64,000 nucleotides of DNA from Eledone cirrhosa (taxonomy: Eukaryota), in assembly GCA_964016885.1 (NCBI GenBank), contig OZ024740.1:78988001-79052000 (forward strand), written 5' to 3'. The notes beneath the pieces are model-generated. The model ran no database searches and was not told the DNA's origin. It worked only from the letters and a program-made list of their open reading frames with translations. The position numbers were made by a program, and so were the translations under genes. Positions 1-64,000 of the stretch are shown piece by piece (position 1 is the stretch's first letter; every line of letters begins with the position of its first letter).

Positions 1-1203
1 GGGTACTCTGTATTACTGCGTGACGCCAGAGGTCACGGTCGTGTGACATCACCTTTGAAAGGTGTAATTGGATAAGGTCGGCTTTTATCACATCATCCCA
101 GGTCATCTTGGGTCTCCCCACTCTGCGGTTTCCATCGACTTTTAGTGCTCTGCACCTTTTTATGCAGCTGTCATCCTTCATACGCATCACATGTCCATAC
201 CAACGCATCCGCCTCTCCTGCACACAGCATTTGATTCCTCTTATGCTCAGTCTCTCTCTCAATTCATTTATGCTTTGTCGTTCGCGTATATTACTATTAC
301 ACATCCATCGGAGCATGCAGGCTTCGTTTCTCTCTAATCTACGTAAGTCTTCCACCTTCAGCACCCAGGTCTCACTACCATGTAACATTGCTGTTCGGAT
401 ACACGCATCATACAGTCTGCCTTTCATTTTGAGGGAGAAGCATTTTGCAGCTAGCATTGGTAGTAGTTCCCTGAACTTCTTCCATCCTGTTCTTACCCTA
501 GTTATTGTACTTTCTGAACACCCACCTCCGCTGCTAATTCGGTCACCTAGGTAGCAGAAGCTGTCTACTGTCTCTACAGAGCCCTCCCAGAGATTGGTGG
601 TACTTGTTTCCTGTGGCTGTTTGCTGCTTGCTGTCCCAGTACAGCTGCTGCATGTGAAGCCTACATTCTCAATTAAGCTTCCTGAGATCCCGCTACATCT
701 CTTGTGTACCCATTGTTTGCATTTGGGGCAGAGAATGGAGTTCCTACCTACACCTTTCCTACATACTGAGGGGATCTGGGTTCTGTTTTCTCTCTACTTA
801 CAAGGACCTTAGTCTTTGTCATGTTGACTTTGAGACCCTTTCTTTCTAGTCCCTGCTTCCAAGTTTGGAATTTATTCTCTAGTTCTACCATAGATTCAGC
901 TATAAGTGCGAGGTCATCAGCATACAGGAGTTCCCATGGGAATCCGGTCTTAAACTCCTCCGTTATTGCCTGCAGGACTATGATGAACAAGAGAGGGCTA
1001 AGAACAGAGCCCTGATGGACCCCAACCTGTACACTAAATTCCTCGCTATACTCATTGCTAATCCTAACTTTGCTGACTGCTCCCCTATACATGGCTTGTA
1101 CAGCTTTTACAAGCCATTCATCTACTCCTAGTTTTCTAAGAGCCCACCAGATTACAGCACGTGGAACTCTGTCAAAGGCTTTCTCGAGATTGACGAATGC
1201 CAA
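1..1203 (-). mobile_element. 5'-truncated RTE-clade LINE (RT, PHD-like finger, C-terminus); runs off the window start
   Basis: Minus-strand ORF with LEKAFDRVPR, GVHQGSVLSPLLF and LYADDL RT motifs; near-identical reverse complement of ~18818-20037; 18-bp and 1-bp deletions near 770-795. Confidence 0.95.
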
Positions 1204-1822
1204 TGAAAATACAATAGTAAATATAGTGTAATGTAAATGTTAAAGAGTTAATGATGGTTATTTCATAAAATTATGGTGGAAACTTTTTAGATAAATATAA
1301 ACATTTTAAAATAAACCAAGGGGTATTATAGGTTGTTTGGTATGAAATGGGTTAAATTAAAATTGTCCATCATAATTTTTGTAAAGATCTTTCTTTCAGT
1401 TATGCTGAAAAAGTTGGTGAATTTACTAAATTCCTCCAAATTGGTAATTAATTTAAAAATTTGAATTGAAACATATAAGCAGGATATTTTATTAGAAATT
1501 TTCATCATCATTTCCATGCTGGCATTGGTTGGACCATTTGAGGGAGAATTCTATGGCAGATGTCCTTCCTGATACCAACCCTTATTTGGCTTTTTTTAAA
1601 GTAAAGTATAGTTGATTATTCCACTATAGAAAAAATCGACTGTGTTCAGACATGGGGAGGGTTGGGCTCTGCCAGTTTTAAATGTGCCCTAGACACACCG
1701 TATGATGGTGCCTCTATGACTCCACAAGGTGTTATGGGATCTTTATCCCTTATAGATCTTTGCACATCTAACATCTGAACTGTTAGTGATATCAGATAGA
1801 AATACAAAGTGAAGAGACAAGT

Positions 1823-1862
<40 letters not shown>

Positions 1863-1911
1863 CATTGTCATCATTTTACATCCAAACTGACATATATATT
1901 TCTCAGTAATT

Positions 1912-2141
1912 TTTTTCCATTCCTTCCTCATTTCGCTTTCAACCTTTCTATTTCATCTTTTATTTCTCATTCTATCGTCTGATGAAAGACTAATGTCCAA
2001 AATGTAAAGACCCTCTTCCTACTATATCAAGTGTTAAACTAATATTTTTCTTCATTGTATTGTTTTATTTGCTTTATTTCTGTTTACATTTACATACACA
2101 CACATGTGTACAAAGAAAAATTCTCGGTTTTTAAGTGATGA

Positions 2142-2185
<44 letters not shown>

Positions 2186-2475
2186 GATGCAATAAAAATA
2201 GTTTATAAAACGGGGTGAAGACCCTTAAAAGAGGGAAAAAGAAGTTATCATCGGCCGCTATATATAAAAATATATGACTGAACACCCATATGCTTTTCTC
2301 CGTTCCTTCCTCTTCTTACTCTCTATCTTTTTATATCTTCTATTTCTCATTCTATCTCCTGCTGAAGAACTAGTGTCCAAAACATTAAGATTCTCTACCT
2401 TCTATATCAGGTGTTAAATTATTATATTTCTTCATTATATTGTTTTGTTTGCATTGTTGTGTCTGTGTACATTTC
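1912..2475 (+). repeat. Two diverged ~180-bp direct repeats (1912-2093, 2295-2475), each with a decayed hammerhead-like motif; Penelope pLTR-like
   Basis: Shared 'atttctcattctatc..ctg(a/c)tga..gacta.tgtccaaaa..taaga' and shared downstream sequence; a (TA)n tract lies between them. Confidence 0.65.
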
Positions 2476-5195
2476 TCATCATCATCATTTTACGTCTGCT
2501 TTTCCCTGCTTGCAAGGGTTGGACGGGTCCTATTCAGCACAGCATCTCTCCACTTGTTATGGTCCTTCGTCATCTCCTCGGTGAGTTTCAGCGATCTGAG
2601 GTCTGCTCTCACCACCTCCGCCCATGTTTTTCGTGGTATACCTGTACTGCGCCTTCCTTCTACTGGGATTTCTTGGCACTTCTTTACCCAGCAATCATCC
2701 TCCATGTGCATCACATGTCCATACCATCTCAGCCTACTCTCCTACACACCACAACTTATCCCTCTTATACCCAGTTTCTTTCTCAACTTGTCTATGCTTG
2801 GTCATTCACGCACATTGGTATTGCACATCCAATGGAGCATACTTGCTTCATTTCTCTCCAGCCGTTGCATATCCTCTGCAGTTGCTGCCCATGTCTCACT
2901 ACCATGCAACATCGCGCTCCTCACACATGCATCATATAACCGTCCTTTCGTACAGAGGGAGAAACCCTTCTTTGTCAACAGAAGAAGCAGCTCCCTAAAC
3001 TTCTTCCAACCTGTCCTTATTCTAGATACTATGGCCTCGGAACACCCCCTCCCATGCTAATCTGATCACCTAGGTACCGGTAGCTATCAACCACTTCTAT
3101 AGAACCCACCTGCATTGGAAAAATGTGTCTATCACTGATTACTACTGCCAACTTTCCCTGTACATCTGCTGCATACATAGTTTTCCCTACCTGTTAGTTT
3201 GCCTGCTATCCCACTACATCTTTTGTGTACCCAAGATCTGCATTGTGTATATTTTATGGGATTTATGCCAGTTCCTTTCCTACATATCGAACATGGCCAT
3301 TTCCCTGATGGAATCAGAGTATTGTCTTCTCTCCTACTTATCAACACTTTTGTTTTAGCTATGTTCACTCTCATGCCTCTTGATTCCAACTGCTGTTTCC
3401 ATTGCCAGAATTTCTTCTCTAGATCCTCTACTGATTCTGCTATAAGATCATCAGCATAGAGAAGTTCCCATGGGCAGCCTGTCTTAAACTCCTCTGTTAT
3501 GGCTTGGAAGACTATAATGAACAAGAGCAGGCTGAGGACCGAACCCTGATGTACACCTACTTGTATCTGGAATTCCTCACTAAACTCCATTCCTATTCTC
3601 ATTTTACTGACAGCACCCCTGTACATAGCTTGCACTGTCCTCACAAGCCATTCCTCTACACCTGGTTTCACCAGATGACAGATCGGGGTACCCTATCAAA
3701 GGCCTTCTCTAGGTCAACAAAAGCTAAGTATAGGGGCTTATTCTTCTCTAAGAACCTCTCTTGTAGTTGCCTCACTAAGAAGAGGGCATCTGTTGTACTT
3801 TTTCGAGGCACAAAACCAAACTGCATCTCATCTAATTTGACCCTTTCTCTAATCAGTTGCGCTAATATTCTCTCTGTCACTTTCATAACCTGATCCATCA
3901 GCTTTATGCCCCTGTAGTGACTGAGATGGTCGCTTAGCAACTAGCAGTTGCCTCCCCTTAACAACTCTTCAGAGAGCGGAGGCAAGATACATCCGGTCAC
4001 AGACGCGGACATGAACAGACGTGAAAGGATTCGCTCCTCAAAAAAATATTGACCATGCTCGCTTCGTGAGGGACTATGTGAAAATGCCCTCCTTCGGATC
4101 AAGGACGCCACGATATCTCGACTAATATGCATTCGCTTATTCCTTCATTTTTCCTGCACCGGAGAATATAATTACACTACTTCTATTAACCCACAAGGTA
4201 TATTTGAATTGACATTGTACATAATTTATTAAATGTCGCATTTAATAAAGTATCGTTGATTTTTGACTGTTCACCCCCTTCTGGAGTCATTTATTTCTAC
4301 AAAGAGAAACAATGTATTGTCCATTCATCTACAATCTTTCGTTTTCTTTACCCCTATAATTGCTCCTCTCTAGAGCATCCTCTTTACCTTTGTAGCAATT
4401 TATGAGAATACTGCTGCACCAGTCTTTGTGTATGACACCACCATATATAGCTTGATTAATGATGCGTACAACTAGTTTAGTGCCTACTTCTCCTGATGCC
4501 TTCAGCATTTCAGCAACTATCCCTGACAGTCCAGCAGCCTTACCATTCTTCATTTCCTTAATTGCCTCTTGTACCCTATATTCGTCAATCTCAATAGCTG
4601 GTCCCTCTGTTGGGTCTATTGGGGATAGTTTCTCTCTGTCCCATTCGTTCTCCACATTCATCAGTCTCTCATAATGACATTTCCAGGCCTCCTTTTTTTG
4701 ATCATTCGTGACACTAACTACACCAGCATCATTCTGGACACACTTATCTCCAACAACATCCTGGTTTGTACTGACACACTGCCTGGCAATGCAGAACACC
4801 ACACGTCTCTGATCTTCCCGTCGCAGAACATTGGCAAATCTCCTACTCTCAGCCTCCCTGCGTGCTAAGTACACCTGACGTCTAGCTTCTCTCTTAGCGG
4901 CTGTGTATCCTTTTCTACTCCCACCATTTTTCCAAGCCTTCCATGCCAGTCTTTTGTCTCTAAAGGCCCTATCTACCGTGCTGTTCCACCACCAAGTCAC
5001 TCTCTATCTGGTTGAAGCTCTGTCCCAACCACAAGTTTCTTCAGTAGTCTGCAGTAAGTTGTCACGCAAGAAATTCCAGTTATCATCTATGTCATACGAT
5101 TCTAAATCGTCTTCCTTTCCGTCATACACATCTTGAAGGTCTTTGCTAAATTTATATTTTAATGAAAGGTCTTTTAGCTTCCAGACCTTTCTTTT
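2476..5195 (-). mobile_element. Degenerate RTE LINE, second subfamily, with (GAT)n tail; interrupted at 3913-4350
   Basis: Fragmented ORFs 5004-5190, 4351-5000 (TWWWN..KAAGLSGIVAEMLKA), 3668-3912 (RGIKLMDQ..MQFGF..DLEKAFD), 3132-3671 (YADD); 3' end 'gcaagcagggaaaagcagacgtaaaatgatgatg' on -. Confidence 0.93.
3913..4350. mobile_element. ~438-bp insertion in the RTE, probable solo LTR
   Basis: Splits the NYRG|IKL codons; flanked by CCCC (or CCCCT) duplication; starts TGTAG; AATAAA at 4244; ends TTTA, not CA. Confidence 0.55.
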
Positions 5196-5198
5196 GCC

Positions 5199-5412
5199 TG
5201 ATGACGGTCGTGGGGTTCTCACACATGGCCTCACTAGCCACCCCACTACCGTGCGCAGCCCTAACATGGTTAGTGTTATTGCTGTTTACGCAGTTGTTTT
5301 TGTGCGATTGCTTGATGACGGTTGGGGGGTTCTCGCACATGGCCACACCAGCCACCCCACTACTATGCGCAGCCCTAACATGGTTAGTGTTATTGCTGTT
5401 GCTGCAGTTGTT
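5199..5412 (+). repeat. Two tandem ~114-bp units, each with a GC-rich hairpin and a GTT-rich tail
   Basis: 'gatgacggt..ggggttctc..agccaccccactac..tgcgcagccctaacatggttagtgttattgctgtt' occurs at 5199 and 5314. Confidence 0.85.
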
Positions 5413-5964
5413 GCAATTCTTATTTGTTGTGCTCATAATTTTGGCATTTATTATACTTGTTGGATGCTCTTCCTAACACCAGCACCACTTTACAGCATGG
5501 ACTGTGTGCTTTTATTTGTGCCACCAGCACTAGGGAAGTTGTCTTACTGGACTTAGGGGACTTCTCTACCCTGCACCAATTTATTCGGAGTGGTAACACT
5601 CCTAGAGAAGTTGCCTACATTGCAGCTTACGAAGCCTCTGTCCGCCCCTTGTCTGTTCGGGCATGTATACCAAATGTGGTGGGGGTGGGAAGTGAGAACC
5701 GTAATAGCTGATACATAGAATTCTAACAGAGTTTCCAAGTCACATACACACAAATATATAAATAAACAAATACAACCATCTTTATGAAAAGTGAGAGCTT
5801 TCACTTTCGTTCAATCCGATACATATAATATTTGACATAATTTTGGAGATATGAAGAAAGCAAAACCTATCTTTAAGAATCCACGTAGAGTAATGATTTT
5901 CACATGTAGAGATAATGGAAATCTTCTCGTGGTTGCTACATAGAATTTTTTAACATATATATAT

Positions 5965-6294
5965 ATAAATGTAATCTGAGTTTTTCGAATACTAATAATA
6001 ATATGCAATTCATTTGCAATTATGGAAGCAAGCCTCATTTTTAAAGCTATGTCAGTAGAATGAGCCCCTCATTCTTGTTCTTGTGTTGGCATGTAAACAG
6101 AACTGCAGACACTAATGTTTCTGGGTATTACTCTTCATCAGTACAGTTGTCTGCAGTTTTTTTTACATGCCAACACAAGAGCAAGAATGAGGGGCTCACT
6201 CTACTGACATGGCTTTAAAAATGAGGCTTGCTTGCATAATTGCAAATGAATCAAATACTATTATTAATATTCGAAAAACTTGTATTACATTTAT
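5965..6294. repeat. Fold-back element with ~145-bp inverted arms around a hammerhead core
   Basis: 5965-6111 is the reverse complement of 6148-6294 with scattered mismatches; flanked by (TA)n. Confidence 0.9.
6101..6148 (-). ncRNA. Minimal type I hammerhead ribozyme motif
   Basis: Minus strand: AACUGUA-CUGAUGA-AGAGUAAUACCCA-GAAAC-AUUAGU-GUC|UGCAGUU; 7-bp stem I, GUC cleavage triplet, imperfect stem II. Confidence 0.7.
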
Positions 6295-6348
6295 TGTATT
6301 CAGCCATGTAGAGCGAAAATTATATATATATATTTATATATATATATT

Positions 6349-6399
<51 letters not shown>

Positions 6400-9300
6400 A
6401 TATATATATAATAAATTGAGAGAATAACCAAGTTAGACTTACAACATAATTTTATCCTACATATGTTTCAATCTGTAACAGCAGGCCATACCTCAATATA
6501 CATTGGATATTTGTCTGCTGGTCTACATACCTTGAGGAATTTAAAATATTGCTATAAGTAGCAACATTAAAATATGCAAATATATATATGTATATATTGA
6601 TGTAAGGAAGGGCATCCAGCCATAGAAAACCTGCCAGACAGTCCTATACGAGCGAGACACGGTCTTCCAACCAATCTTGCCTCAAGTGGGACAATTCTCG
6701 TCTAAATCCATGCTAGCATGGAAAATAGACATTAAACGATGATAATGATATATATATATATATATATATTAATTATATAGTTTCCATCAACAAAATTTAC
6801 TCACAGGTATTATTTTGTCTGTGACTACAGAAAAGACAGTGACCCAAGGTGCCATGCAGTGGGATAGAAAACAAGACTATGTGATTGCAAAGCAAATTGT
6901 TAACACACACAGCTAAGCTTACACCCACTGGTCACAAAAAGGTTAAGCTATCAATTTGTATTTTAAAATTACTTAATATTGTTGAATGAATTGAATATTC
7001 CATTCGGTCTGTGGCTTCTTTCACTATATTTTCTAGAATGTTAAACATCTGGTATTAGTCAGGTTTGCATATATAAACAATAATACAAAGTTGATTTGTC
7101 AAGGGAACTCCAAAGGTTTTAGCTTAAGAACATCTGCACCAGAAGTGTTTCTTTTAGTTAGATTTCTAGCTCTCCATTCATCTGGTCATCTATCATAATC
7201 TTAGCCAGTAGCTTTTCTTTCCAGTTAATGAACTTCCTCTCTGCTTTTTTCATTATAGACCTTAATCCTATATATTACTGTGATTCTATGAAACTCATTT
7301 ACCACATGACTTATGAAAGAAAGATTTTTTAGTGCTTCTAATAAATAATTTCTCTGAAATATTTATGGTAAAATAAAAAGTTTACATCACAGAACATTCT
7401 CACTTCCTACAAAAAACAAACAAAAAAGCCTTGCATTGAATTAATTTACTATAATAGAATAATTATTTTTAGGAGATCATTTCTCATTTCTTTATTTTAT
7501 AACATGATTTAATATCTCAGACCCTAGTGTTGAATTTTTTAATTAGTTAAGTTTCAGTTTCGTATAAAAATATTTCAACTGAGAATGAAGCTATCATATG
7601 ATTTTTGTCATTTTATATTCATTTTCCCATTCTAGCATCAATTAAACAAGCTGTTACAAACTAAATCAGTACTTAATTGGAGCTACTAGACAGGCCAGAA
7701 ACCATATCTTACATTAACTCTAGTTTTGTAGTTTTGGCATGGTTCCTACAGCTGGATGTCCTTCCTATTCCCAATCACTTTACAGTGTTAGCTGCATTTT
7801 ATTGTGGTGTTAGCCTTAGGATGGTGTGTCGTGTCCTTGGCACAGCTAAGAATCCTCATAAACTTTTGTTTAGCATGGTTTCTACAGTTGGATGCCCTGC
7901 CTAATGCCAGCCACTTTACAGAGTTATATATAATAAAATTCACTGATGAAAATCATCAATTACATGTCTATTTATCTATACTGGTATGGGTTAGTCTTTT
8001 TGAGACAGAATTCTATGGTTAGATATCCTTCCTGATAACAGCTCACACTTGATCATAACCATGTCAGGCTACTCAGAGATGTTTTCAAAATCAAATCCCA
8101 TACAATGGTTTTTTTCAGGCTCTAAAGCACCCAGACGGGACAACTCCTCTCCTATTTGTCACTCATTTGGAATGCCACATATTGCAACACAAACCCAGGC
8201 AGTGCCACTTGCAATGCAGAAGAGTAGAACATAACTAAATATCAGGCATTGACTGGTGGTTTCCTTTTATGCAAGTCACCATTGAAACCTCTGGTGTCCT
8301 TGATCCCCAGACAGCCATTTTCCTCCATTTAATCAGAATGAGGATGTCACACCAGCAGAAAGAGATCTGCAAGATGGAATATATACCATCCAACTGAGAT
8401 ACACTATTCAATCAGGTGTAGACTTTGCCCCCTACCCATTTCTATCTCATTTTCTTTCCTTTTTTCTTCCTGCCTTTTAGTCATTGTATTTATTATATTG
8501 TTCATACATGAGTTAAATATAATACACTATACAAAACAAACAAAAAGAATACACTAGCCCTTCTTTTTTATGGAGGGAAGTATTAATAGTAGTACACATC
8601 TAATGTACTACCATTCTTTGAGGGATATTTGGGTACTGTTTGTAGTATGTTGAATGACTACATAGTGATAATGAATGTTGGCTAAAGAATTATCATCAGT
8701 TTGTTGTGAAAATTTGCTAATAGAGAGATAGGAAGTTAAATATATGATTTGAGAAAATTGGATCTTATAAAAGAATTAACAAAATATGTGAAACTGAAAA
8801 TATGTAGCCAAAACCAATGCAACAGTGTATAAAACACACTCTTATATTGAAGAAGAAAAAAAGGAAAGAGGCTGATCCTCAGATCAAACCAAGGAAAATA
8901 TGTTTTCCTGGTCTTTCCATTGTTGATATTATCGATTGGTCACAACTCCTGGCAGAAGTGTCACAACTTGGAGATAAAAGATAAAAATATAGACAGAGCC
9001 AGAACAGATACTGTAAGACATTCCATCCAATTCTTTAACAATTCTGCCAATTCATCAACTCCAGACTGGTACTTTATTTATTGACCTTAAAACATTGAAA
9101 GGAATGGTTGACCTCAACTGGATTTGAAGTCAGAAACTGTGAAGCATTTAATTTGATGCTAAAACAACTCTACTATTTCAACACCAAAGAAATATTTGGG
9201 AAAAAGGTTACAGTAACATGTATGATTTTATTTGGTGTATATAATGTAGATAGATTTTGACATCAAATTTTGGGGTAAAAAGGTACATTGTGTACACTAA

Positions 9301-9989
9301 AAAATATGGTAATTTATATTGTAAGAACTATATAAGAATTAAAAAACTAGATTGAATATCAAACTAATAATTAAGATAGATAAGAGATGAAGATGTAGGT
9401 TAGCAATGGAATATCTAGAGCGAAAAACTTTACAGATTGAAAGATAGCAGATTGTAACTTAACTGTATGTGGATAGTACACCTTGATTAAAGCAAATATT
9501 CAGATAATTAAGGATATCAATTAATTTAGGAGTGATATTTATAGTCTACTTGGTTACGAGTTTTACATGCACTTTCATTTTATAGGCTATATGTTATCTT
9601 GATGACATAATTGGTACTGAAGAAAGTATGATGTTTTAAGATCTTGGAGAATGAACTGTGATGATTGAATCTCTCCAGCACTGAAGTTGTATACAGTCTG
9701 GTAATAGGTTATATTAGTAAAGTTGTTAGAGTGTTAAAAGGACTGCTTTGCATTGTTTGTTCTGACTCTCTCTACTACTGAAATAAAACTGGTGCCAAGC
9801 TGTTGTTCTTGCCATTTCCTTGGACATCATTGAGGGCATGGAGAAGGGAGGCTTGCATGCATGGGTAGCTGTTAGTTTTCCCTTTTCTATCATTATTACC
9901 ACAGGAAGTGCTCTGATGAGCTTTCTCTTTTGGTTCCAGATCACTTTTAGCCATCTTGCCTAACTTGAAATTCACAGTGTCTTCATTTG

Positions 9990-10220
9990 GATGCTGTTGT
10001 AGTTCCAGGAATAGGAAGTCTTTTTACAGTGGTAGCTATTTTCCTCGAACTGCCAGATTTTGGAACTCTTTTCCATCTCATTGTTTTCTTCCTTCTTATG
10101 GCCTGAACTCTTCCAAGTCTAAAGTAAATCCACTCCTTTCATCTTCATTTCTTCTTCTTCGTAGTCCCTGACACTAAGTGGTTTCATGCCTTGTTTGGGA
10201 CTTTCAAAATAATAATAATG
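9990..10220 (+). mobile_element. Old L2/Jockey-group LINE 3' remnant
   Basis: SYFPRTARFWNSFP motif followed by an (AAT)n tail; related remnants at ~27480-27990 and ~39330-39600 (SFIPRMSALWNSLP). Confidence 0.6.
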
Positions 10221-10620
10221 AATAATAAAAAAAAAAATAGAATAGAACAAAAACCTTAAACCTTTCCTTTGTCTGAGGCTTGGAGAGTGTCGTTCTTGGT
10301 GCAGATCTATTGTCTCATGAAACATATAGTGACTCTGGATGGATGGATGTTATATTATGTGTTTGTTTGTTGTTGTTCCCCAAGTGAACCTTGATCCAGC
10401 AAACCTATGATCAAAGGTATTCCAGCTATTATAAGCTCATCTTTTTTTTTTTTGTAAGGGGACTACATTATTTAATGTGCCCTACCTTTCTTTAATACGG
10501 CAGGGTTTTATTTGAAGAAGATTTGGCAGCCACTTGTAGTATATCAAATGTCTACATAGTCACCAGTAAGTTTGTAAGAGCAAGAGAGAGTCTATTGTAA
10601 AAATAGATGATGGATGTTAG

Positions 10621-10849
10621 TTAGCCCTTTAGCATTTATATTACTCTACTATTATATTTTCATAGTAAAAGCTTTATTTCACATAATTATCTCACATAAT
10701 ATGGAATCTACAAGATTTTGATGATGTTATTATCTATTTTGAGAACAATACCTTAATGTCAGTATGAGTGACCAGTTATGGCCAGTTTGAACAGAAAGAA
10801 GTGAGAGAATTCTAGCCAGATATGACCGGTTTAAATACTAAAGGATTGA
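10621..10849. mobile_element. piggyBac-type MITE copy (family of 36658-36863)
   Basis: Starts ttagccctttagcattta, ends taaatactaaaggattgaa; internal similarity to the 36658 copy. Confidence 0.7.
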
Positions 10850-11727
10850 AGAATAATCATCAGTTCACTGTGAGAATCTGTTAATGAAGGGTTAGGCAGT
10901 TAAATAAGATATGATTTGAAAGAACTGCATCTTATAACAGGATTAAAGAGAGATGAGACACTTCAAATATGTAGCTAAAACATACAGAAATATATATTAA
11001 AACTTTTTTTCTCTTAATTATTTCATTAGCCATGTATAAAATTGAAATATAAAAAGAAAAAATGATACACTATTTACAAGGAAGAAAATAAAATGTTCTT
11101 AGGAAATGAATGAAGTCGTTTATTATTGAAAATGTGTTAATCATGCTAGTGAGGCCATCAAGAAGGATTATAGTAAAAAAACTATGATCCTTTTCATGAC
11201 TGCCTGTAACACTGTAATTACACCTACATTAAATTTATCTTAGATTTTCTAATACTGTGCTGTGTATAAATATTTATTATGCAGTTAGTTATGTTGCCAA
11301 ATGAATGTACATTATGCAAATTAAACTGGCTATTTATGTTAAGTTCTGGTTTATGTTTAACACAGATAGTAGTTTGCTGGATGTTCTCTTATTAATTGAA
11401 AGGTTAAGGGGACTCTTTTTGTGATGAGTTGCCAAATTACCTGTGAAACATGTAAAAGCAATCTTTTACGTTTTTCCATATACGAGGAGAATAACAAAAA
11501 ATGTGTTTGTATTTGTTCCTTTTTCACAGCAAGGCTTATAATTTAAAACTGATGTTATACCAACATTAAATTTATCTTAGAATTATTAAAAATAATATTA
11601 ACATCGATGATAATAATGTCTATAAGAAAAAATTGTAAATTTTGATAATGCTGTTAATAATCATTAAATTTGTGAAATTGTTTTTTTTAAAGTGATATTG
11701 TTATATTAGTCATATTGTTATATTACT

Positions 11728-12075
11728 CATCATCATCTTTCTCTACTTGTTTTTTACAAGCTATCATTGGTTGGGTGGGTCTTTTCTAGCACAGCATCTT
11801 ACCACTTGTTATGATCACTTGTTGTCATCTTTATGCCATCAAGCATCCTGGGATCAGAATTTAACACTTTGTCTCATATATTCCTCTCTGCAAGTTTCTC
11901 CCACTTAGATTGTTTGACATTTATTACACAACTATTATTTTCCCTATACATCACATGTCTGTATTAGAGCAGTTTTGCACCCTACAGTTAATTTCTCAGC
12001 TAATTCTTTCCTCTCAGCATCCTTATACTCCACCACTCATACTGATACACATCCAGCAGAGCATGATTGGCTTAT
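11728..12075 (-). mobile_element. Highly decayed RTE 3' fragment
   Basis: (CAT)n followed by 'gcacagcatcttaccacttgttatg', matching the 2476 subfamily 3' end. Confidence 0.6.
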
Positions 12076-12134
12076 CTCTTTTATTAATACCTCAATTTCC
12101 CTCATGCTGGTGCTATGATAAACTGCACCCTGCA

Positions 12135-12346
12135 CACTTTAGCATTTACATTACTCTATATACACTGTTGTATTTTCGCGGTAAAGGAGGCTTTATCTCA
12201 CATAATATCAAATCTATGAGATTTTGATATTATTTATTTTGATAATAGCTTAACATCAGTACAAGTGGCAAGTTACAGCTGATTTGAGCAAAAAGAGGTG
12301 AGAGAATTCTGGCCAGATACAGCCGGTTTAAATGCTAAAGTGGTTG
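12135..12346. mobile_element. piggyBac-type MITE copy
   Basis: ctttagcatttac...ggtttaaatgctaaagtgg; homologous to 10621 and 36658. Confidence 0.7.
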
Positions 12347-12854
12347 GTGATTGAATAGAGGCAACATTATGTTGAGAGGACTTTTCAGTCCTGCGAGAGT
12401 ATAATAACCTCTGTAGTACTGGCTCCACAACAAAATGCACCCAGTGCACTCTTTAAAGTGGTTAACATTAGGAAGAGCACCCACCTATAGAAACCATGTA
12501 AATAAATTGATAAAAATATGTGGGACATGGTTTTCTGACCATTCTAGGAGGGTATTTACTCTGAATAAGAAATGACTTTGATAGTGACAGCCCATCCAAC
12601 CAATACCAACATGACTTATTGGCATATAAATTTTTTTTTTCTCAATTCAATAACTTTACAGTTATTATTTTTATTAAAGAAAAGCAATGAAGAATGACAT
12701 GATGCTGAATGAAAACAAAAGCAATATATATTGGCATTACACATTGAAGACTAATACATTTTTGTATTACTCTTCAATGTGTAACTCCAATAGTGTTGGC
12801 GGTGGTGCCAGCAATACTGTTGATGTCTCACCGCTACCATGACTACCAACATTA

Positions 12855-13028
12855 TCAGTAGGGAGTTGGACGCCATGCTTTGACGCAAAGAGTTATGTCC
12901 CTTTACGATCTGAGTTCAAATCCTGCCGAGGTTAACTTTGCCTTTCATCCTTACGGGGTCGATAAAATAAAGTACCAGTAATGTACTGGGTAATTGCTGG
13001 CCTTGTGCCAAAAGTAGAAACAATTATT
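12855..13028 (+). mobile_element. tRNA-derived SINE family A
   Basis: B-box-like gagttcaaatcc, core 'cctttcatccttacggggtcgataaaataaagtaccagt', tail 'gtagaaacaattatt'. Confidence 0.85.
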
Positions 13029-13987
13029 TTTCCAATTCAAGAAAGCATTTAAATATAAGTTTAAAAGCAGAGGCAACAGAGAAGAATTCTAGCTAGAGCC
13101 TATCAACAAAATCTCTACACGGTTTAAATACACAGAAAGTCTCTGATATTCGAATGGCTAAATGTCAGCTGAAGGGCACCCAGGAGTCGTGACCTGAATG
13201 CGGCCTGACTATCTTAGAGTGTATGGAATTAAGAGCTGAAGCACTCGCTTAGGGGAGTTCTTCTCTGAAGACCTAATGCTGTCCAGCTCTCCTGAGAGTT
13301 TCTTACCACTATATATTTTCAGCCTCATTCTGATGTCCCTCTACAACATATCCATAAATCAAAAGGGCCTCAAGTATATTTGTAATAAATCAACAGTATT
13401 CCAGCTTTTAGTTTGGCTTTTAACAGGTAAATATTATATTGTTTTGCTATTTATCATGAAACTCCACCCTACTAACACAGGCATGCCTGTGTACTTTTGA
13501 AGCAACTCCCTTATGATTTTATATTTTGTATCTGTTGGCATGACTGGATTGATGCTACTAGGGGTCTTGGGCTGGAAAACATTTAGGGACACCAAAACAG
13601 ACTTACGAGAAACTTAATAAAAATAAAATGTATATAAATATAGGTTTATACATAGAATGATGCTGAGATTCCAACATCAATCCATGCTGACCTTTAAAAT
13701 AAAGGTAGCACCCAAAGAAAGAAAAATGTATTTAATAACAATTATAATATCCTAAATTTTGACAAAAATGTTGTTTTACAGCTATATGTCAATATCTGTA
13801 TGCCTGACTCTCTATCTATAGTTAACTATTTATGAATGTATCTTTGGACAAGAATAAAATTGTAGGAATCTCAACTATGGAGATAGCTGTTTCTACATTC
13901 GAGATTCCTACAATTTAACAAAATATTTACACACATAATGCTCCAAATCATTTCATATCATGTTTATATATACTATCCTTTGATATA

Positions 13988-14253
13988 CAGTGGAACCTCG
14001 GTCCATGAATAATTTTTATGATCATAAAACTTCTTGGATGTCTTGAGTAACAAACACACAAGCTGGCAACAACGTTTGGTGACAAGCTGGGAGTATTGGC
14101 AGGAAAGTGTCACTTACTGAGTAGTTAGTTACTATAGTGAAGTCTACCTGTCTTTTACACACAGTCTTTCTCTCACTGTATTTCTTTCTTAACATTTTGT
14201 ATGGGGAAAAAATAGTTTTTGGTTTAGAAACATTTTGAACTGAGGCTCTACTG
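13988..14253. mobile_element. Tc1/mariner-superfamily (Tigger-like) MITE
   Basis: TA|CAGTGGAACCTCGG ... CTGAGGCTCTACTG|TA: imperfect TIRs with TA duplication. Confidence 0.75.
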
Positions 14254-14428
14254 TATTTACAATTTTCTTTTATATGTTTATATTATCTGTTCCTATTTTT
14301 CTCGGTTTGACAAAGTTTGTACTTATTTTAAAGTGATAAATAACAATTTGGGAGAATATATGATTCAATATATTAAAAATTTAGAATGTTTTTCATCCAA
14401 TGTCTTTGTTATTGTTCTCTTTTAACAG

Positions 14429-14526
14429 AAGAACAGTCCATTGAATGTTGTATCAATGTGCTTCGTTTATTACAATCTTTGGTTTGTGAGGCTAGTGTTC
14501 CAGTAATTCATCAACTAAAGGAAGTG
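14429..14526 (+). CDS. Candidate internal coding exon of an unidentified, probably alpha-helical protein
   Basis: Pyrimidine tract plus ttaacAG acceptor, GTAAGT donor, open frame xEQSIECCINVLRLLQSLVCEASVPVIHQLKEV; phase 1 in, phase 0 out. Confidence 0.5.
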
Positions 14527-17500
14527 GTAAGTCTTATGTTGGAACTTGTAAATAAACCTTCTCTTACATCATATTTGAACTGTGAGAACCATTAGAGAAC
14601 TTTCAATTTTTTTAAAGTTTAATTTTATTTCCACTGTTTGGTAACGGAGGAAAAGGCCAGTGTCTTATGGACCCTTTTCGAGTCCTCTGAGACATGCAGG
14701 ACAGAGAGAGGTCATAATCATCAAATCAGTGACCTGAATGCTTGGGACAGAATGGGCTCCACTAATGGGAACATGAGAAATGGATTAAGTCTATCATCCA
14801 AATAAGCTACAGGAGAATTTGTTTGAACTCAGAACTAAAACATAAATATACTGAACCTTATTCTGGGCCTAAAATTTACAGCATTAGACACAAAATTAAA
14901 TGAAACAAACATATAGGGGATACACTAGTTTGCACCAATTTTCTCTTCAATCCTGCCCATTCACTCTCTCCAGTCGAATACACTATCCTCACCAGCAAAA
15001 TATCCCACACACCTCATCAATGTTGAATTTGCTTACTTGCCCCCCTCTCTAAACCCTTGCCCCTGATACACCTTGCCTGCCCAACCCATGCATACAAGCA
15101 TGAAAGCTGGACACACTCTACATCTGATCTTTCACAATGCCATTGCCACAACAAAAAGCACTAAGTCCACCCTGCATGCTTATTCATGCTGGTAACAGGA
15201 CAAAAAGCACCCAGTCCATGCTGTAACATGGTCGTGCTTGTGCCATGATAAAAAGCATCCAGCCGACACTGTAATTTTTCTTCTTGAGTCATCCCTCTTT
15301 CAAAGGTGAAGCATTCATTTGTTTTTTCTAATGGCTAGAATATATGTGACTCGCCACACCTGCATACTTGTAGATTTCTCTGCTAACTGGAGCAGTTGTA
15401 CCAACCCATTGTTGAATTAATTGTCAATCATCTGTGAAGCCACTGGTGTTCAAGATGCTGAGGTCATCTAATTAAACTGATGATTGTCATATGAGCTACT
15501 GCTTACTATGAGACATGTAGGATTTTTATTGATCCAACCTGTTCTGCTAGACTATACTACGATAGCCATATCAGAGGCACCTCATGTAGGATGTGGCTTC
15601 TCACCTCCCAGGTAGGTCTTCAAACAGAGAGGCTAGATGCTCAGCTTGAATGAGCATATATTGCACGTCATCAGTTCATGGTTGGCTTTAGGAAGGGAAT
15701 TCAGCTGTCTCATAATACAACTTGTCTAACCCATGTAAGCATGGAAAAATAGATGTTAAATGATAATATTTGTGTGTATGTGAGTATGTATATATACATA
15801 TGAACTTTCTAGCTTAAGTGTTTTTTGAAGAAATATGTAAAGAAATAGCTTTATGATTAAATATTAATTTGAACTGGTTATAATCATTAAATATAAATCT
15901 TTTATTGAGAAGAAAACAACCATAAGGTGGAGTTAAAGTAAGTAAAAGGAAGTTTTAATTAACTTGATAGTCATAGTTAAATGATGAAGGTGCCAAGAAT
16001 GTTATCTTTTAGGGGTAATGAGACACAGGCAGTAAAAGTAGAGCACCTGCTACATCTGGAACAAACAAAGCAAAGTAAAAGAATATCATATGAAATGTGC
16101 AGTGTGAGTTTGATAGCTTAAATGAGTTTTGTCAGGGCAAAAAGATAGAAAATTAGTGGTATCAAATATTATCAGTAATGGAGAAGATAACTGTAAACTG
16201 AGAGTTTATAAAATGCTACTAGCTGTAGAGAAGAGATATGAAATAGAAGAGTAAAAAGTTTATAGAGCAACTTAAGATGTGTATATAAGACTGTGATGTA
16301 TAATCTAGTATTTGTTAATTTTGTCAATAAGGATTATGTGAATAGGATTGATAACCATGTATATAAAGTTAAGGGAAACTAGATCCAATAATTAAATCTA
16401 TAATCAGTATATGTAATCACTATAGAATCATTATTAGATCAACCATGTTGATATTGTGATGTTGCATTTTTCTCAGTAAACTGTGTGTAGGAGTATGTAG
16501 AAAACTTCAATTTCAATAATTATAAACTAGGGTTACTAGATTGGACTAAATGGTTTGGATTACTTTTCAGGACTGCATGGTATGTTATTGTTTCTTGTAA
16601 TTAGGGCTACTTTCTATTTTAAAACAAATTTATAATGCTATTGAATGTTATATTAAACTGTCATCTAAGTAAATTAGAACCAACCTTACAAGCAAACCTT
16701 ATATATATATGTGTGTGTGTGTATATAAACACATGCACACACACGCATAGACACAAGAGGCAATTTATCCCACCAAAGCATGGGTTAGCCTTGTGGGCCC
16801 CACGAAAGGCTGTATTCTTATCATGGAATCTTTTTTGAAGCAATGTTTAGGGCCAGATCCCCTTCCTAGCACCAAACCCTTTGAATCATTTCAGGGACAT
16901 AGTGTACCTAATCTAAATCATATACATACACCACAAAATGTTGTTAATTAATTAATATATATAGAAAGAGAGAGAGAGAAAATGGTGATAATGGTAGCTG
17001 TGTGTGTGTGTAATTTAATTTATTAATAAAAAATTTCATTTTAGGTTGCTTTCTACTACTTTTTGAAAATTTCATGCTATTTTTATATAATTGAGCTGGC
17101 AACTCTATTATAAAGTGTCTCCATGCAATGTATCCCTTCAATCTATGTTGGCAGTTGCAGTTTATTCATTTTGTAGACTTAAAAAGCATCGCTTTCATTC
17201 AGCAAATACCATCTGTCAATATCCCCTAATCTTATCTTGCTTGCAAGCAGTCCTCCTGTTCACCTTTCTTATTTACCTACTTTGCTATATTAGTAAGATC
17301 TGAGAAAATGCTGACACTGTTGGAACTACTAACTAACCCGCACTTTAGATAAATCTTTTCAGTAAATATTACTGCTTCATAATTTACTTCTTGTAACTGT
17401 TCTTCTTCTTGGTGAAGCTGAGTAATCATTTCGAATTAACATAACAAACTAACTACTTTTCACACTAACAAATTTAATAGTGATACATACACTAACATTT

Positions 17501-18035
17501 TCTATAGCTGGGTGGTTCAGAAGTTTGCATCGCAATCACATGGTTTCTGGCTCTATTCTTCAACTATAACCTTAGGTTAACCATTGTCTTGTGAATGAAA
17601 TTTGGTGGATGGAAACTGTGTGGAAGCCTGTTCTTTACATGTGCATTTGTCTCCATGTATGTCTTCACGTTGACACAGCTTAAACAACTTTTTCTTCATC
17701 TTCTTCTTCGTCGTCTTTGTCTTTTTCTTTTTTTTCGTCTTCTTTTCTCTCTCTCCCTCAGAAACAAGCTATAGTCAAACATGGAGAGATGAGTAGGGCA
17801 TCACTAAAGATGTGCCATATGATATCTCCCCTATGACTCCATTAGGTAAAACCAAGGAAGACATGGACAGTGGTAGTAAAGAGATGATGTACTGGATAGG
17901 ACTTGTCTAACCCATGAAAGTATGGAAAAATGAACATATTGTTAATAATAGATATAGAGATCTTTCAAAAAGAACTAAAAAAATCAGTAAGAATGTACTA
18001 GCAAAAATATTTCCATTTTTATCATAAAACACTAT

Positions 18036-18385
18036 CATCATCATCATCGTCGTTTTAACGTCCATTTTTCCGTGCTTGCATGGGTTGGACAGGTCCTTTT
18101 CAGCACAACATCTCTCCACTCATCATGTTCTTTTGTCATCTCTTCCATGAGACTCAACAATTTGAGATCATCTCTCTCCATTTCTGTGCAGGTCTTCCTT
18201 CATTTACTTATACTGCCCTAGCACTTCTTCGCATGCCTATACCAATGCAGTCTTCTCTTTTGCACAGCACTTTTGATTCCTCTTAAAATCCAGTTTCTCT
18301 CTCAGTTCATCCAAGCTCTGCTATTCTCATACATTTACATTACACAACCAATGAAGCATGGTTACTTCATTTCTCTCCAGCCTAT
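18036..18385 (-). mobile_element. Older RTE 3' fragment
   Basis: (CAT)n, then 'aacgtccatttttccgtgcttgcatgggttggac' and decayed C-terminal coding sequence. Confidence 0.75.
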
Positions 18386-18419
18386 ACATATGTAAACCTA
18401 ATCTATATGGCTCTTACAC

Positions 18420-20359
18420 TATAGAGGGGCCAGCAGTAAGTAAGGCAATCAAAGATATGAAGATGGGGAAGGCAACCGGTCCATCTGGTATAGCTGCCGA
18501 GATGCTGAAGGCATCTGGGTCTGTAGGTCACACTATAACCACACGTATTGTTAACCAAAAGATTGGTGCAGTAGCATCATTGTCAACTGCTACAAAGGTA
18601 AAGGCGATGCACTAGATAGAGGAAACTATAGAGGTATAAATTTGATGGACCAGGTCATGAAAGTAACAGAAAGAGTTATAGCACAGTTGATTAGGGACCG
18701 GGTTAAAATAGACGAGATGCAATTTGGGTTTGTACCAGGAAGAGGCACCACTGATGCCCTCTTCCTTGTGAGGCAGTTACAGGAAAAGTACCTAGCTAAA
18801 AGTAAGCCACTCTACTTGGCATTTGTCGACCTTGAGAAAGCCTTTGACAGAGTTCCACGTACTGTAATCTGGTGGGCTCTTAGAAAACTAGGAGTAGATG
18901 AATGGCTTGTGAAAGCGGTACAAGCCATGTATAGGGGAGCAGTCAGCAAAGTTAGGATTAGCAATGAGTATAGCGAGGAATTTAGCGTACAGGTTGGGGT
19001 CCACCAGGGCTCTGTTCTTAGCCCCCTCCTGTTCATCATAGTCCTGCAGGCAATAACGGAGGAGTTTAAGACCGGATGCCCATGGGAACTCCTGTATGCT
19101 GATGACCTCGCACTCATAGCTGAATCTATGGTAGAACTAGAGAATAAATTCCAAACTTGGAAGCAGGGACTAGAAAGAAAGGGTCTCAAAGTCAACATGA
19201 CAAAGACTAAGGTCCTTGTAAGTAGACGAGAAAACAGAACCCAGATCCCCTCAGGGAAATGGCCTTGCTCAGTATGTAGGAAAGGTGTAGGTAGGAACTC
19301 CATTCTCTGCCCCAAATGCAAACAATGGGTACACAAGAGATGTAGCGGGATCTCAGGAAGCTTAATTAAGAATGTAGGCTTCACATGCAGCAGCTGTACT
19401 GGGACAGCAAGCAGCAAACAGCCACAGGAAAGAAGTACCACCAATCTCTGGGAGGGCTCTGTAGAAACAGTAGACAGCTTCTGCTACCTAGGTGACCGAA
19501 TTAGCAGCGGAGGTGGGTGGTCATAAAGTACAATAACTAGGGTAAGAACGGGATGGAAGAAGTTTAGAGAACTACTACCACTGCTAGCTGCAAAAGGCTT
19601 CTCCCTCAGAATGAAAGGCAGACTGTATGATGCGTGTATCCGAACAGCAATGTTGCATGGTAGTGAGACCTGGGCGCTGAAGGTGGAAGACTTACGTAGA
19701 TTAGAAAGAAATGAAGCCTGCATGCTCCGATGGATGTGTAACAGTAATATACGTGAACGACAAAGCATAAATGAATTGAGAGAGAGACTGAGCATAAGAG
19801 GAATCAAATGCTGTGTGCAGGAGAGGCGGTTGCGCTGGTATGGACATGTGATGCGTATGAAGGATGACAGCTGCATAAAAAGGTGCAGAGCACTAGAAGT
19901 TGATGGAAACCACGGAGTGGGGAGACCCAAGATGACCTGGGATGAGGTGATAAAAGCCGACCTTACCCAATTACACCTCTCAAAGGCGATGACACACGAC
20001 CGTGACCACTGGCGTCACGCAGTAATACAGAGTACCCGACCTCCCATGGGTACAAGCTGAAGCATATAGACAATAGGCCCCCACACCCCCCACCGCAAGG
20101 TGGTCGTGGAGGTGCCAACGGCAAAAAAGCACCCAGCCCACACTGTAAAGTGGACGTGTAGGCGCCACGAAAAAGCACCCAACACTCACTGTAAATGAGG
20201 TTTGTGTTAGGAAGGGCATCCAGCTGTAGAAATCAAGCCAAATCAGTTCCTGTATGAGCAAGGCATGGTCAGCCGACCAGACACTGCCCACAACAGGACA
20301 ACCCGTCTAACCCATGCTAGCGTGGAAGAACGGACGTAAAACGGTGATGATGATGATGA
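18420..20359 (+). mobile_element. 5'-truncated, relatively young RTE LINE with 3' UTR and (GAT)n tail
   Basis: ORFs 18642-19526 (RT motifs, YADD, C4HC3 finger) and 19611-20060 are in one frame, split by TAA at 19524; tail gatgatgatgatga at ~20345-20359. Confidence 0.97.
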
Positions 20360-20654
20360 CTCCTTTATTCAGTATCACAATATGTTAGTGATATTACAAA
20401 TGAATACTATCTTGTACTATATGTAAATGAGCTTTCACCAAGAATAACTTATTTACAAAATGTATGACAAGATTGTCTTTCATAGTTGAGTATCTGAGTG
20501 TAACTGATGAACTGTAATGACAATGAAATGCATGTTTTTACTTCTCTCATCTTGATGCTGTGGTAGTTGTGATATGATTACAACTTAAAATACTCACTGA
20601 GAAACTAAATGTATATGAGTTTATATGCACATTTATTACAAAATTTAACTATAG

Positions 20655-22063
20655 CCAACTATCTTCCAGTCAGTCTTACTAGCTGCATCACCAAACTGAT
20701 GGAATCCTGTGTCACTTCTGGAACTCTCACAGCCTTATCTGGCCCTCGCAATTCAGATTTATCCCTAACTCCAGTTGCAGTGATCGACTCATTGAGTTTC
20801 TTGACATTACCTGGATCACTGATAGCGGCTGATGGATGGATGTTATTTATCTTGACTTTACAAAAGCTTTTAATTCTGTGCCACACAAAAGACTTATGGC
20901 AAAAGTCTCTGCAATGGGTGTGAGAGATTATCTTCATAACTGGTTGAAGTCCTTCATTCTTAGTCGAAAAGAGGTAGTCACGGTTCTAGGACAGCACTCT
21001 TCACCCTATGAGATGTCATCTGGTGTACTGCAGGGATCTGTTCTTGGTCCCCTTTTGTGTGTTGCATATATTAATGACATAGAGGCCAACTTAAAGAATG
21101 CCACAGTACTGAAATACACAGATGACATCAAACTGTACCTTGAGATAAAAAGGACAGATCCTGAACACTATAGATCATTCCTGCAATCAGATCTGGACAT
21201 AATGCAGCAATGGATCATGGACTGGCAACTCAAGTTGACTGTGGACAAGTGTATCACCATGCATTTTGGGAGGGAAAAGCTAGTGTTCACATACTCCCTC
21301 CTCAACTCTAATCTCAAGAAGTTTTCTTGTGAACGTGACCTGGGCATTACTGTCAGCAGTGATTTGCGTTGGACAAAGCACATCTCTAAAATTGTCAAGA
21401 CGGCTAAGGGTGTCTTGACATCACTCAGCAAGACCTTTGTCAGCTGCTCTCTAGCTATCTATTTAAAGCTGTATATAGCTATGTTCAGAATATTCACTGT
21501 ATATAGCTATTGTTCAGAATATTCACCTCTTGGAAACTGTTTAAAGATGTGCAACCAAGTAAATACCCTCAATAAGGCATCTACCATACTCTGAACGCCT
21601 TGCATCCCTGGACATGGATACTTTAAAGCTCTGACATCTGGCAACTGACTAGGTAAACACCCACAAAATTATTGACCATAACAACCCTGAGCACCTTTTT
21701 GAATTCCATGTGTCTAACACCCATGAGCATGCCTACAAAGTCAGAAATCAACTTAGCTCCCAGAACTTTCAGAAACATTTTCTCACGCTCAGAGTTTCTG
21801 AAGCATGGAACAAACTACCTGCATCGGTTGTTAGCTGTCAGGACACTGCATCCTTCAAAGCTTCCATGCTTCCCAAAATTCGCCAACACTACAACTGATA
21901 TTCCCCCTCCATACATACGCAGGCAGGCATATATCTATGTGTATATCATGACTCATACACTGTTGACTTTCAGGACATTTTTACATTATTCTATGTACTA
22001 TACATGCACCTTTGATGAGTGCACCTGAACACTGTACATAATAATTTTCATTATTATTATTAT
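20655..22063 (+). mobile_element. 5'-truncated CR1-clade LINE
   Basis: DVIYLDFTKAFNSVPHKRL, SGVLQGSVLGPLL, KYTDDIKL, ERDLGI, WNKLP; (ATT)n tail. Confidence 0.92.
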
Positions 22064-22067
22064 TTAT

Positions 22068-22260
22068 GGCGGTGGATTGGCAGTATTGGTAGAGGGTCGG
22101 ACGCCATGCTTTGACGCACTAAGTTACGGCCCTTGCCATTCTGATTTCAAATCCTGCCGATGTTAACTTTGCCTTTCATCCTTACGGGGTCGATAAAATA
22201 AAGTACCAGTAATACACTGGGTAATTGCTGGCCTTGTGCCAAAAGTAGAAACAATTATTA
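22068..22260 (+). mobile_element. SINE family A, full length
   Basis: ggcggtggattggcagtattggtagagg head through acaattatta tail; directly follows the CR1 (ATT)n tail. Confidence 0.9.
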
Positions 22261-23399
22261 TTTAGAACAAACAAAATTTCCATGATGTAAGGGAGCCTTT
22301 GTGTCGTTGCTTGATTTGCTCGAAATAGCTGTTAAATCTCTCCCAATCCAGAACATACTGTCTTAAAAAAGGACAATTTGGGTATTGTAGTTCTAGATAC
22401 ACTATGCCTGAAGTAAAAAGCCAGAATGGTTAGTTAGATGGCCTTTGATCAGAACTGACTTCTGGATTAAACAGCAACAACATTTGCAAAGTTAATTTTC
22501 TATAGTAATACTGTTCTATAGTTTAACCAGATAATGTGTGCTTAACTGCTAGTTAGTTTAGTGCTGAGTACTTTATCATGAAGTTGTCGCTTTCAATGTT
22601 GAGTGTTCCACTTGTTTGAACAATGGAACAACCCGAGTATTCCACAGAGATATACATTTTTAATGTAATCCTCAGGGACACAGTATGTGATTAAGCTGGG
22701 CTCATTGAATTACAGGTACAACTCATGTTTTTTTTTTAGCCAAGTTGACCAGAGCAACATGAAATAAAGTGTCTTGCTCAAGGATACAATGCACTGTCAG
22801 GAATTTAGTGATCGCTGTCAAACCTTACGATAGTGTGCCAAATACCCTACCACTAAGCTGCACACTTTCACATATCATGAAATACTTTTGGGTCTTGAAT
22901 AATCGTCCCCCAGCTTATTAATTTTTCAGATTTTTTCAACCACAACCTCTGCTTCTTAAATTTTGCTAATCTATTGCCAGCAAAATTTTATTTTAAGTGG
23001 TAGCATACTTGCGACAATTAATTTCTTTTATACATTAAAAAACATTATACACGACAAAAAAGTACATTACTAGAAATCCCATACGTTATAAAATAAATAG
23101 GATGGGTTGGGGTCGCAATATGTAATCTAAACAACTAATACTGTTTTTTTTTTAAAATCAACAGAGACAACCTAGAAAAATTATCAATTTTCTGTATCAT
23201 TGTTCCAACTTTATTCTATATAGCTACACACTGCTCTGTAGAGCTACATACAATCTGATGCTCTTCTCTCTCACTTCTATTGTCTTTCAACCACCAAACA
23301 CCACACTATACACTTCATTTAATTTTGTATCACCAGAACATCAGTCCTTTGAAACCCTTACCCTTATATTCTTAAGATGTTGAAGTTCAATGCCAACTA

Positions 23400-23760
23400 C
23401 ATCAGTTATGTCTGCCACTTCGAACTAAATTTATTTAACATCTGTTAAAAAGATATACAATATCTGTAAGTTTCAACTGTGTCATCTGAGCATTTTCATG
23501 GTCCCTCCTACTATTTCTTTCCAATTTTTTCTTTGATCTACAACTACTTCTAGACACTTTATCAGTCACCATGTCATCCATAAATACTATCAAAGTCTTT
23601 GATAGCTAACTTCTTTATCATCTCATTTGCTTTTGAAAGTTAACATTACTCTCTAAATGGATCAGAGATTGCTTTTTCATCTTTAAGATTCTTATCTTTT
23701 CTGCATTTAATGCCATACAGCATCATTCTTTTTGCACGCATCAAATATTGTCTGCTTTTT
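23400..23760 (-). pseudogene. Possible decayed pogo/Tigger transposase (CENP-B HTH region)
   Basis: LSKANEMIKKLAIKDFDSIYG* (23639-23574) resembles the 'KA..a..lgi.dF.aS.GW' motif; many stops. Confidence 0.3.
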
Positions 23761-23939
23761 ATATGAAGAAACAAACTTTTTCTTCCACTTCTATGGATCC
23801 AGATAGACTGGATACCTGACAGTGGTATAGTTATAGTTTATGTTCCTCAAAGTAGTCTTTGAGTTTGTCCCCAGCCCATGTAAAAAAACAAAAAAACTAT
23901 ACAATAGACTAAAAGTGCCACATATCCCAAATAAACCAC

Positions 23940-26637
23940 TTAGGACAGTCTGTGTCTCCTCAACCACACTACGGGGCACCCAACAGTCCACTGTAACAGA
24001 ACATATCTAGTTAGGACAGTCTGCCTCTCCTCAACCACACTACAGGGCACCCAACAGTCCACTGTAACAGAACATATCTAGTTAGGACAGTCTGCCTCTC
24101 CTCAACCACACTACGGGGCACCCAACAGTCCACTGTAACAGAACATATCTAGTTAGGACAGTCTGCCTCTCCTCAACCACACTACAGGGCACCCAACAGT
24201 CCACTGTAACAGAACATATCTAGTTAGGACAGTCTGCCTCTCCTCAACCACACTACAGGGCACCCAACAGTCCACTGTAACAGAACATATCTAGTTAGGA
24301 CAGTCTGCCTCTCCTCAACCACACTACGGGGCACCCAACAGTCCACTGTAACAGAACATATCTAGTTAGGACAGTCTGCCTCTCCTCAACCACACCACAG
24401 GGCACCCAACAGTCCACTGTAACAGAACATATCTAGTTAGGACAGTCTGCCTCTCCTCAACCACACTACGGGGCACCCAACAGTCCACTGTAACAGAACA
24501 TATCTAGTTAGGACAGTCTGCCTCTCCTCAACGACACTACAGGGCACCCAACAGTCCACTGTAACAGAACATATCTAGTTAGGACAGTCTGCCTCTCCTC
24601 AACCACACTACAGGGCACCCAACAGTCCACTGTAACAGAACATATCTAGTTAGGACAGTCTGTGTCTCCTCAACCACACTACGGGGAACCCAACAGTCCA
24701 CTATAACAGAACATATCTAGTTAGGACAGTCTGCCTCTCCTCAACCACACTACAGGGCACCCAACAGTCCACTATAACAGAACATATCTAGTTAGGACAG
24801 TCTGCCTCTCCTCAACCACACTACAGGGCACCCAACAGTCCACTGTAACAGAACATATCTAGTTAGGACAGTCTGCCTCTCCTCAACCACACTACGGGGC
24901 ACCCAACAGTCCACTGTAACAGAACATATCTAGTTAGGACAGTCTGCCTCTCCTCAACCACACTACGGGGCACCCAACAGTCCACTGTAACAGAACATAT
25001 CTAGTTAGGACAGTCTGCCTCTCCTCAACCACACTGCAGGGCACCCAACAGTCCACTGTAACAGAACATATCTAGTTAGGACAGTCTGCCTCTCCTCAAC
25101 CACACTACGGGGCACCCAACAGTCCACTGTAACAGAACATATCTAGTTAGGACAGTCTGCCTCTCCTCAACCACACTACGGGGCACCCAACAGTCCACTG
25201 TAACAGAACATATCTAGTTAGGACAGTCTGCCTCTCCTCAACCACACTACGGGGCACCCAACAGTCCACTGTAACAGAACATATCTAGTTAGGACAGTCT
25301 GCCTCTCCTCAACCACACTACAGGGCACCCAACAGTCCACTGTAACAGAACATATCTAGTTAGGACAGTCTGCCTCTCCTCAACCACACTACGGGGCACC
25401 CAACAGTCCACTGTAACAGAACATATCTAGTTAGGACAGTCTGCCTCTCCTCAACCACACTACGGGGCACCCAACAGTCCACTGTAACAGAACATATCTA
25501 GTTAGGACAGTCTGCCTCTCCTCAACCGCACTACAGGGCACCCAACAGTCCACTATAACAGAACATATCTAGTTAGGACAGTCTGCCTCTCCTCAACCAC
25601 ACTACAGGGCACCCAACAGTCCACTGTAACAGAACATATCTAGTTAGGACAGTCTGCCTCTCCTCAACCACACTACAGGGCACCCAACAGTCCACTGTAA
25701 CAGAACATATCTAGTTAGGACAGTCTGCCTCTCCTCAACCACACTACAGGGCACCCAACAGTCCACTGTAACAGAACATATCTAGTTAGGACAGTCTGCC
25801 TCTCCTCAACCACACTACAGGGCACCCAACAGTCCACTGTAACAGAACATATCTAGTTAGGACAGTCTGCCTCTCCTCAACCACACTACAGGGCACCCAA
25901 CAGTCCACTATAACAGAACATATCTAGTTAGGACAGTCTGCCTCTCCTCAACCACACTACAGTGCACCCAACAGTCCACTGTAACAGAACATATCTAGTT
26001 AGGATAGTCTGCCTCTCCTCAACCACACTACAGGGCACCCAACAGTCCACTGTAACAGAACATATCTAGTTAGGACAGTCTGCCTCTCCTCAACCACACT
26101 ACAGGGCACCCAACAGTCCACTGTAACAGAACATATCTAGTTAGGACAGTCTGCCTCTCCTCAACCACACTACAGGGCACCCAACAGTCCACTGTAACAG
26201 AACATATCTAGTTAGGACAGTCTGCCTCTCCTCAACCACACTACAGGGCACCCAACAGTCCACTGTAACAGAACATATCTAGTTAGGACAGTCTGCCTCT
26301 CCTCAACCACACTACAGGGCACCCAACAGTCCACTGTAACAGAACATATCTAGTTAGGACAGTCTGCCTCTCCTCAACCACACTACAGGGCACCCAACAG
26401 TCCACTGTAACAGAACATATCTAGTTAGGACAGTCTGCCTCTCCTCAACCACACTACGGGGCACCCAACCGTCCACTGTAATAGAACATATCTAGTTAGG
26501 ACAGTCTGCCTCTCCTCAACCACACTACAGGGCACCCAACAGTCCACTGTAACAGAACATATCTAGTTAGGACAGTCTGCCTCTCCTCAACCACACTACA
26601 GGGCACCCAACAGTCCACTATAACAGAACATATCTAG
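23940..26637. repeat. Tandem array of 38 copies of a 71-bp unit
   Basis: Unit ttaggacagtctgcctctcctcaaccacactac(a/g)gggcacccaacagtccactgtaacagaacatatctag; 2698/71 = 38. Confidence 0.98.
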
Positions 26638-29494
26638 CACTGTTGTAATACTTTTGTGCCAAGAGACCAACATGCTGGAAGTTAAAACAGTGTAGATTCA
26701 GTCACTGCAATACATCACCACCTACAACTCACACAGACTACTTCTATTTTGTTGTTGGTATTATTTCTTTCACTTCCATGGCTTCTTAGCCATTATTCTA
26801 TCATGTTCATATTGTATTCATAATTATGCACCTTTATAACATAACTTAGAACTGTACTTTCAACAATAATTCCTAGCATATCAAATAGAAGCAACATGTT
26901 TCTATAGCATCTACAAAAGCAATGGGATATATAAATATAAACCATCTGCATTTCCCAAAGAATCTGATAGATACTTTGATCTGACATGAAATGTATTTTT
27001 ATAGTTTTGGGATTGTCATTGATCTGTCAGCCTGTGAACTATAAATAAACTTTAACCTTGGGAAACATGGAAAGATTGGTTTGAAGTTGGTTAGGATGTA
27101 ATGACATAATATAAGACATGATGCATTGTTTGCTTGCAAGGAACAGTCCCGCTATTGCCTTGACCTCGATTACAAAGAAAGGTCAAGTATGGCTTATCTA
27201 GAACAGGTTTTTAGTAGATAAACGATATTTCTTCATATGTCAGCAAGTACACATTTACAAGATGTTGCATCGTGTCTATATGTGTGTGTGTTGACAGAAC
27301 TCTCTCAAATTTTACTGAATAAACACTAGAGAGATGTAATGTTTTATTTTCTTACTAATTCTTAATTTTCAGTGGATGACACAATTTAATGTTTCACTTG
27401 ATTTCTTAGCTGTTCTCTTCAAATTAACATAGTTTTTTAAAGATTTAAGTTAGCAAAATAAATCTCTTATTCTCCCTTGTATGGAATACTGTTGTTGGGC
27501 TGGTACCTAGGCTGGTGTTCTTTCTTTCTTAGATCAAATTCAAAAGCAAGTTTCTAACTTTCTAACATATTGTGGCAGTTAAATTTCTATTCTTCTCTCA
27601 TTGCTGTGACATTGTTTTTTTATAAATATCCCATAAATATTTCCATGGTTGTCCTGCCAAACTTTCTTTTCATATTCTAATCAAATGAGTCGTCTTTTTA
27701 TTAATTCTCTTCTTTTCACTGTGTATGTCCCCTCTTATAAGAAGAGATTCTACTCTAATAGTTTCTTTCTTTCAACATCTTTCTCGGGAACTCTTCTTTT
27801 TCTCATTTCCCTGATCTCAATAATCTTAATTCTGTTATATCTTTTGCTGGACGTTTTCTGATTTCAAGGGCAACATCTCACTAGATTTCTTTTCTTTTAC
27901 TTTTGTAACTTCCTACAAATTAAGTGGTTGCTTATGGCCTGCTGTATTGCTGGTTACTTGCCAACCTTATTGGAAGTGACTTCCAATTGAAAAAATAACA
28001 GTATCTTTTAATGTATTTTGATCATGTGTCAGATATCATCTAACAAATCTTATTCTAAATTATCTTTAACAATAAGAATATGATATAAATTATGTAGGAG
28101 GTATTTGATTAGCAGATTCATTAGAGTGTCAGATAAAATGGCTTAGTGGTGTTACTTCCAGTTTTCTGCATTCTGTGTTCAAATCCTGCCATGGTCAATT
28201 TTAATATTCAACTCAAAAAGGATGAAAATCAAAGTAGCAGTTAAAGACAGGAGGTGGAACATGTAAAGCATCATGTGGTATTTGTCCTGACTCTGTGAAT
28301 TCTGAGTTCAAATCCTGTCTAACGTCACAGAATACATTGTGAGATGATAGGACTGTGGCTCTCTATCATTAAAAGTCAAGAAACCTATAAGATACAACTT
28401 CGCATGGGGCTGGCTAAACTCATGGTGTGAGCTGTACCACCAACAATATGTCGTGCAACCTAGACAGAAGTGGTGAGAGTTGATCTCAGGTCACTGAACC
28501 TTATGGAGATGTTGATGAAGGAACACAACAGGTGAAATAAAGCTGTGATGGTAAAGATTCATGCAACCATGAACATGGAAAGATGGACATAAAAAATATG
28601 ATAATGATGACTTCATCACTGAAACTTGAATTCTATATAATGATATATATTAAGTCAGAATAATTTTAGGTTTTATTTAGCTTTAGTAAAATTAGAATGT
28701 TACAGAGGTGAAATGACTGAGAAGACAAGGTATCAAATTACCAGCTCATAAATGTGATTTCAAATTCACTGCAAATGTTTTGTTGCATTTCTGGGCATGA
28801 ATATGTATCAGATCATCTGGCTTAAACTGGTGGTGTATTCAGAAAGAAATTTATCTCTCATCTGGTTTATGCCAAGAAATAGAAGATAAGCATCAGTCCT
28901 TAAAAGACCCCCTTGGGTCTTAGAAGATACTTACATTACATTTACATTATGTAGTCAGAATCCTGCATGTTCTCGAGTTAAATTATTTGTGTATGTGCAC
29001 GTATAGAAGAAACGGATGTAAAATGATTATGATATATCTGTGCAGAAGTCTGGTATTAATCATCTGGTTGTTTAGATTTCATTATAAGTGCATACAAACA
29101 GTTATTTAATACACTATAAAGTATTTTATGTATTTAGTCAGGAACTAAAATAATTTTGTTATTAAAACTCCTACATAAAACATGTGGGTGTCTGACAACT
29201 TGTACTATTTTTTAACAACCACCTTGTGAGTAGTTGATGATAGAAAGGACATCTAATCTTAAAATTTATAATCAAATCAAAAAACAAAGGCAGAAAATTG
29301 GCAGACTCATTAGGTTGTTGGATTAAGTGCCTTCTGGTGTTTTACATTATGCTTTCATGTGAGAGAGATACAATGTTACTAGTTAAACGACTAGTAAGAC
29401 CACTATTTTAACTTGGTACTTTAATGAAAGTAGAATGTATATATTATTTATTGCATGTAAATAACCACTATCCAGGATCACTCACTTACCCATG

Positions 29495-29771
29495 ACTTCA
29501 CACTCAGAGTTGCTGAAGTATGGAACAAACTACCTGCATCACTTGTTAGCTGTCGAGACACTGCATCCTTTAAAACCTCCATGCTTCCTGAGATCCGCTA
29601 AAACTACACCTGATGTCCCCCTTCCATACACATACACACATGTATATCATGACTCATACACTATTCACTTCCCTGATATTTATATATTATTCTATGTACT
29701 ATACATGCACCTTTGACGAGTTGTAGTGCACCTGAGCACTTTACACAATAATTTCATTATTTTATTATTAT
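29495..29771 (+). mobile_element. CR1 3'-end fragment (same family as 20655-22063)
   Basis: Matches ~21780-22060; another short 3' tip at ~57270-57318. Confidence 0.88.
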
Positions 29772-31948
29772 ACTTATTACCCATCCTATGTTCCTTCATC
29801 CTATTCCACCCACAAACACATCTCACAAGGGACAAATCATCACCTCCTCCCATATAGGTTAGAGAGGACTCTTCAGTTGAGTCAATGACAGACAACCTCC
29901 CTAGTGCTGGTGTTGCAATAAAACATACCCAGTACACTCTGTAAAGTAGATGGTGTTAGAAATATCTTCCAGCCCTAAAAACCATGCCCAAATGGTTGAG
30001 AGAACCCTTCAGTCATAGTGCAACAACCTCTCTTGTGCTGGTGCTACAAAAGCATCCAATACATCCTGTAAAGTTCTGCTATAAAAGGGTTGAGTGGACT
30101 CTACATTTGTGTCAAAGACATAACGACCTCTCTAGTGTTGATGCCTAGAGTACAATAGAGGTTAGTAGCTCTACGTATTGACTTAGTGTTTGGTGGCCCT
30201 TCCAATCTTTGCTAACAGAGAAAATAAATTAAATGAATAATGGTTTTTGATTTAGGCACAGGGTCAACAATTTTGTGAGAGGAGAAGTCAATTAAATCGA
30301 CCCCAAAAAGTTGAAAGACAAAATTGACCTTGGCAGGATTTGAACTCAGAATGTAAATGCCACAAATCATTTTATCTAATGCTCTAACGATTCTGCCATT
30401 AATGGTTTCTAGTTTTGGGAGAGAATAAAGTCAATTAAATCAGCTCCAGTGCGTGACTGGTAGTTCATTTTATTGACCCCAGTTGAATGAATGGCACAGT
30501 TGATTTTAGTAGAGTTTGAACTCAGAATGTAAAGCAATGCTTACCTTGTTTGTTAGGAATACCTACAATTGGTGGAAATGTATTCAGTTAATTCGGAGAA
30601 GAAAGCATGTCTGTGAAGTTTGTGGCTGTAATGTGATTGAATGTTTTGTCAGTTAGCTGAATGCCTTGTTTGTAAATGGTGTGTGTGTGTATTTATATAT
30701 ATATGTCATCATCATCATCATTGTCGTTTTAACATCTACTTTCCCTGCTAGCAAGGTTTGGATGGGTCAATATAGACCAAGTTAGTACTGAAGCAGAGTC
30801 ACTGATCTTCCAGACAGGCCAAGGACTTGTGCAGTTATGTATGATCTCATTCCATCGAATGCTCAGGAGAGGTTGTCATGCCTTTGACACAACTGAGGGT
30901 CCTCCTATCCCTATATATATATATACACATATATGCCGTTATTATTTAGTAGAAACAATTATTTAGACCCAGGTCAGTTTTATTGAACAGACCTATGATT
31001 AAACCTTTTGGTACTATATTTCTAATGAGAGAAACTGCCTGCAATTTCCAAATCATTTTGGAAATAATGAAGAATTTGGAAGGATTTTAGCAATACAATT
31101 AACGTTCTCATTATTTATCTGGCGTTTGGAGTACAATTTAATATGATCCTTATATAGAATTATGGGGAGTGAGGGTTAGATAAATATAAACACTTCAATA
31201 TAAATAACTTTTTATTGTAAAACCAGGGGCAGTTTGTTATGGCCAGACTATCTTTTTGTATATATAGAACTACATTGTTCAATAATCCTTTCTCTTTTTA
31301 AGATAGTAAAGTTATGGTTAATGAAACGTGGCTGCTATTTGTAGCAGGTTAAGAAACCATTTAATATTGAAAACAATAGTAACTATTTTTATCAATAAAA
31401 AGTTATTTTAAAACCTTAATATTATTTTCAACTTTTTCAAATATCACAAAACTTTCCACAAACCTGATTCAATCCTCTGTATACAAGCTGACGAGGAAAT
31501 CTCTTAGCAGTCATTGTACCTGCTTGAAATAGCAGCAAAATCTCCCTCTAATTACATCCTACCAGTTGTGTAGGTAGAGGTGGCACTTTTGGTCTATAGC
31601 ATAAACTAGCTATGGCACTTCATCATATATTGAAAAATGTGGTTCTAAATGCATTATGTCTAAAAATAAAATTGGATGGTCATGGTCGGAGTGCCTTTGA
31701 TTATAATTTTGCTTAGTCAAAGTTAACCAGCAACAACGATACAACTCTAGAAAATATCTTTTGTAAACCAGTTAAAATGGCTCCACTTATAAATTTTATA
31801 ACTCATTTTAGGGGAGACTACTCTTACATTATTAAAATGGATAGATGTCCTTGAATTATTATTATTTATTTTTTATTTAATAGTCCGAGTGTACCAAGAA
31901 ATTGAGCGAGATTGCTTCCAAAGTTTTAAAGATTAGATATCGTTACAT

Positions 31949-32185
31949 TTAACCCTTTTGATACCAGTCTGTCTGAAACTGCCCCTTGTTCAATGATACA
32001 AAACGTCTGGTTTTAAAATGTTCATGTTTATAAAACCTTCCATCACAATTTTATGTAAGAACATTTTGTTGAATAATAATCCATACAGCTTAACTTAGGT
32101 TATATATTTTACTAAATTCCTCCAAATTTTAGATTATTTTCAAAATTATATGAAACTCATTGGCATTGTATTTCATTAGGAATGA
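31949..32185. mobile_element. Second TTAA-CCC-starting MITE family; related pieces at ~1205-1500, ~31010-31215, ~48211-48420
   Basis: ttaacccttttgatacca... start; shared 'ttactaaattcctccaaa' internal motif. Confidence 0.55.
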
Positions 32186-32787
32186 TCGTCATTATCACCG
32201 TTTAACGTCCATTTTTCCACACTAGCATGGGTTAGACGAGTTGTCCAGATGTGATGCAGACCAGGTTACAAAAGAGTTGATGTTTAACAATGATGGCAAA
32301 TCAAGTTGGATAGTTTTCCAATAATTGTTAGTGACACATCCAAAACATCTGGCCTCGTGTTACACAGGCCAGATGAATTATTCAAACACTGGCTTTGGTT
32401 TTATATAAAGAGAATTACTGTATATACTCATAAAAGTCACAGTTTTTTCCTCAAAAATAACATGAAGAACAATCATGTAACTTATCTACTGAACCTACGA
32501 AAACTCAATTAAAAAAAACATAGTATATTGTAAATGAAATATGGCAGGTGGTAGAGAACTTTTTTATGAGTAACATTTAATCTTCTTTACTACTACATAA
32601 AGCTGTGGTAAAATGACATTGAAGTATTCAGTATTGCTTTAACTTCTAGCTCTGATCCAGCTATGATCCACCCTTCTCTCTTTAATTTTTCAAATACAGT
32701 ACTAGATTATTTAATGTCACCTGCCTTTTCTTTTAAGATGGTAGATTTGAAGGAGATGAGGCTGCTATCTCTAGTGGCCATATAAAG

Positions 32788-33102
32788 CAGAGGTTCTCAA
32801 AGTGGGCGCTACCCCCACCCGCCAGGGAGCGTTGAGAATATCCTGGGGGGACACTGGGGCCTATGGGGATGGTAGAGATGATGTATATTAAATATCATAT
32901 ATACATATAGTAAAATAAAAAATATATCTTTATTTTTACATAGTATATATTATATTATTTATTATATTTAAATTAACGATTTTATTTATATATTATTAAC
33001 AATTTGTGTAAGGCAGGTCTCTCAGGAAATAGGGGTGGGGGCGCTGAGGGTATTACGTGACCTTGAGGTGGGATGGTGGCCCCAAAAGTTGGAGAATCTT
33101 TG
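32788..33102. mobile_element. hAT (Charlie-like) MITE
   Basis: CAGAGGTTCTCAAA...TTGGAGAATCTTTG ends with perfect 8-bp TSD ATATAAAG (32780-32787 / 33103-33110). Confidence 0.9.
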
Positions 33103-33214
33103 ATATAAAGGCTCTCATTTGTTCAAAGCTCTCTGTTAAATTACCATATATACTTATAAGTCACTGCACCATATATATATAGTTAATATAAAACAAGAAA
33201 TCAATATATATATA

Positions 33215-33291
33215 TATAAAGAAAAAAAGATGAAATCGAAAATGCAACTGGACTCCAGTTGCATTTTCGATTTCATCTTTTTTTCTTTATA
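33215..33291. repeat. Perfect palindrome, 38-bp arms, 1-nt spacer
   Basis: tataaagaaaaaaagatgaaatcgaaaatgcaactgga-c-tccagttgcattttcgatttcatctttttttctttata. Confidence 0.95.
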
Positions 33292-33506
33292 CTTTCACTC
33301 GTGTAGGACACCTCGGTTATTTTTCATTTTGTAAAAAAACCTCACTTTCTAATAATATATATATATATATATATATATGGATTGAGAGAGACGAGGTTGT
33401 GTGGTTACTGATAACGAGTGTTAGAAAGTAAAGGGTTTGTGTCCCTTTACTTTCTAACACTATATATATATATAATATTTTGGTATCATTATTTAATATT
33501 TCAAAG

Positions 33507-33683
33507 GGCGATGGATTGGTAGAGGGTCGGACGCCATGCTTTGATGTATAGAGTTACGGCCCTTGCCATTCTGAGTTCAAATCCCGCCAAGGTTAACTTT
33601 GCCCTTCATCATTACGGGGTCGATAAAATAAAGTACCAGTAATACACTGGGTAATTGCTAGCCTTGTGCCTAACGTAGAAACA
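33507..33683 (+). mobile_element. SINE family A with 18-bp TSD
   Basis: attatttaatatttcaaa at 33488-33505 and 33684-33701. Confidence 0.9.
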
Positions 33684-34695
33684 ATTATTTAATATTTCAA
33701 ATCGGCCTTGTGCCTAAATCAGAAACCATTAATAGATATTTCAGTACAAAGTTCTGTAGATAAGTTAGATGCAGCTATTCATGCCTGCTTCATATTTTTT
33801 TTATTTAAGTAAACAGAAAACCTAACTTATCTATGAATATATATGATATTTTGTGACTGTGTTTTAGAAATAATAACAGTATGTCTAATGGAATACTATT
33901 ATACAGCAGATAATTAAAAGGATTTACAGCTAATTAAGATACTTAATAATTAGCATATGATTTTTTAATTTAATTTGTTAATTGAGAAAATATAAAGAAT
34001 TCCGATTGTTTCGGTTGTTGTTAATGTTTCATACTGTGAATTATATTAAATGTTAAGATTATGTAATGATTCTATTGCAGTTACCAGAGCAACAACTACA
34101 GCAGCTGTGTAGAAGTCGGAATAAAGTAATTTGTGAATTGGCATCAGACCTTCGTACTGATCTCAACTATTAACACCATTTTATGTTTATTATAAATTAT
34201 TGGAAAAATTGGAATATTTATTCTGTCCAGGAAAAAAATAATTGTTTTGGTTAAGTTTTTCATGTTGTCACTAATGATATTGTTCATTTAATCTTGTATT
34301 TTTTTTATTATTTTTCAAACCACATAAAAAAAAGATAGAAATGACTGAAGTTTTATATTTCTATCAGCTAGTTACAATTATACAAAATTACCAGTGGTGT
34401 GACATGAATGAAACTGTTAGTGTAAGCAATTGGAATGTTACATACCATCTTTTTCAAGACAAAATTCGAAAGAATAAAAATCACATTTAAAAAAAAAAGT
34501 TTATAATATACCAATATTACTTTCTTTATTATTCCAAAATATTAATGTCATTATTTCAGTACTATGATAATGTGAGCATTGCTTATGTTGCTCTAAGGAA
34601 TACAGGTATACATGCCACTGAGAATTAGATATTTGATTAAAATACATTAGCAAATATATCTTATAGTATTTAAATTAAGATATAATTTAATTTAT

Positions 34696-34735
<40 letters not shown>

Positions 34736-34977
34736 GTGTGTGTATATATATATGTATGTATGTGTGTGTGAGTGCATGTATATATATATAAGAGAGAGAG
34801 AGATATGTAAAATCCTGACCACGGTGCTAAGAAATTTCAACACAAGCTGAAACCACTTGGCACCAAGGTTGGTATTTTACATATCTCCTAACCCACTCTG
34901 CATCTCCCCATGCATTGAGTACTCCCTTGATTAGTGGTCTCCCTGGTCTCAGCACAGGAATGTCTCTCTTTCTCTCT

Positions 34978-35016
<39 letters not shown>

Positions 35017-35037
35017 TTCAAAATATCAATAAATGAG

Positions 35038-35217
35038 AAATATTATCATAACCAAAGTATATATTTTATTATACATATTTCAAAGGTACAATGGTGTTTA
35101 AGTAAAAAAAATATAAGAGATTGGTTATACGACATACCCCTAAAGTCTTGAATCTTCAATCCATTGTACCTTTGAAATATGTATAATAAAATATATACTT
35201 TGGTTATGGTAATATTT
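35038..35217. repeat. Fold-back element (~57-bp arms) made of the 3' half of a hammerhead-family sequence
   Basis: ...tacatatttcaaaggtacaatgg / ccattgtacctttgaaatatgtataataaaata...; between (TA)n tracts. Confidence 0.85.
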
Positions 35218-35254
35218 TGAATAATATAGATACTCAAGATAAATTAACTTTTGG

Positions 35255-35291
<37 letters not shown>

Positions 35292-36179
35292 GATTCTGGC
35301 AGTGAAACCCATGCTAGTTCCATCAATATATATATGAGATTCATAGTAGATAAATAGTGTGTGAAAGAGAAAAAATGTTATTAATAGTAACTGTTCACTG
35401 CAAATTTCTGTTGAAATTAGCTGCTTTTCAAAAGCATGTGAAATTGAAACTGTTCAATATTGCAGGTGTAGCTTTTTCTGTGATGCTATTTTAATACTTT
35501 TTATATATATTATAAAGAATTTAGTTCACCACTGTGTATACGTATTTGTGTTTATATTTATTTGCCATACTTATAGTTTCTGTAACATATGTTGAAATTC
35601 ATTAAACTTAGTTCTAAACTATCTCTGAGACTTCAAGTTGGTTTTCAGTTATTCTTTTACTGGTATCAGTCATTAGACTGTGGTCATGCTGGAGCACTAC
35701 CTTGAAGGGATAACAAACCCAGTACTTATTTTTCAAGTCTGGTATATATTTTATTGATTTCTTTTTATTGAAGCCCAAAGTTACAGGACATAAACATGGA
35801 CACAGACCCAGATGGGTGTGTATCTGGAGGTATATGGCATAGTAATTAGTGTTTTCATCTCACAATCATAAAGTCAGAAGTTTAATTACTGAACTGGAAC
35901 AAGTGTACTTAAGCAAGACACTTTATTTAACATTGCTCCAATCCACTCACTTGGTAAAAACAGGCTTCTAAACAGTTTCTGTTTACCAAATTTCACCCAC
36001 AAGTCATTGGTCAACTCAAGGTTATAGTAGAAAACACTTGCCCATAATATCACACAGTGGGACTGAACCCAAACTATGTGGTGGCAAAGCAAACTCCTTA
36101 GCTATACAGCCAGTTGTTTGTTAAATGACAAATATTTGTACTGGTTTCTAATCTTACTTTGATAGTAAGAAATCGAATA

Positions 36180-36411
36180 GGCTATGTAGCCAGTAAACTC
36201 TAAAGGGATGCAACACACATCGCTATAGCATTTCACCAGCCCCTTCCTTCTGTTGTCTGTATCTGTTTATGTATTTATGTAACGTATGTTACGAATGGAT
36301 GACTAAATGATTTTAACTTGTTTTTTAACAATGGATGGTGGAAACGGTTTTAAATTGTCTTAACTCAGGCCTCAACTCAAGATGTTTGACACTTTTACCG
36401 GCTACATAGCC
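36180..36411. mobile_element. MITE-like element with 18-bp TIRs, superfamily uncertain
   Basis: ggctatgtagccagtaaa ... tttaccggctacatagcc (17/18 match); no clear TSD. Confidence 0.65.
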
Positions 36412-36657
36412 CCTTCATAAGAAAATGATATATTGTTTATCCCCGATCTGGTTTGATGTCTGATAAATTTGTTGTAGGTAAATATATTACTCTATTACAT
36501 GTTCCAGCCGAAAGGCTGAGGCCATGCTGGGGAACTGCCATTGCCCATAATTTTATCATAGGGTAAGTACAATGGTAGGTGGCAGGAGCCCTCATTAGTA
36601 CTGATGTTATATTAGTATGTTAGTGATTGATAAGGTGAAGTGGGAAGAGAAAATTAA

Positions 36658-36863
36658 CCCTTTAGCATTTACTCTATATATACTATTATATTTTCACGGT
36701 AATATTTTCACCTCATAATTATTTCATATAATTTCTATGAGATTTTGATATTTATTTTGAGAACAAAACCATAACATCAGTATGACCTGCTGGTTACAGC
36801 CAGTTTGAACAGGAGGAGATGAGAGAATTCTGGCCAGATATGGCCAGTTTAAATGCTAATGGG
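36658..36863. mobile_element. piggyBac-type MITE, best-preserved copy
   Basis: TTAA|CCCTTTAGCATTTA ... TAAATGCTAATGGG|TTAA. Confidence 0.88.
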
Positions 36864-36869
36864 TTAAAG

Positions 36870-38350
36870 ACTAGATGGAAGCAGGATCACATACAGAAGT
36901 AGAGGCAGGGTGAAGCTAATGTTACATAGGATGTGTTGCAGGGATAACAAGTGATTTGGATGATGTAACATTGTGGAAGGTGTTGGCATGTTATGGTGAT
37001 AGAAATGTATGTAACAAACATGCTGATAGGGGGTAGAGTGGGGAGCAGACCCTGGTAGTGTTATGATTGATTGATGAGGAAGGAGTGAAATTTGGAATGG
37101 CCCAGTGAGTATTTGACCAAAGAACAGAGACTTCAGGATAAAATGGAGAGTGGGGTGAAAGTTAAAAAACAGATTTCCATGCAAAATTTGATGGTGAAAG
37201 GTGGATCATGGAATGGTTTTGTAAAGGATCCAGTATTGAAGAATGAGGTGAGTTGTTATGAGAGTTACTTTAGGGAAGAGTAAAAACTGAATTTGAAGTA
37301 GAGATGCATAGGTGGAAAATATTCTTGTACTATGGAGAGAAAAGGGGGAAACATTGGTGCTGCCAACAATAAGCAAGGTGACAGCAGTGTTGGATTTTGG
37401 GGAATTAAATCATCACACAATGTCACCTAGGTGGTGACATAATTGATGTATGCAAGATGATGTGAACATGGAGGCTGATGACAGGGGCACAGCATGATTG
37501 TCAACCTAGTATCTTATTTACAGCTTCACATGACTAGAAAAAGGAGGAAGTACCAACTGGGAAACTACAAAAGTAGAATGTACTGACTAACTAAAATGGA
37601 GTTTGGAGTGAATTTATCACTAAAGTTAACATGGTAATAGTCCTAAAAACAAGGTGAAAAGGATAGAGGAAGTCGATTCCTCAACTGATGATAATCTGGG
37701 AGATGAAAGAGTAGTGATAACAGAAGAGGGGAAAAGTTAGTTTAACATTTACATTACTCTATATTTACTATTATATTTTCATGGTAAAAGCTTTACCTCA
37801 CATAATATTGAATCCATGAGATTTTGATATTTATTTTAAGAACAATACATTAATATCAGTATGAACGGCCAGTTTGAACAGAAAGGGGTGACAGAATTCT
37901 GGCTGGATACAGCCAGTTTAAATGCTAATGGGTTAAGAACTGCGGATTAACTGTAAAGCTGTGAGATTTATTAAAAGTGGGCTGAAGGTGTTGAAACTTA
38001 GATTAAGAACTGATGAAGAGAGAATGAGTCCTGGTATGTGGTGAGTTAAATAAGATTGTGTTGTATTGGATGGACATTACTATATTGCCATCTAGCTTTA
38101 TATTGTATGTTATTGTGTGAAGAGGTAGTCAAATGGAACAGATTGTAAGGATAAGGTGAGAAAATGGATAGCATAGTAAACAACACCATAATGAAGATGA
38201 AACAAAAAGATCTTGTGCCAGATGTGGAAAAGTTGGGCTCTGTGGAGGATAGGGGATGTTGAGAAAGAAGAGCAACACTTACCCATATTAATGTAGTTGA
38301 GTTGGATATTATACAAAGGGTCCCAATCTGGCTGTGATGTAGGGGCCCTG
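36870..38350 (-). pseudogene. Decayed Penelope-like reverse transcriptase, interrupted by a MITE
   Basis: Remnants FFNFHPTLHF (cf. LNxFHPxIKFT), HSTPYQHVCYIHFYHHN (cf. YRKPT...YLHFxSxHP) and PFDYLFTQ (cf. FDVxSLFTNI) in the expected order. Confidence 0.45.
37738..37936. mobile_element. piggyBac-type MITE copy
   Basis: Homologous to the 36658 copy; right end taaatgctaatgggttaa. Confidence 0.8.
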
Positions 38351-38352
38351 AG

Positions 38353-38595
38353 ACATTGAAATGAAGATAGATCCAGCTACATTGTTTGATGAGGGGTTTG
38401 TCAAACATTGAGATGAAGGTAGATTCAGCTACATTGTCTGACGAGGAGTTTGTCAAACATTGAGATGAATGTCAATTCAGCTATGTTGTTTGATGAGGAG
38501 TTTGTCAAACATTGAGATGAAGATAGATTCAGCTATGTTGTTTGATGAGGGGTTTATCAAACATTGAGATGAAGGTAGATTCAGCTAAGTTGTTT
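38353..38595. repeat. Tandem repeat, 52-bp unit, ~4.7 copies
   Basis: acattgagatgaaggtagattcagcta..ttgtttgatgagg.gtttgtcaa at 38353, 38405, 38457, 38509, 38561. Confidence 0.92.
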
Positions 38596-40240
38596 TGTGT
38601 GGGTTGAATTTGTAATAACAGTAGAGAAGGGGGTATGAACTAAAGGGTCTGCATAAATGCTCATTAAACATTGTTTAGAAGTTGTAGTTGAGCTGATTGG
38701 TGAGTTTCACTTACAACTAAGTGTTTTGCATATTTTCTTACTCAAGTGAGAAGATGCTGGAGGATTCTGGAAAGGAGGTTGCCCTTTGGTTCTCTGCACT
38801 CAGAGTTCAAACCCACCATGGTAAACATTGCTCTTCTTCCTTTTGGGGTCAATAAATAATCAGTTCAGGGTAGTATCTTGGCAAAATTGTCCAAACATTG
38901 GGCAAGAATCTTACAGAATATATTCCAACTTTTTGTTCTCTGATATCAAATTCCACCTAGGTACTAATGGCCAAGGCTAATCTCCTGACCACTAGAGCAC
39001 CTTGTCTAATCTATACTTGGTCAACATAGACATGTGGGCCTATAACCAGCATAATTTCTGAGGCTTTATCCAGCAGTTAATTGAGTGAGAACAAGCTAGG
39101 AAGAACTTCCAATATGGTTTTGGAAAGAAACCATTGTTTACAGTTGTGGTAAATTTATTTTTTAAATGGTTGCAGTCATAAAATATATGCTATAGCAGAT
39201 TCCTAGTTTTCTTACTAATAAAACATGAGAACTGTGGACTATTTATTTATTTATTTATTCTACCAAAGAAAATGATTTAAAATCACTAATATGATAGATA
39301 CACTTTAGCCCCAGGCCCCCAGATTGCTGTCTCCACCATTAGCTTTTCCAACCACTAACATATAGCAACTTATCTCTGCTTCTATTACCACTAATATAAT
39401 GGTCTCTTCTCAGAGCTTCCTGGTCTCATGTTACTTCTACTCAGGCACTCTTGAAACTTGTCTCTCCTCTCATCATCCCACACTCCCAACCACACATCAC
39501 TATGATCAGTCCTTCATACCCAGAATGTCAGCCCTCTGGAACTCCCTTCCTGCATATGGTGTTGACAAGAAACAGTTTAAATGGAACATCAACAACAATC
39601 TGTCTAGTGTTTTGTGAGGATTATATAAATATAATTTGTTAATTTACAGACGTCCAAACACTCTTTAATGTATCAATGACAAGAATCTGTCCATTTAATT
39701 AACCAGCATGTGTCCTAACATAAACTGCTTTTCTAGAAATACAAGAAGGGAAAAGGTCTTTGCACTATCAAACACACAATTAAATGCTGTGCTGAGAATC
39801 CTTATATATGATATTTACTAATTAAAGAAATTCATATTTTTATTAATATGTGTATTTAACAAAATTTTGGTTTTGTGTTTCTCCTTATCTCCAGTAGGTG
39901 TTTAAGAATGCTGATGTCTCATTTCCTCCTTAAATAGCAGGACATTTCTTAGCATGAACACAATTCTTAAGACATTGTGTAAAGTAACATATGTTTTCCC
40001 TCCTTCTTGTGTACTGTCACTTTATGTGACCCCAACAGGGAAATTATCATAGAAGAAAATAATTTATTTTATTCTTTTACTGGGTTTACATTTACTGTGA
40101 CATCATATTGCAAGGATTTTGTCGATCATATCAACTCCAGTCCCTATTTTTCAAGTCTGATATATGACATAAAGAAACTGTAAATGTAAACACATTTATA
40201 CACACATATGATGAGCCTCTACAATTTCTGTCTACCAAAT

Positions 40241-40666
40241 TTCACTGACAAGGCATTGGTCAACTTAAGGCTAGAGTCAATGATATCTGGACAACTTCAC
40301 TGACAAAGTATTGGTCAACTTAAGGCTAGAGTCAATGACATTTAGACACCTTCACTGACAAGGTATTGGTCAAGTTAAGGCTAGAGTCAATGACATTTGG
40401 ACAACTTCACTGACAAGGTATTGGTCAAGTTAAGGCTAGAGTCAATGACATTTAGACACCTTCACTGACAAGGCATTGGTCAACTTAAGGCTAGAGTCAA
40501 TGACATTTGGACAACTTCACTGACAAGGCATTGGTCAACTTAAGGCTAGAGTCAATGACATTTGGACACCTTCACTGACAAGGTATTGGTCAAGTTAAGG
40601 CTAGAGTCAATGACATTTGGACAACTTCACTGACAAGGTATTGGTCAAGTTAAGGCTAGAGTCAAT
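40241..40666. repeat. Minisatellite, 55-bp unit, ~7.7 copies, derived from a SINE segment
   Basis: ttcactgacaagg(c/t)attggtcaa(c/g)ttaaggctagagtcaatgacattt(g/a)gaca(a/c)c recurs every 55 bp. Confidence 0.95.
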
Positions 40667-42175
40667 CACGAAGCAGGTTGTACTGGATTACATGGACCCA
40701 GTAGCAGGCAGAAGCCTGACCTGACCTGTATGTAAATGTCTGTATATACTAAATTTACTAGCAAACATTTCATATTTAGTTACTTTCTAAAACAACCTGT
40801 TACTTTTTTATGAAATTGATCTGACACATCTGTGTTGTCATCATGATCATCAGTTTTACATCCCCTTTCCCATTCTAGCATGGGTTGGATAGGATAATTT
40901 GAAATAAGGTTTTACAGACAGATGCTCTTCCTGGTGCTAATCCTTTTAGTCACCTCTTATAACAGGCAGGAATAGAGTATACTTATTCTAAAAACCAGGA
41001 TACAAACACCACTGTGTGTGGGGGGGTTTTTATGCTGGTTTTTCTGAAACATTTAAAAACATGGCTTGCGTGGCACAGGCTTCCCTTCCCAGCAGGGATG
41101 GCAAAAGGTCAGATGACATCACAATTTTCCTGTTCTGCTGTGGTAGGCTCCTCGTCGGGGATCCAACATGCTGTGACACCTACTCAAGTGACAACCTGGT
41201 GCGTTTGGCAACCAGCCCAGGCTCTGCTGCCTACCAAGCTGAAGAGGGCAAACTGTACAAGTCTCGACCGCTCTTGAATAGGTTTGTAGTAGAGCTTGTA
41301 GCCTTGGAGATTTCGGGCGTTCTTGCCCCAGGACCACATCCCTACTCACTGCTATCAGGGCAGAGTTGGTCATACGCAGGTGGGAACCCCATGAGGTGGA
41401 GTGGCTATTCCAGTGCATCTCACTTGCTGTCCTCTAGAGCAAAGTATTCTCCATCCTGTCGGCCAGAGGTGGAGGGTAAGTTAGTTGGAAGTCGATGATA
41501 CTCGTTCAGATGTCACTCTCGCTCCATTACTATATCTTTACCATATGATATTATAGGCACAGGCATGGTTGATTGGTTAAGTAGTTGCTTCACAAGTGCA
41601 TAGTTCTGGGTTCCATCCCATTGCATGGTGACTCAAGCTACCTGAGGCTTTCTGAGTGAATTTGGTTGACAGAAACTGTATTGAAACCCATTGTATATAA
41701 TGTGTGAGTGTGTGTGTGTGTCAGTTTACTGCATATGTCTTGATAATGACAATGGTCATGATGATGATGATGATTTTGGAGATCATGGTGATTATCATAG
41801 TGATGATGATCATCATCATGGTGATAATAATGGTGGATTGACATCATCATCATCATCCTACTCATACTATAAGAATGGAATGTAGTACTTAAGAAAAGAG
41901 AAGAGTGTGAGAGATGTGCTGCATCTAAATAAACAAGACAATACAGCTGTGCTTATTTAATAGCAATGTCTGTATTTACTCTACTGCATACAAGAGAATG
42001 TCTTTCAACTGCAACAGTAGCAGCTGCACTTGTTCTTATTAACCTCCTCTTTTCAATAGTCATCACATATTCAACCCTTTTTTAACCATGTTTCTATAGA
42101 AATACACCCGTTTATTCTCTTGCTGACTTCAATCATTAGACTGTGGCCATACTGGGCCACTTCTTCTTGAGAAGA

Positions 42176-42400
42176 TCATAGGGGCAGAATCCTCAAACAC
42201 TCCTTCCTGTGAGTCCTGTCAGAAGCAACTGTTTCCAACTGATCCAACTGGATCCCAAACACGACCAACCATGTTATCCAACCATTTTGCTCGGGGTCTA
42301 CCTCTGGGTCTCCTGCTGGTTGATTTTGCCTGTAAAATCTGTCCAGCAATTCTAACCACATGCCCATAGTATGAGAGCTGTGATCTTTCAATTCAGAGAA
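42176..42400 (-). mobile_element. RTE-type LINE 3' fragment, third family; second copy at 49715-49965 on +
   Basis: GRRPRGKPRARW...ASD..RKECLR.LPL translation shared by both copies. Confidence 0.7.
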
Positions 42401-42536
42401 GTAGCGGCTCTCTGATCTCTGAGTATAGTTGTATATTTAAATAAGCATGGAGAGTTTGGTTTATTTTAATATCTAATTAATACCAATATTGATATTTTTC
42501 TTTTAAAAAATATAACTATTTAGACTACTTCCTAAT

Positions 42537-42694
42537 GTGGCAAACTACAGTCCGTGAGCTGAATGTGGCCCATTTGGCTTTCTGAATGGCACATTTAATT
42601 TCAATATTGCCTTGAAAGTTTTAGTAGTGCAGCCTGCCTTATGATGAGCCACATCCTATGTGGCCCACTGCTCAAAAAAGGTTGTCCATGCCTG
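42537..42694. mobile_element. hAT MITE copy, left end damaged
   Basis: Homologous to 52915-53073; tcctaat on both flanks. Confidence 0.75.
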
Positions 42695-42994
42695 TCCTAA
42701 TTCATGGCATGATAATGAAAGCAATGAGAATTTTGTAGATTTTAAAGTTAAATAAACCATGTCTGTGGACTGCTCAGTCACTGACACATTAATTTAATGA
42801 GTAGGCCATTTTATTAATTGAACAACTGGAAGACTCATCATAAAAAACCACAGAGGTACTTTTTCAAAGTAAAATCTCCTTAGGGGATGATAAAACATTT
42901 ACATTTTCTTTCTCTCACGTATAACATGTCTACATCAACTAATTTTCACAAAACATACAATATTAAGTACAATATTAAGTAAGTTAAATCCACC

Positions 42995-43680
42995 AACTGT
43001 TATATGTGATGCAGATTTTACTGATGACATAGCTCTTCTATCAAATACCATTGGTCAAGCTCAAGAACTTCATAAAGTTTAATTCTCTGTCAGGAAAATT
43101 GGTCTATACATAAATGTTACTAAATGTCACTAAACCAAAAAGATGGAAATCTTGTCACACTGGATGGCAGCTGGGAAATTTCATCAAAAAAGGACATTGA
43201 CATTGAAATTTTCAAAGTCTGTGCTGCAATGAATAACATGGAAAGGATATGATGGTCAGATTTACCCAGGAAAATCAAAATCAGAACATCTGTTGATTGG
43301 GTGTTGTTGTATGTATCAGGTACCTGAACACTGACACAAGCACTTGAGAAAAACTAACTAGATGGTGTATACATTAAAATGTTTAGGGTTGTACAAAACA
43401 TAAACTAGGGGTCAACATATTACAAATGAAAGTTTATATGGAAACTTGCCCAGGATAGCAAGACAGTTATGATTTGCAGAACATTGCTGGAGAAGTGAGT
43501 TACTATTGTGGGAACCAATTCACGGGAGACACAATAGAGGAAGACCTGCTTAAACCTTCATCGATCAACTCTCAGACGATATATAAACCTCAGTAAAGAG
43601 CAGTTGACAGGAACAATGGAAAATTGTGAATTGTGGAGAGACTTTGTCTGGAATGTTCAACTGTGGTCGCAATGATGATG
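42995..43680 (+). mobile_element. Decayed RTE-group LINE RT and C-terminal fragment
   Basis: DFTDDIALLSNTIGQAQEL, LLWEPIHGRHNRGRP; ends tgatgatga. Confidence 0.7.
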
Positions 43681-44192
43681 AATATTTGTTATGTATAATC
43701 TTGTTTTACTTTACTCTGTATCACAGTTCACAAACTAACAACTTACTAGGAAATTTTATCTGAATTTCTGATCCAAGGAATTAAAATCATTAGAAAATTG
43801 AGCAAAATACTCTGGCTTTTTACGTTCTGAGTTCAATTCCCAACAAAGTCAATTTTGCTTTTCATCATTCTGGGGGTCAATAAAATAAAGCACCAATCAA
43901 AAACTGGGGTCGATAAAATTGTCATCATGAACTTGTTTATTCAGACTAGCGTCCTTACCCTTGTTGTAATTACAACATTTTGGCCTTTATCCCTTCTTCA
44001 TGTGTCTGTTGTATTTGGTGACGTTCTTGGAATTTCAAATGGCATCCATGGTACAATAGCTAAGTCAATATAACCATTGATAAGGTGTTAAGTGTGTTAT
44101 TCTACCTGCTGATCATGAATTCAATCCCAGGATTAGTGTAACTATATGTACTCTAGTTTTTGTAGCACAAGCAAATAAATAACTAATATAAT

Positions 44193-44379
44193 TGTTTCTA
44201 CTTTTGGCACAAGGCCAGCAATTATTCCAGTGCATTACTGGTACTTTATTTTATCGACCCCGCAAGGAAGAAAGGCAAAGTTAACCTCGGCGGGATTTGA
44301 ATTCAGAATAGCAAGGGCCGTAACTCTATGCATCAAAGCATGGTGTCCAAACCTCTACCGATACTGCCAATCCACCGCC
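44193..44379 (-). mobile_element. SINE family A with 18-bp TSD
   Basis: ataaataactaatataat at 44175-44192 and 44380-44397. Confidence 0.9.
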
Positions 44380-45196
44380 ATAAATAACTAATATAATGGA
44401 ATGAGAAAACGTTGCTACTCAACATATGCATCTATGGTTCGAATAAAGGGAACAGTGAAAAGAACCCTCTACACTCAGCCAGCATCGTTGTCACTATTCT
44501 TATTAAACTTAAATATATATTACACCAGTCGTTTTAATGTCTTACCAGAGGTATTTCAACAAGACACTTTACTTTATTATTAGAGTTATAAACTTTCTTT
44601 CATTATATTTTATCAAACCAAGGGCGGTGGATTGGCAGTCTTAAGTTCAAATCCCGTTGAGGTTAGCTTTGTCTTTCATCCTTAAGGGGTCAATAAAATA
44701 AAGCACCAGTCATACACTGGGGGTCAATTTAATCGACTTTCCCCCCTCCCCCAAAATTTCTGGCCTTGTGCCTAAATCAGAAACCATTATATTTTTTCAA
44801 ACTCACAGAAATATGAAAGACAAAGTTGACCTTGGAGGGTTTCTGAGTTCAAATTCTACAGTTGTCAACAGTGTCATCTCTTATCCTTCAGAGGTCAATA
44901 TAATAAAGTACCAGTCAACTATTGGAGTCGATTTAATTGACAACCTCTCTATGTAAATTTCTCTCTGGTATTGTGCTAATTATTCTAATTATAATTCTAG
45001 CTTGAATGACAAAGACTAGTGACAGATGAGAGGGATGTGAGACAACATATCTGTGCTATCTCAGCTAAAGCACTGAATGACAGCAATGACTGTGGTTAGT
45101 TTTCCATGTAAATATTATGGTGTGATAATTTCAATTGAAATACACATGATTGTTGGCAGTGATGCAGGAGTCTTTAAGTGAGAATGTGGTTGAAAT

Positions 45197-46065
45197 ATGA
45201 CCACTAACGCACCACCACTAACACCACCACCACCACCTCCACTATCATTACCACCAGCAAAACTACCACCACCACCACTACTACCAGCACTACCACCAGC
45301 ACCACCACCACTACCACTAGCACCAGCACCTACATCAACAACGCCATCACTGCTGCCACCAACACAAAAAACAACGCCCACTCAACAACAATACAGCCAC
45401 CACCAACACCCCTATCCATTACCCCACCCCCATGAACAGCCCCCCTCCCCCAATCAACCCCACTGCCAACAAAGAAGGCAACAACAACAACAATGCAGCC
45501 AATCACTACTACCACCACCACCACCAACATGAACAACAACACCCCATCACTGTCACCATCATCACTACCACCACCACTGAACAACAACACCACCCCCATC
45601 ATCACCACTTTCACCAGCTCCACCATCATCAACCACAACAGTGCCCTCCTCCCCACAAACAACAACAACTCCCCCATAACCACTACCATCAACAACAACA
45701 ACAACAACAACAACGCTCCCATCACCACTACCACCACCATCATAAACAACAACAATGCCACCACCATCAGCAACAACAAGGTCCGCCACCAATAGCAAGA
45801 ACAACCCTTTCCCCACCATCACCACCATCAACACCATCACCACCCCTATCACCACCAACACTTCCACCACCACCATCACCCCTATCATCATCACCACTAC
45901 CACCATCACCACCCCTATCATCATCACCCCTATCACCACCATCACCCCCCTATCATCACCACACCACTACCCCTATCATTATACCCCACCCCTATCATCA
46001 CCACCAACAACACCCCACCCCTATCATCACCACCAACAACACCCCACCCCCACCACCACTGCTAC
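45197..46065. repeat. Compound (ACC)n/(AAC)n/(ATC)n low-complexity tract
   Basis: C/A-rich trinucleotide mosaic with recurrent 'cccctatcatcaccac' subunits in the right half. Confidence 0.95.
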
Positions 46066-46457
46066 TCTAACCCTGCCTTCTCAGAAAAGAGTAATCAAGT
46101 ACAAAATTTAGGATGTAATACTATTGAGTATTTCAGACTAATCAGGGAGGAAAGACAAAGTAAACAATGTTTAAGGGTTGCAGGCAGTGCTGGGCCACTG
46201 TTGTCTGACATATCACTTCACTGCAATGTAGCAATGTACTGTGTTAAGGACATGGCTAACCAGTAGGGTCAGTCAGTTCATTTAAGGCACTTCTAGATAA
46301 TAACAACAACAGCAACAGTAAAAAGAAACAAGAAAAATGTCAATTTAAGTTACTATTAGGTAGACAGTATGACAATGCTATACAGACAAAATAGGTAGGT
46401 GTTTGTGGGTTGGTATGTATTTGTTTGGGAGTATTTTAGTGAATAATTGCCGAGGGA

Positions 46458-46495
<38 letters not shown>

Positions 46496-46825
46496 TTACA
46501 GTAGACATGCTATAGACAGGTCATTTGTCTGCCAGTCAGAATTCAGAGTTTTTGCCACTTCTTTTATGGAATCTAAAGACTATTGATGTTTTTCAAGTGT
46601 CTGCAACATAATTATTTTCATCAATCTAAGCCTGAAGAAGACTAAAGAAATAACCTCAGAATTCATAAGTATATCAATATACTTATATATATATAAATAT
46701 ATATATATAATGATGATGATATATATATGTGTGTGTGTGTATGTATTATATATATATATATATATATATTATATATGTATATGTATATATATATGTATAT
46801 GTATTATATATATATATATATATAT

Positions 46826-46998
46826 AATTGTTTCTATTTTAGGCACAAGGCCAGCAATTATCAGTACATTACTGGTACTTTATTTTATCGACCCCGTAAG
46901 GATGAAAGGCAAAGTTAACCTCGGCAGGATTTGAACTCAGATCATAAAGGGACGTAACTCTATGCTTCAAAGCATGGTGTCCGACTCTCTACCGATAC
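46826..46998 (-). mobile_element. SINE family A
   Basis: Reverse complement of the family consensus. Confidence 0.85.
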
Positions 46999-47789
46999 TA
47001 ATGATGGTATATTATATATAAACAATTTGATAAATTTGTTTTGAGTTCCAAAACCAGAGGGAAGATGCAAGCAAAATAAGCTTAAAGTAGACATTGACAC
47101 TCTCATCGTATATATATATATATATAGTGTATGGTAAAAACCAGCTAGACCATAACCCACCAGGGTACTCAATACTTGGGGTAGTAGAGTGGGTAATATG
47201 AAAAGATTCAGGACCCCGACGGCTGAGTTCCGGCCATTTCGACAGCTAGATCCGTCCGGAACTCAACTGTCGGAACTATATATATATATGAATATTTTCA
47301 TATATATATATATAGTGTAAAGTGGTCATGTAGGTATTAAGACAAAATGTACCCAGTACACACAGTAAATGTGGTTGGTGTTAGGAAGGACATCCAGCCA
47401 TAGAAACCTGGGCAGAAACAGTTCTGTATGAGCAAGGCATGGTCATCTGACCTGGCTTGTCTCACAATAACACAAGTCGTCTAACCCATGCTAGCATGGG
47501 AAAATGAACATTAAATGATGATGTTGATGATGATACATATATATTGAAATCATCTCGATTTAGTTGTTCTATAAAAGCTCAATCAAAATTAGATGCAAAA
47601 AATATGTTTCAGAGCATACTCATACAATATTATTATGGAAACAACAATAATTATATTTTGAAATATAACAGGGCAGAAAATAATCAAGACAGGAGTTATC
47701 ACTTCCATTACTATACATATGTATATATAGAAATAAGGTGTTCACTCTAACATAGCTGTATACATATATATATATATATGTGTGTATGT

Positions 47790-47963
47790 TGTATATCTAG
47801 CGATATACGGTATGTTTATGAATAAACATTTGAAAGCCTTCAGCTGTGAATTTTGGAAACTGATGACTAGAGCAATCTAGCAGATTCTATCAGTTTCCAA
47901 AATTCATAGCTGAAGGCTTTCAAATGTTTATTCATAAACATACCATATATCGCTAGATATACA
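47790..47963. repeat. Fold-back element with ~75-bp arms and a truncated hammerhead at its centre
   Basis: 47790-47864 vs 47889-47963; centre CTGATGA-CTAGA-GCAA-TCTAG. Confidence 0.9.
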
Positions 47964-48053
47964 AAGACACACACACACTATATATATATATGAAGTGTTT
48001 CCGTAGGAAAGGTAAAGGAAAAGAGAGTGCTCTATGTAGGCTACAGAGCTTTT

Positions 48054-48183
48054 TAGTTATGTAATAAACAACATAAGATAATTATTTCATTTACCAAAGT
48101 CAGATGTCTGTGCCAGGCTCGTCTGTCTTCGTGAAACCTTTAGTAAATGAAATAATTAGCTTATGTTGTTTATTACATAACTA
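48054..48183. repeat. Fold-back element with ~46-bp arms
   Basis: tagttatgtaataaacaacataag.taattatttcatttac / gtaaatgaaataatta.cttatgttgtttattacataacta. Confidence 0.9.
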
Positions 48184-49002
48184 TATATATCTCTCTCTCT
48201 ATATATATATATAACCCTTTTGATACCATAGTATCTGAAAGCATCCCTGGTCCAGTAATACTAAGCAGTTTGTTTTTAGGTGTCCATATATATCTAATTG
48301 CTTTCCATCATAATTTTATGTAAGAATCTTTGTTAAGTTATATTCCAAACACTAGCTTAATAAAGAGAAGGTTAATTATGTTACTGAATTCCTCCAAAAT
48401 CTTGGTTATTTTCTGGAATTTGGTAGGCATAAACTGTGGAAGTCTGATGTATACAGATACATATGCACTTTGCTAGCAAGGGTTGGATATGTCTTCAGAG
48501 ACTAGTCAGTATTCAAGTGATACCTCTAACATCCAGATGGATTGGGGACCCAAAATTAGATCCTGTATTTTTCTGAGTGCATTTTATCATGGCACCAACA
48601 CCAGGGAAGTTTTCATGCCTGGTATAGTATTTCTGACACTTTGCCTGGCAGGTTTTCTACAGCTGTATGCCCTTCCTATCATTAACCGTTTTACTAAGTG
48701 TACTGAGTGATTGTTTATCATGTAAATCACCAACTATTATATATGACAACCCTTACTAGCAGGGAAAATGAATGTTAAATGATTATGATGATATATATAT
48801 ATATATATATATAGTAGTAGAGGTGCAATTGAATTGTGTTCACAGGCAGTGTGCCAAGATGAACACTCAATGCTCTTGAATAATGTCAGGAACGAACATT
48901 ATTCGATCGTTTCTCGAGCTGATCAGCAGTGAAACATATGTAATATGTAATTAAGATGTATATGATGCAATACTGATTCTTTGTTCACATTTGTTATTAT
49001 TA

Positions 49003-49331
49003 TAGACGAGTTGAGAAAGAAACTGCGTATAAGAGGGTTAAGTTGTGGTGTGCAGGAGAGAAGGCTGAGATGGTATGGACATGTGATGCGCATGAAGGAT
49101 GACCGTTGGGTAAAGAAGTGCCAAGAAATCCCAGTAGAAGGAAGACGCAGTAGAGGTAGACCATGTAAAACATGGGCGGAGGTGGTGAGAGCAGACCTCA
49201 GATCGCTGAAACTCACCGAGGAGATGACGAAGGACCGTGACAAGTGGAGAGATGCTGTGCTAAATAGGACCCGTCCAACCCTTGCAAGCAGGGAAAAGCG
49301 GACGTAAAATGATGATGATGATGATGATGAT
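49003..49331 (+). mobile_element. RTE 3' fragment (subfamily of 2476) with (GAT)n tail
   Basis: ERRLRWYGHVMRMKDD...TRPTLASREKRT*; another tip at ~56134-56283 on -. Confidence 0.93.
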
Positions 49332-49383
49332 CTTTTTTGAATATGTTTTGCAAAATTTCTTATCTGAAAATGTGTGTTGAAGC

Positions 49384-49653
49384 ATATATTGTTATACTTT
49401 GGGAGGGTCATGCTGCCAATAAAAACACACGCACCTGTTGGTTTTCACTTCTATTTATTATAAATTTCTGGTTGGCTGGTTGTTTGGATAACCGGATGGT
49501 TATTTATATATCGTCAAAGCTCTTTTATCACACATTCTGTGACCTCCTCAGTGACTGGGTTTTTATTTTATGTCTCTCATTTGTTCTGTCCTACACCATC
49601 TTGTTTTTGTGTGTTGTGTGACAGCATGACCCTCCCAAAGTATAACAATATAT
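49384..49653. repeat. Element with perfect 32-bp terminal inverted repeats and an internal decayed hammerhead-like motif
   Basis: atatattgttatactttgggagggtcatgctg / cagcatgaccctcccaaagtataacaatatat. Confidence 0.88.
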
Positions 49654-49984
49654 ATATGTGTGTGTGTGTGCATGTATGTATGTATGTATATGTGTGTGTG
49701 TCCTCCCTTGTCTTAACTTTGGATGCCTTTACTGTTTCTGATGTCTCAGGGAAGAATCACTGGACAGATTTTACAGGCAAAATCAACTGGCAGGAGACCC
49801 AGGGGTAAACCTCGAGCAAGATGGTTCGATAACATCCATGAGCTTGGCTGGTCTTACTTATGGATCCTGCCGGATCAGTTGAAAATGCTTGCTTCTGACA
49901 GTACTCGCAGGAAAGAATGTTTGAGGACTTTGCCCCTATGATCCTCTCAGGCGAATAAGGAGGAGGAGGAGAACAACAGCAACA

Positions 49985-50021
<37 letters not shown>

Positions 50022-50334
50022 AGTTTGTGCATAGAGGTCAATACACTTGACTGTTCCTTTCCTCCCAAATTGCTGGCTTTGGGCCTAATTGGAAAACCAA
50101 TATTTGTGGTGGTAGATTAGCTGAATAGTTAGAGCATCAGATAAAATGCTTCATTGTATTTGTTCCAGTTCTTTATGTTATGAGTTCAAATCCTGCCAAG
50201 GTCAACTTTACTTTTCTTCCTTCCAAGGTCTACAAAAAAAGTACCTGTCAAATGCTAGGGTCTGTATAATCAACTTTCCTTTCCTCCAAAATCTGTTGGC
50301 TTAGTACCAAAATTAGAAACCATTATTATTGTCA

Positions 50335-50713
50335 GCGGTGAATTGGCAGTATCGGTAGAGGGTCGGACACCATGCTTTCCAGCATACTTACATCCCTTTA
50401 CGGTCTGAGTTCAAATCCTGTCGAGGTTAACTTTGCCTTTCATCCTTACCGGGTCGATAAAATAAAGTACCAGTAATGAACTGGGTAATTGCTGGACTTG
50501 TGCCTAACGTAGAAACAATTATTATTGTCAGGTGGATTGGCAGTATCAGTAGAGGGTCGGACACCATGCTTTGACGCATGGAGTTACGGGTCTTGCCATT
50601 CTGAGTTCAAATCCCGCCGAGGTTAACTTTGCCTTTCATCCTTACGGGGTCGATAAAATAAAGTACCAGTAATGTACTGGGTAATTGCTGGCCTTGTGTC
50701 TAACGTAGAAACA
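50335..50713 (+). mobile_element. Head-to-tail pair of SINE family A copies
   Basis: Copies at 50335-50517 and 50531-50713; ATTATTATTGTCA at 50322, 50518 and 50714. Confidence 0.92.
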
Positions 50714-51602
50714 ATTATTATTGTCAACTTTACCTTTCATCCTTAGAGAGTCGATAAAATAACGCAGGAGTAACACACTGGGGCCGATTTAATCAACTTT
50801 CTCCTCCCGCCAAAATTGTTGGCTTTGTGGCTAAATCAAAATCCCAGTATTTTATTCATACCTTCAGTAGAAAGGATACATGTAGGTTTTGACTTCAAAT
50901 TTGAGGATTAAAAAAATGTCATACACACAAAAAAAAGATTTTTTCAAATATTAAGTGTCAGAAAGAAAATCATCCATTTTAAAGGGTTCTATCTTTTAGT
51001 ATAAGTTGACATTAGAACTTTTTGTTGTGTTACAAATACAATCTTAATGAAATAATAAATAATTTCAATAAATTCTTCTAAATTCTTAATTAAAATGCAA
51101 TATATTTCATTAGAAATATGATCATGAAAGGGCTGATGAAGAATCTATCGAAACATCATATATATGTTCACATAAAAATCATTGTTTCATTTTTTTTTAG
51201 TTAGGAAGGAAATTAAAAATGTGTACCCTATGAAACAACAACCCCACTATACCTACTTACACACACACACACCTGTTTCATGCTGAATTCATTAAATTGG
51301 TTCTTTAGAGATAAGACAACTATGTCTCTAATAACCTCCCTAGCTTCACACAGCACGAAGTAAAGTTTTACAAACTGCTAATCCAGTTGTTTCCTTTACC
51401 AAACCAGTTTGTCTCCAACTACTCACACTATCTACAGCTGCTGCTGTCAGTGGTCAAAGCAATCTCAGCCACTCTAAGAATCTTTACAATAATGTCAGGC
51501 CTTATACACAACTACTTCATTATTCTAGTCTGTTTTCCTCTGCTAATAATCCCCCAACGTCATAAAGAAGGTATGTATTCTCACTCTTATCTTTATTATA
51601 TT

Positions 51603-51778
51603 GTATTGGTAGAGGTCCGATGCCATGCTTTGCAGCAAAAAGTTACGGCCCTTTATGGTCTGAGGTCAAATCCCGCCGAGGTTAACTTTGCCTTTCATCC
51701 TTACAGGTTCGATAAAATAAAGTACCAGTAATGCACTGGGATAATTCCTGGCCTTGTGCCAAAAGTGGAAACAATTAT
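51603..51778 (+). mobile_element. SINE family A
   Basis: Matches the family consensus, slightly 5'-truncated. Confidence 0.85.
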
Positions 51779-52342
51779 ATTAAATATGGTGGATTGAAAG
51801 AATTGTTAGAGCATTAGACAAATACATTGACAGTATTTGTTCTGGTTCTTCACATTCTAAGTTCAAATCATCTTTCCAAGATCACTAAAATGAAGTACCA
51901 GTCAAGTATTGGGGGTTATATATAATTGATTTTCCCCTTCACTCCCAAAATTTCTGGCCTTTTGTGCTTGAATTAAAAACCATTATCTGTGTTATGAGGG
52001 TGATGGATTGAGGGAAATGTTAGAACACTGGATATGCTTTGGCAGTATTTGTTCTAGCTCTTCACATTCTCAGTTGAAATCCTGCCATGGTCAACTTTGC
52101 CTTTCTGGGGTTAATAAAACAAAGTATCGTCTATAGTGTTTGTAACCTACACCACACAATGGACCTTTGCAAGATACTCTACCTATTAATGTTACTGTGT
52201 CTAGAACACTAACATCATTATCTACATTATTGGGATGTCACTATCATTTTTTTATATTTACTTTATTTAAATTACATTTTTTTTTAAAATTATAAAACAT
52301 GTTGTTTATGTAATGTATGTATGTACATATATATATATGTGC

Positions 52343-52376
<34 letters not shown>

Positions 52377-52914
52377 ATGTATATATATATATATATGTGT
52401 GTGTGTGTATGTATATATATATATATATGTGTGTGTGTATATATGTATATATATGTGTGTGTATATATATATATATATTTCGATAAAACATGTATCAAAC
52501 TTTAAAAAATAAAAGAAATACTGGAGTCAATATGGTTGACTAAATCCTTTCAGAACTGTGCTCCAGCATGGTCACAGTCTAATCACTGAAAAAAAGAAAG
52601 CAAACACAAAAAAAAACAATACTTCTCATTTATTCAATAGATATCTCTTTAATACTGTTTATCTGAAATAACAACAGAATAAGCTGGCTTAACATGTTTA
52701 ATTGTCAAATTAATCCACAAAGCTTTCTTCATTAACATTTTTTTTAAATAATCAAAGATTAAAATAAAGTCCAGATAAGTTGGTGTTAACATATGCAATT
52801 CTAGGAACATAAAAATGATAATAAAGCAAATTTTATGAGATGAAAAAAAACAATATTAGCCAATCAATTACCATCATTACTATGTCCACTTTTCCCTATT
52901 GGCATGGAATAGAT

Positions 52915-53073
52915 CAGTGATGGGCAAACTGGCCTGTGAGCTGCATGCAGCCCATTTGGCTTTCTAAATGCTACGCCTAATTTCAATATTGTCTTGAATT
53001 TTTTAGTACGGCCTGCCTTATGATGAGCCACATCCTATGGGGCCCACTGCTTGAAAAAGGTTGCCCGTGTCTG
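52915..53073. mobile_element. hAT MITE
   Basis: CAGTGATGGGCAAACT...AGGTTGCCCGTGTCTG with perfect 8-bp TSD GAATAGAT. Confidence 0.9.
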
Positions 53074-53169
53074 GAATAGATACTAAAGTATTTGTTTCAT
53101 TGAACTTCATATATCAAACCACTCAGTTGAGGGATATACTGTTTATGCAGGACATATATAGATTTTATC

Positions 53170-53587
53170 ACTGCCCAAAAGCACCCAGCCCGGCCTGTAA
53201 GGTGGTCATGTTGGTGACACGACAAAAAGAACCCAATCCACTCTGTAAGGCGGTCGTGTTGGTGACACAACAAACAGCACCTGATCCACTCTGTAAGGTA
53301 GGCACACTGATGACATGACAAAAAGAACCTGCTCCACCATGTAAGGTGGTCATGCTGGTGATATGAGGAAAAAGTACCCAGTCTAACCTGTCACTTGTTT
53401 GTTTTGGACTATGACAAAAAATCACCCAGTTCACACTGTAAATTTGGTTGACATAAGGAAGGGCATCCAGCTGTAGAAATCAAGCCAGAAACAGTTCTGT
53501 ATGAGCAAGTCACAGTCATCTGATATAACAATGTGACAACTTCTCTAATCCATGCTAGTGTGGAAAATAGACATTAAATGTTGATGG
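53170..53587 (+). mobile_element. RTE-tail-sharing repeat (family C) with ~55-bp internal subrepeats
   Basis: (aaaagcacccag.cc..ctgtaaggtggtcatg.tggtg)n, then aggaagggcatccagctgtagaaatc...catgctag.gtggaaaatagacattaaatg; relatives at 47320-47533, 59095-59495, 60527-60790, 62170-62545. Confidence 0.8.
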
Positions 53588-54045
53588 TGTGTATAGATAT
53601 ATATATACATACCTTATATATATACATACCTTATATATATACATACCTTATATATATATAAAATAATAAAATAAGATGCTGAGGTTACATATATTGTTGA
53701 AGCATAATAATTATTTCTACGGTTCTCCATGCAATCGAGATGTCCTTCATGCATTTGCTGTTGATTATGAGAATGGTTTCCTCAGATAGAGCATTGGCCT
53801 TGCAATCGAAAGGTAGTGAGTTCAATTCTCAGACCGGGTGATGTGTTGTTTCCTTGAGCAAGACATTTTATTTCACATTGCTCCAGTTTACTCAGCTGTA
53901 GAAATGAGATGATAGGGACTGGGGTCCCTATCATTCCACTGCAAAGTGGTCGTGGAGGTGCCACGGCAAAAAAGCACCCAGCACTCACTGTAAATGAGGT
54001 TGGTGTTAGGAAGGGCATCCAGCTGTAGAAATCATGTGCCCTCAC

Positions 54046-54364
54046 CATATATATATATATATACCATATATATATATACCATATATATATATATATGGCC
54101 TTGCAATCAAAAGGTAGTGAGTTCAATTCTCAGACCGGGTGATGTGTTGTTTCCTTGAGCAAGACACTTTATTTCAGATTGCCCCAGTTTACTCAGCTGT
54201 AGAAATGAGATGATAGGGACTGGGGTCCATATTACATTGGTATATATATATACCATATATATATATATATATATGGTATATATATATATATATATATGGT
54301 ATATATATATATATATATATATATATACCATATATATATATATATGGTATATATATATATGTAT

Positions 54365-54397
<33 letters not shown>

Positions 54398-54416
54398 TAT
54401 ATATATATATATATAT

Positions 54417-54482
<66 letters not shown>

Positions 54483-54587
54483 ATATATATATATATATAT
54501 ATATACCATATATATATATATATACCATATATATATATATATATATACCATATATATATATATATATATACCATATATATATATATA

Positions 54588-54622
<35 letters not shown>

Positions 54623-54735
54623 ATATATATATATATATATATACCATATATATATATATATATATACCATATATATATATATATATATATACCATATATA
54701 TATATATATATATACCATATATATATATATATATA

Positions 54736-54778
<43 letters not shown>

Positions 54779-54799
54779 ATATATATATATATATATATA

Positions 54800-54856
<57 letters not shown>

Positions 54857-54889
54857 CTATATATATATATATATATACATACCATATAC
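54046..54889. repeat. Long (TA)n microsatellite punctuated by TGG/CCA, interleaved with a duplicated SINE segment
   Basis: TA runs broken mainly by 'tgg' (54238-54420) and then by 'cca' (54480-54885); 53794-53930 is duplicated at 54096-54230. Confidence 0.95.
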
Positions 54890-55025
54890 CGATGTAATAT
54901 TATGGAGAGCACTCAACGTAATGAAACTCACCCGTCTTCGTTTGTTTAGTTGGTGGTGCGAGTACGGAGTTAATTATTATAAAAAACAGGAGGTTGGACT
55001 GGTGTAATTCCTTAAAAGGTTTATT

Positions 55026-55083
55026 ATACTATGATCATTTCACTGACCGGATTCAGTATGAATCCGGTGACATCATCAGGTAT
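55026..55083 (-). ncRNA. Minimal type I hammerhead ribozyme motif with extended stem II
   Basis: Minus strand: AUAC-CUGAUGA-UGUC-ACCGGAUUCA-UAC-UGAAUCCGGU-CAGU-GAAA-UGAUCA-UA|GUAU; palindromic loop III. Confidence 0.7.
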
Positions 55084-55329
55084 TCAAAATATAACAAAGG
55101 AATATAATAGACAAAATCCATGGGGCTGAAAATCAGAGACATGAGGGCGACCGAACATTTAGCAGCTTCTATCCCGGTCGTCCGCTCTCAAGGGTTGGGA
55201 ACCACTATTGTAAAGTATGATGTGAAGTGACATTTGACAGCTGTTTATAGCAGGTTGAGCAAACCTGTAAAGGCCCCCTTATTGTTTCTTGGTTTCGTTG
55301 ATGTTTTTGTCAGGGGATAAATCAGTGTA

Positions 55330-55720
55330 GATATTTTTGTAGTCAGTAGTTTCATCCAAAGGATCAGATGTGATAGCCTTTCAGGGCCTACCCAGATCAG
55401 AGAGATGGGAGAAGGTTTTAAAGATAATTTGATAAGAGTATTGTGGGTTAATATTCAATTTTAAATCTTTGAATGCCAATGGAGTATGTAGTATAATGGG
55501 AAGGGAGATTCCAGATGGCAAGTAGTTTCAAAATAAAACAGAATTGGGGTAAGAGAGCTTTGAAGAATAGTGGTGATAGGAAATATTAATAACAGAGATG
55601 TGAATGTAATAAGGTGAAAAGTTAGAAGTAAATGTGTGTTTGGGGATAGGGGTAGAGGTATGTTTAGCATTGTACACTTTAATAAAAACCCCACTTTAAC
55701 CAACTGAGCCAAAATGATGT
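55330..55720 (-). pseudogene. Decayed Penelope-like RT fragment
   Basis: IPLPLSPNTHLLLTF (cf. LPxNTLLVTxDVxSL) and a downstream LTHN remnant; lies upstream of the 55026 hammerhead on the same strand. Confidence 0.35.
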
Positions 55721-56299
55721 AGAATTTAGTCTATAACATCTAAATTGGGTGGAGTTTCTAAATTGAATGTTCACATCATCAATCTCACAGTTATGTGTCA
55801 ACTAGTGAAGTAATAGAGATTTGTGTGGGTGTATCAAATATTTCACTTCAACAAGCCTTATCTCAATCATACTTCAAACTTGCCATCTGGGGGCAGTTAA
55901 TGATACCTTCTAGTTTCGTTATCTTTACATGTAAGACATCTGATAGGTACTAGTATTGAAAATACGGCTTCATTTATATATATATATATATATGTATATA
56001 TTATTTGAAATAGAATTATTAATATAAGATAACTCCAATCACATATGTGCATAAATATATATATATACATATATATGTATGTATGTTTGTATATATGTTT
56101 GTGTGTATGTGTATGTATATATATATGTATATGTCATCATCATTATTTTACGCCCGCTTTTCCCTGCTTGCAAGGGTGGGACGGGTCCTATTCAGCACAG
56201 CATCTCTCCACTTGTCACGGTTCTTCGCCATCTCCTCCGTGAGCTTCAGCAATCTGAGGTCTGCTCTCACTACCACCGCCCATATTTAAATATATACAC

Positions 56300-56340
<41 letters not shown>

Positions 56341-56423
56341 AATACTTATATACATATCATCATCACCATCATCATCATCGTTTAACGTACATTTTCGATG
56401 CTAGCATGGGTTAAACTTTCCAG

Positions 56424-57035
56424 TTGAGAGATATCCACACGATTATCGTTCTCTTCTCTACTTTTGCCTCACCTCACCTTGAATACTGTTGTCCACTGTG
56501 GTCTCCCCACATGAAACAAAGTATCATGAAAATGGAAGCACCTCAAAGGTCAATCACAAAAAAGATAGATGGCATGACAGGCCTTGACTACTGGGATCGA
56601 CTAGAAAAGTTGAAACTCTGTTCTCTCCAACATTATCTGCATGATGTGAAAAATATTCTATCAGCATTGCCCAAATGATGTTTGCATCACCTTTAAAGTA
56701 CACCTAAGGCGTGGGCCCTGTGCTATCTGCCCACAACAAAAATCAAACTCGCATCTCATAACAACATTAAGGCACAATTATTTCACCTCAATTGGCCCCA
56801 CTCTCTTTAACATTACACCAAAACACATTAAAACAGAAACAGACCCCATAAAATTCTTTGGACAAATTCTTTTAAAAAATCCTGGATGAACCTCCCACAC
56901 CCAGATATGTTTTCGTAAACAATAACTCTCAATAACTTGAGTGGGCCATGATGTCCAAATCCTGATTTGAAAGACTTCGCCAGGTGGTGCCATTAAGTTA
57001 GACATGGCCTGGGCCAATACTGGCCGAAACCTATC
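56424..57035 (+). mobile_element. CR1/L2-group LINE C-terminal fragment
   Basis: PHLEYCCPLWSPH...MEAPQRSITKKIDGMTGLDYWDRLEKLKL. Confidence 0.85.
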
Positions 57036-57467
57036 AAAGTTATATATATACATATTCTTTGTTTGAAGGCACCAGAACCCACCCACACCTCTTCCTCTGT
57101 CAGTAGGGACAATTCTATCAGTAGGGACAATTCTGTCAGGCCTGCATGTTAAGTCACACAAGAAAGCCAGGAGTTAGACTTAGCTGCCAGAGGTTATTTG
57201 AGGCACTATTTATACAGGGAGCTCATCCCCACTACCACCCCTTGGAATATGTATATATGTATATATGTTATAGTGCACCTGAGCACTTTACACAATAATT
57301 TCATTATTATCATTATTATATATGCATATAAGCAAAGAGATATTTAATTTGTTGGTTATTCAACAAATTTATTTATTTATAACAGATTCGAAGCACTTTA
57401 CAAAATTCTTATGGAGTATAATATCAATGATAATAATAAATGGAAACTATCTTTATAAAACCATATT

Positions 57468-57528
57468 TATTTTATTATATATATTTCAAGGGTACCAAAA
57501 TGTTGGTACGCTTTCATCAGATAAAATA
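57468..57528 (-). ncRNA. Minimal type I hammerhead ribozyme, best-preserved copy
   Basis: Minus strand: UAUUUUAU-CUGAUGA-AAGCGUACCAA-CAUU-UUGGUACCCUU-GAAA-UAUAUA-UA|AUAAAAUA; 8-bp stem I, 10/11-bp stem II, palindromic loop III. Confidence 0.85.
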
Positions 57529-57569
57529 CAAAAGTTGTTTATATGCATATATATATATTATGATGACAC

Positions 57570-57960
57570 AGCTGCACAGGGTAGGGTATATCTCCAGAAT
57601 GGCAAACTATCTTTTGTCTCTTAGTCTGTTCAGCCCTTACTCTAAGGTCACTGATAACTAATCTACAATGATAGGTAGATTCTTCACCAGGGAAGGCCTT
57701 TACAACCATTTGTCTATCATGTTTTTTGGTGAGAATGAAATCGGTTTGGCTTGTATGCTCCTCTGATTGGTAGGTAATCAGGTGGCTGACTGGTTTCCTG
57801 AAGTTTGTGTTACAAATGGTTAGATCATATATATCACAGAACTCCAGAAGCCTAGAGCCCTCCTCATTTCTTGTCCCATACCCTGTACACACTGGGAAAG
57901 TCATTGAAGTTATCAGACACAATAATGAGATCACTGTCATTTGTCGTTGAGGTAGTCTGT
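57570..57960 (-). mobile_element. RTE apurinic-like endonuclease fragment
   Basis: GYGTRNEEGSRLLEFC...CNTNFRKPVSHLITYQS...QTDFIL. Confidence 0.85.
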
Positions 57961-58629
57961 AGGTTTTTTTAAAGTCAGATTTACCATTTTTTAAATCAGT
58001 GATGCAAATATACTAAAATATAGGTCTGTATTCAAGGTCTTATTCCTTATTTTCAGCATATGAGTGGATATATCAGCATGTAAAGGAGTATGCTGTATCT
58101 TTAAAAATAGTTCTGATAGGATAAAATGATGGTATATTTGGAATCAATAGGCTCAAATATACCCAAGGATAGGTCTAACTTCTTAGGTAGCAAAATGTGT
58201 GATGGTCAGTGTAATACACCCAGGTCAGTTATGAAGCATAGTCTAATGCAAAGCTGTTAATAGGCTCAGGTCAAATATAAAATGTAGGCCCCCAAAGATG
58301 GTAACATTCCCACGTCAGATGGTAAATATAGGCCCCAGCTTTAATTGCTTGTTAAGTATATTAGTATTAAGTGCTAAGAATATATATTATCTATGTATGG
58401 GTTACAGGTATGTATATATAGTAAACAGGATGTACTTACAAGTAAAAGAACAGAAAGTTGAGGGAAGTAGGCACCCTCAAAATCATAGGCCCATACCAGC
58501 TGACCGACCTGAACTCCACTCTTTAATGTGGTCTGCTAATAACAATTCCTCCACTTGTATTTTCTATTTCTCTGTCATTTCAAAACATTCTTGTACAACA
58601 AATAAATGTTATAGTTTCTTTTGTTTTAG

Positions 58630-58992
58630 TTAAAGTGGAACTTTCTGTTGTGCCAGAGAAACCAGTTATTGGTGTAGACACACTAATGATCCGCTGCCAA
58701 GGTTTGGCAAATTCTTTCCCAGAAAAAATCAACATTTATAGTGTCCTAGTCTTTGCTGTTGATACTGAAACTACTGGAAGGACACTTTTGGTGAATGTTG
58801 AAAAAAACAGAACTACATGGCTTGATCAACAGCTTCAACGTCGGTCTGAAATATCCCACCCCAATGGTGATAATATGGTTATTGAGTTAATAATGACACC
58901 AGTACAATGTTCTGATCAGCGTTTTTACTCATGTTCAATGCAGACATCTTATGGAACTTTTCTGTCAGAAACTAAAAATATCATTTTGGAAG
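58630..58992 (+). CDS. Coding exon: immunoglobulin-like (V-type-like) domain of a cell-surface or secreted IgSF protein
   Basis: ttttgttttAG acceptor, G|GTAAG donor, 363 bp, phase 1/1; LMIRC ... IELIMTPVQCSDQRFYSC (DxxxYxC F-strand motif). Confidence 0.88.
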
Positions 58993-59719
58993 GTAAGAAT
59001 ATAGAAATAAAAACTAGAAATTTACCACTTCATTCTACACATCAATGATCCACTTTCGTTGATTTCACCTGCTTGAAGTATTTTTGCAAGAATTAAGGCA
59101 AACCCACTGGTGCTGGTTCCATGATAAAATGCACCCAATACACTCTAGAAAGTTTTTAGTAAAGGAGACACTGCAGAGTTGAGTGGGCATGACAACTTCT
59201 CTAGTGGTGGTGCCATGATAAAATATACCCAATAAACTCTGTAAAGTGGTTGGTGTTAGGAAGGGCATCCAGCTGTAGAAACTATACCAAAAAATGGAAT
59301 GTATTACTGAAACATGATCCTCTGACTCATCTAAGAGGGTAGAAACTTCAGATAAGAACTGAATTGCCTCATGAGAACCTGTCCAACCTATGCCTGCAGG
59401 ACTGCCCTGGGTAATGTGTCCAACCGATGCCAGCAGGACTGCCCTGGGTAACAACATGTCCAACTCATGCTAGCAGGAAAAGCAAACATAAAATGATTCT
59501 GACTAAATGAAATAGCAACCACTAAAATATCTCACAAATCATACATTACTGTCTTAGAATACATTATCTTGTGTCTTCTTTTTTGAAAGTTATTTTTGTG
59601 TTTAAAATAAGACTAGATAGGATCATGTTTAGTCTCAGGTCTACCTTGGACTACATGGGGTTCAACAAAAACTATAACTACAAAAAAAATACATTTAATA
59701 ATGTCTTCCTAAATACAGT

Positions 59720-60015
59720 GGAGGCAAGTGGCTTAGTGGTAAGGGTGTTGGACTTACGATCATAATGTCATGGGTTCAATTCCTGGGCTGTGTTGCATGT
59801 TGTGTTCTTGAGTAAAACACTTCATTTCCCGTTGTTCCAGTATACTCAACTGAAAATCAATACTAGCAATAGCTGGGGGGGGGGGGGGGGGAGTTTAACC
59901 CTGCGATGAACTGGCATCCTGTGCAGGGGGAGTTTTATATTCTCAGTCACTTCACGCCATGCAACTGGGATAAGCACCGGCCTAACGAGCCTTTGGCTTA
60001 CAACAGACTTTTGAC
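59720..60015 (+). mobile_element. tRNA-derived SINE family B, full length
   Basis: A box TGGCTTAGTGG, B box GGTTCAATTCC, 'cttgagtaaaacactt' core, 'ccctgcgatgaactggcatcctgtgcagggggag' block, agactt tail. Confidence 0.85.
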
Positions 60016-61752
60016 TTAGACTTAAATAGATACAGCTTGAAAGAAAAAACTAATACACCATGGATATTGCCAGGGAAATTTTGATAATATGTCTTCTGGA
60101 TCAAGGCTGACATTGGAAAAAACCACAAAATCAATCCTTGAAGCCTGAAAGCTCTGTATATATAAATTATACATTGTGTTTTTAGTGAAGACTACACATG
60201 AAAGTTAACCTAGTGGCTGGAGTTACTTTGTATTGGAAGAATCAGTAGAATGATTGAGAAACACCTTGTATTTGATTACCAATATTTACATTCATCATCA
60301 TCATCTACTTTCCCACACTGGCATGGGTTGGATGGGAATATTTTGAGGCATTATTCTGTGGTTGAGTGTCTTTCTAGAAACCAACCCTTATTTTGAAGTA
60401 TAATACTTATTTGGCTGATCTTTATCTGTTGAACCACTAAGTTGCAGGATATAAATAAATGGCACCTGTTGTTTAAGCAGTACCAACATTGAAAACATAC
60501 ATGGAGACAAACACATGTATCCATACATCATCATCATCATTGTTTAACATCTATTTTCAATGCTAGCATGGGTTAGATAGGTTGTCCCGCTTGAGTCAGG
60601 TCAGGTGACCGTGTCTTGCTCATACAGAGCTGATTCTGCCAACTACATTTACAGTGTGTGCTGGGTGCTTTTTGTCGTGACTCCTACACAACCACTTTAC
60701 AGTGTCAGCTGGGTGCTTTTTGTCATGACACCTACATGACCACTTTACAGTGTGGGCTGGGTGCTATTTCTTGTGACTCCTACATGACCATTTTTGTCCA
60801 TTTTCCATGCTGGCATGAGCTGGAGAGACATTGTGACTTAAGTCAGTCCTTAATCAAAGTTTCTGCCCTCTACACACACATACATGCTGCTGTCTTTCTG
60901 ATTTTATGAAGGAAATCAGCAGTTCAGTGACTGCAGACACCTGAGGTCTTGACAGTGACCAGTATGAAATGGAAGTAGTCAGTCAAGCCCCAGTATATGT
61001 TTCTTCTTTAAAAAAATAATTGATTGTTTATTTTAAAAATCCTTATTATAGTATTTGTACATATTTGTATAACATAGGCTTTGGATTGTATAGATAATAT
61101 AGTCAACATTATAGTGTAGCTGTTGCTATTTAAGCTCCAGATGAATCCTGATTGAAAATTTATATTAAAAAGGCATTCCAACCATGACAATCCTGTATTG
61201 TTTTTCAGCAACAATATATCTTAGACTACATTATCCAATGTCTTATTTATTTAATGATGTCATGATGTGGTTTGGAAGTTATTTCTAGTATGTTAAGTGA
61301 CCACATTTAAACTAATTCATTGGTTCATATATTATATAGTGGTTACATATCTAGCTTATGGAAGTAGAATTGTTTCAGTAAAACAGACATAAATCCTGAA
61401 AATATTTAAGGTGGTCAATTGACAAAGTCATTAAGGTGATAATATTTGTTCTGGCCATCTGTGCTCTGAGTTCAAATCCCACCAAGGTCCACTTTGCCTT
61501 TATTCCTTTCAAGGTTGATAAAGAAAGTACCAGCACATTGCTAGTGCAGCCCTTTCTTCTTCTAACTGTTAAATGCTGGAAATTCTATTGATTCTGTGTC
61601 ACTGAAAACCCTTATTGAAAATATGACTTGTGTTATCAAGTCTACCAAGTCATCCTTGATTGTGAGTGATGACTGTGGTTTGTAAATATCCCCTGGCATT
61701 CTATACATCTTTGTATAAATGGTTAACCTATCATTTTCTGTGACTATTTCAG

Positions 61753-62097
61753 CTAAACCTTTCTTAGAATCTCTGAATATTTATACTGATGACTTTAACT
61801 CCCAATGGACTGCTTGGCCAAATACAGAGATTTCTCTAACTTGTTCTGGTAAACTCGGAAGACCAAAGGGTAAATTCCGATGGTCATTCTACCGCCAAAC
61901 CAACGATGTGTTCCAACAGTTTTTTGGTAAGCAGATTGATAGAATTACAGAGGAGGCAGACAGCTGTCAGGTGTCAGGTTCAAGTGTCATCATTTACAAG
62001 ACAAATCTCTGGGACCTTGGCTTGATGTTCCGTTGTGAGATTGTCAGTCCCATAGTAAGCAGAGAAATAAACCTGGCTCAAAGAATAGAAGTGTTAG
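61753..62097 (+). CDS. Coding exon: second Ig-like (C2/I-type) domain of the same gene
   Basis: tttcAG acceptor, G|GTAAG donor, 345 bp, phase 1/1, in frame with 58630-58992; ISLTCSGKLGRPKGKFRW ... DLGLMFRCEI. Confidence 0.9.
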
Positions 62098-63004
62098 GTA
62101 AGTCATGGAAAACCTGGTTCAAATCAACCAAAAGATTTAACATGCTAAACAAAGAATTGAAATGACTTTGTGTCAAGAACATGGCCACCTCCCTAATGCT
62201 GGTGCTATGATAAAGTGTACCCTGTTTACTCTATAAACTGGTATGCATTAGGAAGAGCATCCAGACATTGAAAACCTGCCAAACAAAGGGTTGTGAGGAC
62301 TTCAGTTGTATCAAAGACATTACAACCTCCTACTGTTGGTGCTATGATAAAATTCACTCAGTGGTTGGTATTAGGAAGGGAATCCAACTGTAGAAACCAT
62401 GTCAAAACTGAAACATACATGAGATGAAGCCCCCAGCTCATCCAGGGGTACCGTAGCTCCGATTAAGTACTGACTTGATTTAGGAAAAACCCATACAACT
62501 CATGTCAACATGGAAAAATGGATGTTAAAGGATGATGGTGATGATAAATATGATTTGAAGATTATTTTAAAAAATTAATGTATAAATAGCTACACATCTT
62601 TAGTATTTGATGGATTTAGATCATTCACACCTATCATTCTAAATATCTTCTGAGTCAGCAGAGGGGCTTCTCTACAGTCACTCAACTTACTAGAAACAGC
62701 AGCCAAATAGCACACCCTGCCCTTCCAAAAAATGAAAAATTACACCCAGCTACTTTAAAAGGGTTGTAGATTCACTGGCTGAAAAAAGGACAAGAAATAA
62801 TTATTTGGTTATAGCTAGAATGTCTCTGATAAAAGAAAATTGCATAATTAAGGTTGACTTGAGACTAAACAACGACAACATTTTCTTGCTGTTTTAGAGC
62901 AAACTCCAGACTTTACCATATGATACAGCAACTGGAATTAAAGTAGGATTTTGGTGTAAATTAACAAGGAATATGGCTGAGTGAATCTAAAGACAGGATT
63001 AGAG

Positions 63005-63185
63005 CAGGACTATGACTGTACCATGACAGGACTATGACAGGACTATGATAGTACTATGACAGGACTATGATAGTACTATGACAGGATTAGGGCAGGACTA
63101 TGACAGTACTCTGACAGGACTATGATAGTACTATGGCAGGATTATGGCAGGACTATGACAGGACCATGACAATACTATCATAGCA
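63005..63185. repeat. Minisatellite with ~11-bp unit
   Basis: caggactatga / tagtactatga repeated. Confidence 0.9.
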
Positions 63186-63376
63186 CTAATGACATTAACA
63201 TTTGAAAATTCAGAATAAAATGTTTGAGTTCAAATCCCACTGCAGTCAGCTTTGCCTTTCATGCTTCGAGGGGTGGTCAATGAAAATGTATGAGCCAAGT
63301 ACTGAGGTTGATTTAATTACTCTTACCCTTTCCCAAAACTTACTGGCCATGAACCTAAATTAGAGATCATTATATT

Positions 63377-63563
63377 GCGGTGGATTGGCAGTATCAGTAG
63401 AGGGTCGGACGCCATGCTTTCCAGCATAGTTACGTCCCTTTACGATCTGAGTTCAAATCCCGCCGAGGTTGACTTTGCCTTTCATCCTTACGGGGTCGAT
63501 AAAATAAAGTACCAGTAATGCACTGGGTAATTGCTGGCCTTGTGCCTAAAGTAGAAACAATTA
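63377..63563 (+). mobile_element. SINE family A, full length
   Basis: gcggtggattggcagtatcagtagagg ... gtagaaacaattat. Confidence 0.9.
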
Positions 63564-64000
63564 TATGTTGATAGTGATATAGTAATTATATTCTCTTTAT
63601 TCAGAAGGTAAAATGGGAGTCTGGGTTCCATGTCTTTCCCGATTGTATCAAGGAACCAATAAAATGACACAGCTTAACACAGCTTCATTCTGTTCACTGT
63701 AGAATCACCACTGCAGCCAAATAGATTAGTTATTGAGTTCAAATACAGACAGTATTGTTGTTGTAAATATGTGCCGGCCTCTTATCAAGGGATTTCCAGT
63801 CATGTCCTCTTCAAATTTTATTTAAACATACTGTATTGAGAACTATATTAGACAATCGATCTTTCCATTGTTAACATGATGGGATATGATTTGAAGGAGA
63901 TTTGATTGCTATTTGTAGTATGGGTATAGTTTGAGGGAGATTTGGCTGCTATTTAGCACAGATGTTCTGTTATTGGCCCTTGTCTGACAGTTATCATCAT

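Follow-up and report, generated by a model that had tools for sequence, protein, structure and literature searches.

What produces the small inverted repeats that crowd around (TA)n microsatellites in the genome of Eledone cirrhosa? The window analysed here, a stretch of 64,000 nucleotides, holds many such fold-back units, mostly unlike one another in sequence and some with the remains of a hammerhead ribozyme, and a sequence-only reading had taken them for several families of very small non-coding derivatives of Penelope-like elements (PLEs). Our analysis leads to a somewhat different answer. With a probability of roughly 0.8, the units are 5'-truncated 3' ends of several PLE families, joined head-to-head at (TA)n, likely through nicking of the two target strands and priming of cDNA at both start sites of the reverse transcriptase (RT).

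Fold-back units and their TA context

Self-BLAST of the window with microsatellites masked returned 14 fold-back units, compared with 0-1 in each of 10 dinucleotide shuffles. Ten of the eleven fold-backs listed beforehand were recovered at their coordinates; the unit at 47210, with an inverted arm of no more than about 23 nt, was too short for the scan and was seen directly in the letters. Inverted arms reach 147 nt at 90% identity in the unit at 5965 and 76 nt at 97% identity in that at 47789. The suspected preference for TA tracts was borne out, since 8 of the 10 recovered units have an arm that ends no more than about 20 nt from a TA hexamer, and the unit at 35038 also adjoins TA when the true ends of the fold-back are taken. 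The same scan found no TA hexamer near the arm ends at 13857. Nine of the window fold-backs could be assigned to families that have multiple copies and whose 3' end is fixed at (TA)n. No clear family was found for the other two, a single-copy 32-bp hairpin at 12729-12792 (the family search returned one candidate, the hairpin itself) and a 30-bp hairpin at 13857-13916 with one weak relative elsewhere, which has no TA; neither is assigned a strand. Fold-backs make up about 5% of 400 kb sampled from the genome, and not all of them are derived from PLEs.

Hammerhead motifs in the window and in the sampled genome

A strict descriptor of the type I hammerhead matched the window twice, with cores at 57520 and 55079 on the minus strand, whereas 150 shuffles of the window gave a mean of 0.03 matches and a maximum of 1. 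These are the stand-alone hammerheads previously placed at 57468 and 55026, and both are whole motifs. The four cores claimed inside fold-backs fared unevenly. That of the unit at 5965 stood, although one stem II pair is missing from this copy, so that its core at 6141 was matched only with stem II relaxed. Two are partial: the unit at 35038 keeps only the 3' half of the motif (GAAA, stem III, UH and the stem I strand), which is whole in other copies of its family (E), and the unit at 49384 has CUGAGGA and a mutated GAAA, the core being kept in its family (G). The CTGATGA at 47860, in the unit at 47790, is not a hammerhead, as it runs antisense to the direction of its family (D) and is followed by neither GAAA nor stem I. 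Two 3' halves, at 48133 and in the unit at 47210, had been overlooked, and a possible further one at 34849 was noted by eye. We also rejected a CTGATGA...GAAA at 51133, which has no stem I and no family match across the motif. Rfam reported no hammerhead in the window at E values up to 10, only sub-threshold matches to miRNA-like hairpins, and none in five family loci at E values up to 0.5.

The proposed enrichment of hammerheads in fold-backs holds, with 7 of 20 compared with 1.0 expected. In 1 Mb sampled elsewhere in the genome, the strict descriptor found 53 motifs, or about one per 19 kb, against 0-2 in shuffles, and six mismatched cores used as a control gave a single match. A (TA)4 lies no more than 300 nt downstream of 50 of these 53 motifs, against a null mean of 16. 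In the families, the hammerhead sits about 100-180 nt inside the 3' end; on the sense strand, a type I motif was matched by the descriptor in families A, B, C, E, F, H and I, and in family G it was identified by eye, with a 1-bp stem III. No whole hammerhead passing the descriptor was found in the copies of families D, J and K. Most hammerheads of the fold-backs themselves are truncated or mutated, or are predicted to be sequestered by pairing, and the fold-backs are likely dead products. The published description of PLE hammerheads, in the part that deals with the motif, lists a short palindromic stem III, a base left unpaired where stem II begins and U3-A8 covariation, together with motif pairs 100-700 bp apart on opposite strands, which that part does not link to a tail rule; all four features are seen here.

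Families joined to RT/GIY-YIG remnants

The descent from PLEs is supported by RT/GIY-YIG remnants joined to families B, G and H, in the right place and orientation relative to the repeat, as well as by 5' truncation, inverted copies and the two 3' ends described below. Among the loci examined, families A, C, D, E, F, I, J and K yielded no coding link.

Family B is represented by a solo 3' end at 57330-57545 on the minus strand, with a whole hammerhead, a tail and TA at both sides (1379 candidates in the family search). Longer copies carry a remnant of Hydra type, and their 3' UTR measures about 1.4 kb (loci L065, L062 and L056-L058). The remnant in L065 has the Hydra motifs, with the last cysteine of the linker mutated. 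A frame in L074 shows the CxCX5C linker and the CxxC and CxH motifs, with no CCHH in the endonuclease; RWK and DKT are present in its homologs and DKT in L064, in an N-terminal RT region that the truncated family B remnants do not reach. The two named homologs are cnidarian hypothetical proteins. Pfam gave no family for L074 or L064, comparison with solved structures gave nothing significant, and GIY-YIG and RVT_1 clusters are among the Atlas look-alikes of L074, a finding that we take as a lead only. Among the members of the Hydra clade of PLEs with a C-terminal endonuclease (Craig et al., 2021, PMC8557442) is Hydra-1_Obim of Octopus bimaculoides, listed in supplementary file 1, and an inverted, 5'-truncated copy is noted for Penelope-13_HM. 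The hammerhead near the 3' end, the (TA)n targets, the CxCX5C linker, the CxxC and CxH motifs, the lack of CCHH and the DKT agree with this clade, the DKT as seen in L064 and in the homologs of L074; the long 3' UTR of family B and the predominance of tiny ends without coding sequence do not. By its motifs, the family B remnant is putatively Hydra-type.

Family G occupies 49343-49652, with a long tailed arm on the minus strand (the core with mutated GAAA is at 49551) and a 45-bp tail-less inverted arm, no strand being assigned to the whole. Its coding links are L161, L029 and L081, and in L161 its copies flank a remnant composed of RT, a CX4CxxC linker and GIY-YIG. Family H lies at 33219-33353 on the plus strand, as a fold-back (33219-33287) with a tail to about 33353; its U3-A8 hammerhead is situated 5' of the tip, and the window copy lacks it. 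The coding link of family H is the single locus L177, where a copy stands 3' of a remnant of the same layout. Both remnants resemble PLEs of Neptune/Nematis type (CX2-5CxxC linker, CCHH) in having a CX4CxxC linker and a pair of cysteines within the GIY-YIG core, whereas family H uses a U3-A8 core, and the frames of G and H are broken, with the clade assigned by motif only.

Non-coding units of families A and C

The idea of small non-coding Penelope derivatives applies to families A (5965) and C (55026) and fails at least for families B (57468), G (49384) and H (33215), which are the 3' ends of coding elements. The window copy of family A (5965-6316) consists of a tail-less arm on the minus strand (5965-6148) and a tailed arm on the plus strand (6148-6316, tail 6295-6316), with TA at both sides. 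Its type I hammerhead (6101-6148, minus, core from 6141) has a wobble-palindromic stem III and a predicted cut between 6108 and 6107, at a site that, by prediction, pairs with the inverted arm. From a search that gave 3067 first-look candidates, with only top matches sampled for tandem loci, family A emerged as a non-coding unit of 435 nt (longest frame 59 aa), arranged head-to-tail in 16 of 25 loci. Two hammerhead positions are spanned in 3 of the 25, and in each the first motif looks mutated by eye. A covariation count across 10 closely related sequences gave 93% paired and two pairs with double changes, which weighs little in sequences so close. We do not claim that 5' ends pile up at the hammerhead cut site, since of 43 arms selected solely for their 3' end only 4 start at +30 to +50. 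Five of the 16 tandem copies start at +43 to +48, two of them near-duplicates.

Family C is present as a solo 3' end (54888-55191, minus) with a whole hammerhead and part of a tail, running into a long TA tract. Its search gave 1844 candidates. The family is 97-98% alike across the hammerhead region, and loci of 3.2 kb show a non-coding unit of about 2.1 kb, head-to-tail in 5 of 25 loci, with no match to a PLE protein inside it. PLE frames near copies of A and C (L018, L024, L080, L077) were considered as their coding part and dismissed, their position and orientation identifying them as separate insertions. Units of this kind would borrow the PLE protein in trans. They recall the non-LTR retrozymes, which are non-coding head-to-tail units, each with a single type I hammerhead, and are proposed to have arisen from PLEs and to rely on them (PMC7229834; bioRxiv 10.64898/2026.07.22.740005), and family A also shares the one type I hammerhead per unit. 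Unlike retrozymes, family A occurs as one or two units with PLE-type tails and inversions instead of long arrays, and family C lies far above their range of 170-400 nt. The two consecutive units with intact hammerheads that mark an active retrozyme (bioRxiv 10.64898/2026.07.22.740005) were not found among the 25 top loci of family A. A search for RNA data containing the family A unit listed none, which tells neither for nor against its expression.

The remaining families

Families D, E, F and K are each represented by a fold-back to which, as a whole, no strand is assigned. The family D copy (47738-47964; 1775 candidates) has its fold-back at 47789-47964 and its tail on the left arm; other copies contain a degenerate U3-A8 candidate farther 5', and none of 29 arms passes the descriptor. 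In family E (35011-35256; 404 candidates) both arms contain the 3' half of a hammerhead (35174-35192 on the plus strand), the right arm is tailed and TA is found at both ends. Family F (47993-48183) comprises a left-arm tail (47993-48053) and a fold-back (48054-48183) with a 3' half hammerhead at 48133-48150, plus strand. Family K (33379-33461; 446 candidates) has a left-arm tail (33379-33416) and a fold-back (33417-33461), and its CTGATGA was rejected as a hammerhead for want of a workable stem II or III. Family I, the commonest in the sample with 28 ends per Mb, is a 3' end on the minus strand (47127-47277) with a tail (47127-47196), a 3' half hammerhead with a 4-bp stem III and a 23-nt inverted stub. 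Family J (34799-34960, plus; 73 candidates) is a fold-back at 34799-34887 followed by a tail; the possible half motif seen by eye near 34849 lies in it, and 17 arms of the family hold no whole hammerhead.

Pair structure and the one-tail bias

Each family has two discrete 3' ends, with and without a tail, and variable 5' junctions. Tails range from about 22 nt (family A) to about 140 nt (family C), wider than the published 30-40. Every copy has an arm length (about 30 to 400 bp) and a junction of its own, in loci picked for their resemblance to the copy in the window. The unselected 1 Mb yielded 31 inverted pairs and 55 solo ends. A tailed arm was combined with a tail-less one in 29 of the 30 pairs classed there, while solo ends were tailed in 24 cases and tail-less in 26; in selected loci the figure was 83 of 92. 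Overall, 114 of 125 classed pairs (91%) have one tail, with 9 further pairs unclassed, and the 11 exceptions comprise 7 with two tails and 4 with none. The spacer is no longer than 20 bp in 93 of the 125. In family A, the arm that extends farther 5' is the tail-less one in about 15 pairs and the tailed one in about 12, and in the family B locus L065 the tail-less arm holds the whole coding remnant.

Discussion

Inverted repeats that adjoin TA might be taken for MITEs of a TA-targeting DNA transposon or for fold-back artefacts, short palindromes being known to arise in assemblies. We consider this very improbable, and refuted for the nine units assigned to families: of 76 fold-backs, 45 have TA directly at one arm end and only 7 at both, arm lengths are spread widely, one-armed copies dominate, the arms differ by 1-25%, and RT/GIY-YIG remnants are joined to families. 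Instead of the fixed terminal inverted repeats and uniform length of MITEs we found asymmetric ends, variable arms and solo copies, and duplications are unreadable inside TA tracts. It is also improbable that the fold-backs are small non-autonomous elements transcribed and mobilised in trans as hairpin units. The many family A fold-backs of similar size and the non-coding head-to-tail units of A and C would suit such elements; the junctions, however, differ among copies even though loci chosen for likeness should favour shared ones, solo ends outnumber pairs, and the ends of B, G and H run on into coding remnants. The earlier view that the fold-backs move as such is thus not upheld.

The one-tail bias itself could have arisen after insertion, if the start sites were used independently and pairs with matching ends, whose palindrome extends into the TA flanks, were deleted more often. 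Long palindromes are unstable and matching pairs do occur, but the bias is equally strong among pairs with spacers above 200 bp (17 of 18) and among the youngest ones, whose arms are at least 95% identical (23 of 24), which makes differential loss a rather remote explanation. A somewhat unlikely one starts from the same elements and lets one cDNA, or an antisense transcript, prime itself by folding back, the endonuclease resolving the hairpin so that a tail is left on one side. Junction palindromes are read in this way in part of the literature (PMC3846280, in the passages on them), the tail has been ascribed to resolution of an intermediate by the endonuclease (PMC8557442), most pairs fold through their tip with a short spacer, and the tips of family I often lie within the element's own stem II hairpin. 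Yet a tail-less first strand cannot give a tail to its own copy, and in about 15 of 27 family A pairs it is the tail-less arm that extends farther 5', as in L065 it is the one that carries the whole coding remnant. Since the tail-less arm is longer in about half of the pairs, simple snap-back covers at most the other half.

Head-to-head joining of PLE 3' ends accommodates these observations. The GIY-YIG/RT protein of the element would nick both strands of the TA tract, one cDNA would be primed at each of the two RT start sites, and the two short cDNAs would be joined at their 3' ends through microhomology, giving a palindrome tailed on one side. In vitro, a PLE does cut and extend both strands, and its RT starts at two sites bounding the tail (PMC11167929). 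Because 114 of 125 pairs have one tail while solo ends are evenly divided and either arm may be the longer, the genomic pattern favours a step in which priming on the two target strands is coupled at these two start sites. More tentatively, a dimeric RT-endonuclease complex may open both (TA)n strands and allot the distal RT start to one and the proximal start to the other. Inverted pLTRs with an optional tail have been described for Adineta vaga and Drosophila Penelope (PMC3846280, in part) and for PAc of Anolis (PMC11167929). The portions of these accounts that bear on the point agree with our pairs in the head-to-head arrangement with one tailed pLTR, the junction palindromes, the two RT start sites bounding the tail and the AT-rich targets; here the structures are reduced to 45-350 bp and occur at a density that makes them countable. 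Inverted pLTRs, tails, hammerheads and TA targeting are thus already published, and the count of one-tail pairs is what is added.

The formation of tandem and inverted PLE structures has been stated to be undefined (PMC8557442). The one-tail bias, with either arm the longer, is countable and gives a prediction that is testable in the existing in vitro PLE assay. Because the examples tested escaped both Rfam and Pfam, DNA of this sort can easily end up annotated as MITE or unknown, and 53 strict hammerheads per Mb would extrapolate, without being a count, to roughly 160,000 in a genome of 3.0 Gb. If priming on the two strands is indeed coupled, inverted pLTRs and the one-sided tail would be the outcome of a single event, and genomes like this one would preserve miniature records of that event by the tens of thousands, those of 435-nt and 2.1-kb non-coding passengers among them.

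Fold-backs and hammerheads in the window

Masked self-BLAST of the window found 14 fold-backs (inverted-repeat units), compared with 0-1 for each of 10 shuffles, and recovered 10 of the 11 units listed by the sequence-only reading; the exception, 47210, has a stub of only 23 nt. The strict type I descriptor called hammerheads at 57520 and 55079 (against 0.03 per shuffle over 150 shuffles), which are the stand-alone ribozymes proposed at 57468 and 55026. The four cores that had been placed inside fold-backs fared unevenly: that of the 5965 unit was called, at 6141, once stem II was relaxed, 49384 carries a whole but mutated motif, and 35038 holds half a motif, as do 48054 and 47210. The motif at 47860, in the 47790 unit, was rejected, being antisense to its own family and devoid of GAAA and stem I. 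Rfam detected none of the window's hammerheads.

The window, from an animal assembly of 3.0 Gb, is AT-rich with numerous TA tracts. RTE-like LINE pieces lie at 748-1239, 3132-3692, 4329-5003 and 18555-20060, the last with a 323-aa frame at 18555 matching RVT_1 and a PHD finger. A 71-bp unit forms a tandem array at 23940-26637 (38 copies, 98% matches), and three extra inverted repeats, absent from the first list (17880-18115, 31202-31408, 44227-44720), stand clear of TA tracts. A common short interspersed repeat of ~196 bp, seen at 50314-50726 and near 33520, also adjoins many ends of Penelope-like elements (PLEs). Frames 58527-59048 and 61719-62165 (+) gave weak immunoglobulin-domain matches and may belong to a host gene, as exons, in the neighbourhood of the 57468 element.

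Families and genome-wide distribution

Own-genome searches yielded 3067 loci for family A (5965), 1379 for B (57468), 1844 for C (55026), 1775 for D (47790), 404 for E (35038), 446 for K (33417) and 73 for J (34799), all of them first-look candidates and not copy numbers. Units 33215, 47210, 48054 and 49384 matched many loci; 13857 found a single weak relative and 12729 itself alone. In every family the 3' end takes one of two discrete positions, an inner one or the end of an extra segment (the tail), and in either case TA or a similar microsatellite follows; the 5' ends are variable. In family I (47210), with a stem II region of ~56 nt, some cores are C3-A8 mismatched and others U3-A8 (L060:9230, L291:815). 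The family C end runs into a compound TA tract at 54241-54881 (640 bp, higher-order period 23 bp). Ends of different families adjoin one another within single TA tracts at three other loci (L079, L161, L229) and at 33215-33461, 34799-35256 and 47127-48183; the window's clusters arise because such ends pile up in shared tracts.

An unselected sample of 1 Mb, made up of 100 10-kb pieces placed at round coordinates, contained 53 strict hammerheads in 16 clusters, 48 of them C3-G8 and 5 U3-A8, compared with 0-2 per shuffle (10 shuffles) and one hit in total for six mismatched cores. (TA)4 followed within 300 nt in 50/53 (null mean 16, maximum 29) and preceded within 240 nt in 23/53. The first 400 kb held 76 fold-backs versus 6-10 in three shuffles; 45 bordered TA at one end or more (null mean 15 and maximum 26), just 7 of them at both. 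There, 7 of 20 hammerheads lay inside fold-backs (two sharing one unit) versus 1.0 expected, and the proposed enrichment over shuffled controls thus survives.

Relation to Penelope-like elements

We consider the units to be of PLE identity (probability about 0.9). Queries with PLE-like frames read from the genome's own loci showed that family B elements run from an inverted end through a broken RT/GIY-YIG frame and a long 3' UTR to hammerhead and end (L065, L062, array L056-L058). The array, on contig C1706, is a 7.5-kb tandem repeat whose unit combines a family B element with interrupted frame and several other hammerhead ends. In L065 the remnant shows CxxC and CxH and no CCHH; its linker is of CxCX5 type, the final cysteine being mutated. 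A related, stop-free 656-aa Hydra-type RT/endonuclease frame with linker, CxxC and CxH intact lies 37 kb before the window (L074:2559-4526, +), flanked by inverted ends; its homologs additionally carry RWK and DKT, and Pfam found no family in it. These motifs are the marks of the Hydra clade, and a (TA)n-targeting Hydra element is listed in a supplement for Octopus bimaculoides (PMC8557442). Family G (49384) ends adjoin a remnant with a CX4CxxC linker (L161; support from L029 and L081) and family H (33215) lies downstream of such a remnant in one locus only (L177), all clade calls being made by motif. For the other eight families these queries found no coding link.

Among 25 loci picked by the upstream part of family A, its own 3' end and tail directly precede that part in 16 (two near-duplicates), giving a head-to-tail unit of 435 nt with a longest frame of at most 59 aa. 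Family C shows the same arrangement in 5/25 loci, three of which give a period of ~2.05-2.1 kb, and its unit contains nothing that matches a PLE protein. By sequence, both fit non-autonomous PLE derivatives of retrozyme type (compare PMC7229834 and a 2026 preprint); two intact hammerheads in tandem were found in none of the sampled loci.

The fold-backs themselves had been read as very small elements in their own right. That reading is now unlikely: they are one-off products, since the 5' ends of the two arms differ nearly every time in 20 family A loci, even though most of these were picked by likeness to the window copy, and solo ends outnumber pairs, 55 to 31, in the unselected 1 Mb. The predicted fold of the 5965 unit pairs the hammerhead cut site with the inverted arm, and its ribozyme is therefore likely disabled. 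In family A, one set hinted that 5' ends pile up where the hammerhead cuts and another did not show this (4/43), the latter agreeing with uncut RNA as the main template in vitro (PMC11167929).

One-tail bias and its origin

Of 31 unselected pairs, 29 joined a tailed to a tail-less arm, one was two-tailed and one unclassed (binomial p 3e-8 against 0.5); solo ends were 24 tailed, 26 tail-less and 5 unclassed. The bias recurs in 83/92 classified pairs from 205 selected loci (11 unclassed) and in 114/125 from all 330 (9 unclassed; duplicates removed, pairs interrupted by an extended TA tract left out), these three tallies overlapping and so not independent. In family A, judged by eye, the arm that extends further 5' is the tail-less one in ~15 pairs and the tailed one in ~12.

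Coupled twin priming might explain the bias, an origin we hold tentatively, at even odds or somewhat below. A (TA)n tract would present identical sequence on both strands, each nick would prime one cDNA, and the two cDNAs would take different RT start sites before their 3' ends are joined. For a Poseidon-clade PLE, work in vitro has established cleavage and extension of both target strands, a preference for AT-rich sites and two RT start sites that delimit the tail, together with a predicted dimer (PMC11167929). Independent choice of start site would give ~50% mixed pairs, not 114/125. Against coupling, the rule is broken in 9% of pairs, and in the in vitro study start sites showed no difference between strands. 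Snap-back of one cDNA would also make an inverted pair, but a first strand lacking the tail could not pass one on to its copy. Loss of matching-end pairs after insertion would likewise leave a bias, which should then fade as spacers lengthen and where pairs are young; yet it persists at 17/18 for spacers above 200 bp (85/93 up to 20 bp, 11/12 at 21-200 bp) and at 23/24 where arms are at least 95% identical.

U3-A8 cores and hammerhead pairs on opposite strands have been described (PMC4209133), as have inverted pLTRs with a tail on one and self-priming (PMC3846280), and the word 'hammerhead' is absent from the accessible portion of an octopus repeats paper (PMC13282606). A literature search short of full texts found neither a tail-bias count nor PLE twin priming, which the 2005-2006 PLE reviews may state. 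The window feature is real, abundant and mostly explained, its members being new and the PLE and retrozyme kinds known. With the one-tail bias as a quantitative pattern, an open mechanistic question becomes testable.
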